Notes: generated by a model from the sequence alone, not told the origin. 64,000 bases of DNA from an uncultured delta proteobacterium (GCA_963785235.1 CAWAUM010000012.1:128001-192000), one strand, 5' to 3'; positions 1-64,000 are shown, counted from the first letter of the stretch. A program made the numbers and translations.

Positions 1-1
1 G

Positions 2-520
2 GCGGATATCGTTGTTGCCAATGCAGGAAGAGGTCTGGGCGGATCGGTTAAAGACGCCGATTTGTCGCAATTTGAAAACGTGCTCAGAATCAACGTGACC
101 GGCACCCTGGCCCTATTGCAGAAAGCCGCTCAAAAAATGCTGGATGGACGACACAACGTTTATCCAAAGTCTGCAGCCGATATTGTCATCGTAGGGTCGG
201 TGGTAGGACGGCACATATCACCATTCAGCGCGGTATATGGGGCTACGAAATTTGCCGTGCATGCGCTGGCCGAAGGTCTGCGGCGCGAAGTGGGACCGAA
301 AGGGGTTCGCGTCTCGTTGGTTGAGCCGGGGATCGTGCTCAGCGGGTTTCAGGCAGCAGCAGGTTACAGCGACGAGCTGGTGGATGGTTTTCATGAAAAA
401 TTCGGTCCATTGTTGACAGGAGGTGACGTGGCAAACGCAATATACTACATTGTCACCCAGCCACCCCATGTACATGTCAGCGACATCATCATTCGTCCCA
501 CACGCCAGGATTATCCATAA
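2..520 (+). CDS. SDR-family oxidoreductase (5' truncated by window)
   Basis: Frame open from base 2: ADIVVANAG (NAG motif), catalytic YGATK, VEPG, C-terminal 'IIIRPTRQDYP'. Confidence 0.9.
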   Translation, partial: ADIVVANAGRGLGGSVKDADLSQFENVLRINVTGTLALLQKAAQKMLDGRHNVYPKSAADIVIVGSVVGRHISPFSAVYGATKFAVHALAEGLRREVGPKGVRVSLVEPGIVLSGFQAAAGYSDELVDGFHEKFGPLLTGGDVANAIYYIVTQPPHVHVSDIIIRPTRQDYP

Positions 521-587
521 CTTTTTTGCCTTATATCAAGGGGCGATTATAAACGACGTAATACTCCATGCCTTTGATTGGCGCTAT

Positions 588-1733
588 TTAAAATAGCCGA
601 TAACGCACAAAAGATCGCCGGGCTTGGCTATGGCTCAGTGCAGCGAGCCTGTTGAAACGGTGAATGGTGCACAGCGTGTAAAAGTTGCATCCCGTGCAAT
701 AGGTCTCTGACCTGCCGGTTACCTTTTCATAGTGGTGATGGATGATGCGGGTTTGTGAATCGTAGAGGTCATCGGACAGGATCCACTTCAGGATTGTCCT
801 GACCTTTTCGAGATAAACTACCTCTCCAGTTGCCTCATAGAGGTCAAGCAATGCCCAGGCAACAGCGCAGTTACCCGATAAGCCCTTTGAAGATAGTGTC
901 GGGTGGCCGGAAAAGCCGCCTCGATCCTTGTCCCATAGGCGCTCATCCATAGTAGCAATTACTCTCGCAGCTCGATCGATATATTCCTTTGAGCCGGTGG
1001 CGCGGTAGGCTGCCGCACAGGCCATCATCATAGTGGCCTGGGGCCAGTCGGCATAGCGTGAATAGGTATACAGACCCTTTTCTTCATTCCAGCACTCACG
1101 GTTTGCCAGGCTCATAAGGGCAAGCCCTTCCTCCTTGTAGACATCATCCCCCGTGAGTTCATATGCGGTGAAACACATCAGGATGATGGACCCATAGGTG
1201 CTTGCGCGGTCATACATGTAGGGCGTGAAAAAGTCGGGACTGTACGTGGCGAGCATGCTTCCCGCGCTCACCCCGAGGGTGAACATGTGGAGATAAGGCT
1301 TTCTCTTTGTTGCCCGATAGGTCTCTGCCAGGCAAGGAAACCCGATGACCATGTCCATGGTAGGCACGGGAAAGACAACGAACCTATACACCATGGCCAC
1401 TTCATGATCCACGGTCTTGTCGGCCATGGAGCGCAGTGCATACGCACCGGTATCTTTCCACAACGCATAGAGAAGCATGGGCGCAAAATAGGTGGCATCA
1501 CCCTGGATATCCCCCTTCCAGTCGCCACTCTCATCCCATGAGAGCTCCACGAGGTTCTTGAGAATCGAGGAGAATTCGTCCTTGAACTCGGTGAGACCAA
1601 AATCCAGAGAGGCAGCCTGGCTTAGCTCGTCAATAGTCAGGTCCCTGGCCTGGGCCTGAACGCATAAAAAGATTGGGCAAACGAACAGGACTATGGCCAG
1701 GAAAAAAACAATGGTCCATGCCTTGTGCTGCAA
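588..1733 (-). CDS. Secreted (alpha/alpha)6-barrel protein, GH76/AGE-epimerase-like
   Basis: N-terminal signal peptide; repeated 'AYELTGD..Y', 'LYEATGE..YL', 'LWDKDRGGF' helical hairpin motifs. Confidence 0.6.
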   Translation of the reverse strand: MQHKAWTIVFFLAIVLFVCPIFLCVQAQARDLTIDELSQAASLDFGLTEFKDEFSSILKNLVELSWDESGDWKGDIQGDATYFAPMLLYALWKDTGAYALRSMADKTVDHEVAMVYRFVVFPVPTMDMVIGFPCLAETYRATKRKPYLHMFTLGVSAGSMLATYSPDFFTPYMYDRASTYGSIILMCFTAYELTGDDVYKEEGLALMSLANRECWNEEKGLYTYSRYADWPQATMMMACAAAYRATGSKEYIDRAARVIATMDERLWDKDRGGFSGHPTLSSKGLSGNCAVAWALLDLYEATGEVVYLEKVRTILKWILSDDLYDSQTRIIHHHYEKVTGRSETYCTGCNFYTLCTIHRFNRLAALSHSQARRSFVRYRLF

Positions 1734-1739
1734 TACCGA

Positions 1740-2474
1740 CTATACCTTCTTCGCCTTGGCGGCCTCGGGGAAGTAATCCTGAAAACACTCGGGGCATAAC
1801 CCGTGGCTGAACACCGCATCCGAGTGTTCCTCCAGGTATTGCTCCAGCTGGTTCCAGTACCCCTTGTCATCCCTGATCTTCTTGCAGGCGGCGCAGATGG
1901 GGATGAGCCCGCTCAGGGTCTTGATCTGGTTCAGCGCCTCTCTCAGTTCGCAGTTGAGGCGCTCTTTTTCCTCTTCCATCTGCTTGAGTATGGTAATATC
2001 CTGTAACGTCTCAACCACGCCCAGGAGGCTTCCATCCTGGCTGAAGATGGGTGATGCATCGAAGATGAGATAGCGTTTCTTGCCGCCCACATTGGCATAC
2101 CAGCCTTCGGCGTGCAGACCATGGGGTATGAGCAATGAAGGGCCATGGACAACATAGAGATCGTCCATCCTCCCAAGGTCGTTATCGAGGATGAGGTCCG
2201 ACAAGGTCGACCTTTGTTTGTCGTAGAAGGCTGTCCAGTGTTTGGAGGTACCGATGACATCAGCAGCCTTAATACCGGTAAGTTCCTCGCAGGCCCTGTT
2301 CCAGTGTATTACCTGGTGATGGGAGTCAATGACAAAGAAACCTACCGCGCAATTCTGCACCATGTTTTCACCGATCTTGATCAATACATCGGCATCAGGC
2401 CGGCAATAGTTGTCTTCACTGTTACCATTCATGGCACAAGGTCGGGTTTTATTTTTTTTCCTGTCGTTTTCCAT
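1740..2474 (-). CDS. PAS-domain protein with C-terminal CxxC...HGxCPxC module
   Basis: PAS (WNRACEELTG...QDIT), coiled coil, 'LIPICAACKKIRDDKGYW...FSHGLCPEC'; start codon uncertain (2432-2519). Confidence 0.85.
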   Translation of the reverse strand: MENDRKKNKTRPCAMNGNSEDNYCRPDADVLIKIGENMVQNCAVGFFVIDSHHQVIHWNRACEELTGIKAADVIGTSKHWTAFYDKQRSTLSDLILDNDLGRMDDLYVVHGPSLLIPHGLHAEGWYANVGGKKRYLIFDASPIFSQDGSLLGVVETLQDITILKQMEEEKERLNCELREALNQIKTLSGLIPICAACKKIRDDKGYWNQLEQYLEEHSDAVFSHGLCPECFQDYFPEAAKAKKV

Positions 2475-2592
2475 CTTACCACCATAGCACGTAATAATGT
2501 TCAGAACATGGGGTTTCAAGGCTCATTATCGGCATAATCGAAGGCAAAGTACATTAAAGCCGGATTTTGCTTGAGGATGTGTAAAAAACTTG

Positions 2593-2682
2593 GGTCCATT
2601 AAAATCAGTCATCTTGCAGCCTTAGGAGAATGATTATTTCCCGGTCCTTAAAGGCTGCTTTGGTGACTGATTTTAACGGACC
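2593..2682. repeat. Long palindromic intergenic element, copy A
   Basis: Imperfect IR ggtccattaaaatcagtcatcttgcagcctt ... aaggctgctttggtgactgattttaacggacc; homologous to 5328-5413. Confidence 0.85.
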
Positions 2683-2728
2683 TGTTGAAAACAACTGAGA
2701 TCACGATTGAGTCTTATGCTTAAGCAAC

Positions 2729-3703
2729 TCAAGGGGCCGCCGCAAAGATCTTGCCTGCATATAACTCATACCATGTAGGTTTGAAGACCCCTTCAAGAAA
2801 TCCGTTATGACCGCCGAAGTCGTGCATGAAAAGCCTGGTGGAAGCCCCCAGCAAAAGGCCTGAAAAATCACCCGAAGGGATGGCCGGATCGTCGCGGGAG
2901 GCTATGATGGTGGCAGGTATGCTCAAGGCTTTTATGGATTCACCGGAAAGGGTATACCCCATGAAATATTCCCGTGTATCTTTATAGCTGCTGTATTTTT
3001 TCAAGAGGGCATCTGTTAAGGCTCGCAGCGTTTCCAGTTTCATGATGTCATGAAAATCGTAAAGCTGCGGATAAATCTTCTGTTTGATGGCCAGTGATCT
3101 CCTCCATTTTTTCAGGAAGTACCACCTCAGGAGCCGGCTCTGGTCCAAGGCGTCGGTGGCCCTGCTCGGGTCTATGGCCGGACTGACGGCAACGACGTGG
3201 CAAAGGTTCTCTATAGGCTCATCAGAGCATCTCCGTGCGATCCTCAGCGCAAAGTTGCCGCCAAGGGAGAAGCCCATAAGAAACACCCGTGAAGGGCTCT
3301 TAAGCCCGGATGCGGTTTTTACCGCATTGAAGACCTCGTCCAGCAAGATGGCGTAGAATACCCCCTCATTGAGGTGGTGGGTGTTCCCATGGTCCCGGAA
3401 GTTCAGGCGGAATATATTATAGCCCTGATCATAAAGATACCTGCCCGAATGCAGGATATAGGTGGATTCCGCACTGCCTTCCCAGCCATGGAGCAGGATC
3501 ACCAGGCCAAGGTCCGGCCTTGTGCGCTGGGCCGAGAAGAAACCCTGGAGCCGGATTCCCCCGCCTGCATCGATGATCATTTCGCAAGCAGCCTCCCTCA
3601 TGGGGTTTGGGCCGACTGCGCGTATCCGTGCGGATGCGAGGACGGTCTGCGTGTAGGCCCCCTGCAGAAAGCGCGGGGGGATGAACCTGCTGTCATTCGA
3701 CAT
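2729..3703 (-). CDS. Alpha/beta hydrolase, YheT family
   Basis: LHGWEGS, RLNFRDHG, nucleophile GFSLGG, DDP, GGHNGF; SD (ggagg) upstream of ATG 3703. Confidence 0.9.
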   Translation of the reverse strand: MSNDSRFIPPRFLQGAYTQTVLASARIRAVGPNPMREAACEMIIDAGGGIRLQGFFSAQRTRPDLGLVILLHGWEGSAESTYILHSGRYLYDQGYNIFRLNFRDHGNTHHLNEGVFYAILLDEVFNAVKTASGLKSPSRVFLMGFSLGGNFALRIARRCSDEPIENLCHVVAVSPAIDPSRATDALDQSRLLRWYFLKKWRRSLAIKQKIYPQLYDFHDIMKLETLRALTDALLKKYSSYKDTREYFMGYTLSGESIKALSIPATIIASRDDPAIPSGDFSGLLLGASTRLFMHDFGGHNGFLEGVFKPTWYELYAGKIFAAAP

Positions 3704-3787
3704 GCCTTTGGCCTCCTGAGGCAAGGTTCAAAAGCCTGTATACCGGGACCTCAATCCGCACGGATAAAGGAACTTTGCTGCAAACCC

Positions 3788-4507
3788 TTACGAGACCATC
3801 AGGTTAAGGGGCTCTATATAGGCAGGGTCCTCTTTATCGATGATCTCTACGATGTGCTTGTGAAGGCGCCACTTGTGTTCCTTGAAGATGGTACGGCCCT
3901 TTGTAAAGGTGCGTGCAAAGGCAATAGCCTCCTTCATGAGTTCCTCTTCACCCTCACAGGCCTTGATCACCATGCGGCACTCCTCGAGTTCTTTGCCTGA
4001 CGCCCTCTTCCCCGAGTATACGAGTTCCTCAAGCTTATAATAGGGCATGGCCTTTTTCATCATGGCCAGCATACCCGGCAGGAAGGGGATGTTGATGTCC
4101 ACCTCGGGGAAGCAGAAATACCCGCGGTCACCCCTCATGAACCTGAAGTCGCAGGTGCAGACCAGGATGGCTCCGTCACCGAAGGCATGCCCGTTAATGG
4201 CCGCTATGACCGGCAGGGGAATGGTCAGCATACGCTTGAAGAGCCTGTTGAGCTCATACATGAAGTCTTTGATGGCCTGCGTTTCATTACGTGAAACATT
4301 GCCCATCATCCACTCGAGGTCGATGCCTAAAGACCAGTTCTTCTTGTCCACCGAAGACAGCACGATTGACTTGATCTCCTGGTCGGCCTCGATCTCGTCC
4401 AACGCCTTGAGCATGCCGGCAGCGAATGTGGGGTTGTGCCTGTTTTCTGTGGTGTTCATTGTCAGGATGGCAACAGTCCCATCCTTTTTCCATTCCACAA
4501 CAGCCAT
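3788..4507 (-). CDS. Enoyl-CoA hydratase/isomerase family protein
   Basis: WSLGIDL, PVIAAINGHAFGDG, CFPEVDI crotonase motifs. Confidence 0.9.
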   Translation of the reverse strand: MAVVEWKKDGTVAILTMNTTENRHNPTFAAGMLKALDEIEADQEIKSIVLSSVDKKNWSLGIDLEWMMGNVSRNETQAIKDFMYELNRLFKRMLTIPLPVIAAINGHAFGDGAILVCTCDFRFMRGDRGYFCFPEVDINIPFLPGMLAMMKKAMPYYKLEELVYSGKRASGKELEECRMVIKACEGEEELMKEAIAFARTFTKGRTIFKEHKWRLHKHIVEIIDKEDPAYIEPLNLMVS

Positions 4508-4573
4508 GTTTGCCTCCTCTGGTAGGTTATCAATTCACCTATTCATACCATGAATTGCCAAGGATGTGAAAAG

Positions 4574-5218
4574 TCAATCTACGAGATATATCTCTATGCG
4601 TTCTTTCCCCTTACCGATATTATTGCGCTTGAGGCTGATCCGCCCAACCTCACCGGTACGCCTGGGATGCGTGCCGCCGCAGGAGACCCGGGCAAATCCT
4701 TCGATCTCCCAGTAGCGCTGCTCTTGTTCACGGTTACTGTATTCGCTCCTTATGGGAAGGTCTGCCTCGATGATCTTTCCGGCACGCTCCATGAGAACCG
4801 GAAAAGTGTCGGAAATCCTGCCCTCCCAGATAAAATCAAGCCTTGCCTTATCCTCGGAGATGTTTGCCCCGATCTTTAAAGGCCTTCCAAAGAGCTGATA
4901 GACCAGTTCGAGCACGATCTCTGCAGCGAAATGGAGCCGCATGAGCCGGTAGCGACGTGCCCAATCGATCTTGATGAATATCTCGCTGCCCGGCTTGAGG
5001 TCATGCGGGCACTCCAGGGTGTAATAGATCTCCATGTCCCTCTTCCGGGCGCAAAGGACCTTCAGGTCGTTCATGGTTCCCGTGTCGGATTCCTGGCCTC
5101 CTGCTGATGCATAAAAGATGGTCTGTTCAAGCGTGATGGTGTCATTGTCCATGCCCGTGATTTTGCTCATCAGCTCGGTTCGGTATGGGTCTTCCCAGAA
5201 GATCTTTTCTGCAGGCAT
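4574..5218 (-). CDS. alaX: Alanyl-tRNA editing protein (AlaX family)
   Basis: TIFYASAGGQESDTG, MRLHFAAE, CGGTH. Confidence 0.85.
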   Translation of the reverse strand: MPAEKIFWEDPYRTELMSKITGMDNDTITLEQTIFYASAGGQESDTGTMNDLKVLCARKRDMEIYYTLECPHDLKPGSEIFIKIDWARRYRLMRLHFAAEIVLELVYQLFGRPLKIGANISEDKARLDFIWEGRISDTFPVLMERAGKIIEADLPIRSEYSNREQEQRYWEIEGFARVSCGGTHPRRTGEVGRISLKRNNIGKGKERIEIYLVD

Positions 5219-5327
5219 GGTGAGTTGTATAATGGCAAGTGAGCGCTTGAAATGTCAAGGACTGCCATGGGGCAAAAACTCTAGGTATTTATCACGGATT
5301 TGGCGTTTAAAAGGCGTAAAAACCTGA

Positions 5328-5413
5328 TCCGTTCAAATCAGTCATCTTGCAGCCTTTGCGGAATGCTAATTATCTCGGTCCTTTAAGGCTGCAAGATGAC
5401 TGATTTGAACGGA
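5328..5413. repeat. Long palindromic intergenic element, copy B
   Basis: Perfect 29-bp IR tccgttcaaatcagtcatcttgcagcctt (5328-5356) / aaggctgcaagatgactgatttgaacgga (5385-5413). Confidence 0.9.
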
Positions 5414-5532
5414 CCTATTTTTAAAAGACAATTCCATGGTCCGTATAAGCTTTATGCTTAAGGCCTCCTGGTGTGCCTTGAATATGTATGGGTACATCCA
5501 AACTCAAAAGCCAGGTTAAACATCTTTACCGA

Positions 5533-8085
5533 TCAACTTCCACCTTGATTATATGCCGGCAGCAATATCGTGAAGATAGCCCCCTTGCCGGGTTCAGTGC
5601 TCAAGCTGATGCTGCCGCCGAACTGTTTCACAATGGTGTATACCGTTGTAAGCCCAAGCCCGCTCCCCTTGCTGTCGGCCTTGGTTGTAAAATAGGGCTC
5701 GAAGACATGGGAGGCTGTATCATCATCCATGCCCGTCCCTGTGTCGTTCATGATCAATTGCACATATTCCCCTGATTTGAGCTCCACATACCTTTGGGTT
5801 GACTGCTCATCAATGTTTACATGTGCCGTTTCAATAGTAAATGTGCCGCCCTTGGGCATGGCGTCCCTTGCATTGAGCGACAGGTTCATAACCACCTGCT
5901 CGAGCTGGCTTCGGTCTCCAAGTACGAGGCATCTCTTCTTGTCGAGCATGAGCTTAAGACTGATCTTGGACCCCATCACCGTTACCAGGAGACCCTGCAT
6001 ACCCTCGATCACCTCATTGATATCTACATCCGTCGGTCTGGTCGGCTGCTTTTTGCTGAAGGAGAGGAGCTGTCTGATGAGTGCCGATGCCGAGTTCTTC
6101 ACATCCCTGATTTTTCCGATATTTTTTGTGACTGCCTCGGCATTGTTGATCTTGATCATCACGAGTTCGGAAAACCCTTCGATGGCTGCCAGATAATTAT
6201 TGAAGTCATGGGCGATACTCCCTGCAAGCCTGCCTACTGCCTCCATCTTCTGAGCACGAAGGAGTTCACTCTCGAGGTACTTGTACTCGGTAATATCACG
6301 GCCCAGCCCCAGGATGCATTCCTGGCCTTCCAGCGTTATTGTTACTGCAGACCACAGCACAGTCCGCAGTTTTCCGGTCTTTGTTCTGAACTTAACCTCC
6401 TCGTTTCTTACCCAGCCATGCTCTTTCAATTTCTGAATAATCCTCACACGGTCTTCGGGTTTCTCCCAGATCCCGATCTCCAATGAAGTGTGATTGACCA
6501 CCTCTTCGTGCTTATAGCCGGACCAATAAAGGTACCCCTCGTTCACATCGAGGTAGGTTCCTTCGTCCATGGTGGTTATGGACACCCAGTCCGGGCTGGC
6601 ATGGAACACCTTGGTGAACTTCTCCTCGCTTACCCTTAGTTCCTCCTGAATCCTTTTATGGATAGAGATATCAGCAACAAAGCCTTCAAGGTAAAGCAGC
6701 TCATCTCCAGGCGAGAACACGCCGATGCCCTGCTCCCACACCCACTTCACCTCATAATTTTCCGTGATGATCCGGTATACGATCTGGAAGTGGCCCCTTT
6801 TTTCCAGGGCCTTCTGGATCTCGGTCCATACCATATCACGGTCTTCGGGGTGGATGATCTGCCCATAAGAAACCCTTTTGTTCCCGATAAGCTCACTCGT
6901 GGTGTAACCCGTCAGCTTAAAGCATCCCTGACTAACGGATTCCATGGTCCAGTCCATATCGTTTTTCGAACGATAGACCATGCCGGGCAGGTTGCTCATA
7001 AGGGTGAAGAGCTCCCTCCTGTGTTCCGACAGTTCTTCTTCTGCCTTAACGCGTGCCGTCTGGTCCGAATAGACCTCTACAAGTTCTCCGGACGGCAGTT
7101 TATAGACGAAACTCTCGCGCCACCCGGATATCCTCTCATCCAGGTAGAAGTAAACCGGCAGATATTCCCCCTCTCCTGTTCTCCAAACCCTCAGCAAAGC
7201 TTCATAGAGCCCTGATGCACTGGAACCGGGGAAGGTCTGAAGCAAGGTTTGGCCGATAATTTCGTCCCTGCTGATACTGTCGATCTGTTCCGCCGCCCTG
7301 TTGAATTCGAGATATTCGAAATCCTTTCCATCTTGGCGCGCCTGGAATATTGCAACCCCGCTCAGCGTATTCTCCACCATGGCACGGTAACGCGACTCAG
7401 CGGCATGAAATGCTTCTTCTTTGTGCTTCCTGTCGGTTATATCGATAACCATGGAAAGAAAATGGGGGGAGCCGCAAAAGTCAATGACCTCAAGAAACAA
7501 GAGGCAATCATGAGCCTGGCCTGATGCATCGAGAAATTGCACCTCAACATCCTTGAGCGATCCCTTCTTCCGGATCTTCCGGAGCATATCGGCCCGCCGG
7601 CCCAGGTCAGGCCAGAGATTGCTCTGTGCAGCAGTCTGGTTGATGATATCTTCCCTGCTGTAACCGCTGAGCTTGAGAAAGGCATTGTTCACATCCACGA
7701 TGATACCGTCTTCGATGGTGGTGATGGTTGCCGGGATAGGGTTCATGGAAAAGCATTGGTAGAAAAGTTCGTCCGGGGGCTTGTGAATGTCCATGCCGCA
7801 CAGCATGAAGATACACAGCGCGGCACCATTGAGAGAAAAACCACAGTGCCCGGTAATGGCATCGCAAAAGCTGCAGGGAAACCATGTTGCCAGGGGCATC
7901 ATCAAGGCAATGAAGGCCATGATCCCGGAGAAAAGGACAATACCCCGGAAAAGATCAACGCCCGGTATATCTTTGGCAGGGTCTCTACGTTGATTGAAAC
8001 CGGCCCGGTCTCTTTTTGTCATCCGCGCATACCAGAAGGCGGCCTTTGCCGGTATTTGTCTTCCAAACCGATGACTTGGATCCAT
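5533..8085 (-). CDS. Multi-PAS sensor histidine kinase
   Basis: Four PAS repeats, H-box AHDFNN, N-box NARDAM, DTGTG, EPYFTTK, GSGLGL; no receiver domain. Confidence 0.92.
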   Translation of the reverse strand: MDPSHRFGRQIPAKAAFWYARMTKRDRAGFNQRRDPAKDIPGVDLFRGIVLFSGIMAFIALMMPLATWFPCSFCDAITGHCGFSLNGAALCIFMLCGMDIHKPPDELFYQCFSMNPIPATITTIEDGIIVDVNNAFLKLSGYSREDIINQTAAQSNLWPDLGRRADMLRKIRKKGSLKDVEVQFLDASGQAHDCLLFLEVIDFCGSPHFLSMVIDITDRKHKEEAFHAAESRYRAMVENTLSGVAIFQARQDGKDFEYLEFNRAAEQIDSISRDEIIGQTLLQTFPGSSASGLYEALLRVWRTGEGEYLPVYFYLDERISGWRESFVYKLPSGELVEVYSDQTARVKAEEELSEHRRELFTLMSNLPGMVYRSKNDMDWTMESVSQGCFKLTGYTTSELIGNKRVSYGQIIHPEDRDMVWTEIQKALEKRGHFQIVYRIITENYEVKWVWEQGIGVFSPGDELLYLEGFVADISIHKRIQEELRVSEEKFTKVFHASPDWVSITTMDEGTYLDVNEGYLYWSGYKHEEVVNHTSLEIGIWEKPEDRVRIIQKLKEHGWVRNEEVKFRTKTGKLRTVLWSAVTITLEGQECILGLGRDITEYKYLESELLRAQKMEAVGRLAGSIAHDFNNYLAAIEGFSELVMIKINNAEAVTKNIGKIRDVKNSASALIRQLLSFSKKQPTRPTDVDINEVIEGMQGLLVTVMGSKISLKLMLDKKRCLVLGDRSQLEQVVMNLSLNARDAMPKGGTFTIETAHVNIDEQSTQRYVELKSGEYVQLIMNDTGTGMDDDTASHVFEPYFTTKADSKGSGLGLTTVYTIVKQFGGSISLSTEPGKGAIFTILLPAYNQGGS

Positions 8086-8501
8086 TCTTAATTCATAATC
8101 CGAAACACGGATCAGTCAATAGGAATCGGTTTTCCTGTCTTCGCGGCGATTACAATATTATATATATTTTCTTACCGGCTTAAGGGGTTACCCATATATC
8201 TTGGCCCGGTAATATTCTTATCAACCTGGTACCAGGTAAAAAATTTGGTTATGCCGAGTGATTCTTCATCTTGTTCCGCTCAGCTGCTTCTTTAATGCTC
8301 TGAAGCCGCTTGGGCCGGTCCTGCAAACTGCTTACTTTCTTCTCTGTTAATTCCGTCTTTATAGGTATAGTTTTTTCTCTCATGAGTAATTTACTCCTAT
8401 CGATCTGAGCAGTACGTCTGCTCGATTTAGCGCCGCTTCATTGAGAAACGCTTGTCTGATTAGATCTCCAAAAAACATGTTAGATTTGCTGGAGTGCGGA
8501 T

Positions 8502-8533
8502 AAAGAAAAGGGGCAGGGTTGCCTGCCCCTTTG
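8502..8533 (-). terminator. Rho-independent terminator of cold-shock gene
   Basis: Minus strand aaaggggcagg-caac-cctgcccctttt-cttt directly after stop. Confidence 0.8.
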
Positions 8534-8539
8534 AGTTGT

Positions 8540-8740
8540 TTAGGCTTTGTAAAGATTGGAAGCCTGGGGCCCCTTCGGACCTGCAACTATGTCGAAGGTT
8601 ACACGCTGACCCTCTTCGAGTGACCTGAAGCCTTCCTGCTTGATCGCTGTGTGGTGCACGAATACATCCTCACCACTGTCTGCTGTGACAAAACCGAAAC
8701 CTTTTGCATCGTTAAACCACTTTACTGATCCTTGTGCCAT
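8540..8740 (-). CDS. csp: Cold-shock protein (CspA family), 66 aa
   Basis: [17 protein letters not shown]...DVFVH (RNP1/RNP2); SD gaggt upstream of ATG 8740. Confidence 0.97.
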
Positions 8741-9025
8741 GAAATACCTCTTTTTTTCAGATCCCATTTTAGGGCTCTGTTTGTGAATTTCTGAAAAGTG
8801 AATGTATTTAAAGTGGAATGTTGTCTTATTGAGGTGTATTTGCAGGTACCGTTCGTAAGGCAAGATTCAATCTAATATATTCTTTTTCCAGATATGTATG
8901 CACACTAGGCCTGCTGAGGTGACCGTGTCAAGCACAATATAATTAATTTACCTAATTCCTTTTCAATTGATTATTATCATATCTCATTTTCTCTCGCATC
9001 ACATTTCTCACCCACCTTCCACCTC

Positions 9026-9937
9026 TTACTGCTGCACCGCCGTGAATCCCTTGGCCTTGAGCATCTCCAGAAGCCCGCCCTTGCCCACCAGGTGGCCGGC
9101 GCCTACAACCATGAACACGTCACCCTCCTGGGAGAGGAGCTTGGAGATGCGAGTGGTCCAGGCTATGTTCCGCTCGGTAAAGAGTTTTTTTTCAACCTCG
9201 GGGAATTTCTTCAGGCTCTTCCGGGTGAAGGACTCCATCCGGGCTGCATCACCGGCCTTCCATGCCTGCACCATTTCGGCAGAGGCCTTTTCCAGCACCG
9301 CTATCTCTTCAAGTGCCTGCTTGAGGAGGTCCTCTTCCTTTCCGGGCAACGCATTGGCAAGCAGGTCCAGCTGCTGCCGGGCGGTTTCCAGGTATATCAT
9401 CTTCTTTTTATCCGCGGCGGCCTGTTTTGAGAAGTGTGCGTCCAGACCGTCCTCGGCGGTAAAACCCAGGCGCTTGAGTTCCACGGTAGCAATGGACAGC
9501 GCCGCAAACCACGGCCTGTAGGTTTCGAACTGTTCCACCTCAAGGTTATTGGCCTCTACGCGCTGCCTGAACAGGGCATAGGTCTTCTCGGAGACCTCCC
9601 TGGGCAGTGTCTTGCCGTCGTGGTAGGTGCCCAGCGCGAGCATCATGTCCCTGATCTCATCGGTACCCGGCCCTTCAAGATCCGCTTCGAAGACAATCCG
9701 TGGGCAGGATTGATAGGCCTTCTCAATCCGCGCATCAAGCGGGTAGGAGGCTGCCTTGAACATGTGCATGGAGCCCAGGAGAAAGACCCTGGACTTGGGG
9801 CCCTGAACCGACCACATGAAGACCTTCGAAGGCGCTTTTTGGGCGGCATGTACTGGGTGAAAAGGGGTTCCCATGCAGACAATGGAAAAGACAAGGATCG
9901 CCATCATCAGCCGCCTATGCCCACTGTACTTATGCAT
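9026..9937 (-). CDS. TraB/GumN family exported protein
   Basis: Signal peptide, LLGSMH, GLD, LET..QL, RN..W, VVGAGHL. Confidence 0.9.
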   Translation of the reverse strand: MHKYSGHRRLMMAILVFSIVCMGTPFHPVHAAQKAPSKVFMWSVQGPKSRVFLLGSMHMFKAASYPLDARIEKAYQSCPRIVFEADLEGPGTDEIRDMMLALGTYHDGKTLPREVSEKTYALFRQRVEANNLEVEQFETYRPWFAALSIATVELKRLGFTAEDGLDAHFSKQAAADKKKMIYLETARQQLDLLANALPGKEEDLLKQALEEIAVLEKASAEMVQAWKAGDAARMESFTRKSLKKFPEVEKKLFTERNIAWTTRISKLLSQEGDVFMVVGAGHLVGKGGLLEMLKAKGFTAVQQ

Positions 9938-9966
9938 ACCTTTCTACCCCTTCCCGGCATAGGCTT

Positions 9967-10915
9967 TTAAAGGTTTTCCCTGGAGCAAAGAATGATGTTG
10001 TTCGCGTTGACCGCCTGCATCACCGTGGAGCCCGGCTCTATATCGTGATCTAGCCACACGTTGCCGCCGATGGTGCTGCCCTTGCCGATGCGGACCCTGC
10101 CTAAGATTGTGGTTCCCGAGTAAATGATCACATCGTCCTCCACCAGTGGGTGGCGCGGGATGCCCTTGACCAGCCTGCCCTCTTCGTCCTTGGGGAAGCT
10201 CTTGGCGCCGAGCGTGACGCCCTGGTACAGGCGCACGTTTCTGCCGATATCACAGGTCTCTCCGATAACCGTTCCGGTTCCGTGGTCGATGAAGAATCGC
10301 TCGCCTATGGCTGGCGCCGGGATGGATGTCTATGCCGGTTACAGAATGGGCCATCTCGGTGATGATCCGGGGGATGATCTCCACGCCCAGCTCATAGAGC
10401 TCGTGGGCGATGCGGTAGTTGGTCATGGTCTTGATGCTGGGGTAGCAGAATATGACCTCGCTCAGGCTCTTTGCCGCCGGGTCGCCCTCGTATGCTGCCG
10501 ATACGTCGCTGATGAGCAGAGCGCGAATCCTCGGGATTGTAGCAATGAACTTCCGGGAGAGGATAATGGCCCGTTCGTTACACTCGATGCAGGCCTTTCG
10601 GTCCGTCACCTCGCACGAGAACTCAAAGCCCCTCTTTATCTGTTCGTTCAGGAGGCGCTCGATCTTCTCCAGATGGTTCCCGATGATATAGGGCATTGTG
10701 GAAAGCGTCATCTCGGAGTCGGAAAAATAGGCAGGGAAGATAACCATGCGCAGCCTTTCCACGATATCCGCAAGGACATCCAGCGAGGGCATGGCGCCTT
10801 CCAACGTGGGCCTGTGGTACACCTGGTCGAACGAATCCGGCTCGCACAGCTCATCCACTACTCTTTTTATGATATTTCCATTCTCATTGCCGTTGGTCTT
10901 CTGTTTCGGGATCAT
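9967..10915 (-). CDS. cysE: Serine O-acetyltransferase (EpsC/CysE type), +1 frameshift near 10310
   Basis: [15 protein letters not shown] then (after removing one C) [30 protein letters not shown]. Confidence 0.9.
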
Positions 10916-10952
10916 GGCGAACCTCTTAACCTCTTCACGTGGGTGTCGTCTG

Positions 10953-11585
10953 TTACGGGTTCGAGGGCTTCTCCTCGATGTTGCAGAAGTGCCTGTTCTT
11001 GTAGAACTCCAGGAGCCGTTCCACATCGTCCTTGCACTCTCCACAGACCGTGCTTACCTTGGTCTTTTCCTGAAGCTCATAGAAGGTCCTGGCGCCTTCC
11101 AGCACGGCCTCTTCGATCTCGTGGTCGGTGACGTTCATGCAGTTGCACACCACGCGGGCCTCTTCCCGTTTGATCAACTCCTTCATGCCGCTGCGCTCAT
11201 AGTAGTCGTTGATGGCGGAGCGGAGCGCCTTGTCTCCCAGCACGCTGCAGTGGATCTTGTGCTCGGGCAGGCCGCCCAGCTCCTTGTTGATGTCCTTGGG
11301 CGAAAGCTTGAATGCATCTTCGAGCTTCATGCCCTTGACCATCTCGGATAGCACCGAGGTGCTGGCAATGGCGCTGGCGCAGCCGAAGGTCTTCCACTTG
11401 CAGTCGGTGATGGTGCCCTTTTCCTTATCCACCTTGATGGCAACCACCATCTGGTCGCCGCACTTGATGTTTCCTGTCATGCCCCTGCCGTCTGCGTCAA
11501 AGGCCTTTTCATCTTCAAGGATATTCTTGGGGTGCATGAAATGCTCGAGCACCTTGTCGGTGTATACCCAGTTCACCTGTTCCAT
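10953..11585 (-). CDS. nifU: Fe-S cluster scaffold NifU (NifU_N + BFD-like 2Fe-2S domain)
   Basis: HFMHPKN, GNIKCGD, FGCASAIAS, LPEHKIHCS, VCNC...CGEC. Confidence 0.92.
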   Translation of the reverse strand: MEQVNWVYTDKVLEHFMHPKNILEDEKAFDADGRGMTGNIKCGDQMVVAIKVDKEKGTITDCKWKTFGCASAIASTSVLSEMVKGMKLEDAFKLSPKDINKELGGLPEHKIHCSVLGDKALRSAINDYYERSGMKELIKREEARVVCNCMNVTDHEIEEAVLEGARTFYELQEKTKVSTVCGECKDDVERLLEFYKNRHFCNIEEKPSNP

Positions 11586-12773
11586 TATTGCCTCCTTACA
11601 TATGCAGTGGACATGTCCCTGATGCGACCGATGACACCCGGCAGCACATGAAGCATGTAGTCGATATCTTCAGTGGTGTTCTCCCTGCCCAGGCTGATAC
11701 GGATGGAGCCGTGGGCGCACTCCGCAGGCAGGCCCGTGGCAAGGATCACGTGGGAGGGGTCCAGCGATCCGGATGCGCAGGCGCTCCCGGTGGAAACCGC
11801 TATTCCTGCAAGGTCGAGATACAGCAGTATGGCCTCGCCCTCTGCCCCTTCAAAGGACACGTTCAGCGTTCCGGGCAGACAGTCTGTCGGGATGCCCCAC
11901 AAAGAGCACGTCCGGGATCTTTTCCGCAATACCCTTTCTCAAGGCTTCTTTCATCGTGAGCAGGCGCTTTTCCTCTTCGGCCATCTCTATGGCGCGCATA
12001 TCAACAGCCTTGCCAAGCGCTATGATGCCGATGGTGTTCTCGGTACCGGCCCGCCTGCCGCGCTCCTGATGGCCTCCCCTGATGAGCGGGCAGAAAGGCG
12101 AACCCTTTCTGATATACACAGCGCCGATCCCCTTGGGGCCGTAGATCTTGTGTCCGGATAGGGTGAGGAAGTCCACACCGAGCTCGTTCACGTCCACGGG
12201 AACCTTGCCCACAGCCTGTACCGCATCCGTATGGAGCAGCGCCCCGTGTCCGTGCACGATCTTGGAGATGGCCTTGATGTCCTGTATGGTGCCGATCTCG
12301 TTGTTGGCCATCATGATGGAGACCAGTCCTGTCATGGGTCTTATGAAATCCTTGAGCTGGTCGAGGTCCACCTTGCCGTGGCTGTCCACGTCGAGGTATG
12401 TCACCTTGACACCCTTTTCCGCCATGCACCGTGAGGCCTCAAGTACGCATGGGTGCTCGATGGTGGTGGTGATGAGCTCCTTGCCGCTGCAGGCATTGAA
12501 CTCGCAGGCCCCGCACTGGCTGTTGAGGATGGAGAGCACGGTGTTGTTGCCCTCTGACCCGCTGCCTACAAACAGGATCTCTTCAGGCTTTGCCCCGATA
12601 AACCGGGCCACCTTCTCACGCGCCTCTTCCACATATTTGCGCGCAAGCCTGCCGTAACCGTGGAGGCTCGATGGGTTGCCGTATATATCAAGGGCTTCGA
12701 AGATCGACTTCTTCACCTCGGGGTGAAGAGGGGTCGTGGCATTGTTATCAAAATAGATCATCCGCTTATCCAT
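11585..12773 (-). CDS. nifS: Cysteine desulfurase NifS/IscS, +1 frameshift near 11890
   Basis: YFDNNATT, GNPSS, HTDAVQ, SGHKIYGPKG, RAGTEN; STGSACASGS in the downstream frame. Confidence 0.92.
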
Positions 12774-12945
12774 GGATTCCTCCCGGGTGAGTCTTTTATT
12801 ATGACGGCTTATTCACCCTATAGGGTTCATAACATTTACCATTCATAGGGGTATCTTTACCCTTTTTCCAGGTTTTTTTACAGATAAGTATTCATTCACC
12901 CATGGAAGGTTGACTTGGAAGGAGCGAAAAAGATAGAGGTGGGTA

Positions 12946-15084
12946 ATGTTAGAATCCTATTATGCAATGATTGCCCTTGAATTGGGCATAGCACCCGAGG
13001 CAGGTGAACGCGGTGGGCACCCTTTTGGAAGAAGGCTCCACGGTGCCGTTCATCGCCCGCTACCGCAAGGAGATCACCGGGTCTCTCGACGAGGTGGCCA
13101 TAACCGCCATCAGGGACCGGCTTAAGGACCTCGAGCAGCTCGATGCCAGGAAAGAGTCCATCATCAATTCCCTGACTGTGCAGGGAGTGCTTACCGATCT
13201 ACTGCACCAGGCAGTGGATGCTGCCAGGACCGTCGCCGAACTGGAAGACATCTACCTCCCCTACCGTCCCAAGCGTAGGACCAGGGCCACAATCGCCCGC
13301 GAAAAAGGCCTGGAGCCCCTGGCGGAGCTCATCTTTTCCCAGCCTGATGGGACCGAGCCTGCCAGAGAGGCTTTGGCCTACATCAATAAGGAACTTGGCG
13401 TGGAAACTGCTGACGATGCCCTGGCAGGTGCCCGGGATATCATGGCAGAGCGCATGGCCGAAGATGCGGATGTAAGGGCACTCATGCGCGCCCTTTTCGA
13501 AAAGGAGGGGACCATACGGTCCGAGGTCGTAGACAGCACTGCAGAACAAGCCGCAACGTACCGGGATTACTTTGACTGGCAGGAACCCGCGGCCAAGGCG
13601 CCATCCCACCGTGTGCTGGCCATGTTCCGCGGGAACAAGGAGGGCTTCCTGAAAACCTCCATCCGGGTGCCTGAGGCAACGGCCCTGGGGCTTATGGAAA
13701 GACAGGTATGTACAGGTCGTGGGGCATGTACGGAGCAGGTTCGGCAGGCATGCGTGGACAGCTGCAAGAGACTCCTCATGCCTTCAATGGAAAACGAGTT
13801 CAGGGGCGTGCTGAAATCGCGGGCTGACGAAGAGGCGATCCAGGTGTTTGCCAGAAACCTGCGCGAGCTCCTCATGGCGCCCCCGCTCGGCAGGAAAAGG
13901 GTTCTGGCCATTGATCCCGGCTTCCGCACCGGGTGCAAGGTAGTCTGTCTCGACAGCCAGGGTTCGCTCCTCCACCATGACGTGATCTATCCAAGCCAGT
14001 CCGCAGCCAGGGTGGAAGAAGCTGCAAAGAAAATCAAGGAGATGGTTATTCAGTACACTATCGAGGCCATTGCCATCGGGAACGGAACCGCAGGCCGCGA
14101 GACCGAGTCCTTTGTGCGCGGCCTGGACCTCAAACAGCAGGTGATCATGGTAAACGAGAGCGGCGCATCGATTTATTCCGCCTCGGAAACCGCGCGCCAT
14201 GAATTCCCGGATCATGACATTACCGTGCGCGGGGCCGTATCCATCGGAAGGCGGCTCATGGACCCTCTGGCAGAGCTGGTGAAGATCGACCCCAAGGCAA
14301 TCGGCGTGGGCCAATACCAGCACGACGTGGATCAGGCAAGGCTCAAGGATAAGCTGGACGACCTGGTTCAAAGCTGCGTCAATGCCGTGGGGGTAGAGGT
14401 GAATACGGCAAGCCCTGAACTCCTCACGTATGTGTCGGGCCTGGGCAGAACCCTGGCAGGCAATATTACCACCTATCGCTACTGAACATGGGCCCTTTAA
14501 AAGCCGTGGCGAGCTCAAGAAGGTCCCACGCCTCGGTGCCAAGGCCTTTGAGCTATCAGCCGGTTTCCTGCGCATCCGGGACGGATTCGCTCCCACTCGA
14601 TGCAAGCGCAGTGCACCCGGAGCGGTATGCTCTGGTGGAACGTATGGCAAAAGACCTGGGCTGCACGGTATCGAAACTGATGCAAGACCCTGAGCTGCAT
14701 TCGCGGATAGACCTGAAACGCTATGAGAGCGACACCGTGGGCATACCCACCCTGAAGGACATCATGGCCGAACTTGCCAAGCCCGGCAGGGACCCGCGCG
14801 AGCAGTTCGAGTCCTTCAGCTTTACCGAGAACATAAACACCATTGAAGACCTCTCAGCAGGCATGGAGCTGCCGGGCATAGTGACCAATGTGACCAACTT
14901 CGGGGCCTTTGTGGATATCGGGGTCCACCAGGACGGCCTTGTGCACATAAGCCAGCTTGCCGACCGGTTCGTGAAGGACGCCTCTGATGTGGTGAAGGTG
15001 AACCAGAAGGTGCTGGTGCGTGTTCTCGAGGTAGACACAAAGCGCTCCCGCATATCCTTGTCCATGAAAAAACCCGGTTCATAG
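12946..15084 (+). CDS. tex: Tex RNA-binding transcriptional accessory protein, frameshifts near 12995, 14481 and 14590
   Basis: [47 protein letters not shown]-terminal S1 domain ([22 protein letters not shown]). Confidence 0.92.
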
Positions 15085-15090
15085 TGGTCG

Positions 15091-15108
15091 AGCCCTGAGA
15101 GGGCTTTG
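15091..15108 (+). terminator. Possible weak terminator after tex
   Basis: agccct-gag-agggct-ttg hairpin a few nt after the stop. Confidence 0.35.
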
Positions 15109-15403
15109 TCACATGGAGAAACCAGCGCTTTTCGTACACATGGTTACAATTATTACCAATTCCCTGACCATCAACCCTCACAATATATTGATATTACAAA
15201 GTCATATTTCCTGGCACAGAGGTTGTAAGTTGTTTGGTCATGGCCCAACTGTTCAAAATTCTTCCGGCAAAATGTTATCCACTTCATGATGCTGCTTGCA
15301 TCATGATCAATACTTTTTTGACTAAGTTCACCGAGGTATACCGGTTGATTTATGGTGAGACAAGTATTTATCAATCCTGGGTATTGATGAAAGAAGGTAT
15401 AGA

Positions 15404-15628
15404 TTGATTACATTGAAATATTCAACAAATAATGGATTCTCATTCCAGGTTTTAGATGATAACCAGCCTATAGGAAGTGTCAGTATTAATACAAGGCTGA
15501 CATGTGACAAGTATCTTGCAATGATTCATGGGGAAGGAGCCGAAGATTGCAGCGAAAAGGAATTTGATACCCCTCATGATGCATTGTGTTGGCTGGAGAA
15601 ACGCAGAGTAAAGGGCAAAGGTAGTTAA
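15404..15628 (+). CDS. Small hypothetical protein
   Basis: 74-aa ORF in AT-rich island with purine-rich upstream sequence (agaagg); no recognisable family. Confidence 0.35.
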   Translation: MITLKYSTNNGFSFQVLDDNQPIGSVSINTRLTCDKYLAMIHGEGAEDCSEKEFDTPHDALCWLEKRRVKGKGS

Positions 15629-16286
15629 TAGATAATCAAATGCTACCTGACCAAGCGGAACACATCCGGCAGATCGTCTCCCTGGCCTGCAGGAGAATCG
15701 TACTGTAGTGACTCAAGGATGAGCACTATCTCAAAGAACCTTATGATGAGCCGCCGCTCGTACTCTATGATGTCCCCGTCAGAAGACTTTGCAAAAAGCG
15801 AGGCGAGAATTCCACTGTATGCCGCTGCAGAAGGATATGATATTGTCTTTAAGGGATCTCAATAATCTTATCCGCTCAGGTTGAAAAGTGACACGCTCAC
15901 CAAAATTGAGTTGAGATGCTCTCTTGAAATGAGAGGTTCGAGACAGGTGAAATAATTCAGCATCATCCGGCCATCCAGTGTTGAGACAAAAAGATTTATC
16001 AGTCCCCAGACTGCGGATGCTCAATACCGAGTTTAAACCGATCATTTTCTATCGAATAATTCCCGTATCGTGTTTCAATATCATAGATTTCCGAGATTTG
16101 AAATCGCCGCATTAAGGGGGAAGCTCTTATATAAATTGATATAACTCAAAGCGTGTGTATACACTAATAATATTATAACGCTATGCAAGCGAGGCCTCCT
16201 CATCTAGAATTTGGTGATTAGGGAACATTATCTATATTTGCTGTCTATTTATTGTTATGCTTTCATATAACAAGAAGGAAGGTGCT

Positions 16287-17229
16287 ATGATCTTAGGATT
16301 TCCAATTCAACTCCTCACTAAACTATGTTGCACCAGTGATGGTGCGGCTCTCGAACTCGACCAGAATTGTCAACTGAGTGAAGATGGGGGCTTCGTCAGA
16401 AACGGGACATTACATTGCAGCCGCTGTAACAAATCGTTTGCGATTAATGACGGTATCTTGAATATGATGAATGACGTTGTATTCCACGAGGAAAGTAAAC
16501 ATGCGCAGGGACTATTTAACGAAACTGCTAATAGAATTGAGAACTGTTACCGGATCAGCTTGGTAAGAAAACGAAGATAACTACATGGAAGATGTTTCGC
16601 ACTCTGGACGCCTTGTCTGTAGATCAAGAAAAGACAATATTAGAACTAGGGTGCGGTGATGGGCGTTATACTCTTCTCCTAGCTGGTAAGTGCCAGTGGA
16701 TATTGGCAATTGATTTTTCCTTGGAGTTACTACGGAGTCTACAACAACGGCTGCAAGATACTGAAATGTCGCACTAGTGTTCGGTGATGTCACAACCATG
16801 AAAGTCTGCGCTGCTAGTTTTGATCGTGCCTTGTCTACCCTCGGTTCTAATCTACCCACGCAGGAACATGCAGAAATGCGATGTATAAGCTGGCTTCAAA
16901 TGCGCTTAGGCCCATTGGGCGCTATATTGACAGTATACGTAATCATGGGTTGCGGCAAAGGCTATACGGTGTAACAAAATCGTGAAGGTACGAGCACGGA
17001 GGTATACTATCGGTACATTTTCACTATCAGAGAGTGTAAGTCAGCGTCATGACCGTATTTTGAAGTGATTAAGGCAAAGCCAATTCAAATCTACCTTCCA
17101 TTTGTTCGTAGGCTACGACTGCCTTTAGTCACTCTTTCCCGTTTTCTTGAGCGTATTCCGCTGGTCAACAGCCTAGGTGAGCATATTTTGTGCACGCTGA
17201 GCGGCCAATTCAAGCCAATCTAGACCTAG
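16287..17229 (+). pseudogene. Fragmented Trm112-like + class I SAM methyltransferase
   Basis: 'CCTSDGAALEL..GTLHCSRCNKSFAINDGIL' then 'ILELGCGDGRYT', 'AIDFS', 'FDRALST' in different frames with stops; 3' end approximate. Confidence 0.7.
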
Positions 17230-17396
17230 ATAATGCTTAAAACCGCATTACCTCGCACGGGTTATTCCATGATGCTCTATCAGTCATCAAGTTAGGAAGC
17301 GCATTTAGGTATAGAGTTCGTGATAATCATCTAAAAGGCACCTTTGCCAAGATCGCACGGCTATAATACAGACAATAACTCAGGAGGAGGTGTGTC

Positions 17397-18415
17397 ATGA
17401 GTGAGCTGTATGCCGGATTGGATCTCCATTCAGGGAACACTTACATAGGGCTGATCGAGAAGGGAACAATGAAGCGAGTTTTCGAGAAGCGGGTAAAGAA
17501 TAACCTGGAAGAACTTGTATGGACTCTGACCCCTTACCGTGATGAGATCAGGGGGATAGCAGTCGAGAGCACCTTCAACTGGTACTGGCTGGTGGATGGG
17601 CTGAATGAGGCTGGATATGATGTGTGCATCTAGCCAATCCTGCAGCGATACAGCAGTACAAGGGGCTCAAGTATGCGGATGACCGTCATGATGCCTTCTG
17701 GCTTGCGCAGATGCTGTCTCTAGGCATCCTACCCGAAGGATATATTTATCCCAGAGAAGAGCGACCGGTTCGGGATCTGCTTGAGGAAGAGATCATTCCT
17801 GGTAAAGCAAAGAACAGCCCATATCATCTCGCTGCAGTCCATGATCGAGCGAAACACGGGTGTCACATGAGTGCGAATGCATTGAGGAAGGTCAAAGCGG
17901 AAGACATCAAAGGGATATTGAAAGAGGACCACTGGTGCTCCTGGGAACGACGAGTCTTGAGACCATAGCCTTTCTCGAAGAACATCAGGAACATCGAGAA
18001 GACGGTTAAGAGAGACGTGAAGACGAGAGATGCTTCCGAGAAGCTGCACATGGTTCCCGGGATCGGTGATATCCTTGCCATGACGATCCTGCTGGAAGTG
18101 GGGGATATCTCTCGTTTTGCCAGGGTGGGAGACTTCACCTCCTACTGCCGGTGTGTACCTACGGGCAGATTTCCAACGGGAAGACAAGGGAAAAGGCAAT
18201 GCGAAGAATGGGAACCGGTATCTGGCCTGGGCATTCACCGAGGCGGCATTTATCTCACTCAGGCAGTCCCCAAGATCGCCGGTTACTACAAGAGGAAGGC
18301 TTCGAAAACCCACAGGATGGTAGCAATCAAGACCATAGCAAGCAAGCTTGCCAGGGCCTGCTACTATATGCTCAGAGATGGCGTTGAGTTCAAGGAAGAG
18401 ATGCTCTTTTGCTGA
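17397..18415 (+). pseudogene. IS110 DEDD transposase/recombinase, multiply frameshifted
   Basis: YAGLDLHS, AVESTFNWYWLVD, KYADDRHDA, VPGIG..LEVGDISRF, KNGNRYLAWAFTEAA, KLARACYYML. Confidence 0.9.
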
Positions 18416-18850
18416 GCAGGGGAAGAACGGTGAGACAGTGACTTTTGGTGGCTAAGAACCATTTTCATGGTTGGTCCACCGTTTCCCCCTCTCACATAAA
18501 CAAGAATCCAGCGGAGGTAATACCGATGGTTCAGATCTGCCTTTGCCATGAGTCTATAAGGTGTGGCCGGAAGAGCCTATCGTCATGTCACTTACAATTG
18601 AACATGGCAAGGAACCGATATTTTTCTGGGACAGCAGATGCTGTTAGGGGCGTACGGGTTGAGAGGGCTACTCATCTAGGTTCATCCTCTCGCTGTACAG
18701 TCTAAAACCCGATGGGTGCCTGGTGCAGATTGTAATCTGTCACCTGAGCATAATGAAAAATAGGGCGCAGAAAGGGAATCGTTGGCATGATCCCAGCTGG
18801 CTATACGTTAGACCTGCAAAAAAAGTGCGATGGTGAACTATGTTTTTATT
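18416..18850 (+). ncRNA. Candidate bridge/seek RNA region of the IS1111-like element
   Basis: Stem pairs ggggaagaacggtg/caccgtttcccc, ttgccatg/catggcaa, ggtgcagat/atctgtcacc; atgggtgcc (18712-18720) is identical to the element right end (18866-18874). Confidence 0.45.
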
Positions 18851-19136
18851 GACAGGGGCCTTTTAATGGGTGCCATACTCAAAGCTTTGACTATATTGAA
18901 TGTTTGTAAACATAATCTCTACTCTTTGAGATGGACCAGACTCCACAAGGAGGGTTTATTGAAGTTGTCGATAGTTGCATGTTTTGAAGGTATCACTAAA
19001 TCTATACAGTGTTAAAGCTTTGAATCGTTATCTATGGTCATAACCATAGGTTTCTTTACGCTCGCTCCCGCTGATGCAAGATATCCTCCAGAGAAAATTG
19101 CCTTCCTATATTTCAAGATTGCAGATCCATCGCAGA

Positions 19137-20324
19137 TTACCCCCACCATCCTTTCTGACGCCGGTACCAGATGTGCGGGAATAAATTGTAGACCATACCT
19201 GAAAAGGGGCCGATATACTCATTGCTTCTCCTGTCGAACTGGCAGGCTTTAATAATCTGCTCCCTGATGTCTTCCCTGGTTCCTCTCTCGTTGAATATTC
19301 TGTAGGCGCTGCGGAAAATGGGGCTGTACATGTTTTTGCTTTCGAGGTACCGGTAGACGCTCTTCAGGGTGCCTGGCCCCTCCGGCGTGCCGTCGATGCC
19401 CGCGATGACCCGCTGGTGTGTTTCAATGGTGTTCCCCGTGTAGCATTCATAGAAATTTTTTCCGTACCGGTAGTTCTTGCTGGCGTTCGAAGAAAGGGTA
19501 ACGTACATGTCACCCACGCCTGCCTGGCCGAGAAAGGTAAGAAAGTGGCCTCCGAGGATTTTCGAGAGCGCCCGCATCTCGACACCGGACCTTGCGAAGA
19601 TGGTACCCGGGATCGAGCTTCCCATATGGCAGCAGTCGGCGAGCCCCTTTATGTTCGCCACGATGTTCTTCAGCGCTCCGCATGCCTCTACGCCCACCGT
19701 GTCGCAATTGTAGTATGAACTCAGCTCCCCTCTGTTCTGTGCGAAAAACTCGCGCCTCACCACTGAGGCAATGTGCCTGTTGCCGGCCACCGTGACACAG
19801 ACGGGGTTACCCACGGCGAGGTCCACGTCGAAGAAGGGCCCTCCTATGCAGATGATGTCGTAACGATGATGGAGGTCAAAGAGGTATGTATTGATCATCT
19901 GCGAGGGCGTGATGAGTTCGTTTTTCCGTCCCACCGAGGCGAGGCTCTTGATGGGGGAGATGAGACATGTTTTTGTCTTTTTCTTCGCGAGGCGAGGCTT
20001 CAGGTGATTTAAGAATTCGGGAAGTCCCTTCATGTTGATGGCGAGTACGATGAAGTCGTGCTCCTTTACGACTTCATCGAGGTCGTTCGTTGCCATGACG
20101 CGCTCGGTAAGTCTCGGCACCTTCTCCGCACTGCCGGATATCCTCGCAAGGTCCTCAGTCAGGTGTTTCGGGTTCAGGTGTGTGGTGTTTATTTCATGGC
20201 ACAGGGCCTCGGAGTTGTAGTAGATGGTTATTTCTTTGCCGTCGCGTCCCCATTTATAGGCAAAAGCGGTTCCGAGCCGCCCAGGCCCTATGATAGCGAT
20301 TTTGTCAGGATTCATTTTATGCAT
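19137..20324 (-). CDS. NAD(P)H-dependent glycerol-3-phosphate dehydrogenase-like protein (divergent GpsA family)
   Basis: Rossmann IIGPGRLG, GVEACGALKNIVA, AGVGDMYVT, SKNYRYG, PEG. Confidence 0.8.
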   Translation of the reverse strand: MHKMNPDKIAIIGPGRLGTAFAYKWGRDGKEITIYYNSEALCHEINTTHLNPKHLTEDLARISGSAEKVPRLTERVMATNDLDEVVKEHDFIVLAINMKGLPEFLNHLKPRLAKKKTKTCLISPIKSLASVGRKNELITPSQMINTYLFDLHHRYDIICIGGPFFDVDLAVGNPVCVTVAGNRHIASVVRREFFAQNRGELSSYYNCDTVGVEACGALKNIVANIKGLADCCHMGSSIPGTIFARSGVEMRALSKILGGHFLTFLGQAGVGDMYVTLSSNASKNYRYGKNFYECYTGNTIETHQRVIAGIDGTPEGPGTLKSVYRYLESKNMYSPIFRSAYRIFNERGTREDIREQIIKACQFDRRSNEYIGPFSGMVYNLFPHIWYRRQKGWWG

Positions 20325-20400
20325 GATTGCGCAATGTCCCCCACATTATACAAGGTGTTGTGAATTGTCTTGACCGGGCTTATACTATTATTAAAATATT

Positions 20401-23376
20401 ATGAAAGCATCTACAAGAATAACTTCACTGAACCTGATCACACACATGGGCTTGCGCACCATGGCCTTTGCGTTCAACAATTTCCGTTCGCTGAGACGCC
20501 GTATGAAGTGCTCGGACGGCTGGATCAACTTCTCCGTGGGCATCTGCACCGAGACCGGAAGCGTTGCCCAGACCATCAGATTCAATGAGGGCCGGGTCAG
20601 GGTGGTCCATGGGGTGAACGGTGGTTCGGATGTCGTCCTGAAGGCCGTGGACGACGCGGTCCTGAAGGATCTCATCTCGGCCCCGCCCAGCGAACTCCTC
20701 AACATGATGCTCCGGAACAGGCTCATGATCGAGGGCAACATTGCCTGCCTGCAGCTGTTCACCTACTATCTTTCCCTGCTGTCCGGCAGGATGCACGAGA
20801 AGATGCTCAACAGGGCACGGAAGGACGAGATCGAAACACGCAGGCGGGAATCCTGCATGAATGAACCGGGCCTGGCCGGGAGGCTGAACGCCAGGCGGAA
20901 AGAGCATCTGAGAGCCGGCCACAGGGAAGACGGCAGCGTCATCCATCTCCATGACCCCTATCTCCCGGACCTTGACTTGGAAGATTTTCCCCGGCTGAAG
21001 AAGCTGCTGGAAAGGCAACGGGGCAGCAGGCCCGAGTTGTGCGCAGAGCGCCCGAGGCTTCTGACCGAATGGCATCGCCGGAACGGGTTCGAGGAGGTGA
21101 GCCCGGGCAGGCCGTGGCAGCCCGTGCTGAGGCAGGGTCTGGTCTTCGAATACCTTTTGAGGCACAAGAAACCCGTTATAGCCGAATCCCAGCTCCTGGC
21201 CGGATCGACAACCTCCAACCCTGTCTGCGGGGTGGTTGTGTACCCCGACGCCCAGGCCACCATGATCTGGGGTGAGCTGAATTCCGTGGACAAGCGGCTC
21301 CTCAACCCATACGAAGTCAGTGACGAGACCAGGGAGATCCTGAATGACATCTTCCCCTTCTGGATCAGACGCTCCTTTCACGAATGCGTAAACAGGGAGC
21401 ACGGAAGGCCGCTCTCGCTCAGACTCAGCGAGCGGGTAGTGGCCATCGTGTGCTCCAAGGCCTTCTGCGTATCCCACACTGTGCCCGGCATCAGAACCAT
21501 TCTCGAGAAGGGTACAGAGGGCATTATCGACGACATACAGGCCAGGCTCGCCGGGGATCCCCTGGACGATGAAGGATCGGCGACCCTGGAAGGCATGATC
21601 CATAGCCTGAAAGGCCTGGAGGCGTATGCCGGCAACCTTTCATCAGAGGCCAGGCTGCTCTCAGAAAAGGCACCTGATCCTGTACGTGCAGGGGAACTGC
21701 TCCACATGGCTGAAGTCAGCGCACGTGTTCCCCGCAATCCGGCTGAAACCCTTGACGAAGCCGTTCAGAGCGTCTGGACTACCTGGATCGGCATGCACAT
21801 GGAAAACACCAATGCCGGCCTTTCTCCCGGAAGGCTTGACCAGTGGCTGCAGCCATTTTACCTGGCTGACATGGAAAAAATACGCGATGACCAAGGGCGA
21901 AAGGACTACATACGTCACGCCATCGAGCTGATCGGTTGCCTCTACCTGAGGATATCCGACCACATGCCGCTCTCGCCGGACATCGGCAACATCCTCTTCG
22001 GCACGTCCCCACCCAACCAGGTCATCACACTGGGCGGCATCACGCCCGAGGGCGAAGACGGTGTGAACGACATGACCTACATCTTCCTCAAGGTCACCGA
22101 GATGCTCGGCCTGCCGGATCCCAACATCAATGCCCGCATCAACGTGGAAAAGAACAGCGGGACCTATATCAAAAGGCTCTGCGAGGTGAACTACACCACG
22201 TCGGCAACCCCTTCCCTGCACAACGATGCAGCTGTCTTCGCAGCGCTTAAGCCTCACGGCTATCCTGAAGAGCACATCCGTGACTGGAGCGCCACCGGCT
22301 GTGTAGAACCCACCATATCGGGCCGCCACAACGGACATACCGGCGGCATCCTCATCAACCTGGTCGCCGCCATGGAGATGGCTCTCCACAACGGCCGTCA
22401 CCCTTTCATGCAGTGGGACCTGGGGCCAAAGACCGGCGATGTCGAGGACTTCATGACCTTTGAGGAGTTCTTCGGGGCCTATGCAGCCCAGCTGCGTTTC
22501 CTCATCGAGCAGGCTGTGAGTCTGAACAACCTGTTTGCCGAGGTCCATGCGCACATGAGGCCCACGCCCTTCATCAGCTCTACGATGGAGGGCTGCATCG
22601 AGAAAGGCCGCGACATCACCCGGGGCGGGGCGCGTTACAACACGACCGGCGCTGCCAACATCGGACTGGTCGACATCGTAGACAGCCTCATGGCCATCAA
22701 GAAACTGGTCTTCGACGAACAGAAAATAAGCTTCAGGGAACTGATGGATGCGGTTGACTCTGATTTCAAAAGAGCCCCTCATGTAAGGGCCTTGGCTCGG
22801 AACAAGGTCCCCCTGTTCGGATCGGGGGACAAGGAGGCCAGTGATATGGCTGACCGCGTGGCATCCCTCATCCACGGCATCTACACCTCGCATCGCAACT
22901 ATCGCGGGGGTAAGTACACCAGCGGGTTCTGGTCCATGTCCCAGCACACGGCCTATGGCAACCTCTCAGGAACTCTCCCCTCGGGTCGGTTGGCAGGCAT
23001 GCCTTTCACCCCAGGGCTCACCCCCGAGCCTCATGCCAGCAGAAATTACCTGGATTTCATCTCGGATGTAGCCGGGCTTGACCCCGTGAACATGGACAAC
23101 AATATGGCCTTCAACGTCAAGCTCTCGCCTTCGCCCGGGGAAAGCCGCGAGGAGATCGTGGGCAACATGGCTGCCTATGTGAAGACCTACTGTGGCCTGG
23201 GAGGCATGCAGATGCAGTTCAACGTAGTAGATTCACGGATGCTCAGGGACGCCATGACCAATCCTGAAAACTACCGGGACCTGATCGTGAGGATCTCGGG
23301 ATACAACGCCTATTTCGTAGCGCTGAACCGGGCCCAGCAGCTCGAGCTCATCGGCAGGGCCGAGTACGGGGTCTGA
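20401..23376 (+). CDS. Glycyl radical enzyme (PFL2/dehydratase-like) with N-terminal SCP2-like domain
   Basis: Cys loop SATGCVEP, SPGRLDQ, QMQFNVV, Gly loop LIVRISGYNAYF; ~130-aa N-terminal SCP2-like segment ending 'NRLMIEGN'. Confidence 0.9.
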   Translation: MKASTRITSLNLITHMGLRTMAFAFNNFRSLRRRMKCSDGWINFSVGICTETGSVAQTIRFNEGRVRVVHGVNGGSDVVLKAVDDAVLKDLISAPPSELLNMMLRNRLMIEGNIACLQLFTYYLSLLSGRMHEKMLNRARKDEIETRRRESCMNEPGLAGRLNARRKEHLRAGHREDGSVIHLHDPYLPDLDLEDFPRLKKLLERQRGSRPELCAERPRLLTEWHRRNGFEEVSPGRPWQPVLRQGLVFEYLLRHKKPVIAESQLLAGSTTSNPVCGVVVYPDAQATMIWGELNSVDKRLLNPYEVSDETREILNDIFPFWIRRSFHECVNREHGRPLSLRLSERVVAIVCSKAFCVSHTVPGIRTILEKGTEGIIDDIQARLAGDPLDDEGSATLEGMIHSLKGLEAYAGNLSSEARLLSEKAPDPVRAGELLHMAEVSARVPRNPAETLDEAVQSVWTTWIGMHMENTNAGLSPGRLDQWLQPFYLADMEKIRDDQGRKDYIRHAIELIGCLYLRISDHMPLSPDIGNILFGTSPPNQVITLGGITPEGEDGVNDMTYIFLKVTEMLGLPDPNINARINVEKNSGTYIKRLCEVNYTTSATPSLHNDAAVFAALKPHGYPEEHIRDWSATGCVEPTISGRHNGHTGGILINLVAAMEMALHNGRHPFMQWDLGPKTGDVEDFMTFEEFFGAYAAQLRFLIEQAVSLNNLFAEVHAHMRPTPFISSTMEGCIEKGRDITRGGARYNTTGAANIGLVDIVDSLMAIKKLVFDEQKISFRELMDAVDSDFKRAPHVRALARNKVPLFGSGDKEASDMADRVASLIHGIYTSHRNYRGGKYTSGFWSMSQHTAYGNLSGTLPSGRLAGMPFTPGLTPEPHASRNYLDFISDVAGLDPVNMDNNMAFNVKLSPSPGESREEIVGNMAAYVKTYCGLGGMQMQFNVVDSRMLRDAMTNPENYRDLIVRISGYNAYFVALNRAQQLELIGRAEYGV

Positions 23377-23411
23377 GAAGACCAGGTATATCTTTATGAG
23401 GGAAATGACTC

Positions 23412-26400
23412 TCAGGTGACTGCAGCTGGTATTATCACCTTGACATTGTGTTCCCGGTGGTCATCCACAAGGGGGATCGCCTTGTCTTTCAGGACCTGTC
23501 CGTCGAGTTCCACAAGCATCTCGCCCAATACATCGTGTGTTTGCTGGAAGATGATGTGATAGAATGTTTCCCGATACCGGTAAAGGACCTTGAAAGTCTC
23601 CCAACCCTTCACAGGCAGGCACGGGGCAAAACGCAGCTTGTCCACGTCAAGCTTGAGCCCCAGCAGTGATTCCACGATCAGCCGGTACATCCAGGCAGCC
23701 GAGCCCGTGTACCACGACCAGCCGCCGCGGCCGGTATGCGGGGAAAGTGCATAGACATCGGCAGCGACAACATATGGCTCGACTTTATAGGTGTTGACTT
23801 CACCGGCAGACCTGGCATGATTTATCGGATTGATCATGGCAAGCAGTTCCCAGGCGCCGGCGTGATCGCCTAACGCAGCCAATGCCATGGTCACCCAGAT
23901 TGCCCCATGGGTGTACTGCCCCCCATTCTCCCTCACACCCGGGACATAACCTTTTATGTAGCCGGGATTCAGATCCGATTTGTCAAACGGCGGGTCCAAC
24001 AGCTGGATCAGACCGACGTCCCGCCGAACGAGGCGTTGATCCACCTCCTTCATTGCCATGCGAGAGCGAACAGGGTCGCCCGCTCCTGAGAGAACCGACC
24101 AGCTTTGGGCTATCGAATCAATCCGGCATTCGGGATTACTCGCCGATCCAAGCGGCGTACCGTCGTCGAAGTAGGCGCGGCGATACCACTGTCCGTCCCA
24201 TCCACTCTGCTCGATATTCCAGCGCAATTGATCCGCCTCCCTCTGGCAGCGTTCGACAAAGGACAGGTCACCGTGCATGCGGGCAACCTCACTGAACTGC
24301 ATAAGCACATCATACAGGAAAAAGGCCAGCCAGACACTTTCACCTCTACCGTGTTCGCCCACGAGGTTCATACCGTCATTCCAGTCACCCGAACCCATGA
24401 GAGGCAGGCCATGTTCACCAAAATTGAGGCCTTTGACGATGGCCCTGACACAGTGTTCGTACAGAGCGGCAACGACCTCGGAATGCGCCGGCAGATCGTA
24501 ATAGGAGTCTTCGTCCTGATTTACCGGACGGCCTTCTATGAAACCCACGGGTTCATCCAGAACGCCCGTATCACCGGTGGAGAGAACATAGCGGCAGGTA
24601 GCCATGACGAGCCAGAGAAAATCGTCCGAACAATGTGTGCGCACCCCCCGGCTTAACGGAGGATGCCACCAATGCTGAACATCTCCCTCCCTAAACTGGT
24701 GGGCTGCGCACAGGAGGAGATGCTCGCGCACGAGGTGCGGCTTCGTGTGGATGAGTGCCATCACGTCCTGCAGCTGGTCGCGGAAACCGAATGCACCGCC
24801 GGACTGGTAATAACCGCTCCGCGCCCAGAGGCGGCAGACAAGGGTCTGGTACAAAAGCCAACCGTTGGCCATAATGTTAACAGCCATATCAGGTGTTTCG
24901 ACCTGTATCGCCCCATGTGTCTGGTTCCAGAACTGCCAGAGAGTTTCAAGCTCGCCGCGCGCGGCTACAGAACCACGGAAGCGGTTAACCAGCTTTACAG
25001 CATCATCGACATCCAGCCCTGTGCCGAGCCTGAAGATGATCTCGCGTTCCTGGCCAGCTGCCAGCTCGAAGGGAACCTGGATGGCCGCGCATGGATCGAA
25101 AGCAGCCCCAACTTTGTTGGAAAGCCGCGTCCGCTTGAGGGCAGCCGGATTTTTGAGCGTGCCGTTGCGCCCGATGAACTCCGCTCGATCGCCGCTTACA
25201 CTCCGGGTAGCATCATCCACATCGAAGAAGGCGACCCGGCCTGCGAACTCTGTGTTGTAAGGGTTCCGGGCAAACAGGGCGCCGCTGGTCGGATCTATCC
25301 CGGTAACCACATGCATGGCCGATTTCGGTCGCAGGTCTCCCAGCACCCACTCAACGTAGCCCGTCACAGAGAGCCGGCGGCTTCGACCCGACTCGTTTCG
25401 CACTTTGAGTACGGTGAATTTGACCGCTGCGTCCAGTGCCACGTACACCCACACCTCTGAGCGGATTCCGCGCTCCGTATGCTCGAAGACGCTGTAACCG
25501 AAGCCATGCCGGGTTACGTAAGGCGTGGCCCCTTGGCTGGGCAACCCCATGGGCGACCAGAAGTGGCCACGCTCTTCATCACGAAGGTAAAAAGCTTCTC
25601 CGCTTAAATCGCCCACGATATCGTTGTTCCACGGAGTGAGGCGGAACTCATGGGCATTTTCGCTCCAGGTGTAGGCAAGCCCGCTCTCTGAGATGATGGA
25701 GCCAAAGCGCGGATTCGCCAGTACATTCACCCACGGCGCCGGTGTCATCTGATCTTGCGCTGTCGTAATTACGTACTCTTTCCCGTCAGGGGTGAATCCT
25801 CCGATCCCGTTGAAGAAGTTCAGATCATGGCGGGGCAAAGCACTTACGGCCTTTGGTTCAAGGCGGTGTGTCCGGGTCGGATTAAGCAGCGGCAGGGCTG
25901 CTTCGAGAGCGCCTCGCCGGTAGAGCTGTTCCGCCAGTGCCCCATGGCTGTCGGTGATGATGGCCCGCGCGACCGTTTGGAAGAGAATACGGTCTTCGCT
26001 CGATATCTGCTCGGCGAGCCTTACAAAGATTCCTCCCGGGCGATCCGTCACGTTGACTTCGATGCCTGCGGCAATGAGCCCCATGATCTGGTCGTGCAGA
26101 AGTTGCCGATAACCGGCGTGATCTTCATTCCAGATCACCAGGTCCACGATCAGTCCCTTTAAACGCCAGTACGCGTGGGCCTGGACGAGTTGACGTACCA
26201 GTTCAATATTGGATGGGTCTTTGATCTGCAGCAGCACAATAGGCAAATCGCCTGAAATGGCATAGCCCCAGAGGCCCGATTGTCCACGATTGTTCTTGAT
26301 GAGGATGCCCGCTTCGGCGCGCAACGACGAATTGGCATAGATTACGGAACCGGCAAGGCGTCCATAGAGTTGTGCGTCGGCCTCCGTAATATTGAGCTGT

Positions 26401-29400
26401 CGCAGGATCACCTGAGAGTGTGTCCAAGCCAGATCGAAAACGCGATCCGCGAGGCGCCGATCCTGGTATTTTTCCATAAGGGAGAGTGCTGTCTCCCTTG
26501 TTTCAGCGATACCCAAGACCATATCGACTGTCGCCGATTTTCCCGGATCAAGCATGACCAGGTGCCGGATCGCGACAATCGGATCGAGCACGGAGCCGTC
26601 ACTGCCCGAGAGCGCAGCAGACCCCCTCAAGGCTTGAGGATTTACAAGGGTGTTCCCGCGGCCGATGAACCGCATGCGGTCGGTCTCATAGGAAACTTCT
26701 CCGGTGTGCGCCCCGTGCACGGCCATCAGGTGAAACATCCACGGAACAGGATCACCCTTTGAGCGAGGCCGGCGGGTACACAGGATCGCCCGGTGTTGAT
26801 TAAGGATCTCGGTCTGGACAAAGAGGTTGCTGAACGCCGGATGCAACGCATCAGTGGCCGGCGGTGCGAGAACGACTTCCGCGTAGCTCGTCACCTCGAT
26901 CGTTCTGTGCCTGCGGGAACGGTTGGTGATGCGTACTCGGCGCAATTCGATATCATCCTCCGGCGAGACGGCGATCTCGGTATGCATGTCGATATCATTG
27001 TCGCGGCGGCGGAACTCTGCACGGCCCTCTGAAAAAATCACCTCATAGAGCTTCGGTTGTTTCAGGGTAGGCTGGTAGGAACTTGACCAGAACTCAGAGC
27101 TTTCCATATCACGGATGTAGCAGAATGTTCCCCAGTTATCACTGGTAGTGTCTTCGCGCCACCTGGTGACGGCCATGTCCTTCCAGCGGCTGTAGCCGCC
27201 TCCCGAATTCGTAACCATGACGTTGTATCTGGGATTCGATAACAACTGAACTTCCGGGACCGGTGTATCCGGGCTGCTGAAGACACGTACCGGGGTCTCC
27301 GGGCCAGCAGGAGTCGTGCGTAACTCGGAGAGCTCCGTGGTGTGCGAATAGAACGACGTGGCCTTGGGAACACGTTCCTGAAGCAAAAGTGTAGTCGAGC
27401 GGAAAAGCGGATCAGACTCGAATCGCTGCTGCATGGGACGGTCCAGCAGGGTATAGGCCAGGGCCAGGAGGCTCATGCCCTGGTGATGTGACATGAAGGC
27501 CAGGACCACGGCGTTCGCTTGCCCGCGCGTCTGACGTGAAGGGGTGTAGTCGATTGCTTCAAAAAAGCCGAATCTTCCCGCAAACCCCTGCTGGGCAAGT
27601 CGTTGCAGATTCAGGCACGCTGCCTCGGGTGCTACCATCAGCGCCAGCGCCGAGGCATACGGTGCAATGACAAGGTCCTCGGCAAGACCGCGTTTGAGCC
27701 CCAGGCCGGGTACGCCGAATGCACGGTACTGGTAGTTGAGATGAACATCGACCATGTTGTATCCGGATTCAGAAATTCCCCACAGTACCCCGTGGTGCAT
27801 CCCATACTCGATCTGCCTTTCAACAGCCGCCTTGTAGGTCCGGTCAAGCAGGGTGTTTTCATATGTCGGCATTATGAGAAGCGGCATGAGGTACTCGAAC
27901 ATCGATCCGTCCCAGGAGAGAAGTACCGGATCTCCGCCGACATTTGTGAGGAGGCGTCCCAGGGCAAACCAGGACTCCTGAGGCAGTTGTCCCTGGGCAA
28001 TCGCCACGAAGCATGACAATCGTGCCTCCGAAGCCAGCAGGTCATAGAAACTCGAATCCCTCTGATTCTCCCCGATGTTGTACCCGATTGAGAGCAGATG
28101 ACGTGTTTTGTCATACAGGAAGCCATACTCCATGTGAGCCAGCTCGTTTAATTGCCGGGTAAGACTTTCAATCTCCCCTATTCTCTCCTGGGCGTGAAAG
28201 CTTGCTTCACTGATAAGATCTCGAAGCTTAACAAGCAACCCTGTTTCCTCTGGTGTAACGTTCGCCGCTTGTGGTTGTCTGATTGCCCTTTGCAACTCCT
28301 TATCGAAGCTAGCCAGTTGGGAGAGCGTTGGGATTTCTCCCATGACCTTGAAATCACTGAGCCGCTCGGAACCATCAGGAAGCGCTGTCCACGGGGCAAG
28401 AAACGTCAGTTCATCCAAGGCGTAGTGGCATTGCCGGGCCAAAGTAGTAGCCCACCACGTCGATTCGTTCTCGGGATCGACATCCAGGACACGTACCATA
28501 TCCTCAGCAGACTTAGTCAGCCGGTCCAGGCAGGCCCTCACTTCTGCCAGTGTGGATAACCGGGAATTGGCAAGGTCATTCCGAAACCGGGCGAGCGGGA
28601 CTGAAGCGGCAGCTGCTCCAGAATCCACGAGGATCTCGATGGTGTCTCTTAAGCCCTCAAACAACCGCGGACTCACTATTTTGTGATCGGGAAGTGCAAG
28701 CAGGCCTGAGCGCAATGTCAGAAGGTGAGCCCCCAGGTTCCCGCTGTCCACCGACGAGATGTAAAAAGGCGGCAGAGGCTTCAAGGTCTGTGTGTCATAC
28801 CAGTTGTAGAAGTGTCCCCGGTGCCGTTCCAAGGCTTGCATCGTCCGGATTGCGTTCTCTGTGCGCATAAGGACTTGTCCGACAGGTATATAGCCGAAGT
28901 CATATGCGGCAATGTTCGCAAGAAGCGAAAGTCCCATGTTTGTGGGCGATGTGCGATGTGCAACCTGCTCAGGGCGATTCTCCTGATAGCTGTCTGGCGG
29001 CAGCCAGTTATCATCAGGGCCGATGAATGTTTCGAAAAATGCCCAGGTCTTTCGGGAGATCTTTCTCAGAAAGATGGTCTGATCGGCACTCAACTGTGCC
29101 TGAAGGCGTGCGAAAGGCCGGCTGATCCACCACGCTACAGCAGGCGAGGCAAACCAGAGGCCCAGTATGGGCCAGGCATAAATTAATGATGCCGTCCTGA
29201 AAAGTGCGAGCTGGATAATTGCTGCAAAGGCAATACAAGGTGCGAACCACATGGTCAGGTACGAGCTGAGAAGATTCGTGCGGCTATCGTGGTTGCCCAA
29301 AGGATTCCATTCGAGCAGTCGTTTGCGGGTGATCAGCAATCGCCATGTCGTGCGCAAAACCGCATCCAGACTGAAGAACGCCTCATAAGGAAGGCAGGCC

Positions 29401-32117
29401 AGCGTGAATGCCGCCTGGGCGATGCTCCATCCGGCCGCGCGTACTGAGGCTGAGAGGTGCTGGCCCAGCAGCACATCTCGCGGCTTCCGGCACATTTCAA
29501 GAACCGATGCAACCATGGGCTGAACCAGGAGGATCCCGATCAACATGAGGGTCCAGAGCCAGGCTGGTGTCAAGACGGTCCAGGAAAGCAGGAACAGCAG
29601 GGTCAATGCCACAGGCACGAGACTGCGGCGCAGGTTGTCTAAGATCTTCCATTGGGACAGCACCGTCAGCGGATTCTTCTCACGATGCCCGTCTTGAACC
29701 GGTACACGGGACAACAGCCACCGCGCAATCTGCCAATCACCGCGGATCCACCGATACCGGCGATTCACGTCCGTGCTGTAGCGAGATGGATATTCCTCGT
29801 AGAGCAGTACATCAGAGAGCAACCCCGAACGGGCATAGCACCCTTCCACAAGGTCGTGGCTGAGGATTTTGTTCTCGGGAAAGCGCCCACGAAGGGCCAG
29901 TTCGAAAGCATCTACATCATAGATTCCCTTGCCGATGAACGAACCCTCACCGAATACATCCTGGTAAATATCGGATACGACGCGGGTATACGGATCAATG
30001 CCCGGATCGCTTCCATACAGCCTGGCATACCACGATTGGTTCGTGCCCGGAATGCTCACGGCCACACGCGGCTGCAGGATGCCATACCCAACACTCACCC
30101 GCTGCATTTTATTGTCATAGAGCGCCCGGTTCAACGGATGAGCCATGGCTGCCACAAACTGCCTGGCTGATTCGCGCGGGAGCCCTGTATCCGTGTCTAA
30201 GGTAATCACATACCTGACGTCCTGTAACAGGTCCGTATTCCCGATAACGAGCGAGAAGCGATCCTTTGAACCCCCGCGTAGAAGCGAATTTAAATCCGCA
30301 AGCTTCCCCCGCTTACGCTCGTAGCCCATCCAGATGCGCTCCTGCGGGTTCCACAGGCGCGCTCGGTGAAAGAGGAAGAACGTGTCGGCCTTGGTGTCCC
30401 GATACTTTTCGTTCAACTCTTGAATTTTATTACCCACCAGCCGCACCAGGGATTCATCGGGTGGTAAAGTTTCCTCCTGTGCGTCAATGAAATCAGTCAG
30501 CAGGCCGAAGTGGAGGTTATCGTCACGATTTGCCAGGAACCTGACTTCGAGCGCCTCGACAAGATTTTCAATGTGCTGGACGCTTCCAAGCATGGTAGGT
30601 ATCACCACCAGGGTGTGGAATTCAGGAGGAATTCCTTCGGAGAAGTCCATACGCGGCAGGGAATGCGGCGTAACCAGCAATGTCGCCAGCCAGTTCACCA
30701 ACGCGTTAGCAAGATGGCTTGTGCATAAAACCAAGAGGATACCGGTCAGCATGAGGAGCCGTCCATGCAACCCTTCAGCATGGGCCTTCGCCAGCAGACT
30801 TAAGGTAAAAATCGCAGTCATCAGCGTTATCGAGCCTAGATAGAGAAGCAAAGGAAATCGGCTGCTCGTTCTTCGTAAGGTCTCTGCTGTGGATATGCGC
30901 ATCTGCGACATTTGTTCGAGCAGCGGCAAGCCCTTGTCGATCAGATAGAACCCGACATGTGCCTTTCGATCGTTATCGCCGCCATTTGCAGCGCCATCGT
31001 GCGCCAGTTGGATCGCATGCCTTGCAACCTCTTCTTCGGAAATCAGGCTGTTCTTCGCTATCTTCTCAACCACGTGACGGTATCGATCACGGGTGGCAAA
31101 ATCCATCTTGGGGTAGAATCCGGAAGGATCCTCCTGCAGTATCTGCTCGACAAAGCTCCTCATCTCGACGAATTCTTGCCAGTCAATGGCGCTTAAGAGC
31201 CGGAGACTGCCGATACTGTTGCTGATGGAGACCTGGTCGGAGGCCTGTTGCTGGGCCTCCAACTGAACCAACTGCTCAATGGTCAGGCCGGGTTCAAAGA
31301 GCCACTGCTCGATCCAGGTGAGCGGCAACGCCAGGGCAGGGCCCTGACCCTGCAGACGACGCGCAAGTTCTGCAACAAATGAGCTCGACTGTGGCGGTTT
31401 CGAACGCGCCATGTCCGCGATCACCATGATCAGGCTCTTCGGGTCCTTCTCGGCGATCGCTGTCATCTTGTCCGCCCATGAGTCGGCCAGGTTCCGATCG
31501 AGTCTGTCAGCGGCGACCCGAGCCCCAACGCGCCGCAGATTCTCGATCAGTGCAAGGCGCAGCATGATGGGTATTGCCCACAATTCGCCCAACTTCAGCG
31601 CTGTGACCTGCTGATAGGCTGCAATGAAACTGCTGAGGCTTCCCTGATCCACCCGTCCATCGCCGTGTGAGATCGTCTCCAGGGCGATATCATACACGCG
31701 CGGAAGCCCGGTCGATGGGCCGTTCAATAAGCGTGGCAGTTCGCGGCTGTAACCCTTAGGCAAATGTTTTTTGGCTGTGCGAATCTGCTCTTTTATCAGG
31801 TAGAAATTATCAAGCAGCCATTCCCCGGCCGGCGCAACCCGGCGATTCGCCTTTACGGCCGAAGTCAGCAGGTTGCAGATTTCAATCAGGACGCCTTCAT
31901 TTTCGGTCAGTCTCGACAGAAGCTGTTCCGGAGCACGTTTCTTCGTCACCTTATGCGAGTCCGCAAGCGCCCTTCCATGCTCCCTCATCTGGTCACGGCT
32001 GAGCAGTTCCGCCCTCAGCGGTGGCTCGTCAAGGGTGTATTTTTTTGGAAATTTATCGATTATGCGTGACTTCATAGAAAGCAGGGACTTGTGAATCGAT
32101 TTGTCGGTAAAAATCAC
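23412..32117 (-). CDS. ndvB: Cyclic beta-1,2-glucan synthase (GT84 + glucoamylase-like + GH94 domains)
   Basis: 2901 aa; EWLLDNFY, GYERKRGKL, TLDTDT, LSHDL, RWIRGDWQ, RTSPTN, YDLLASEAR, WGISES, GAFGFRDQLQD, GDWNDG, ENGGQYTH. Confidence 0.95.
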   Translation of the reverse strand: MIFTDKSIHKSLLSMKSRIIDKFPKKYTLDEPPLRAELLSRDQMREHGRALADSHKVTKKRAPEQLLSRLTENEGVLIEICNLLTSAVKANRRVAPAGEWLLDNFYLIKEQIRTAKKHLPKGYSRELPRLLNGPSTGLPRVYDIALETISHGDGRVDQGSLSSFIAAYQQVTALKLGELWAIPIMLRLALIENLRRVGARVAADRLDRNLADSWADKMTAIAEKDPKSLIMVIADMARSKPPQSSSFVAELARRLQGQGPALALPLTWIEQWLFEPGLTIEQLVQLEAQQQASDQVSISNSIGSLRLLSAIDWQEFVEMRSFVEQILQEDPSGFYPKMDFATRDRYRHVVEKIAKNSLISEEEVARHAIQLAHDGAANGGDNDRKAHVGFYLIDKGLPLLEQMSQMRISTAETLRRTSSRFPLLLYLGSITLMTAIFTLSLLAKAHAEGLHGRLLMLTGILLVLCTSHLANALVNWLATLLVTPHSLPRMDFSEGIPPEFHTLVVIPTMLGSVQHIENLVEALEVRFLANRDDNLHFGLLTDFIDAQEETLPPDESLVRLVGNKIQELNEKYRDTKADTFFLFHRARLWNPQERIWMGYERKRGKLADLNSLLRGGSKDRFSLVIGNTDLLQDVRYVITLDTDTGLPRESARQFVAAMAHPLNRALYDNKMQRVSVGYGILQPRVAVSIPGTNQSWYARLYGSDPGIDPYTRVVSDIYQDVFGEGSFIGKGIYDVDAFELALRGRFPENKILSHDLVEGCYARSGLLSDVLLYEEYPSRYSTDVNRRYRWIRGDWQIARWLLSRVPVQDGHREKNPLTVLSQWKILDNLRRSLVPVALTLLFLLSWTVLTPAWLWTLMLIGILLVQPMVASVLEMCRKPRDVLLGQHLSASVRAAGWSIAQAAFTLACLPYEAFFSLDAVLRTTWRLLITRKRLLEWNPLGNHDSRTNLLSSYLTMWFAPCIAFAAIIQLALFRTASLIYAWPILGLWFASPAVAWWISRPFARLQAQLSADQTIFLRKISRKTWAFFETFIGPDDNWLPPDSYQENRPEQVAHRTSPTNMGLSLLANIAAYDFGYIPVGQVLMRTENAIRTMQALERHRGHFYNWYDTQTLKPLPPFYISSVDSGNLGAHLLTLRSGLLALPDHKIVSPRLFEGLRDTIEILVDSGAAAASVPLARFRNDLANSRLSTLAEVRACLDRLTKSAEDMVRVLDVDPENESTWWATTLARQCHYALDELTFLAPWTALPDGSERLSDFKVMGEIPTLSQLASFDKELQRAIRQPQAANVTPEETGLLVKLRDLISEASFHAQERIGEIESLTRQLNELAHMEYGFLYDKTRHLLSIGYNIGENQRDSSFYDLLASEARLSCFVAIAQGQLPQESWFALGRLLTNVGGDPVLLSWDGSMFEYLMPLLIMPTYENTLLDRTYKAAVERQIEYGMHHGVLWGISESGYNMVDVHLNYQYRAFGVPGLGLKRGLAEDLVIAPYASALALMVAPEAACLNLQRLAQQGFAGRFGFFEAIDYTPSRQTRGQANAVVLAFMSHHQGMSLLALAYTLLDRPMQQRFESDPLFRSTTLLLQERVPKATSFYSHTTELSELRTTPAGPETPVRVFSSPDTPVPEVQLLSNPRYNVMVTNSGGGYSRWKDMAVTRWREDTTSDNWGTFCYIRDMESSEFWSSSYQPTLKQPKLYEVIFSEGRAEFRRRDNDIDMHTEIAVSPEDDIELRRVRITNRSRRHRTIEVTSYAEVVLAPPATDALHPAFSNLFVQTEILNQHRAILCTRRPRSKGDPVPWMFHLMAVHGAHTGEVSYETDRMRFIGRGNTLVNPQALRGSAALSGSDGSVLDPIVAIRHLVMLDPGKSATVDMVLGIAETRETALSLMEKYQDRRLADRVFDLAWTHSQVILRQLNITEADAQLYGRLAGSVIYANSSLRAEAGILIKNNRGQSGLWGYAISGDLPIVLLQIKDPSNIELVRQLVQAHAYWRLKGLIVDLVIWNEDHAGYRQLLHDQIMGLIAAGIEVNVTDRPGGIFVRLAEQISSEDRILFQTVARAIITDSHGALAEQLYRRGALEAALPLLNPTRTHRLEPKAVSALPRHDLNFFNGIGGFTPDGKEYVITTAQDQMTPAPWVNVLANPRFGSIISESGLAYTWSENAHEFRLTPWNNDIVGDLSGEAFYLRDEERGHFWSPMGLPSQGATPYVTRHGFGYSVFEHTERGIRSEVWVYVALDAAVKFTVLKVRNESGRSRRLSVTGYVEWVLGDLRPKSAMHVVTGIDPTSGALFARNPYNTEFAGRVAFFDVDDATRSVSGDRAEFIGRNGTLKNPAALKRTRLSNKVGAAFDPCAAIQVPFELAAGQEREIIFRLGTGLDVDDAVKLVNRFRGSVAARGELETLWQFWNQTHGAIQVETPDMAVNIMANGWLLYQTLVCRLWARSGYYQSGGAFGFRDQLQDVMALIHTKPHLVREHLLLCAAHQFREGDVQHWWHPPLSRGVRTHCSDDFLWLVMATCRYVLSTGDTGVLDEPVGFIEGRPVNQDEDSYYDLPAHSEVVAALYEHCVRAIVKGLNFGEHGLPLMGSGDWNDGMNLVGEHGRGESVWLAFFLYDVLMQFSEVARMHGDLSFVERCQREADQLRWNIEQSGWDGQWYRRAYFDDGTPLGSASNPECRIDSIAQSWSVLSGAGDPVRSRMAMKEVDQRLVRRDVGLIQLLDPPFDKSDLNPGYIKGYVPGVRENGGQYTHGAIWVTMALAALGDHAGAWELLAMINPINHARSAGEVNTYKVEPYVVAADVYALSPHTGRGGWSWYTGSAAWMYRLIVESLLGLKLDVDKLRFAPCLPVKGWETFKVLYRYRETFYHIIFQQTHDVLGEMLVELDGQVLKDKAIPLVDDHREHNVKVIIPAAVT

Positions 32118-32420
32118 TCTTGAGGTCTCCTTTTGACCTTACCCATGTTTACGGCTGCATTCATCACTAAAACCCTCCATATATCTTAGCTTCCAGGATG
32201 AACGAGTCAAGGACACAGGTCCATTTCATTACGGAAAGAAGAAGTGGTTTGTGTCGGACAGTTTTTACCTTTTTATGGATAGGGGTGGAGGTGATATATG
32301 CCGGGCGCTGGTATATCAATCGTGATTGCACAACCTGACCAGCGCCTTGCACTGTTCCCCGGTCAGATTCTACGGGAATAGTAATTCAAACGTCTTGTTT
32401 GATGATAGCTGATTGTCTCC

Positions 32421-32447
32421 TGGATCCCCGCTTTCGCGGGGATGACA
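32421..32447. repeat. REP-like palindrome, possibly ending the upstream operon transcript
   Basis: Minus strand gtcatccccgc-gaaa-gcggggatcca, ~45 bp downstream of the last operon gene. Confidence 0.65.
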
Positions 32448-32491
32448 GGAGTATGAGTTTTCAGTTGACGCTAGACTGACACAGCCACGCG

Positions 32492-34765
32492 TCAGGGCTG
32501 CGGGTAAGACACCCCGGGGTGATAGACGAGCGTCACCCTGAAATAGTACGGCGCACTGTTGTATCCTCCCCAGTCGTCATCAGGCTCCAGGTTCCTGCTG
32601 CCATCTGAGTTGTACAGATAGTTGAAGTCGCTGATACTGAAATAAGTCTGACCTCGCCATGGGTTGCCTACCCAGAACCTGCTCTCACCCGTGGCAGGTG
32701 TCCTGATATTCATGGTGGCAGGGACGTTGTTCTGCTTTCCCGCACTGGCCACAAAGCCATCAGACCCACTGATGCGATCGGATACCACGGCGTTCTTATT
32801 CCTGTCGGGATAGAACTTCCAAACGTACTCCGCGTCGGCTGCGGGTGCATAGAAATCTACATATATCTCATAATACCAACTGGTGGAAGTATCCAGAGGC
32901 TGGAAATCCATAAGGAACCAGTCCTGGTCGCCCTGGTAGTCAACATATCCAGCAATCCAGGGAAATGTGAGCGTGGTCAGCCCTGTCTGGGGTGTATTGA
33001 GCTCGGTTGTGACACCTGAACCTGAAAAAGCAAGCAATGACGTGTTCACACCAAAGATCTTACGGTTTACGGAATCCAGCTCCAAGGTCACCGGGTTTGA
33101 AGACGATTCCGTTGCCTCACTATAATACTCAACCGCAGCCTCAAAAGGAGGTGTTCCACTTGCAACAGCAGGCAGCGTAGTGGGGATATCTTTCACATCA
33201 ACGCGAATCGTATACGTTACATCGCTCCCCTCGTCATCCCTGAAATCGAATACCTTGAAAGAATAGACTCCTGCAGCAGAGCTGGCGGGTATGAGCAGGC
33301 TTGTCTTTAACTTCGTGGGAGCAGTCTCCGCATCAGGGTTCGTAAGGGTCTTGATCAACTGGGCGCCCATAATGCTCAAGGAGTATTCCACCTCGGAAAT
33401 GGGCGCATTGAAATAAACCTCGAGTATCTGGGGTTGTGCATGCGCAGGTATGGTTACATTATACCAGTCCGCATCACCCATGTAGCTGATCTTGCCGGGT
33501 GTGGTCAGGGTAGCCGAAGGCGTAAGGCCGATGGCATTCCCGATGGTGCTGTTGTCATTGGGCGGCGTGTCCGCACTGTCGATGATGTCGAGCATTCTCA
33601 CTGTTGACGTATATGCCGCGCCCTGGGTTATCTTCTGTCCGTCTCCGGCCTGGATCATGAGGTAGTAATTCCCGCTGCCCAGTTTGAGCTGGGTATGCAA
33701 CTCGGCAGCCCCCCCGGTATAGGTGCGGGAATAGACTACAGCCGAATTCGCATCAAGGATGTTGATCTTGTACTTGGCCCTGGTTGCAGCACTGAAGCTC
33801 AGGTGCAGAACCTGGAACCCCGATGACGCAGATGGTTTTGCTATCCGGTAGAAGTCTTTGTCTTCCGTGTAATCCAAAGATCCGTTGATGGTGTAATCCC
33901 GGCCGTACTGTCCGAGATCCACTGTTGTTGCACTAGCGACCACGTCATTCCCGTTAGCCTCTGTATTACTTACTGCATTGATACATACCTGGTACGGGGA
34001 GGCATTATCGAAATGGTCCTTCCCATAATCGCTTACAAGGACATGGTATACCCCTGCAGCCAGATAGTGGATGAGATGATAGTTTTTGGCACCAGAGCTG
34101 GACTGAGATTCTATGAGTTTCCCATTGCTATCGTACAAGGCGACATTGATCTGGACCGGGGTGCCGGTCATGGGTGTGAACGTAACGGCCGTATCAAAGA
34201 TACCGCCTGTAGAGATGAACTTGAAGCAATCGACATCCCCGACATAGCCTATGGTATTTGTGGGACAGGTTGCAGCTCCTGCGGTCAAGGTCACTGCCTG
34301 AGAGATGGAGTCGTTCCCTTCGGACTTGCCGGCATAATCAATGCTCAGGAAGTACGGGTCATTTGAGGCCTTGTCATCCTTGTAATCGCGTACTGCAATA
34401 TAGATGTCCTTGGGCTGGTCAATAACGGCCTTCAATGTCAGATTGGCAGGTACAAGGCTTTTTTCAGGGGCATGATCTCCGTAGATGATGGTCTTGTTGC
34501 CGTTGCTGTCAGCCTGGTAAAGCGTTACGAGGAGCTCCACATCAGGCCGAAGGGTCTCACTGGTGCATCTCACCTGTAAAACACTGCCCGGCTCTGTAGT
34601 TTTAAAGTGGTACCAGTTGACTGCACCGACATTGGAGATCTTCCCGGACACCCTTTCCTGCAAGGCCAGCTCATGTACCCCTGAGTTGGCGTGGTTCGAA
34701 GAGCCCTTGGAGCACGACACCATGAACAGAACCACTATAATGACACAATAGAAAGACCTTCTCAT
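32492..34765 (-). CDS. Lipoprotein with repeated PPC-like beta-sandwich domains (MtsF-like)
   Basis: Lipobox MVSC; repeats ISNVGAVNWY / IGYVGDVDCF / LDYTEDKDFY / ISYMGDADWY / VDYQGDQDWF. Confidence 0.7.
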   Translation of the reverse strand: MRRSFYCVIIVVLFMVSCSKGSSNHANSGVHELALQERVSGKISNVGAVNWYHFKTTEPGSVLQVRCTSETLRPDVELLVTLYQADSNGNKTIIYGDHAPEKSLVPANLTLKAVIDQPKDIYIAVRDYKDDKASNDPYFLSIDYAGKSEGNDSISQAVTLTAGAATCPTNTIGYVGDVDCFKFISTGGIFDTAVTFTPMTGTPVQINVALYDSNGKLIESQSSSGAKNYHLIHYLAAGVYHVLVSDYGKDHFDNASPYQVCINAVSNTEANGNDVVASATTVDLGQYGRDYTINGSLDYTEDKDFYRIAKPSASSGFQVLHLSFSAATRAKYKINILDANSAVVYSRTYTGGAAELHTQLKLGSGNYYLMIQAGDGQKITQGAAYTSTVRMLDIIDSADTPPNDNSTIGNAIGLTPSATLTTPGKISYMGDADWYNVTIPAHAQPQILEVYFNAPISEVEYSLSIMGAQLIKTLTNPDAETAPTKLKTSLLIPASSAAGVYSFKVFDFRDDEGSDVTYTIRVDVKDIPTTLPAVASGTPPFEAAVEYYSEATESSSNPVTLELDSVNRKIFGVNTSLLAFSGSGVTTELNTPQTGLTTLTFPWIAGYVDYQGDQDWFLMDFQPLDTSTSWYYEIYVDFYAPAADAEYVWKFYPDRNKNAVVSDRISGSDGFVASAGKQNNVPATMNIRTPATGESRFWVGNPWRGQTYFSISDFNYLYNSDGSRNLEPDDDWGGYNSAPYYFRVTLVYHPGVSYPQP

Positions 34766-34777
34766 TGGTATTCTCCT

Positions 34778-36385
34778 TTAATGGAGCAACTTGAAATCAC
34801 CCTGGGTAAGGGTGATGATTCTGTCACGGTCATCGATATTGACCACTACCTCTGCCATGCGGAATACCGGCGGGCTGTCGGGCCTGTCTTCCGGAACCTC
34901 GGCGATATAAAACCGGATAAGGTTATCCCCGGCATTCCACAGGGTTCCGTCTTCCTTCACATACTCTAGCGTATCTGCAAGATAGATGTTGGAGATATCA
35001 AAATTAAATTGGCGCACATAGGAGGCCATATCGTCCCCCTGGTTAATGGGCACAAGCCCTGCATCCTTGATGTCATAGATATAGCTGTTCAGTTCCCTGA
35101 TCTTCGGGTCATTGGAGGTAACGTTGGTGTGCCGCTGCACCTCCATCCAATCAAGCACACTGTCAAAGTCGGTATCCTTGTTGGTCTCCACTTCAAGGGG
35201 ATTGGTTCCTGAGAGGAACTCGATACCATCAGGGATGCCATCGGAATCCGTGTCCGGGTTGAGCCTGTTCGTGCCTTTGATATATTCCTCGCAGTCAGTC
35301 AGGCCGTCGTTATCCGAATCAACCCTTACCATGCCTGAGTCACAGATGCTGTCATGGGGATTCAGCGGGTCCAAAACATGGCCGGGAGAACTCGACTTGA
35401 TCTCGAAAAAATCGCTCAGGCCGTCGGAATCGGTATCTCTCCTGGTGGGATCGGTTCCATAAAATGCCTCTTCTTCGTCAGAGAGACCGTCTGTGTCACT
35501 GTCAATGTACACAAGGTCAACACCGGGTTTGACATTATAGTTGTATGCAGCAATGTACTTCACCTTGTATTCAATGGTCAGGCGCATATCCACGATATTG
35601 ATGAAGTCAATGGCCTCGGCATTTTCAAAGAGCCGGAACTGGCCGTTGCCCCTCTCTGCCATACCCTGCAGCGTTGTTTCCGCCTCCTGCTGACGTGCCT
35701 GGCCCGAGGCGTCGGCACCGAAATTGCCCAGCAGGAGGAAGGTATGGAAATTGAAAGACCCGACCCCGTATTCCGTGACCATGTCGGTCATATCCTGGAC
35801 CTTTTTCCATATATCCGCATCTGCCTGGGTCTGTCCCTGGGCATTGGGCACCCCGTCGCTCAGGAAGATGACGATGTACTTCGATCGAACACGCGCCTCT
35901 TCATTGGAGTTGATAATGTCATTGCGGATATCGGCAAAGACGGCATCCAACGTCCCGAGATAATCGGTGGTGGTGTCGTTCTGGACATCTGTCAGGATAT
36001 CTTCCAGTACTGTCGGGTCTTTGGTAAATCCGCCGGTAGTATCGAAAACCGTATTGCTCCACAGCATCACATCAAAGGAGGTGTTCTCGTTGCTGTTGAA
36101 TGCATTGATGAAATCCCTGGCTGCCTGGATGCGCATAAAATAGGGATCAGACCCTGCCACGATCCCCATCTCTTCATCGCCCATGCTCAATGAGCAATCT
36201 ATGGCGAACAGGACCTTTACCGGGAATTTTATCTCATCAGGGCTCTCGGTCAGGAACGAACCCTGAAGCCCCACCTTGGTCTGGACCTGGGTCCGCTCAA
36301 GGTTCGGGCTGTCAGTACACCCGAGCAGAACGGCCAGTACCGTCCCGAGAATGAATAGTGCTGCCTTATTTCTTTTCACACGCAT
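34778..36385 (-). CDS. VWA + Ca-binding (DTDxDG) repeat lipoprotein (MtsD-like)
   Basis: Lipobox LLGC; FPVKVLFAIDCSLSM (MIDAS DxSxS), TDY, FLSDGVP; DTDSDGLSD repeats. Confidence 0.8.
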   Translation of the reverse strand: MRVKRNKAALFILGTVLAVLLGCTDSPNLERTQVQTKVGLQGSFLTESPDEIKFPVKVLFAIDCSLSMGDEEMGIVAGSDPYFMRIQAARDFINAFNSNENTSFDVMLWSNTVFDTTGGFTKDPTVLEDILTDVQNDTTTDYLGTLDAVFADIRNDIINSNEEARVRSKYIVIFLSDGVPNAQGQTQADADIWKKVQDMTDMVTEYGVGSFNFHTFLLLGNFGADASGQARQQEAETTLQGMAERGNGQFRLFENAEAIDFINIVDMRLTIEYKVKYIAAYNYNVKPGVDLVYIDSDTDGLSDEEEAFYGTDPTRRDTDSDGLSDFFEIKSSSPGHVLDPLNPHDSICDSGMVRVDSDNDGLTDCEEYIKGTNRLNPDTDSDGIPDGIEFLSGTNPLEVETNKDTDFDSVLDWMEVQRHTNVTSNDPKIRELNSYIYDIKDAGLVPINQGDDMASYVRQFNFDISNIYLADTLEYVKEDGTLWNAGDNLIRFYIAEVPEDRPDSPPVFRMAEVVVNIDDRDRIITLTQGDFKLLH

Positions 36386-37151
36386 CTCCTATTCCGTCCT
36401 GGTCAGAATCTTTTTGATCCGGATTAGCAATATCCGGGCAGTTATCGCATGCATCTCCTATCCCGTCGCTGTCGGAATCATTATTGTTGTCACTGTGGAC
36501 CCGTGGGCAGAGATCAATGGAATCAATGAATCCATCGCTGTCAAAGTCGTTGTCGCACGCATCCCCTCTCCCGTCACTGTCCGTATCCGACTGAACAGGA
36601 TTACCGACATAGAGGCAGTTGTCTATTTCGTTGGGGATGCCATCACCATCCATGTCATCGTCGCAGGTATCTCCTTTGCCGTCGTTATCCGTATCGTTCT
36701 GCGAAGGGTTATAGGTAGTGGGGCAGTTATCCGAGGCGTTTAGTTTTCCGTCTCCATCGATATCATCATCACATGCATCACCTTTACTATCACCATCGAT
36801 ATCCTTCTGGTCGGGATTCGCCATATGAGGACAATTATCACAGGCATCGCCAATGCCATCGCCGTCGGAATCTGCCTGATCGTTCGGGAGATAGGCACAA
36901 TTATCCCTTGTGTCCAAATATCCGTCGGCATCGGCATCTTCATCCAGAGAAAAATATGGCCCAATGTCATATTGCACCAGTATCGGGCCTCCGCCGGACC
37001 CTCCGCCGCCTACTCCTCCTGCCGGAGGTGCGCCGCAGGACTGGTCAGGGCACTCGTCAAACCAGTCGTTAGGGTCGGTGATTGCAAAGGCCTGGGCGTA
37101 TATGATTAAAAGAAAGGCTGTGCAACTGATTATGATTTTACAATATTTCAT
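36366..37151 (-). CDS. Secreted thrombospondin type-3 repeat protein (MtsC-like)
   Basis: Signal peptide, ECPDQSCGAP-Gly-rich leader, many DxDGDGIGDACDNCP..NPDQ repeats. Confidence 0.85.
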   Translation of the reverse strand: MKYCKIIISCTAFLLIIYAQAFAITDPNDWFDECPDQSCGAPPAGGVGGGGSGGGPILVQYDIGPYFSLDEDADADGYLDTRDNCAYLPNDQADSDGDGIGDACDNCPHMANPDQKDIDGDSKGDACDDDIDGDGKLNASDNCPTTYNPSQNDTDNDGKGDTCDDDMDGDGIPNEIDNCLYVGNPVQSDTDSDGRGDACDNDFDSDGFIDSIDLCPRVHSDNNNDSDSDGIGDACDNCPDIANPDQKDSDQDGIGDACEKK

Positions 37152-37163
37152 GATCGCTCCCCT

Positions 37164-38506
37164 TTAACGGTAGAAAAGATAGATGGTCTGGTCAGTGTTC
37201 GAGTATGAGCAGATATATGCGGTGCCTGCATTATCGAACCAAAGCGTGTTATAGTTGCCGATATCGCCTGTAGAGACAACAGTCTCCTTGACCCATGACG
37301 CGCCGCTCCTGCTTGCCAGCATAAGGTCTTTCAGACTCAGGCTCCCGCTGTTGTTCTGCATGGAGTAGTAGGCTATTGATGGATTCCCCGATGAATCAAA
37401 GGCCAGAGAACAATACTTGCCGCAGAAAGTGCTCTCATCCACTATGGTTGAAGTCCAGGAAGAAGATGTCTTGGCAGCATATTTCAGACACTCCTTATGG
37501 GTTATGCCCGAGGCATCCTGATATTCACCGGTAATGTAGTAGGCAACACACGGATTGCCGTTCTTGTCCAGGGCAGCGCTGATACCGCCGACCGTAAAGC
37601 CTGTCTCAACCCATTCATGCCCCCAGGTGCCGTCACTCTGCCGGTATGCAACGCGAAGACCTTTTGTATCAGGATCCGAAAGATTCGGCTTCAGGTCCGC
37701 ATAGTAGAATATGACAGGGTTCTCGTTCTTGTCGAGGATAAGGGCTGCATGGGCACCGACCCTGTTCTGCGCGCTTGCCGAACCGTCCGGATTATAGAAA
37801 TTCCCTTCAACCGCCTCTTCCGTTGCCTCGGCGCCCAGGGATGACCCATCCTTTTCCACATAGAGCAGGTCAGGGTAATTGAAGTTCATGGCATCGATGC
37901 CTTCGTAGAAGAACTGGTAACACAGGTGGATATTGCCGTGGGAATCAAGGGCGGTAGATACATACTTACCGGCAAGACCGTCTTGGAATACGGGATTACG
38001 CTCTACAAAACCAATTCCTCCTGTGTACTCCGCCCACGAACCACTTTGAAGGACACTCACCATGGCATCGGACTGCTGCTCCGATCCACCTGCCCTGACG
38101 GTTCCACCCTGGTATGCAATAGCCACAAGACCGCCCTGCCCCAACGCCATACCAAGGGTCCGGCAGTTGTCTATATCAATGACCGTATCACGGGAAATCT
38201 CGCTTTGAGTCCCCATATCCCAGACGATATGATTGATGCTGTAGTCGCCCGGTATTGTCAGGCTATCCGTGAAAAAAGCGATATGGAGCTGTTTGTTGCT
38301 GTCAACAGCAGCCTTGACCTGGGGAAGCAAAAGGCCGCCGGCCGGCAACTGCTCGATACTGACCTGATGCCAGGTGCTTACCGGGTTGTTGATGATTGCC
38401 TTGTTACCGTCACCCTTTCGTATCACTACCCCCTGATCCCCCGCCGCAGTTGGAGAAAAAAACCAGGGCTATAAAGAGGCATATTAGTATGCCCGAGAGA
38501 ACGCAT
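37164..38506 (-). CDS. Beta-propeller-like lipoprotein (possibly MtsB-like); two indels in the 5' end
   Basis: Frame-corrected N-terminus MRSLGILICLFIALVFFSNCGGGS; repeats 'G.Y.SLA.D..GNP.IAYY', 'W..E.V'. Confidence 0.7.
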
Positions 38507-38507
38507 A

Positions 38508-41500
38508 TCACTTCTTTGAAATCTGGCCGGATGCATGGTAAATCTCCTTTGCCTTGGGGTGAATGGGGCCATCTGCCTTTTCCGCATCAATTGGTGAGGG
38601 AATCCCTTCATAGAGCTGCATTGCCTGCTCAACATGACCATAATAGTTAAAAAGTGCTGCAAGATTGACCTTGGCGCTGATACTGCCCGAATCGAGAGAA
38701 ACAGCCTTTTTGAAGGCATCCTTGGCAAGGTCGTCTTCATTGAGGTAAAGCCGCGATACCCCAAGGCAGGTATTGAACCTGGCCATGAGCGAGTGAATTT
38801 TCATCCTTCTTCTCATCAAGGGCCTTCTGGGCAATGAATGACGCATGCCAATAATCGCCCCTTTTCATGTAAGCCTCACAGAGCGTCAGGAGCGCTGGGA
38901 TATCTTTTTTGGTTTTGAGCAGCTGCTCATGGAGCCCTTTCAATTCCTGATCCATGAGGCACCCATCAGAGATCTCGGAAGCGGGGGCCTTTTCTGAGAA
39001 AGGCGCAAATCCCTTAAAGGAGCCTCCCGGATCTGAAGGGGGATTAAAATATCCCGCAAGGGCCGGGTCGCAGATCTCCCATTTGCGGCCCTGCTGAACG
39101 CACGTCTGGAGATATTGATCCGCCTTGTCTTTGTAGGTATTGGCCTTCTGGCTGATGAGCTGGGTATACTGCTCCTTCTGTTCAGGGGTGAAGTCGGCCG
39201 GGACAGGTGCTTCTGTGAGGAATCGTGCAAATTCACTGTTTATCACATATGACTGGTAGCAGGCCTTTAATGCCCACTGGGATGATTTGTAGAGAATTAC
39301 CGTCTGATACGACTTCTCCAGCTTTTCAAGAAGCTTGGACTTGTCTGTAACGATCTTGTTGTCCAGTGCACCTTTCAGCTGCAGGCCCATGTACCCTTTC
39401 TGCTCAAGCACTGTTGACTCATAGACTGCCCCTGCCATGTCTTTTTGCACCTGCTGATCCGCTTGATATGACTTTGGCTGATATGCCTTTTCCGCCCTTT
39501 TCAGGTATTTCTGTGCTGTGCTCATATCCCCGGCTTCAAGATACAGGCTTGCAATCCTGGCATCAGCGCGGATCTTTCCGGCATCACTAAGCCTGTCACG
39601 GTTGTCCAAGAGCACCTTCAGCGCGGTTTGGCTGTCACCTGAGCTGAAGGGCATTATCCGCAACCTCAAAGACCATATCCGTAAGGGATGATGCATCTTT
39701 GGCCTTTGTATCAATGAGTCTCTTATAGTCTTTGACCGACAGGCTGTACTGGCCAAGCCCTTCCCTGATCTGACCTGCCTGCTGGAGAAAATCGCGAGCA
39801 TTTTTATGCCCGGGAAGCCTTAAGGCGAATGACTCAAGATAGTCTGCAACGAGCCTGAACTGGGCCATGCGCACAGAGCTGTCGATCATCATATTCAGCG
39901 TGCCTTCCACCTTGCTTGATGTGGGGTACTCCCGGATAAGGTCGGCGCCCGCAGTAAGGAGCGTCTTTACATCTCCCTTTTCCTTGCTGGAAATGATCAC
40001 GGCATTCAGGGCTTCCTCTCCCATGCCTGTGGTCTTACTGTGGGCGGCAAAGGCCAAGAGGTCGGACTTACCTTTATCCCAGTCGCCCAAAGCGGCAACG
40101 GTAAGCGACGAAATCACCTTTGATTCTGAAGACTGGACAATGCCTGAAACCTCGTTTTTTAATTGCTGATCCGCAATGGCGGGGCTTTGTATGATCCCTT
40201 TTCCATAGGCAATGAGTCCTGCATAGTCTTCCTTGAGATTATATGAATCAAGGACCAGGTGTACCGAGGCCTTTGTGGCCTTGCTATTGGGATAGGCTGT
40301 GGGCATATTTGGTAAACTCATTGATGGCAGTATCGTAATCTCCGGCATCGTACGCAATCCAGGCGACGTTAAACAGAACATCCGGTACGCGCGCAGACTG
40401 GGGGTAATCGGATGCATAGAGCCTTCCTGTGGATCTGAGCCCATCCCTGGCAAAGGCGGTCTCGTAGTAGTTGAGTTTCTGCTTATCCTTGATGGCATTG
40501 TAATAGGATATGACTGCGCTATAGAGCTTGTCTTCCCGCTCGGCATTGCCGGCCGCCATGCGAAGCGCCGATGCCTCGTACTGCTTGCCCGCCTTGAGGT
40601 ACTGCTGCGAAGAGAAAAGGGCCTCTGCATAATTCTCGCCCATCTCGGAGTACACAGGGCTGGCATTAAAAAACTCCAGATAGATCTTGTATGCCTCTGC
40701 AGATGCGCTTGAAGTCATCGATTGATTCCTTCTTGCGGGCCTCGTCGTGCAGGTAGGTGACGATGTTCCTGGCATAGAGCTCGAAATCCGTCTGATCCTT
40801 GTCCTTCTGCTCGTCAGGGACATGGATGGAGTATTTCTCTTTCTTCAGTGCCTTGATGATGAGGGCCACATCCTTGTCGGCATGCTCGAAGGTGCCGATC
40901 GCCTGCACGCATTCAAAGGTATTCCGGGCATACTCCAGCAGCTTTGTGGGCTCCTGTTCGAGCGTGGACAGCTGCCGGTACACTACTGCTGCAGACGACC
41001 ATTTCTTTTTTATGTAATACCGGTTTGCCAGCTTTTCCAGCACAGCAGTGTAGACCTGGCGCGACCAGGAATATTTCTGGAAATAGGTAAGGGCTTCCTC
41101 TGGCGGGGCGTCCTTGTAGCACTCGGTATAGCAGTAGGCCATATCCATGAGGGCTTCCTGCTTGATGTCCACACGCTTGTAGGTGTCGATCTCGAGCTCT
41201 TTGCCCTTCTCGGCACCCAGCACCACCTCTTCAAAGAGCTTTAAGGCCTCTTGAAACTTAAGCTGGTTGATGTAGCACCATCCGAGCTTGTAGCGCGCAA
41301 TGGATATGGCGGTGCAGCCGGGATACTTTAAGATGGCCTCATAGTGCTTCTTGGCCGTTTCCAGGTCCTGCTTGCTGATGAAATAATCGCCCAGCAGCAG
41401 ATACGACTCCGACACATAGGGGCTGTCCGGATAATCTTTTATGATGGTGCGGTACTGTACGACCATATCATCGATCTGGTTCAGCTCCCTGTACTCATGG

Positions 41501-41945
41501 GCCATGAAAAAGTGGACCTTGTCCTTTGACTTGAATTCGGGGAAGTCATTCAGAATACGCTGATAGATTTCCAGTGCCTGGTTCTTGAAGGCATTTGATT
41601 CCACCTGATCGAAGGCGGATGCCGCTTCTCCCTTTTCCGTCCTGCGCACATAGTAGACAATCCTTGACTGTTCTATGTAGAGCTCGGCCAGCCTCAGATA
41701 AAGTTCGGGGAGATACGGCTTGTTCCTTGCCTTGTGAATCAGTGCCTTGGTATTGAGGATTGCAAGATCGACCTTTTTCTTGTCCTCGGTGAGCTTTGAG
41801 ATATACCTGGCCTGCTCTGTGCCATTATCCTTCTTCTCATATCCGATATTCGTCGGCATGGACACTGGCCGGTACGACAATGACAAGGGACAAGGCCCCT
41901 ATGATCAGGACACCTGATAATGCGTTGTATGCTCTGTAATTTCAT
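38508..41945 (-). CDS. Large exported TPR protein, GltD(AgmU)-like with GltE-like C-terminal TPRs; about six frameshifts
   Basis: Corrected signal peptide ..ALSLVIVVPASVHA; successive TPR ORFs 40666-41886, 40284-40823, 39635-40666, 38737-39801, 38508-38846; motif 'Y..V..Y...WA..A...FA..L..APVP...EQK..Y...I...A'. Confidence 0.75.
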
Positions 41946-43485
41946 TCATTTGAAAAAGATATCCCACTCTTCAAGATTTTTGCATTTGTTGGGCAGAACC
42001 ACCTTGAGCTCGGCCAGCTCATCGTTCCAGAATTCTCCCTGGAACGGGATAGACTACAATGCCCTGCAATGAACCTTTGCCTGGCTTCTGTTCATCAGTA
42101 TAATGGTATTGATTGACCCGCTGGTACATATCGAGACCTATCTCATAGGCCATCATATGTGCCTCCTCTTCGTACTGCAAAAGGGCATCGGCATACTTCT
42201 CATACTCCGATTCCATTAGGATCTTCAGGTTCGAGGTGCTTTCCTCTATCTGGTATGCATAGATCTTATCAAGATACCCATAGAACGCATCGCTGCCTTC
42301 CTTCCTGAACCCAGCGCACAGGGCACTCTCCTTTTCCAGGAGCTGGAGAAAAGCCCAGGTCTGCTTGATGTTCCTCTTGTTCAGGACCAGAAGCAGCAGC
42401 TCGTTGTTCTCGCTTATCTTGCCGCGCTGATAGATGCCGCTTAAGGCCTTGCCGTAATGCCCCTTGAACTCATCCACCACGCCCATGGCACTCTGGTAAT
42501 GGCATACATCCTTATAGATGAATGACTTCAGCATGTAGTATTCCGGCGTCAGATAGTTTCTGTAACTCGGGGCCTCAAAGGCATACAGCAGGCCCATGGC
42601 CTTTTCCGGATTTCCCATCCGGTACTGGGCCCATGCCCTTTCCAGGAGATTCTGGGACTGGGAAAGGATATTCTGCTCGATAGTCTCATAGAGCAGGTCG
42701 GATTCCTTGAATTTACCCTGCTCATAGAGCAGCCGTGCCAGGGTCTTGCGAACATCGTCCTTGAGGGACTCATCCGTGCAAGAGCCGGAAAGGATCTGGT
42801 TCAAAAGGGGCACCGCCTCATCGATCCGGTTATTGTAGATCTTCAGCAAGGCTTTCTGGTTCAAAAATTTGTAGTAATAATAGGTGCCTGGTTTGATCTT
42901 GGCGAAATGTTCATCCCCCCAGGTAATAAAACCATGTTCCCAGTCATAGACGCCCTGGTGATAATTGATGAAGGCCGAGAGGTTCCCGTCCGCATATCCG
43001 AATTCCTGGTCGCATACGGTCTGGGTGATGATCAGATCGTTGTCAAATGCCTGGGAACGGGACATGGTCTCGAATATCTCCATGCTGTACTCGACTATCT
43101 TTGGGTTGGGTTTCCTGGAGACAAGCCGGGCCAGGATGTCGGCTGCTGCATGGGAATAACCCAGCTTCTTCAGTGAGACGCCTAAAAAAAACTCGGCCCA
43201 CTCGTAATCGGCCGCATCCGGTGAATAGGCGCTGATATACTCATAGAAATAGGGGCAGGCCATCTCATAGTTTTGGTCTTTGAACAGCTCATATCCCGTC
43301 AGGAAATTCGTCTGATCAAGTTGGACCTGGGCCTTAGGTTCTTTCGCGTCGGGTGTAACAGGTTCTGGTGTTACAGCTTCGGGTGTTACAGGCTCCATTG
43401 TAACAGCGTCGGGCAATGCTGCATATCCGGAACTGAAAAGCCCCAAGCAGAAAGCTATGATGAGAATGGGAAGTATTCTATTCAT
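41946..43485 (-). CDS. GltC-like exported TPR protein; +1 frameshift near 42046
   Basis: Signal peptide, 'LLERAWAQY', 'PEYYMLKSFIYKDVCHY'; corrected C-terminus YPFQGEFWNDEL..C resembles the GltC-type PFxGExWxDEL tail. Confidence 0.8.
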
Positions 43486-44200
43486 TGTTGTCTTTCTTTT
43501 CAAGATATCCTTTGAGCTTCTCGACGGTTTCATCCTGCTCAGTCTTGTCGGGGAACAGATTGAACTGGAACGAAAGGCCGATACCGAAATACACGTTGTT
43601 CTCTGTCTTGTCCTTTTTCATGTTGATCAAGTCCCTGATCTCAAGGGTCATGCAGAGATTCTTGTTAAGAAAATAACGGGTGCCGGCGCCTACGCAGACG
43701 GAAGGGTCGCTCTCGGCATCCTTTTCGCCGTTGCTGTACTTCTTTTCATAATTGATGATGCCGCCGCCTAAGATAAGGTAACTTTCATGGTTTATGATGC
43801 CTTTGTTCCAAAGGGCTTCCTTTCCATACAGCGGTTTGATGATGAGGTTTGAGTGGACCATGTATTTGGGCTCCAGGAACACCTCGGGCGTGACACCAAA
43901 TTCCTTTTCGAGCTTGCCCTTGATGTCCTTCTCCCGGGTGAACATGAACTGGCCTCTCGCAACCTCCCAGGCCAGGTAGCCGTTGAAGTGATAGGTGTAG
44001 CCTATCCCTACGGGATATACGTTGAAAAAATCATCATCGGGAATGTAGCCGAAGTTCAGGCCTATTTCATGATAGCGGTGAAACACCCTCTCCTGGATGG
44101 CAAATACCTTCTCATCATCTTTGGTATCCTGGCACAGACCAGGGCTCGAGATCAGGATCGCGAACAGAATCAGGATGCCTAGCACAGATCTTTTATTCAT
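43478..44200 (-). CDS. Outer-membrane beta-barrel protein, GltA/GltB/GltH-like
   Basis: Signal peptide, 'AIQERVF..HE', 'D.F', 'YHF..YLAWEV', 'PLYGK', 'GAGTRYFL..LEIRD', terminal beta strand GIGLSF. Confidence 0.8.
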   Translation of the reverse strand: MNKRSVLGILILFAILISSPGLCQDTKDDEKVFAIQERVFHRYHEIGLNFGYIPDDDFFNVYPVGIGYTYHFNGYLAWEVARGQFMFTREKDIKGKLEKEFGVTPEVFLEPKYMVHSNLIIKPLYGKEALWNKGIINHESYLILGGGIINYEKKYSNGEKDAESDPSVCVGAGTRYFLNKNLCMTLEIRDLINMKKDKTENNVYFGIGLSFQFNLFPDKTEQDETVEKLKGYLEKKDNNE

Positions 44201-44213
44201 TGCTCTTAACTCC

Positions 44214-46754
44214 TTAGAACCCTACGATATCGAAAATGAACGGATAGGATACGATCACTTCACTCCCCTCGGGCTGAGGGAATTCCCATGATTTTATTGC
44301 ATACTGTATGCAGGAATGGATATCAGTTGAATTGAGCGTGGATGACTTGATCTTTACCTCTCCGACCTTGCCCGACATCAGGATCTTCCATTCGAACACG
44401 ACCCTTCCCATGAGCGACGGGCTTGCCACCAGCGCCGTTTCATAACACCTGGTGATCTCATCAAGGTGCTGGTCAATGATCTTCTTGACCTCTTCCCTGC
44501 TCATGCCTCCGCCCTGAACCTTAACGGTCTTGTTCAGCTGGGCGCTCACCTTTGCCTTGACCTGCTGCGTGCCTGTACTGCCCTTTTCCAGTGCGGCAAC
44601 CCTTACTTCTCCGCCAGGACCACCTGATCCACCGGTTCCGGTACCGTCACCTGTCCCTGAACCACCTGTCCCTCCACTACTCCTTAAGACCTGTGAAGAT
44701 CCCTTGGTGCTCACGATGCCCGCCTTTGGTATCTCGATCCTTCCACCACCCAGTTTGCCTACGATGCCGCCGACCTTGAACTGGGCCTTGTTTTCAGCCG
44801 GACTGCTTACTGCATCCAGGTTTGTAACCGCTGCCATGGCTTCGGTGGGTTTTATGCCGATACTATCCCCGAGCATGCTGAGGAGCCCTGCCTGGTGAAT
44901 ATTCTTCGTTGAGACATTACCCTCCCCTGATCCGCCTCCGGACCCAGTACCAGATCCGGTACCATTGCCACCCGTCCCTGAACCGCCGCCGCCCGAGGTT
45001 GATGTACGCGAGGAGGCAGCCTTTGACGGTGCAGACTGGGCGGTAGCAAGGCGGTGATCATTTGATAGAGCTGTGATGTGCCTTTTCCCTATTTTCTGTG
45101 CAAACTGCTCTTCTTTCAGCTTGATGATCTCAGGCGGTTTCTTAGGGACCTCGGGTGCCTGAGCTATCTTCTTGATCTCGTTTAACTGCCTGGTATCCAC
45201 CTGAACAAATCGGCCTTTATCCTGGAGCTCCGGTTCGTATTTGTAGGTAGGCATCATCCCCAGGATCACCAAGATGATGACATGAACGATCACCGATCTT
45301 GTGAAGTGCCGCGCATACACCTTGTCATTATTCAGGGTTCCCTTTACCGGCGGGCTGACACAAGGGCTTGTCTGCCTGAGGAGATATTCGTATGGACCCA
45401 GGTGTATGACTACCTCTTCATGGCGGCCAATGGGTCTTGACTGTGCCCCTGGAACACTTCTCTTGAAGGATTCCAGGTCACTGGGAATTTCATGCCCCAT
45501 TCCCAGGGCATGGCCTGCCTCGATGCAACCATCCGCCTGATCATCCAGATAGAGAAACATCTCGCCCGCGCCCTTGTTCTCGGCAAGGCAAAACAGCCCC
45601 TTATCTTTCCGGATGAGGTATTTCTCCTGTGCGTGCAGAAACCTCACATCGATAATGTCATCATTCCTGCTCTGGACAATCTCCAGAAGGATCTCATTAT
45701 CGGTTATCCTGTTGCTGACTGATGCCGCCAAGGCAACGCCGTTCTTTATACTTTCTTTCAGAGAGAATGTTGCCCGGGCCTCTTCATCGTCATCTTCATC
45801 GTCATCTTCTATGACGGCTGCCTTTCTCATACCCTGCAGCTCTGTGGATACGACACCGGAGGTTTCATGGCTCTCCTGGCCGCCAAGGGCATGGATGGAT
45901 GAACCTGTTTGGGGCTCATTACATTGGCCCTCTGATGTGTCCAACTCTCGAGGATCAGGTTCGGCCTCCTTATGGACAGGTGAGCTTTGGTCAGTGCTGC
46001 GCTCAATGGAACACAAGGCGCCGGTGTCCTCGAACCTGGCCTGAAGCTCTACAACAGAGCGATAATCCGCATTCCTCTTGAGTATGGCCTTCCTGCCCGA
46101 AAACAGTCTCTCTATAGAGCTCTCATCTTTCTTGAACAAGCCCTTGAGGTTCTTCCTGACCTCATCAAGGGATGCACCCTCACGGATGCGGCCTTCAAAT
46201 ATCAGGTTGTATCGATCCGGACCGTCCGGCAGTTCATCCATGCCCGAACCGGTTTTGGACTGGTCGGTATCAGCGTTATCCCGGGTCTCATGCATTATGG
46301 CATTTTCTTGCAGACGTTCAACATCCGGAGCTTTCTTATCCGGCCCCGCAGCCGCCTTTTCATGTCGCTGAGAAGTTCCCTTCAGGGATGCACCCGGAGC
46401 ACCCTGCCCCTTGCCATTCCTGTTCATTTTAGCCTTGATGGTATAGGGCCCGATCAACAGGGAATCCAGGGGGTTGACTGCCATGGACTCGCAGATACCG
46501 TCATTACCGGATCCCGGATAGGAAACCATGAGACGTCCATCCATGACGCAGAGCACTGCATGGATATTCGATACACCCTGATCGCTGAGCTGAAGATCAG
46601 TATCATTGCCACTGCCTATGGTGATCTCTTTCTTACAGAAGCAATCCCATCCCAGGCACTCTTCTCCCCTAAAGACAAATAACTGGATCATGGGGAGGTC
46701 ATCTGCAGCCCTCAGATTCAATGTCTGTTTCTCCATAATTTGCTCATTATCCAT
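44214..46754 (-). CDS. FHA-domain, TonB-like energy transducer with AgmX/PglI C-terminal domain (GltG/GltJ-like)
   Basis: N-terminal FHA-like (ITIGS..D..L..VS..HA), TM helix with SVIVH, Gly-rich linker, C-terminal 'I.RCYE.AL...P.L.GRV..W.I...G.V..SCI...I..W.FP.P..V.VSYPF'. Confidence 0.85.
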   Translation of the reverse strand: MDNEQIMEKQTLNLRAADDLPMIQLFVFRGEECLGWDCFCKKEITIGSGNDTDLQLSDQGVSNIHAVLCVMDGRLMVSYPGSGNDGICESMAVNPLDSLLIGPYTIKAKMNRNGKGQGAPGASLKGTSQRHEKAAAGPDKKAPDVERLQENAIMHETRDNADTDQSKTGSGMDELPDGPDRYNLIFEGRIREGASLDEVRKNLKGLFKKDESSIERLFSGRKAILKRNADYRSVVELQARFEDTGALCSIERSTDQSSPVHKEAEPDPRELDTSEGQCNEPQTGSSIHALGGQESHETSGVVSTELQGMRKAAVIEDDDEDDDEEARATFSLKESIKNGVALAASVSNRITDNEILLEIVQSRNDDIIDVRFLHAQEKYLIRKDKGLFCLAENKGAGEMFLYLDDQADGCIEAGHALGMGHEIPSDLESFKRSVPGAQSRPIGRHEEVVIHLGPYEYLLRQTSPCVSPPVKGTLNNDKVYARHFTRSVIVHVIILVILGMMPTYKYEPELQDKGRFVQVDTRQLNEIKKIAQAPEVPKKPPEIIKLKEEQFAQKIGKRHITALSNDHRLATAQSAPSKAASSRTSTSGGGGSGTGGNGTGSGTGSGGGSGEGNVSTKNIHQAGLLSMLGDSIGIKPTEAMAAVTNLDAVSSPAENKAQFKVGGIVGKLGGGRIEIPKAGIVSTKGSSQVLRSSGGTGGSGTGDGTGTGGSGGPGGEVRVAALEKGSTGTQQVKAKVSAQLNKTVKVQGGGMSREEVKKIIDQHLDEITRCYETALVASPSLMGRVVFEWKILMSGKVGEVKIKSSTLNSTDIHSCIQYAIKSWEFPQPEGSEVIVSYPFIFDIVGF

Positions 46755-46804
46755 TATAGTTTTCCAAGCTGAAGCCTTATGGCTTCAAGCCATCAGGGTC
46801 TCGA

Positions 46805-47218
46805 TCAATATCCATCCTGGGAGACCAGATGATCCTTGCCTTGACGTTCGCTGGTATTTGACTGATTCTCTTTTTGATCCTTGATTTTTACCCTGGCGGC
46901 ATCAACCAAGAAGCCATCAAGGATCTCTTCACGATAATCCTGGCGATACTTGAGCATGCTCTTGATCTCGCTTTTTTTTCGCTGGAGGAGATAGACCGCC
47001 CCTGACTTGATTGTCTGTCCGATAATGTATGTATTGCCGAAATCGATTCTATTCGTACGTGACTCGAGTGTGTCTTTCGTTATTGCTGGTTCCTCTTTCT
47101 GAGTTATTCCCTGGTCCTTCTCTTGAGCGGATGCTGCCCACAGGGTTGTATATATTGCTGTGAGAATAAAAAAGATCGCTGCAATTATCAGCATTAGTTT
47201 TCTTAGTATATCTCTCAT
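46805..47218 (-). CDS. Small exported protein, GltF(CglF)-like
   Basis: Signal peptide; 'IDF...I.G...K....Y...RK......L..R.D..E.I' pattern. Confidence 0.65.
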   Translation of the reverse strand: MRDILRKLMLIIAAIFFILTAIYTTLWAASAQEKDQGITQKEEPAITKDTLESRTNRIDFGNTYIIGQTIKSGAVYLLQRKKSEIKSMLKYRQDYREEILDGFLVDAARVKIKDQKENQSNTSERQGKDHLVSQDGY

Positions 47219-47230
47219 GGAATCATCCCC

Positions 47231-47710
47231 TTACTGCTTCAGCACTCCAAACTGGAAATTGGGAAATCCGGCCATTCCGGCTGTCTTGATGATGCCGTTA
47301 ATGGTTTTGAACGAAAGGCGTTTATCACACAGGAACAGGACAAGGCTCTTGTCCTTGCCCTCGACATTTTCTTGAGCCGTCTTCTGGCGGCATTTTACAA
47401 GCTTCTGGTACAGCACCGAGCCTTGGAGATTATTGAGATCAAGACCCACGACAGCCCCATCCTTTATCTGTGCAATGGGCTCTTCTCCCAACCACATGGT
47501 GTTCTCTGAAACAGCAAGCCTGATGCTGTCCGTAAAATCTCCTTTGGCCGTTGATTTCGGCAGGCTGATGTTCCCATCAATGCTGAAACGGGCGACTTGA
47601 TCCGAAAATGATGCAAGCAGGAAGATGAGAAGAAAGGTGAAGATATCCACCATCGATGTCATTATTAATTTGGGGGGGGTAACCCTTCTTGAATGACTGC
47701 CCAATGCCAT
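47231..47710 (-). CDS. ExbD/TolR family protein (AglS/Q-like)
   Basis: TM 'MTSMVDIFTFLLIFLL', LPKS, C-terminal 'CDKRLSF..I..TAGMAGF'. Confidence 0.88.
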   Translation of the reverse strand: MALGSHSRRVTPPKLIMTSMVDIFTFLLIFLLASFSDQVARFSIDGNISLPKSTAKGDFTDSIRLAVSENTMWLGEEPIAQIKDGAVVGLDLNNLQGSVLYQKLVKCRQKTAQENVEGKDKSLVLFLCDKRLSFKTINGIIKTAGMAGFPNFQFGVLKQ

Positions 47711-47721
47711 AGCTGCTCTCC

Positions 47722-48231
47722 TTACCCGATCTTCCCTGATATCACTACATTGGGGAATAACTGGCCATCCTTTGAAAACCGGGCAACATCCATGGCCTGG
47801 ATGATGGTGTCGTAGATGATGCTATTATCCGGAATGATAATGACGGTATCGCTTTTGGGATATTGCGTTTTAATTGTTTGAAGGAATGAAGCGAGTTTGC
47901 CTAATGGGTATTGCGCCGTGTTCTCTTTTGGAAAAAAGGTTCCTAATCGATTCAGTGTCTCAGGATCAACCTCATCACACAGTGCTGATAAATTAATGCC
48001 CTTATTATCGAGTTCCACAACTACCGTGACCTTGATGTTACTTTCCTGGACCTTCTCACCTTCAGAATTCCCCAGAACCGGGACGGAAGTGTTGATGGCC
48101 CTGAGATTAAAGAAGCTGAAGGATATGAGTAGAAGAAGAACTATCACCAGGAACACATTCATGACCGGGGTAACATCTATATCAGCCTCTTCTTCATCTG
48201 GCCTTTTTCGGTTGTGCCTGGAACCTAGCAT
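47722..48231 (-). CDS. ExbD/TolR family protein (AglQ/S-like)
   Basis: TM 'DVTPVMNVFLVIVLLLL', C-terminal 'IIPD..I.YD.II.AMD.AR..LFPNV'. Confidence 0.88.
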   Translation of the reverse strand: MLGSRHNRKRPDEEEADIDVTPVMNVFLVIVLLLLISFSFFNLRAINTSVPVLGNSEGEKVQESNIKVTVVVELDNKGINLSALCDEVDPETLNRLGTFFPKENTAQYPLGKLASFLQTIKTQYPKSDTVIIIPDNSIIYDTIIQAMDVARFSKDGQLFPNVVISGKIG

Positions 48232-48860
48232 TGCGATTCCTTTTCATGCTTCAGAGATGAAAGAATATTGAAAAGCCTCAATGCCTTGTGCTCCAACTCA
48301 TCGATTACAGACTCACCCTTGTTGTTGATGATATAAAAACCAATCAGGCATGGTATGGCGATTAAAAGTCCGAAGGCCGTTGTCAGCATGGCAACTGAGA
48401 TACCGCTTGCAAGTATCTCCTGCTTCATGCTGTCACTCGCATGCGCTACACCTTCGAATGCGGTGATCAACCCATGAATTGCTCCAAGCAGGCCGATGAG
48501 CGTTGCGATATTTGCGAACATGGAGAACAGGTTTGTCTTGCTCTTGATCCTCGGGATCTCCCTGATTATCTCCTCTTCCATTGCCCGTTCGATTTCCTTG
48601 TCTCTCTTGTCTGACTTCATGAGACCGGCCTTTAAAATCCTGCCCAGAGGATGCTTTTCAATCCGGGTGCATTCCTCGATAGCAGCCCTGAAATTATATT
48701 TCTCCAAAGACAGCACAATCTTCTGAAATGCCTGATCCGTATCCAGCCTTAGGCGGAAAAATAAATAGCTTGCGCGTTCACAAAACAATGCGAAGGCAAT
48801 AATTGAAACAAACAAGATGGGGTGCATGAAAAAACCACCTTTTATATAGAGCGATAACAT
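48225..48860 (-). CDS. MotA/TolQ/ExbB proton-channel protein (AglR-like)
   Basis: GG.FM.PI, ER, ANIATLIGLLG, GISVAMLTTAFGLLIAIP. Confidence 0.92.
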   Translation of the reverse strand: MLSLYIKGGFFMHPILFVSIIAFALFCERASYLFFRLRLDTDQAFQKIVLSLEKYNFRAAIEECTRIEKHPLGRILKAGLMKSDKRDKEIERAMEEEIIREIPRIKSKTNLFSMFANIATLIGLLGAIHGLITAFEGVAHASDSMKQEILASGISVAMLTTAFGLLIAIPCLIGFYIINNKGESVIDELEHKALRLFNILSSLKHEKESQC

Positions 48861-49004
48861 AAAGTCTCCTTTCTCATTCTGTAATAACTCAGTAGGATGC
48901 CCAAACTAATTACATTTAATACTACTAAAGATGTTACTTATTACAGTTTCATTGCGCCAAATTATCAATTTAGTTATTAAATCTACCGCTTGGTGTTCCC
49001 CATG

Positions 49005-49020
49005 AGCAGTTTTTGTGCCA
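49005..49020 (-). promoter_or_regulatory. Sigma54 (-24/-12) promoter of the motor/Glt-like operon
   Basis: Minus strand TGGCAC-AAAAA-CTGCT with exact GG-N10-GC spacing, ~145 bp upstream of the first ATG in AT-rich DNA. Confidence 0.65.
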
Positions 49021-49360
49021 TGTCTTGAGACGATATGTTTTGTCTTTTTTCTCATATCTTTAATATTTGATTTATTATCATTATGTTAAGATTTATTTTT
49101 TTGTAAATTATTCCCTGCCTGACCATTGAGTTTAGTGGTAATTTCCCTTCGACAGCCTGTGAAGAATTACATATTTTGTAAATGCAGTTACTTTATTGAA
49201 CGTGGATGTCGTTAATAGTAATTGCGATTCTCTTACACCTTTCTGAATCAATAGGAATAATCCACCGGTATGCATGCATGCACCGTGAGATAATCCTTAC
49301 TTTGAGCCTTTCCATTGTCTTTGCCATAAACTGTGTTTATAATCGCTAAAGGTCCAACCC

Positions 49361-50482
49361 ATGAACGAGCTTAAACACTCACTGCTTACGCTGAAACAGC
49401 AGGGCAGGCATATTATCGGCTGCCTCCCCCTCTATGCGCCGCTGGAGCTCCTGCATTCCTTCGGCCTTACTCCCGTGGTTCTCTGGGGGCTTCGATCAGA
49501 GGTGAAGGATCTTTCACGCAGCGACCGGCACCTCCAGAACTACACCTGCCAGGTGGCCCGTTGCCTGATGGAATTTATCCTTGAAAACAACCAATCCGTA
49601 TTCGATGCGCTCTTCATGTACAATGCATGCGATACCGTGCGGAACATGCCTGAGATCATCGAGGCCGGCCTGGCTGAGGATGGAATAAGCCTGAGCATCT
49701 TCAAACTCCATGTGCCTGCTGTCCCTCAAGACCGGTCCGGGGCGCAAAACTACCTGAGGGACCGTATCCATAGCTTGATTGCCGAACTGGAGGGATTCAC
49801 GCATCGATCTTTTTCGCCTCAGGAGTTCTCAGAAAGTGTGAATCTCTATGCCAGGCAGCGGGAGCTGTGCCGGAGATTAGAGGCTTTGTGCACCCAGGGC
49901 AGGACCACCTTTGCATCCTGCGCCTCCCTCCTGGAATCGGCTCACTTCATGAGGATCGAGGAGCACATCACCCTGCTGGAAAGGGAGGTTTTAAAGGCAC
50001 AGAAGATGCCCATCGACGCATCACCGCATAAAAAGCTGATGGTCAGCGGCATCCAGGCGCCGCCCGCAGAGCTGATTGAAGCCATGGAGTCTTCGGGCCT
50101 GCGCATCGTGGCGAACGACATGGCAACCCTGGCGCGGTGTTATGAATATTACCCGAAACCTTCAGCAGACCCAGGCGAGTACTACTACGACTTCTACTTC
50201 AACCATTACCCCTGCACCACCATACTCCCGGCAGGAGACCGCAGAATCGAGCTCATCAGAAAGCGCATTGTTGAAAGCGGAGCCCAAGGCTTCATCTTCT
50301 TCGGCGAGAAGTTCTGCGAGTATGAATACTTCGAGATCCCCTTTCTTAAGGATATGCTCAGATCTATCGGGGTGGATGTCCTGTCCCTGGAACTCGGCGC
50401 GGACGACCTCTCAAACCTCATGCCCCTTAAGACCCGCATCGAGGCCTTTGCAGAGATGCTGGGCGCCGTGAATGCATCCTAA
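49361..50482 (+). CDS. 2-hydroxyacyl-CoA dehydratase / benzoyl-CoA reductase subunit family (HgdB/BcrC-like)
   Basis: PLELLHSFG, LQNYTC, ACD, KFCE, TRIEAFAEML. Confidence 0.85.
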   Translation: MNELKHSLLTLKQQGRHIIGCLPLYAPLELLHSFGLTPVVLWGLRSEVKDLSRSDRHLQNYTCQVARCLMEFILENNQSVFDALFMYNACDTVRNMPEIIEAGLAEDGISLSIFKLHVPAVPQDRSGAQNYLRDRIHSLIAELEGFTHRSFSPQEFSESVNLYARQRELCRRLEALCTQGRTTFASCASLLESAHFMRIEEHITLLEREVLKAQKMPIDASPHKKLMVSGIQAPPAELIEAMESSGLRIVANDMATLARCYEYYPKPSADPGEYYYDFYFNHYPCTTILPAGDRRIELIRKRIVESGAQGFIFFGEKFCEYEYFEIPFLKDMLRSIGVDVLSLELGADDLSNLMPLKTRIEAFAEMLGAVNAS

Positions 50483-50492
50483 GGAGCTGATC

Positions 50493-51764
50493 ATGAACCA
50501 GAAAACCACTGCGGGCCTACCAATAAAAACATCATCAGGCAAACGTCTCTCCGGTATTATCATGGACGATTATTTACAGCTCCACCAGAAGGCAGGCGAA
50601 GGCGCCTTTGTGGTGTGGATAGCCATTGTCGTTCCTGCCGAACTCTTTGCCGGGTTCGATAATGTTGTCTATGCAGTGCCTGAAAGCCATGCCGCCATGA
50701 GCGCGGGCAAGGGCGTAGGTGCGCTCCAGTGCGAAAAGGCCGAACAGGAAGGCTACTCGCCGGACCTGTGCTCATACGCAAAAATCGACCTGGGAACGGC
50801 CTTCAAAGGTGGCAGGGATTCCCCCTCTTTCGGCCTGCCCAAGCCGCACCTGCTGGTGAGCAATAACAACAACTGCTCGCTCCTTTCCAAGTGGTTCGAC
50901 GTCTACCACCGGCTCTGGGGAGTGCCGCACTTTATTCTGGATATCCCGTTCTGCTATGAGGAGCAGAAACCTCAGGACTTCGCATACATCAAAAATCAGT
51001 TTGGCGACCTGATCCGCACCATCGAAGGGCTCAGCGGCCAGAGATTCGACATGGACAAGGCCGGCGAGGCAGTGCGCTTTTCTGGCGCGGCATTAAAAGA
51101 ATGGAAGCGCTTCACCTCCCTTGCGGCCAACAAACCTTCTCCCATCACGGCCTTTGACTCTTTTGTACAGATGGCCCCCATCCTCACCTCCCGGGGCACA
51201 GAGCGACTTGCAGAGCACTACCGGCTGCTTGCGGACGAGACCGAAGAGCAGATGGCACATGGCATCTTCCCAGTGCCTGACGAGCGCTACCGCCTGCTGT
51301 GGGACAATATCGCCCCATGGCATCAGTTGAGGAAGATGTCGGCCAGGCTTGCCTCTCTCGGGGCCAATATCACAACAGCCAGTTACACCTATTGCATCGG
51401 CTCACTGGAGGGTGATTTCAACATCTATGATATTCACGGTCATGATCCACTTGACTGGCTTGCCAGGCTCCAGAACTTCTCGGTATGCCCCCATGGCATG
51501 ACGCTACGAGCCCGCGCCATGAAGCAGGCCATCGATCATAATGCCATTGACGGGGTGGTCTTTGCGAGCAACCGCAGCTGCAAGGTATATTCGCTCATGC
51601 AGATGGACCAGATGAAACATCTGCGGGATACTACCGGCATCCCGACCGTGATGATCGATGTGGACCATGCAGATGAGCGCAAATACAGCGAAGACGCGGC
51701 ATTCGTAAGACTGGAGGCCATGCTGGAAACCATCGAGGTTGGGAGATCATCCAACCGCTCCTGA
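50493..51764 (+). CDS. 2-hydroxyacyl-CoA dehydratase subunit family (HgdA/BcrB-like)
   Basis: PESH, AEQEGYSPDLCSYAK, LPKP, KWF, LDIPF, NRSCK, RLEAMLE; SD aaggag before ATG 50493. Confidence 0.85.
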   Translation: MNQKTTAGLPIKTSSGKRLSGIIMDDYLQLHQKAGEGAFVVWIAIVVPAELFAGFDNVVYAVPESHAAMSAGKGVGALQCEKAEQEGYSPDLCSYAKIDLGTAFKGGRDSPSFGLPKPHLLVSNNNNCSLLSKWFDVYHRLWGVPHFILDIPFCYEEQKPQDFAYIKNQFGDLIRTIEGLSGQRFDMDKAGEAVRFSGAALKEWKRFTSLAANKPSPITAFDSFVQMAPILTSRGTERLAEHYRLLADETEEQMAHGIFPVPDERYRLLWDNIAPWHQLRKMSARLASLGANITTASYTYCIGSLEGDFNIYDIHGHDPLDWLARLQNFSVCPHGMTLRARAMKQAIDHNAIDGVVFASNRSCKVYSLMQMDQMKHLRDTTGIPTVMIDVDHADERKYSEDAAFVRLEAMLETIEVGRSSNRS

Positions 51765-51818
51765 TGTTGTTCCTGCGGGTAAAGCAAGGGGGGCACATTG
51801 CACATTCAACATCCGAGT

Positions 51819-52526
51819 CTAAGGCCCTTTGCCCTTCTTGTGAGCCCAGTATGCAAGGTCTGTCAGCGCCGTGGATTCCAGAAGGTAGTGTACATTATAC
51901 AGGAGAGACCTTCTCTGGATCTCCGCAATGAGTTCGACGGGATCACCAGTACAGGAGTTTGTTTCAGATCCAAGAGAAGAGACATATCCCCACATGTGCT
52001 GAAGCGCGTTTAAGAGCATACCCTGGCCGGGGTTGACCCTCAGGATCTCAACCAACGTTCGTGCAAGCCCCTCAAAATAGCCTCTCCCCTTCCTGCGGGA
52101 GGCCTCAGGTCCAATGCTTTTATAGAGCTCAGGGTCACGGGCCATAACCGAATACTTGTGATGGGCCCAGAGCTGTTGGCTGTTTTGCGGCAGGAGGATG
52201 CGGCCAGGATTTTTCATACGATACTTCTGTTCAAGTATAGAGAGCTGCCCTGCAGGAGGGTCGATGAACACCTCAGGCCCGGGTGATCCGGGAATGTCAG
52301 GTGCAGGACTCAGGTGGCGGTATCCCCTGAAATCCATCTCCTCAACCAGGCAATCATGCCTGGAGACAAGTGCCCCCAGGCAGTCTCGCCAGCGCATGGT
52401 CTCGGGGTGACGGGCATAACCCGACTTATGGTTTATGATGATGGAGAAGACGGCGTGCACCTCCCGGTGCTCGCCCAGCAGGCTTTCACGGTTCAGGTAT
52501 CCAGGGTGGATGTCCCAGACTCTCAT
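51819..52526 (-). CDS. Pyrimidine-dimer DNA glycosylase-like domain fused to DUF1722/YbgA-like domain
   Basis: MRVWDIHPGYL...LLGEHRE..HPET.RW..EM..RGY; HKYSVMA..NALQHMWGY. Confidence 0.75.
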   Translation of the reverse strand: MRVWDIHPGYLNRESLLGEHREVHAVFSIIINHKSGYARHPETMRWRDCLGALVSRHDCLVEEMDFRGYRHLSPAPDIPGSPGPEVFIDPPAGQLSILEQKYRMKNPGRILLPQNSQQLWAHHKYSVMARDPELYKSIGPEASRRKGRGYFEGLARTLVEILRVNPGQGMLLNALQHMWGYVSSLGSETNSCTGDPVELIAEIQRRSLLYNVHYLLESTALTDLAYWAHKKGKGP

Positions 52527-52618
52527 GCCCTACTATACGACCCTGATCGTCAGGCTGGAGGTTCGGGCTATAGAGAACCTTGCCGCACCCAGGGCCTGTT
52601 GTTAAACGCCGGCAGCCT

Positions 52619-54474
52619 TTATTTCAGATTTATTGTTATGGTCGTTGCCTCTAATACCGAGCTGTCCTCATCAAAATCTCCCGTTGCTATCAACCCCTTC
52701 ACCGCTGCCCCGTCTATATGTCTTGTATCCAGGGCTGTGACAAAGTCCCCGAAGGCGGTGAAGAGCTGTATGGCGCTGCCCTGGGAGATAAAATACAATC
52801 CGCCGGAAGGTGCCGGCACGAGTGAAGGTGGCTGTGCAAGTGTATCCAGGTCAGTCACGACCCCTGAGCGTGAAATATGGTGAAACAATCCCACCCCGGT
52901 GAGGTCAAGGCTGAATCCTGCAGATGACATATCAATAATGGCTTCTGTTGATGCCGGATTCCAGGTGACATGCATTACTGCCGGGACATGAGAGACATTC
53001 ACCACTGTGCGTGCCTCGAAGTCTTCAGGGGCCTGACCGAAGGGTGTTGCAAACCCCCTTATCCTTACCGGTGTTCCTGCCTTCAAGGCCGACGTGTCCA
53101 GGGCAGAGGTGTCTATCTCATAATGATCCGGGTCAGCATCGTGAGCACTGTCGATTCCAGTGCCTGTGAAATCGAAGATGCTCATCTTTCGACCGTCAAT
53201 GGCCTGAAGATCGACAACGATGAAATCAGAGCCTTTACCGACAACGGTCCCCTAAGTGTCGAAAGCATCATCCGCACTGATCCGTTGCGGGCATCAAAGG
53301 TAACTTTGTCGCTGTCAGTTGATGCCGTACCAAAGGCAAGGATGCGCTGGCCCACCGATATGTCTGTGATGTCTCGCCTACTCGGCAGACAGCTGCTTGC
53401 TTACCTTGGTGTTATCGCCAAGCTTTATTGTCACGTCATCGTTGAAGACAACACTTCCTCCCGCACGCATGAGGGAGCCACCCTTTATGGTAAGTGTGTC
53501 TTCGCTGCGCTTGATCACGATGCCCCAGACAACATCGTGCTGCCCTCCCGGGACACTGGAGCCCGCATACACCTCCTGCGCCTCAAAGCGTAAAGGATTG
53601 TTCATCAGGGAGCCCATAACGATGATGGCCGTGTAGGCCGGCATGGTTGAGAGCTTTTCAAGGCCTGCACCACCCTGGTAAGATATGCCATCGATCTGAT
53701 ACACCGTAGTGCCTGTGGTGTTTACATCGAGTACACCGAACTTCTTGTCGCTGCCTGTCATGGCATGGATGAAAGGACGGACTATCACCTTGAACGACCC
53801 GGTGCCGAGATCCACGGAACCACGCTCAAGCGGACCCCGCACCCGGTGTATCTCCGGGATGTCTACATTGACCTTGGCCAGCAATACCGGGGTCACCGTT
53901 ACAACGGCCGTACTGCCGGTGAACCTGACCGTGTTGGAGGCTGCAAGATCAAAGTCCAGGTTCAGAGATGCCGGTATACCCGGCGCGATGATGAGGGAAT
54001 CATGGCTTTCCAGGCTTACATCAAGGGTAAGGGTTCTGATCGGGCTGCCGTTTTCATCAACAATGGAATCCACCCTGACTGCCTGACCTGATTCATCTTC
54101 CACCTGGATATCCGCACTGCCGTAGTCCAGCGTTACCTGGGCACTGACATACTCGCCGGTGGGAACCGTTGCAGCGGTGAGGAACTCGATCATGTCCGTA
54201 TACTGGGCGAAATCAACCCTGGTCTTGACGGGCAGCACATCCACCACAGCACCATTTTTCTTGGTGAGCGTCAGGGAGAGCACATCCACCGAGTATGCAA
54301 GGAAATCCCCCTCGTCATCCGTGATGCCGATAACAAGATTACTCTGGGCCTGAGAGTTCGTATTACTGCCACTGTCGCTGCTGCACCCTGCAAAGGACAT
54401 GAAAATGAAGCCTGCAAGAAACACGGTTAAGAAACCTCGAAAAGCCCTGAAATCCCTTCCATGCCATTAACCAT
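52619..54474 (-). CDS. DUF4382-like lipoprotein with beta-strand repeats; indels near 53380, 53250 and probably in the 5' end
   Basis: Lipobox FAGC, ITDDEGDF..Y.V.V, 'LDFDLAASN'; the two ORFs are joined by an intervening frame. Confidence 0.65.
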
Positions 54475-54564
54475 GTCAAATCCCTCCATTTGCGCATTGA
54501 TTCATTCGTAAACCCACTACGAGAACATGATCCCATCAGCGCCTTTTATCTTCACTGGCGCCAA

Positions 54565-55023
54565 TCATGGTACCGCCTGTCTCTGCCTGGGCCTGTCCCG
54601 TCTATTCTTTTTCATCTCCTCGAATTTCCCGGTGAGTATCCGGAAGCGCTCAGGCCCCAGGAGCTTCCTTGCATCGAGGATAAACTGAAAACGTTCAAAT
54701 GCGATCTTCTCACGCTTTTCCTCCACCCTCTTGAACTGGGCCTTGGCAGCCGATTCGTTAACCGGGTCCTTTGCAAGGATGTCCTCAAGTTTGAGCTGCT
54801 CCTTCTCGATATCGCTTCTCAGGTCAATGAGGGCATTCCGGTTCTTCGCAAACATATCGTCCAGCATCTGTTTCTCACGGTCCGTCAGCCCCATATCCTT
54901 GGAAAGCTCAGGCGATCTCCACCACCTTCCCGGGCCGAGGCCATCGGCATAGGCTTGAACAACCCCGAGGATCATTGCCGAGCATACCAGCATTCCGATA
55001 AGCATTCTCTTTGACATAGTCAT
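54565..55023 (-). CDS. Periplasmic Spy/CpxP-like protein
   Basis: Signal peptide, 'RWW...MGLTD.E', helical, 'RKLL.PE'. Confidence 0.8.
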   Translation of the reverse strand: MTMSKRMLIGMLVCSAMILGVVQAYADGLGPGRWWRSPELSKDMGLTDREKQMLDDMFAKNRNALIDLRSDIEKEQLKLEDILAKDPVNESAAKAQFKRVEEKREKIAFERFQFILDARKLLGPERFRILTGKFEEMKKNRRDRPRQRQAVP

Positions 55024-55067
55024 ATTCCTTTATTTTTCTTTCAGGTCCTTTTTTGTATATACCCTTA

Positions 55068-55583
55068 TCAAGCATCCACCGGTGCTGCGAAGTCCAGAAA
55101 GTCATCATTATCATCCGTTGAGCCCGTGTCGGGGACGATCTCTTGCAGAGACGCAGGGAGGCCATTTTCCTCAATATCCTCGGTTGCTGCAATGAGCATT
55201 TCATCAGCTGCCGTCTCATCGGCGAGATTCAATTTACCATACGGCTGCAAATTGCCGGTAAACAGATGCGGCACGGTCAGGGTGATAACGAGCACAAGGC
55301 AGGCCGCCGCAGTAGCCAGGCCCACATACCATCTGCCAGCCCAGCCGCTGCCTCTGAGAACCTCTGCCTCGGGCAGGGCAAACCTTCTCCGGGGTTCAGG
55401 CGTAGATCTCATCGCCGCTTCAGAGAGTCCATGGAGCTCTGCGGCAAGATGGTGGCGGGAGGCAGAGCAGATGGGGCAGACCTTCAAATGCTCCCTTTCC
55501 TGTGCGGCCAGATCGTTCTCGTCAACGAGAGATGCGATTATCCGCTGTTCATCGAGATGGACGTTTCGGTTATTGTTCATCAT
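55068..55583 (-). CDS. Anti-sigma factor (HxxxCxxC + TM)
   Basis: HLKVCPIC, single TM helix, overlaps the sigma gene. Confidence 0.8.
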   Translation of the reverse strand: MMNNNRNVHLDEQRIIASLVDENDLAAQEREHLKVCPICSASRHHLAAELHGLSEAAMRSTPEPRRRFALPEAEVLRGSGWAGRWYVGLATAAACLVLVITLTVPHLFTGNLQPYGKLNLADETAADEMLIAATEDIEENGLPASLQEIVPDTGSTDDNDDFLDFAAPVDA

Positions 55584-56182
55584 GCCTCCTCAGGGGCAGG
55601 ACCCAGGGAAAACCCCTCGTTCTTGAACTTTTCAATCGCCCGATAGAGATGGGTCTTCACCGAGCTCTCGCTGCTTTCAAGCGTCAAGGCGATCTCGGTT
55701 ATGCTTAAGTGATCGAGGAACCGCAGCCTGAATACCTCCTGCTGGAGTCTGGGCAGTTTCTTGATAAATTCATTGAAGCGGGTCCAGAACTGCTTCCCGG
55801 CCAGGTGATCATAACTGTCCGGTCCCATGTCGGGATAATCTTGCTCCTTTTCCTCCTGAGTGAAACTGAACAGGGAGGCGAACCTCTGCCTTCTGCGGAA
55901 ATCCTTAACCTTGTTCACTGCTATGCGATAGAGCCAGGCCTTGAAGAGCTCCGGGTCCCTGAGTGCACCCAGAGACCCGTATGCCTTCAGGAACACGTCC
56001 TGAACCAGGTCTTCTGCGTCTGTTCTTGACTGGACCCGTGCATACACCATGCGGAAAATACCCCCTTGATGGATCTCTACCAATTGCTCGAAAGAGCTCC
56101 GATTGCCTTCGATGGCAGCCCTGACGAGGATCTTGATATCTCTGAGCGCCTGTGTGTCATTGTTTCTTTCATCTTCCTGCAT
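55580..56182 (-). CDS. ECF RNA polymerase sigma factor
   Basis: DAEDLVQDVFLKAY, FKAWLYRIAVN, EIA..L..SVKTHLYRA. Confidence 0.93.
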   Translation of the reverse strand: MQEDERNNDTQALRDIKILVRAAIEGNRSSFEQLVEIHQGGIFRMVYARVQSRTDAEDLVQDVFLKAYGSLGALRDPELFKAWLYRIAVNKVKDFRRRQRFASLFSFTQEEKEQDYPDMGPDSYDHLAGKQFWTRFNEFIKKLPRLQQEVFRLRFLDHLSITEIALTLESSESSVKTHLYRAIEKFKNEGFSLGPAPEEA

Positions 56183-56696
56183 CGCCCTAGCATTCTACCA
56201 GCACTTACGTGTTCCCGTCTGCCCTTTTTATGATTTGCTGTTATGTAAGACGCATCGGAATGGAAAATTGTCTACAAGGGATGACATCTTAAGTAACGCA
56301 TACCCGGATCATTGAGGTGCACACGATAAAGATACTTCAATATGAAAAAATGGACACGAGGGATCCCCTTGCTTATGTATTTGTAATGATCTTAGATAGT
56401 AATATACACAATGGACAGAATCAATGTCATGGCGATATCTATACTTTACCTTGGCCCTCTTTTCTGATGATTATGAAAAATAATCTGTACTCTGGAAGAA
56501 GCATTGGCCTTGACACATGATCTTTTGCCTGAATCATTCTTACAATGTATGGCAAAGGCATTGAACAGGTATCGGGGGAGATAAACCTCGCCGAACTGTT
56601 TCCTCGAAAGCCCCATGGGTATACCGGGGAGACCCTGGAAAAGACGAGACTCAGTATGGGGTGCCCGGCGTCTGTAACCCGAGCCGTTATTATCCC

Positions 56697-57641
56697 TTAA
56701 GAGGCCTTCTGGAAGACATACTCCTTGAAGTTCAATTTTTTCTTGATGACGCGGCGCATCTCCGAGCGTTTGAGCCATCTGCTGTAGATCCAGAACCACT
56801 GGTCCGGATGTTCTCTGACCACTGATGTCACCCAGGACTGTATGATGTCGCTCAGTTTCTGTATGGCTTCATCCCCTTCTCCGAACTGTGCCGCATCGAT
56901 CGCTTTGCCCCAGTAATAGTGGTAGGCACCCTTGACCTTCATGGTATGAACCGGCACGACCAGGGCCTTGCCCGTAAGAGCGATGTAGGCTGCAGCGGAT
57001 TTGGTGGGGGCCGGCATACCGAAGACATCGCAGTACACATCGTGTTTGCCGTCCCCCCGCGAGTCGATGATTATGCCAACTATCTTGCTGTCTTTCAGGT
57101 CATCGATAAGCCTGTTGAGCATACCCGAGGGCGGCAGGATAGCAACACCGCAGCGGGATCGGATATCCTTTATGATCTTCTCAAGCTTCGGGTCTTTGCG
57201 GATATCGACCATGATGCTGAACTGGAAGCCCAAAATTCTGGAGGCATTGAAGAGGATCTCCCAGTTGCTGATGTGGCCTGAGAATAACAAGACCCCCCTG
57301 CCGGAAGCCAGGGCCTCATCCAGGTTCTCTTTGCCCTCCACCACCACCCTGGCCTTGACCTCCTCATCGCTCATATATACATACCTGATCGTATCCACCA
57401 GGTTCACTGCCTGGTTCACGAATACCTTCAGCACGATCCGCCACGGGTTTGCAATTCCGAGGGCAGCGCGTATCTGGATCGTGGCAACCTTCCGGTGGAA
57501 CCCATCCACGAGGAAGGCCACGATGCCGAGAAACCGGAAGGAAGTCACCACGAGCGGATAGGGCAGGAATCGGATGAGCCATATGACGGCAAGGAATGCC
57601 CGGTACTCGAGCTCTTTGATGAGGGAAACAATGGATTTCAT
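56697..57641 (-). CDS. Lipid A lauroyl/lysophospholipid acyltransferase (LpxL/HtrB family)
   Basis: GKENL..A...GRGV, GHISNWE, FG.PA, PDQWFW..RW. Confidence 0.85.
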   Translation of the reverse strand: MKSIVSLIKELEYRAFLAVIWLIRFLPYPLVVTSFRFLGIVAFLVDGFHRKVATIQIRAALGIANPWRIVLKVFVNQAVNLVDTIRYVYMSDEEVKARVVVEGKENLDEALASGRGVLLFSGHISNWEILFNASRILGFQFSIMVDIRKDPKLEKIIKDIRSRCGVAILPPSGMLNRLIDDLKDSKIVGIIIDSRGDGKHDVYCDVFGMPAPTKSAAAYIALTGKALVVPVHTMKVKGAYHYYWGKAIDAAQFGEGDEAIQKLSDIIQSWVTSVVREHPDQWFWIYSRWLKRSEMRRVIKKKLNFKEYVFQKAS

Positions 57642-57906
57642 CAAGGTTACGTCTCCATTCTGTCTAGTGTGTGTCTTAAGCCCGCACCTTCTCAGAAGGC
57701 ATCCTTTACGTTGCACATGGCGGTCTTATTCATAACATCAAATCACAGATTGATTATTTGGCTTTAAACCATACGATATGTATACAATCTATACCATTGC
57801 ATTGATTTCTGCGCTAACAATATCTTAGATAAGGATCAGTAAATAATATGTTTGCCTCAACAAAATTTACAATGCTATCGTTAATCAAACTATTAAGGAG
57901 GACCAC

Positions 57907-58383
57907 ATGAAAATCATCAACGTTCTGGTAACTGCAATACTAGTGATGTTATTAGTCACATCGAGTACTTATGCTGCCTCCTGTACAAAGGCCGATCTGG
58001 TCAAGGCGGTAGATCATGCGGCTGCGCTTATCAACTCAAAAGGGAAAGCCGCCTTGCCGGAGCTTAAAAAATCCAGATTCTGCGGAGAAGAGGGGTATGT
58101 TTTCGTAGTCCAGATGAATGGAATCAATGTCATGCACCCGATACAGAAGCTTGAAGGTAAGGACATGTCCATGCTGCAGGGAGCCAAGGGAGAATACTTT
58201 GGAGCAGAAATGAAGGCAAAAGCTGAGAAAGACGGTTCTGGATGGATATCCTATACCTGGGAAAACCCAACCTCCAAAAAGCTTGACGCCAAGTGCACCT
58301 ATATCAAGACAGCAACCATGGATGGAGTTAAAGTTTTTGTCGGTTCAGGGATATTTGGAATTACTGAAGGTGATTGTAAATAG
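57907..58383 (+). CDS. Stand-alone periplasmic Cache-domain protein
   Basis: Signal peptide, YVFV..G....HP...LEGK, GSGWISYTW.NP, K.TY. Confidence 0.85.
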   Translation: MKIINVLVTAILVMLLVTSSTYAASCTKADLVKAVDHAAALINSKGKAALPELKKSRFCGEEGYVFVVQMNGINVMHPIQKLEGKDMSMLQGAKGEYFGAEMKAKAEKDGSGWISYTWENPTSKKLDAKCTYIKTATMDGVKVFVGSGIFGITEGDCK

Positions 58384-58418
58384 GGACATAATTAAAGCAT
58401 AAATTCATCTGCAATTCA

Positions 58419-58450
58419 GGGGGGGAGGATACAGTGAAGATCCTCCCCCT
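58419..58450. terminator. Hairpin between convergent genes
   Basis: gggggaggat ... atcctccccc inverted repeat. Confidence 0.55.
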
Positions 58451-58533
58451 ATCTCGTGCAGGTGTTTAGCGTATCGTCCTCTAATCTTCTTCGTGCCCTT
58501 CGTGGTGGAATGTATGTTCCTCCAATACCTTTG

Positions 58534-59034
58534 TTATCCGGCCCGCCCCGGCACATCCATGATCTTCGGTGTGTGTCCGGTCAGCGAGAGGAACCGCTCG
58601 ATGTCCTGCCTTGAGATCACGAGTGTGCTCGTGTTTACCAGGGGGTGGCACTGGATTGTATTGCATTGCCAGAGATCCTTATCCACGATGACCTCCACCC
58701 TGCCTGAAGGGTCGTTGAGAACGGACAGAATCGTCACAGAGCCCGGCGTGAGCCCCAGGTATTCCAAAAGGCGATCCGCAGAGGCAAAGCTCAAACCCTT
58801 TACTTCGAGCACCTCCTCAAGGCCCTTGATGTCAACGGCCTTTTCATCGCCCACCGTTACCAGGAAATGACGTCTGCCCTTGCGGTCGCGCAGGAATAGA
58901 TTCTTGGTCTTTGCCGCAGCGGTCTCGATGCCGAGCCGGTCCGCCTGTTCACAGGTGAACACGGCCTCGTGGTCGTAACGCTCATAGGGTATCTTATTCT
59001 GAAGGAGGAATTCATAGATGTCCATATCGCTCAC
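58534..59034 (-). CDS. YbaK/ProX family tRNA deacylase
   Basis: KTKNLFLRD, LSFAS, LGLTPGSVT, HPLVNT. Confidence 0.9.
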   Translation of the reverse strand: MSDMDIYEFLLQNKIPYERYDHEAVFTCEQADRLGIETAAAKTKNLFLRDRKGRRHFLVTVGDEKAVDIKGLEEVLEVKGLSFASADRLLEYLGLTPGSVTILSVLNDPSGRVEVIVDKDLWQCNTIQCHPLVNTSTLVISRQDIERFLSLTGHTPKIMDVPGRAG

Positions 59035-59082
59035 GTCTTTCTTTTACATGTACTTGGCCGATTTTTTATAAAAACACACACA

Positions 59083-59106
59083 GGCAACCACAATGGTTGC
59101 CCCTAC
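59083..59106 (-). repeat. GTAG-type REP element
   Basis: Minus strand GTAG-g-ggcaacca-ttg-tggttgcc: tetranucleotide foot plus hairpin. Confidence 0.65.
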
Positions 59107-59141
59107 AGATGCCGTGCATTATTTCGATTGCTAAAATCACA

Positions 59142-59813
59142 TCAGAAGCCGCACCAGGTGGTGAGGTTTCTGATGTCCTCCCTTGGGCTTTCGACCTGGT
59201 TGGCCGGAAAATCCCAGTCCGGATATCCTATGGCAATCGAGATAATAATGCGCTTTGTGTCCGGGACATTTATTACAGAGCGTATGTTCTCTGGATACAT
59301 CACGCCCTGATCCTCGATGCATGTACCAAGCCCATACTCAAGGGCGGCAAGGCATATGGTCTGCATAACCGCGCCCATGTCCATGAGCGGGCCTGCATCG
59401 GTGAGCGCGGTATCGGTGAGAAGTATAATGGCTGCAGGAGCATCAAAAAAGCGGAAACCCCTCTCCATCCAGGCAGCCCGCTTGGCCTTGTCCTCCCTGG
59501 GGATGTCCATACGATGGAAGATCCTTTTCGCCACTTCAACCTGCCGCTCGCGATACACGCTTTTGTCAGACCACCCGGTAATTGTATGCTCGGGATGTAT
59601 CATGACCCCGCTCTGGAGCATCCTTGCATTCCTAACAGCGATTTCTCTGAGCATGTCTCCCGCAATCACAAGGAATTCCCAGGGCTGGGTGTTCATGGTG
59701 GAAGGCGCCCTGCAGGCAGTCTGAAGGATCTTCTCCAGGACCTCCTGTGATACAGGATCAGGTTTGAAGCCCCGTATGCTTTTCCTGCTCCTTATGGCTT
59801 CTGTGATGTCCAT
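59142..59813 (-). CDS. Nitroreductase family protein
   Basis: RKSIRGF, APSTMNTQPW, GLGTC, IAIGYP. Confidence 0.92.
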   Translation of the reverse strand: MDITEAIRSRKSIRGFKPDPVSQEVLEKILQTACRAPSTMNTQPWEFLVIAGDMLREIAVRNARMLQSGVMIHPEHTITGWSDKSVYRERQVEVAKRIFHRMDIPREDKAKRAAWMERGFRFFDAPAAIILLTDTALTDAGPLMDMGAVMQTICLAALEYGLGTCIEDQGVMYPENIRSVINVPDTKRIIISIAIGYPDWDFPANQVESPREDIRNLTTWCGF

Positions 59814-59832
59814 TTATCCCCCTAAACCTTTT

Positions 59833-60408
59833 TCAGAACCGTTCAACAATGATTTCTTCAAGCGAGCGCTTGGGCACATGGTGAACGCCTTTATCATCCC
59901 GATGGTATTTGATGTCTACCCCTGGCCCAGCCGCCTCGATCCGGACCTCTTCTGCGGGTTTGCCCAGGGCAATGACAAGGAGGATTTCAAAATGTTCAGG
60001 GATATTCAGCGCTGCCATAAGCCCTTTCCTGTTGATGGCTGCGATCATGCACCCGCCGAGCCCCTGTTCCACAGCACCCAGGAGGATGGTTTGGGCTGCA
60101 ATCCCGTGGTTGCACCAGAAGTTCGTTGTTATTTGTGTGTCTCCTAAGATTATGATGTAGGCAGAAGGCCTCTGGCCCTCATCAGGGCCCGGCCAGTCCT
60201 TGAGGTATGCGGCCCATCCGAGATGGGGGAATATGGAGGCATTCGTCATCGTATCGGCAGAAACAAAAAATTTGAGTGGCTGCATATTGGCGGCCGAGGG
60301 AGCCAGGCGTGCAAGGTCTACCCATGCCTTGAGCTCATCTTTCGTGATCGTATGGTCCTGGTAAAACCGCCGGTATGATCTGTTCCTTATGACAATATCA
60401 CGTAACAT
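59833..60408 (-). CDS. Nitroreductase family protein
   Basis: RSYRRF, APSAANMQPL, GLGGC, HHVPKR. Confidence 0.92.
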   Translation of the reverse strand: MLRDIVIRNRSYRRFYQDHTITKDELKAWVDLARLAPSAANMQPLKFFVSADTMTNASIFPHLGWAAYLKDWPGPDEGQRPSAYIIILGDTQITTNFWCNHGIAAQTILLGAVEQGLGGCMIAAINRKGLMAALNIPEHFEILLVIALGKPAEEVRIEAAGPGVDIKYHRDDKGVHHVPKRSLEEIIVERF

Positions 60409-60485
60409 AAATTACCTCCCTGCCTTTTGTGGGAATTGATTTATGCCGCTTCTTCCCTGAAAGGTATTGCACCCGAATGCGCCCC

Positions 60486-61325
60486 CTACAGGCGCTTGTC
60501 TTTCGCGCCGGGCCGGATACGGTTCCACTCCGAGCCCATGGGGCATGCCTTCATGCACTCAATGCAGTTGTCCACGTCCGTGATCATGGTCTGGCCGAAC
60601 TCCACCATGAAATCCCTTCGGCGGTTGTGCGCCAGAAGCATCTTGATGTATGCAGGCCATTCGCCGAGCTTTTTGGGCGGCACCCGATTGAAACCCCAGG
60701 TCCAGTAGTGAAAGCACGGGTCCACATTATATGCTCCATCCTTCAGGGCACCCACGGGACATGCGAGCTCGCACCGCCTGCACCCGTCCGGGCATGGATC
60801 ATATCCCTTGGGGACATCCGCTTCAAGCGGCAACTCGGTTATTATGGCGCAGAGCCTCACATGGGGCCCGAAACGCTCGGTAATGAGCAGGTTCGACCTG
60901 CCGATGGATCCCAGGCCCGCACTCATGGCCGCATGTTTGAGTGAAAGCTGGCCCAGGACCTTGGTATGGACCAGCTCCCTGTCCGTATCAGGGTTTCGCT
61001 TGTGGATCTCCACGGGTTTGTCGGCCGATATGGGCAATGAGAGAAAACCGCTATGTTCCAGGTAGCGGCCTACCTTCTCTGCAACCTCATCCAGCAGCCT
61101 TGATGTCTGCATCTTGTTCCTGGTCCAGAGCTTGAGGTCAGGCGCATAGACCGCCCCCAGGCTGTGGGGAACGGCCATGACGATCACGCTTTTCGCTGTG
61201 GGCATGAGTGCCAGGGCAGGCCTTGCCGGGCGGGCCAGGAGCAGGTCTTCTGCCCTGGCAATGCCCACCAGGTCAATTCCCTCTGAGAGGATCATCTGCT
61301 TGATGGATGCTGAATTAATTTCCAT
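60486..61325 (-). CDS. QueG/reductive-dehalogenase-like 4Fe-4S protein
   Basis: LSLKHAAMSAGLGSIGRSNL, FGPHVRL, CPDGCRRCELACPVGA, C..CMKACP. Confidence 0.8.
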   Translation of the reverse strand: MEINSASIKQMILSEGIDLVGIARAEDLLLARPARPALALMPTAKSVIVMAVPHSLGAVYAPDLKLWTRNKMQTSRLLDEVAEKVGRYLEHSGFLSLPISADKPVEIHKRNPDTDRELVHTKVLGQLSLKHAAMSAGLGSIGRSNLLITERFGPHVRLCAIITELPLEADVPKGYDPCPDGCRRCELACPVGALKDGAYNVDPCFHYWTWGFNRVPPKKLGEWPAYIKMLLAHNRRRDFMVEFGQTMITDVDNCIECMKACPMGSEWNRIRPGAKDKRL

Positions 61326-62040
61326 GTTTCTCCCTCGACTTCTGTAGGTTTTTCAGGAACGGTTTATAGAGAAAGCTCTTCTCATCCAGAGAGCACAGCT
61401 GTTCGAACATGGGCATTGTCACGGACAGGGCCAGGATGTCAGGCGGCAGCCACTGCCGCATGGCTACGTCAGTGGCGCCGATACAAGCCTGGGGCATGGC
61501 AAGGTTCTCAAACACCGTGATCATCTCCATGCAGCCTGACCCGAAGGGCGCTATCACGGCAGGCGGGTCGCCCGGGGCGTTTCGGTAGTGCGCACCGATA
61601 ATCAGGGCGCTCAGCTGGTCGGGGTTCACAAAAAAGGTCACGGTTTTCAGATACCCTTCCTTGCCAGCATGCAGGGGTCCGATGAGGATGTTGGGATGCT
61701 CCGGCTTATAGGTCCTGCGATTGTCAATCCACTTGCCCATGATCTCATGATCGGCCTTCAGACCCTCGGTGTCTGCCAGAAAAGTTATGTATTCATCCCG
61801 GCTGCGGGTGGCCACACTGCACAGGGCTGTGCCTGCCCCACCACAGCCGAAGTTGTCTTTTGTTATGAGCAGGGTCTTTCCATCAAGCCACTGCCTATAA
61901 AAGGCAAAGACACATACATGCTTCTTCGGTTCGGGGGCCACCAACGGTTCGAACCCTGACATATCCGGTGCATCATAGAAACCCATTAGGGGTATCTTGA
62001 TGCCAAGGCGTTCAATGAGTCTGGAAGGGTCGTGTTTCAT
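61315..62040 (-). CDS. DUF169-family protein
   Basis: CV, FGCGGA, F.VNPDQLSAL, PFGSGC, GATD..R. Confidence 0.7.
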   Translation of the reverse strand: MKHDPSRLIERLGIKIPLMGFYDAPDMSGFEPLVAPEPKKHVCVFAFYRQWLDGKTLLITKDNFGCGGAGTALCSVATRSRDEYITFLADTEGLKADHEIMGKWIDNRRTYKPEHPNILIGPLHAGKEGYLKTVTFFVNPDQLSALIIGAHYRNAPGDPPAVIAPFGSGCMEMITVFENLAMPQACIGATDVAMRQWLPPDILALSVTMPMFEQLCSLDEKSFLYKPFLKNLQKSREKHGN

Positions 62041-62125
62041 GGATCCTCCTTTCTTGATCTATGCAAGTTGATCTCTCAAGTCCTTTGATCGCAAGGGATA
62101 TCGATCCGGCAATGCTTAAAAGCCC

Positions 62126-63214
62126 TCATTTGTCCATGGGCATGAGATGTTCCATCAGGGCCGCCTTCTCGAAGCTCTCAGGGTCCCACCTGGGCCTATC
62201 ATCCTTGTCAATGAGACGGGAGCGGACCCCTTCCCTGAAATCATGCTGCGCCATCAGATATCTCGCGACCAGCAGGTCTGCCTGAAAGACCTCGGCCAGG
62301 TCCCTGCCCTCGTCCCGGCGCAGACACTTGAGTGTGACAAACACGGCGTTCGGCGAACGCTCTGAGAGCCTCCTGAAGACCCCTTCACAGAGATCACTGA
62401 GTATGCTGCAGGCCTTCAACGAATTCAGGATCTCGAGTACGGAGTTCTTTCCGGCAAAATACTCTTCGACCCACTTGTCCATTTCCAGGTTAACCGGTAT
62501 GTCTTTTTCCTCAAGGGGACTAAGGTGTTCCTTCAGGCAAGCGGCCGCAACGCTACGCTCAGCAGGCAGGTCTCCGGCATGGTGTTTTATGATCTCCAGG
62601 GCACCTTCCAGCCTTGATGCAGGGATGAGACAGTTTGCCAGCCCGATACGGACGCATTCGGTGCCCGTCATCTCATAACCGGTGAGGCCAAGGAATTCAG
62701 GATACCCCTTGCCGCACTTCAGAAACAGCCATCCTGTTGACCCTACATCCGGAAAAAAACCGATGCGCGTCTCAGGCATGGCCATGCGCGTGGTTTCACT
62801 TGCTATGGTGATGTCCGCCCCGGAAGATATCCCAAGACCTCCGCCCATGGTAATACCGCGTGCAAAGACCACAACAGGCTTGGGATACCGGTGGATGGCA
62901 AGGTCAAGGTCATTCTCTTCTTCAAGGAACGCCATGGCGGGTTCAAGATTACTTTCCGTCACTGCCCGGGCCATCAACTTGATGTCGCCCCCGGCGCAAA
63001 AACCTCTCTCGCCCGCACCGCTGATGATGATGAGTTTTACTGCATCGTTGGTCCTGGCCTTATCCAGCACCCCTGCTATGATGCGTATCATGTCCAGGGT
63101 GAGACTGTTTATGACTTCGGGGCGGTTGAGGATTATATGCACAAAAGAATCTGAGTGTTCAACGAGTACCGGTTGAGTTGTCGAATCAGTTACTCTATTC
63201 ATGTCAAGCACCAA
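62126..63214 (-). CDS. 3-hydroxyisobutyryl-CoA hydrolase-like enoyl-CoA hydratase family protein
   Basis: LNRP..INSL, FCAGGD, GITMGGG, AMPETRIGFFPDVG, DFREGVR..LIDKD..P.W. Confidence 0.9.
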   Translation of the reverse strand: MVLDMNRVTDSTTQPVLVEHSDSFVHIILNRPEVINSLTLDMIRIIAGVLDKARTNDAVKLIIISGAGERGFCAGGDIKLMARAVTESNLEPAMAFLEEENDLDLAIHRYPKPVVVFARGITMGGGLGISSGADITIASETTRMAMPETRIGFFPDVGSTGWLFLKCGKGYPEFLGLTGYEMTGTECVRIGLANCLIPASRLEGALEIIKHHAGDLPAERSVAAACLKEHLSPLEEKDIPVNLEMDKWVEEYFAGKNSVLEILNSLKACSILSDLCEGVFRRLSERSPNAVFVTLKCLRRDEGRDLAEVFQADLLVARYLMAQHDFREGVRSRLIDKDDRPRWDPESFEKAALMEHLMPMDK

Positions 63215-63277
63215 ACCTTAAACTCTTTTGAAGGATACAAAAGCTTGGTCAGCGGAAAAGCCCATCAGGCTTTATCC

Positions 63278-64000
63278 TCAGCTGCCGAACAACTCCTTCA
63301 TGCGCGTGAGCAGGGTGAGATCACCTTGCGCTGTATACCTTTCCTTCATGAATGCATCCTGGCCGTCGGTTTTTTTCGTAAAAATATCCATCCAAACCTC
63401 AAAGGGGGCCTTCACTACCAGATCGGGCCTTGAGGCCGGTTCAATGGATTCATCAATACCGTCTCCCGAGATGGAAAAAGAGCATGAGCCTGTCTGTTCC
63501 CCCGTGAAGTCGAACTGGAGCACGGCATTTGTGTTACCTGCCGTTTCAGGTTTGTAGGCCATCTTCATGAGCAGGGCAAAATCCTCGATGGTCTCGGGCC
63601 TGGGGAGCGAGCCTTTTGCCCTCATCTCCTCAGGGGTCATCTTCTCCCTGATGCAGGTCTTCCAGAAAATATTGGCAGCCCTGGCCATAACCTTTTTATC
63701 CCCAATGGGCTGGGTGATGCGATCCATGGTTTCCTGCCCAATCTTCATGGTTTTCACAAGTTCCTCACCCGCTTGCGCGAGGGCTGCCAGGATGTCGTCT
63801 TGCACCTTCCTGTTCGGCCCCAATACAAGAGCCTCGGCTGCAGGACGATAGATCTCTGCGATGAGGCCTTTGCTGTACATGAAACGCATATGGTTTGAGA
63901 GCTGGTCAAACACCAGCATCTCGGAAAAGCCTGCCACAGAGAGGACCACAACCGCCGGGTGCCGCAAGCGCAGCGGATGGTAGCTCACGCCCTTCTTCTC
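63278..64000 (-). CDS. Flavodoxin/FMN-reductase-like protein with C-terminal SCP2 domain (5' end outside window)
   Basis: 'VLSVAGF', C-terminal 'LQFDFTGE...DL.V.A...W..I.....DGQ.AFM..RY...GD..LL'. Confidence 0.7.
   Translation of the reverse strand, partial: EKKGVSYHPLRLRHPAVVVLSVAGFSEMLVFDQLSNHMRFMYSKGLIAEIYRPAAEALVLGPNRKVQDDILAALAQAGEELVKTMKIGQETMDRITQPIGDKKVMARAANIFWKTCIREKMTPEEMRAKGSLPRPETIEDFALLMKMAYKPETAGNTNAVLQFDFTGEQTGSCSFSISGDGIDESIEPASRPDLVVKAPFEVWMDIFTKKTDGQDAFMKERYTAQGDLTLLTRMKELFGS

Follow-up and report, generated by a model that had tools for sequence, protein, structure and literature searches.

The locus examined here raises the question of whether a bacterium outside the myxobacteria can encode, in a single operon, an Agl-Glt-type motor together with the surface adhesins on which it acts. 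It lies in the genome of an uncultured delta proteobacterium (G000; 3.9 Mb, ~52% GC, 13 contigs, completeness score 93%) and was analyzed within a 64,000-nt stretch of that genome, hereafter the window. Families were assigned using Pfam and NCBIfam profiles, and bit scores were compared with the curated cut-offs. The locus was single-copy in G000 and consisted of 12 co-directional genes on the minus strand (48860..32492), with adjacent genes overlapping or spaced by ≤50 nt; the close packing proposed earlier from the sequence alone (the sequence-only reading) was thus confirmed by the ORF layout. The host proved to be non-myxobacterial, as that reading had assumed, given that near homologues came from MAGs named Thermodesulfobacteriota, Desulfobacterota, Desulfomonilia, or Deltaproteobacteria, together with the genome size, the GC content, and the glycyl-radical and HGD-D genes that adjoin the locus. 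Profile matches and structure models indicate that the locus is probably one operon for an Agl-Glt-type, envelope-spanning PMF machine with its own adhesins, and its features are as follows.

49062..49107, minus strand: promoter-like sites ahead of the TolQ-like gene (matched by consensus only)
48225..48860, minus strand: TolQ/ExbB/MotA-family proton-channel subunit (AglR-like), 211 aa, 3 TM (Pfam MotA_ExbB)
47722..48231, minus strand: ExbD/TolR-family subunit 1, 169 aa (Pfam ExbD, 48.0 bits)
47231..47710, minus strand: ExbD/TolR-family subunit 2, 159 aa (Pfam ExbD, 40.7 bits)
46805..47218, minus strand: small CglF(GltF)-like envelope protein of 137 aa with a signal or anchor at its N-terminus (NF033764)
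44214..46754, minus strand: GltG-like transducer, 846 aa (FHA, TM, and AgmX/PglI tail)
43478..44200, minus strand: small outer-membrane beta-barrel of GltA/GltB type, 240 aa (TIGR04565 OMP_myx_plus)
41949..43533, minus strand: GltC-like periplasmic TPR protein (NF033756 GltC)
38511..41985, minus strand: large periplasmic TPR protein, GltD-sized scaffold, ~1154 aa in relatives (tblastn, TPR families)
37164..38536, minus strand: beta-propeller lipoprotein, about 455 aa in relatives (predicted structure, lipobox in orthologues)
36366..37151, minus strand: secreted thrombospondin type-3 repeat (TSP3) protein, 261 aa (Pfam TSP_3)
34778..36385, minus strand: VWA and bacterial-TSP3 lipoprotein, 535 aa, MtsD/CglD-like (Pfam VWA, TSP3_bac)
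32492..34765, minus strand: lipoprotein of 5-6 beta-sandwich domains, 757 aa (AF2 model, lipobox)

The promoter-like match upstream of the TolQ-like gene was TTTACA-16-CATAAT (10/12 consensus positions). The whole region contained 27 such sites vs. 19.5 ± 3.9 in shuffles, showing no clear enrichment.

Motor, transducer, and periplasmic parts

The predicted proton-channel subunit matched Pfam MotA_ExbB at 97.7 bits and contained three hydrophobic stretches; its best match was the tolQ model (76.3 bits vs. a cut-off of 221), and it was the weakest among four TolQ-like places in the genome. ExbD1 carried an Asn in place of the transmembrane Asp of ExbD/TolR proteins, and this Asn and its motif, VP(I/V)MN(M/L/V)F, were kept in 11/11 orthologues. 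ExbD2 retained the Asp within the motif T(S/A)(M/L)(M/V)Dx(F/M)T, again in all 11 orthologues. The GltG-like transducer combined a cytoplasmic FHA domain (Pfam FHA, 21.2 bits vs. 20.7; Yop-YscD_cpl was also matched), a TM segment at ~483-505, a Gly/Ser-rich linker, and an AgmX/PglI (TonB-like) C-terminal domain that scored 108.8 bits against NF033768 (cut-off 40) and was the sole such tail in G000. The GltG equivalog model aligned at 94 bits, below its cut-off of 650.

The CglF(GltF)-like protein had a conserved core (RIDFGxxYIxGQxIKSGAVYL) and matched NF033764 (gliding_CglF) with 25.4 bits (E 1e-5) in G000 and with an E-value of 1.6e-6 in the same-genus genome G008, the scores of both genomes (25-28 bits) being below the cut-off of 90. 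The barrel exceeded the cut-offs of both TIGR04565 OMP_myx_plus (90.3 bits vs. 60) and Pfam OMP_b-brl (29.1 bits vs. 28.7), and 11 orthologues were aligned; it is the only barrel within the locus, and a second OMP_myx_plus barrel (65.5 bits) was located elsewhere on contig C1. The GltC-like protein, with relatives of 516-569 aa (over-extended starts included), matched NF033756 at 84.7 bits (E 6e-24) in G000 and 100.8 bits in G008 (cut-off 450), the alignment spanning only positions 311-428 of the 622 in the model. The large TPR protein carried an SPI-type signal, matched TPR families and YbgF (74 bits), and had 530 homologues, of which the best 120 measured 1025-1199 aa. It had no match among the NCBIfam gliding models, and the GltE model yielded only generic TPR matches, all of them outside the locus. 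Profile matches from Pfam and NCBIfam supported the gene-by-gene calls of the sequence-only reading, except for "GltD/E-like," a label that drew no support from the GltE and other gliding models and is based on the length, position, and TPR content of the protein.

The adhesin block and its linkage to the motor

The "beta-rich lipoprotein" of the sequence-only reading was confidently modeled as a beta-propeller (AF2 pLDDT 91, pTM 0.91), and its lipobox Cys was read from orthologues because the N-terminus in the window was frameshifted. In Foldseek, the model resembled lectins of the propeller type, sialidases, and lyases with TM scores of 0.5-0.6, and all source-given names of its 149 homologues were "hypothetical protein." The TSP3 protein had an SPI-type signal peptide, 9 DxDxDG motifs, 16 Cys, and 23% Asp, and matched Pfam TSP_3 at 160 bits in seven stretches; its best match was the MtsC model, which has 428 positions vs. 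261 aa in the protein. The next lipoprotein matched Pfam VWA (25.6 bits vs. 23.8) and TSP3_bac (45.4 bits), with an intact MIDAS (D63xS65xS67...T140...D177) and a lipobox Cys (C23) that were invariant in 8/8 sequences. CglD matched it at 45 bits (cut-off 400), and the MtsD model aligned to its C-terminal two thirds. The likeness to Mts proteins that had been claimed therefore stands at the domain level, but the scores for MtsC (255 bits vs. 350) and MtsD (99 bits vs. 800) were both under the equivalog cut-offs. In Myxococcus, the Mts locus (MtsC, MtsD) functions in cell cohesion, S motility, and development, and its genes are not known to be attached to a motor.

The last lipoprotein was modeled as a chain of 5-6 domains (AF2 pLDDT 85.7) for which Foldseek retrieved CUB, neuropilin, the ColG collagen-binding domain, and reelin; its lipobox Cys (C18) was invariant in 39 sequences, and 311 representatives were found at E ≤ 1e-3. 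It is thus a multi-beta-sandwich lipoprotein, but the earlier label of "PPC-repeat" was not matched by the Pfam PPC family and derives from structural resemblance to the ColG domain, among other matches. Neither this protein nor the propeller lipoprotein matched the NCBIfam gliding and Mts models.

The 12-gene set was found in 12/401 genomes from five families of the phylum. The gene order was identical in the same-genus genomes G008, G009, and G012, complete in G207 and G074 of other families, and kept up to the contig end in G314 and G246, so that conservation of gene order, which had been set as a test of the proposal, extended across families. In the family f46 (G084, G121, and G274), the TSP3-VWA-beta-sandwich block was found not downstream but upstream of TolQ, and was still adjacent. 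Because the block was relocated in one family yet remained attached, the linkage looks functional. The locus is accessory: it was present in 8 of the 14 other genomes of the genus, and different genes occupied its site in G002.

These data also bear on whether the locus is an ordinary system of the TonB-ExbBD or Tol-Pal kind that serves uptake or envelope integrity, with the adhesin genes as chance neighbors. Such systems share with the locus a motor family of the 5:2 type and a transducer that resembles TonB/TolA, spans the periplasm, and has a docking domain at its C-terminus. In addition to the tolQ model being the best match of the channel, the TPR proteins matched YbgF/CpoB and BamD models, the propeller lies behind the TPR genes in the place that TolB takes relative to TolA, and a tail-protein relative encoded in a simpler cluster also passed the TonB C-terminal model. 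However, no TonB-dependent receptor, Pal, or TolB family was matched among the 12 products by Pfam or NCBIfam, and a canonical Tol cluster occurred elsewhere (TolQ, 213 bits, and TolB, 310 bits, together on contig C13). TonB of TonB-ExbBD is short, whereas the transducer of the locus has 846 aa and an FHA domain. Attachment of the adhesin block in two gene orders across five families argues further against chance, and the accessory occurrence of the locus is unfit for a housekeeping envelope system. An ordinary TonB/Tol identity, one of the objections foreseen by the sequence-only reading, is therefore contradicted by the synteny and the separate tolQ/tolB cluster, and is considered highly improbable.

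Another reading is that the motor transports, spreads, or anchors exopolysaccharide or matrix, similar to Agl-Nfs of Myxococcus, with the propeller and beta-sandwich proteins acting as glycan binders. Agl motors have a known role in glycan handling apart from motility, as Agl-Nfs moves spore-coat glycan over the surface (PMC3858216, from the part available), and the doubt of Luciano et al. concerning the core complex, given below, is in keeping with such a role. The propeller model was nearest to sugar-binding lectins, sialidases, and polysaccharide lyases, and the beta-sandwich chain resembled CUB, CBM, and collagen-binding modules. On the other hand, the fold matches had TM values of only 0.5-0.6 with 9-12% identity, which establishes no sugar site, and the conserved MIDAS VWA and TSP3 are classical modules of protein or substratum adhesion. 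A cyclic beta-1,2-glucan synthase adjoined the locus in G000 and G011; however, it is a non-conserved neighbor because it was absent, together with the whole 17.4-kb segment that holds it, from G008, and the conserved 12 genes included no glycosyltransferase or polysaccharide-export gene. Polymer handling is therefore regarded as unlikely.

Integrity of the reading frames

The sequence-only reading had pointed to frameshifts, and these were present as ten single-base insertions in three genes (42048, 41944, 41914, 41845, 40704, 40299, 39643, 38790, 38498, and 38419), which hit the C-terminus of the GltC-like gene, the large TPR gene, and the N-terminus of the propeller gene (the last by 38498 and 38419). 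The apparent stop of the GltC-like gene at 42019 was caused by the insertion at 42048, and its C-terminal 33 aa carry on in another frame in G000. The large TPR gene of G000 was read across five frames (tblastn -2/-3/-1/-2/-3), and the protein was uninterrupted (1139-1158 aa) in G008, G009, G012, G074, G246, and others.

If the insertions are real, the locus in this strain would be a recently inactivated remnant and the machine would not be made. Ten frame-breaking insertions in 3.7 kb are denser than the changes on either side, where roughly 45 kb of compared flanking synteny held about 6 frame changes, and members of the genus can do without the locus, both of which favor this reading. In contrast, every lesion was a +1 insertion found in the G000 assembly alone, with no stop-codon substitutions. 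For each of the five frames of the large TPR gene, which had no in-frame stop, dN/dS vs. G011 was 0.07-0.15, and that of neighboring genes was 0.02-0.27. Similar frame breaks were observed in 5/31 neighboring non-locus ORFs, including those of Tex, a class-V aminotransferase, a NUDIX protein, a molybdopterin enzyme, and a hexapeptide transferase, although the last was also split in G002 and its break may be natural. The extra bases were missing from all eight of the listed public contig pieces covering an insertion site; these pieces came from relatives (mostly 90-99% alike) rather than from this strain. Furthermore, the 93% completeness in 13 contigs may be consistent with an error-prone long-read assembly. 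The frameshifts are thus most likely assembly or sequencing errors, so that the cell probably has an intact system; the dead locus that the sequence-only reading had allowed for is quite unlikely, given the dN/dS and the similar breaks in nearby genes.

Relation to known machines and a proposed mechanism

The locus shares with Agl-Glt of M. xanthus a TolQ-like channel with two TolR-like partners, an FHA-TM-linker-TonB-like transducer of the GltG type, a GltF-like small protein, a GltC-like TPR protein, a GltD-sized TPR scaffold of ~1150 aa, and a small barrel of the GltA/B type. In the available parts of the published descriptions, GltG comprises FHA, TM, a long linker, and a TonB-CTD, GltD is a ~1200-aa TPR protein, GltF is small, and GltA/B are ~250-aa barrels (PMC11761067, PMC4488436). 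The surface VWA lipoprotein with a predicted MIDAS and TSP3 Ca2+ modules resembles CglB/CglD. The systems differ in that M. xanthus has its G1, G2, and M1 clusters, as well as cglB/cglD, at scattered sites, whereas all genes are in one operon here; according to the CglD preprint, cglD was never clustered with gliding genes. M. xanthus has three barrels (GltA, GltB, and GltH) vs. one at the locus, and its mature GltD is counted from Cys1 in the structural-model paper, whereas the large TPR protein has an SPI-type signal. GltC, GltG, CglF, MtsC, MtsD, and CglD were the best or sole named matches for their genes, but all equivalog scores were far below the cut-offs, indicating distant relatives rather than orthologues; the two curated domain models that exceeded their cut-offs were the AgmX/PglI tail and OMP_myx_plus.

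A single-cluster core complex (aglRQS with gltC, D, E, G, and one extra gene) was described in non-myxobacteria, namely Geobacter, Gamma- and Betaproteobacteria, and Fibrobacter, with a function that was then unknown (Luciano et al. 2011; PMC3169522, from the part available). By description, the locus shares with this core the clustering of motor and Glt genes outside Myxococcales, and the propeller lipoprotein is a candidate counterpart of the extra gene, which lacks a myxobacterial homologue. In contrast to the core, the locus has an attached, conserved adhesin block of four genes, GltE was not detected by the model search, and GltF-like and GltA/B-like genes are added, which in the available part of that paper were found only in Myxococcales/Bdellovibrionales (PMC3169522). 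There, the core alone was considered unlikely to drive motility, and it was speculated that carriers of AglRQS with GltD, E, F, G, C, A, and B may glide (PMC3169522). The expanded core clusters of Bdellovibrio (e.g., Bd0828-0838) are likewise similar by description, having the core with gltF, gltA, and gltB in a non-myxobacterium, but belong to another phylum, whereas the host of the locus is anaerobic and the adhesin block is attached. The gliding system of Bacteroidota (GldLM-T9SS-SprB) is related by analogy only, in that it, too, links a PMF motor through the envelope with an adhesin on the cell surface; its proteins are unrelated, and the only trace was a weak Por_Secre_tail-like stretch (28-34 bits) in the beta-sandwich lipoprotein. 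The candidate "new system" put forward earlier is thus new in its hard-wired adhesin module and in its GltF-like and barrel genes outside Myxococcales/Bdellovibrionales, but not in its clustered core, which has been known since 2011 (PMC3169522, as far as available).

The best reading of the gene content is that an Agl-Glt-type PMF motor would hold, expose, or pull Ca2+/MIDAS adhesins. Proton flow through a TolQ5-(ExbD1/ExbD2) stator may act on the GltG-like transducer, the end domain of which would dock on a TPR/GltF/GltC scaffold beneath the barrel. The barrel and the propeller lipoprotein may hold the VWA adhesin at the surface, and the TSP3 and beta-sandwich proteins may provide Ca2+-dependent binding to the substratum, matrix glycans, or other cells, the energy being spent on exposing, loading, or pulling on the adhesin. 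The CglB model (NF033757) matched nothing in G000, G008, and G009, nor in any control genome, and a second AgmX/PglI tail protein (GltJ) was not found in G000. Energized adhesion or cohesion, or simple surface translocation, is therefore favored over polarity-steered gliding of the Myxococcus style, as far as gene content can indicate. A more tentative proposal is that the locus represents an undescribed, widespread proton-driven adhesion/gliding organelle of anaerobic Desulfobacterota, possibly the "complete" form behind the Myxococcus focal-adhesion motor with integrin-like adhesins still attached, which would drive surface movement or energized cell-cell cohesion in aggregates. Homologue names also included Nitrospinota MAGs and a multicellular magnetotactic prokaryote.

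Gene content, predicted domains and folds

The locus comprised 12 genes on the minus strand, running from 48860 to 32492 with overlaps or spacers of at most 50 nt, and was present once in the genome under study (GCA_963785235.1, hereafter G000). Scores for G008, a genome of the same genus, are included where they were obtained.

Genes of the locus (48860 to 32492, minus strand), in gene order
Gene 1, minus: MotA/TolQ/ExbB family (Pfam, 97.7 bits), three hydrophobic stretches
Genes 2 and 3, minus: ExbD/TolR family (Pfam, 48.0 and 40.7 bits), one hydrophobic stretch each
Gene 4, minus: CglF-like protein, 137 aa; CglF gliding model as top named match (E 1e-5; G008 orthologue, E 1.6e-6)
Gene 5, minus: GltG-like protein, 846 aa; N-terminal FHA, C-terminal AgmX/PglI (108.8 bits, cut-off 40); GltG model 94 bits, GltJ model 48 bits
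Gene 6, minus: barrel, 240 aa; OMP_myx_plus (90.3 bits, cut-off 60)
Gene 7, minus: GltC-like TPR protein; GltC as sole specific match (84.7 bits; G008, 100.8 bits)
Gene 8, minus: large TPR gene (big TPR)
Gene 9, minus: no sequence family; lipoprotein in the orthologues, with a predicted beta-propeller fold (propeller)
Gene 10, minus: TSP type-3 (TSP3) repeat protein (160 bits; MtsC model, 255 bits)
Gene 11, minus: VWA and bacterial-TSP3 lipoprotein (MtsD 99 bits, CglD 45 bits)
Gene 12, minus: 757-aa lipoprotein (beta-sandwich protein); a weak Por_Secre_tail-like stretch is its sole family match

Every equivalog score from the gliding and Mts models was far below its curated cut-off and only two domain models (AgmX/PglI and OMP_myx_plus) passed; the products are thus distantly related to the Myxococcus proteins rather than orthologous to them. 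For six of the 12 products, the propeller and beta-sandwich lipoproteins among them, no curated model matched above cut-off. The sequence-only reading had described an Agl-Glt-like motor joined to Mts-like adhesin genes. Its anatomy was largely right for the motor, the GltG-, GltF- and GltC-like proteins, the barrel and the TSP3 and VWA calls; the GltD/E-like call found no sequence support, since the GltE model (NF033758) gave generic TPR matches only, none of them at the locus. CglF is equated with GltF in PMC4488436.

The GltG-like protein was predicted to cross the membrane at residues ~483-505, with ~480 residues in the cytoplasm and ~340 in the periplasm, and a Gly/Ser-rich linker precedes its tail. 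A cytoplasmic segment of this protein (residues ~173-271, window 45942-46238), which no Pfam family covers and which occurs twice in the L002 orthologue, matched frames of ~390-415 aa in G028, G031, G035, and G039 (E 4e-5 to 3e-9), class-level relatives that do not carry the locus. In all 11 orthologues examined for each protein, the second ExbD-like protein retained the membrane Asp, and the first (window 47722-48231) had Asn at the matching position; because this split was constant, the stator would be a fixed, asymmetric ExbD1/ExbD2 heteromer. A heteromeric stator has likewise been proposed for AglQ/AglS.

Among the adhesin-type products, the VWA protein contained a D-x-S-x-S...T...D MIDAS set that was invariant in eight of eight sequences, as well as four DxDxDG motifs, and the TSP3 protein contained nine such motifs, 16 Cys, and 23% Asp. 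The lipobox Cys18 of the beta-sandwich protein was invariant in 39 sequences, and its model consisted of five or six beta-sandwich domains likened to CUB/neuropilin, reelin, and ColG collagen-binding domains. The propeller was modeled as a beta-propeller with high confidence (pLDDT 91, pTM 0.91). Its nearest solved folds were propeller lectins, sialidases, and polysaccharide lyases (TM 0.5-0.6, identity 9-12%), and the Protein Atlas returned unnamed or BNR_4-type clusters alone, with a recognition value under the usual level. Searches of PDB sequences yielded no informative relative for either the tail of the GltG-like protein or the VWA profile.

Conservation of the gene order and frame breaks in the assembly

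The GltG-like protein was detected in eight of the 14 further genomes in the genus and, with G000 counted, in 14 of the 41 relatives overall; the locus is accessory. The complete 12-gene order was present in three genomes of the genus (G008, G009, and G012). A search of the phylum with the big TPR (E<=1e-40) found it in 12 of 401 genomes, representing seven of 254 genera and five families, and the flanks of seven carriers were inspected (G207, G074, G314, G246, G084, G121, and G274). G207 and G074 had the identical 12 genes in the same order, and G314 and G246 kept the order as far as the contig end. In the family f46 (G084, G121, and G274), the TSP3-VWA-beta-sandwich block was located immediately upstream of TolQ rather than downstream of the propeller gene, which always accompanied the motor block. 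The observation is real and strongly non-random. The adhesin and motor blocks have thus stayed neighbours despite rearrangement, which is the strongest evidence for their joint working.

The big TPR family comprised 530 members at E<=1e-3 among 8000 candidates scored from public protein collections, and the best 120 of the 530 were all 1025-1199 aa long with an identity of at least 47%. The propeller family had 149 members and the beta-sandwich family 311 representatives at E<=1e-3. The sources named homologues of the big TPR and the propeller as tetratricopeptide repeat protein, cellulose synthase operon protein C, TolA-binding protein or hypothetical protein, and by no other name. Hosts of homologues were MAGs labelled Desulfobacterota, Desulfomonilia, Desulfobacteraceae, Desulfatitalea, Deltaproteobacteria, Nitrospinota, and Pseudomonadota, together with Candidatus Magnetomorum sp. 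HK-1. The 18 close relatives of the f46-type propeller were all unnamed or from MAGs, with no cultured carrier among them. Near homologues of genes on the studied contig were named Desulfobacterota, Desulfomonilia or Deltaproteobacteria, and the contig is non-myxobacterial, as had been proposed. Assignment to the class Desulfomonilia would be a guess based on how homologues of ~50-60% identity are named.

The intact big TPR was 1139-1158 aa long in G008, G009, G012, G074, and G246, whereas the G000 copy spanned five reading frames, and frame shifts likewise affected the GltC-like gene at its 3' end and the propeller gene at its 5' end. DNA alignment revealed 10 single-base insertions in G000, mostly outside homopolymers, that were lacking in G008, G009, and the nearest relative G011 wherever these aligned (G011 had an N gap at one site). 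Such insertions could reflect a dead locus or an error of assembly, and their density was higher at the locus than in the flanks. All 10 lesions were +1 insertions, with no stop-codon substitution. For every one of the five frame pieces of the big TPR, dN/dS between G000 and G011 lay within 0.07-0.15, and neighbouring genes gave 0.02-0.27. In four public runs, whose contigs derive from relatives and not from the G000 strain itself, all eight listed pieces across these sites had as many gaps as insertions spanned, and all six listed pieces spanning none were ungapped. Furthermore, in the region syntenic with G008, frame breaks were present in seven of 41 compared G000 ORFs, and five of these seven belonged to the set of 31 lying beyond the locus: Tex (two breaks), a class-V aminotransferase, a hexapeptide transferase, a NUDIX protein, and a molybdopterin oxidoreductase, located at window 9973-15072 and, beyond the window, at C12:207493-214591 (reference G008). 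The hexapeptide transferase was also split in G002, a genome of the same genus, and its break may be natural. Errors of the single-base indel type thus appear to be widespread in G000, and other apparent pseudogenes of this genome should be read with care. The breaks outside the locus, the exclusive occurrence of +1 insertions, the low dN/dS, and the public contigs without the extra bases together make it very probable that the 10 insertions are assembly artefacts; the frameshifts seen earlier are present in the assembly, but decay of the locus is the less likely reading. Deletions in G011 were also considered as decay and rejected, because the apparent gaps were two runs of 100 N.

With respect to expression, contigs of a relative in RNA run X20, mostly 90-95% alike, covered parts of the VWA, big TPR, GltC-like, and TolQ genes, which is at most a weak hint of transcription. 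Public run shares were all <=0.29, and a scan for promoters and terminators gave counts near those of shuffles and was therefore set aside as evidence.

Relation to known systems and proposed working

An ordinary TonB or Tol system would be expected to carry its receptor, TolB or Pal. Profile searches with the 12 products found no TonB-dependent receptor, TolB or Pal family match, and a separate cluster on contig C13 encoded TolQ (213 bits) and TolB (310 bits); on these two grounds such a system was ruled out.

Luciano et al. (2011; PMC3169522) described a core complex in Geobacter, Fibrobacter, and certain Gamma- and Betaproteobacteria, where a single cluster combines aglRQS, gltC, D, E, G, and an additional gene; the complex had no known function and was judged insufficient for motility. 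The same study restricts gltF, gltA, and gltB to Myxococcales and Bdellovibrionales, and speculates that a bearer of AglRQS with GltD, E, F, G, C, A, and B may glide. Compared with that complex as described, the present locus adds GltF-like and GltA/B-like genes, a propeller lipoprotein, and a conserved adhesin block, whereas GltE was undetected; the range of GltF-like and GltA/B-like parts thus extends beyond these two orders. What is new is the attached adhesin block, together with the GltF-like and barrel genes beyond these orders; the union of motor and Glt core in one cluster was already known from that source. The system may be described as an all-in-one Glt machine with adhesins attached, patchy among uncultured anaerobes. 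Among the papers listed by literature searches, general Glt and Mts searches included, none described such a cluster outside the Myxococcales, and none paired Agl-Glt or GltG with Desulfobacterota, Thermodesulfobacteriota, Desulfomonilia or Nitrospinota.

The AgmX/PglI tail was present in 75 of 401 phylum genomes. Simpler clusters were observed in three of 12 further tail contexts (L093, G061:C1; L094, G069:C31; L095, G101:C12), in the order very large TPR gene, ~500-aa unknown gene, TolQ-ExbD-ExbD, and a 445-551-aa tail protein, which in G061 also passed the TonB C-terminal model. Genes for a barrel, a GltC-like protein, a propeller or adhesins were not detected in these three clusters, which may represent the core complex already published. 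The ~800-aa tail proteins of four other genomes (L085, L087, L088, and L091) were set aside, as their context differed and TolQ/ExbD did not adjoin.

The components and their predicted compartments can be read directly from the locus; the working proposed here is patterned on the homologous Myxococcus machine and its AlphaFold model, as outlined in PMC11761067. A TolQ-like pentamer with an ExbD1/ExbD2 pair would harness proton flow to drive the GltG-like transducer, whose linker would span the periplasm and whose TonB-like end would bind, beneath the barrel, to the TPR scaffold together with the GltF-like and GltC-like proteins. The barrel, probably with the propeller lipoprotein, would hold the VWA lipoprotein, and the TSP3 and beta-sandwich proteins may mediate Ca2+-dependent binding to substratum, glycans or other cells. 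The FHA domain on the cytoplasmic side hints that a phospho-threonine partner regulates the system or serves as its scaffold. G000 contained a single AgmX/PglI-tail protein, so GltJ would be missing, and the CglB model (NF033757) had no match in G000, G008, G009 or any control genome. Because of these two absences, energised adhesion/cohesion or simple movement of adhesins is weakly favoured over polarity-steered gliding.

In Myxococcus, the coupling of motor to adhesin is still inferred mostly from models. The operon unity of motor, periplasmic scaffold, barrel, and VWA/TSP3 adhesins provides independent genetic evidence that this adhesin class belongs with this motor class, since the linkage survives rearrangement and spans families. 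In contrast to this clustering of a CglD/MtsD-like gene with motor genes, a preprint on CglD states that cglD has never been found in clusters with gliding-machine genes (10.1101/2023.10.19.562135). The locus also offers a minimal 12-gene system for reconstitution, and points to an energy-dependent device for attachment or movement in uncultured anaerobes. Aggregation matters for syntrophy in such organisms.

Neighbourhood of the locus

A 17.4-kb segment adjoining the locus (window 15071-32491) was missing at the G008 site. It included the following genes.

19137-20324: glycerol-3-phosphate dehydrogenase
20401-23376: glycyl-radical (PFL-like) enzyme, 991 aa
23412-32117: cyclic beta-1,2-glucan synthase-like protein, 2901 aa, GH94 and GT2

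The glucan synthase was also located beside the locus in G011; it was rejected as a part of the system because its segment is absent from G008. On the other side, two adjacent HGD-D genes (2-hydroxyacyl-CoA dehydratase/benzoyl-CoA reductase-type subunits; window 49361-51764) diverge from the locus. G000 is 3.9 Mb in size with ~52% GC, and the locus is flanked by the glycyl-radical enzyme and the 2-hydroxyacyl-CoA-dehydratase-type genes; the HGD-D pair fits an anaerobic lifestyle. In G002, which lacks the locus, Tex and the two HGD-D genes were 2.1 kb apart with other genes between them, and the Tex/HGD-D site is a variable spot in the genus. Positions 8213-10111 of L097 (G002:C16) held an ATPase-like ORF of 387 aa and a nitroreductase-like ORF of 213 aa, both judged by eye. 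Another barrel that passed the OMP_myx_plus model (65.5 bits, above cut-off) was encoded away from the locus, beside an OmpA-like domain gene, at G000:C1:684321-685204.
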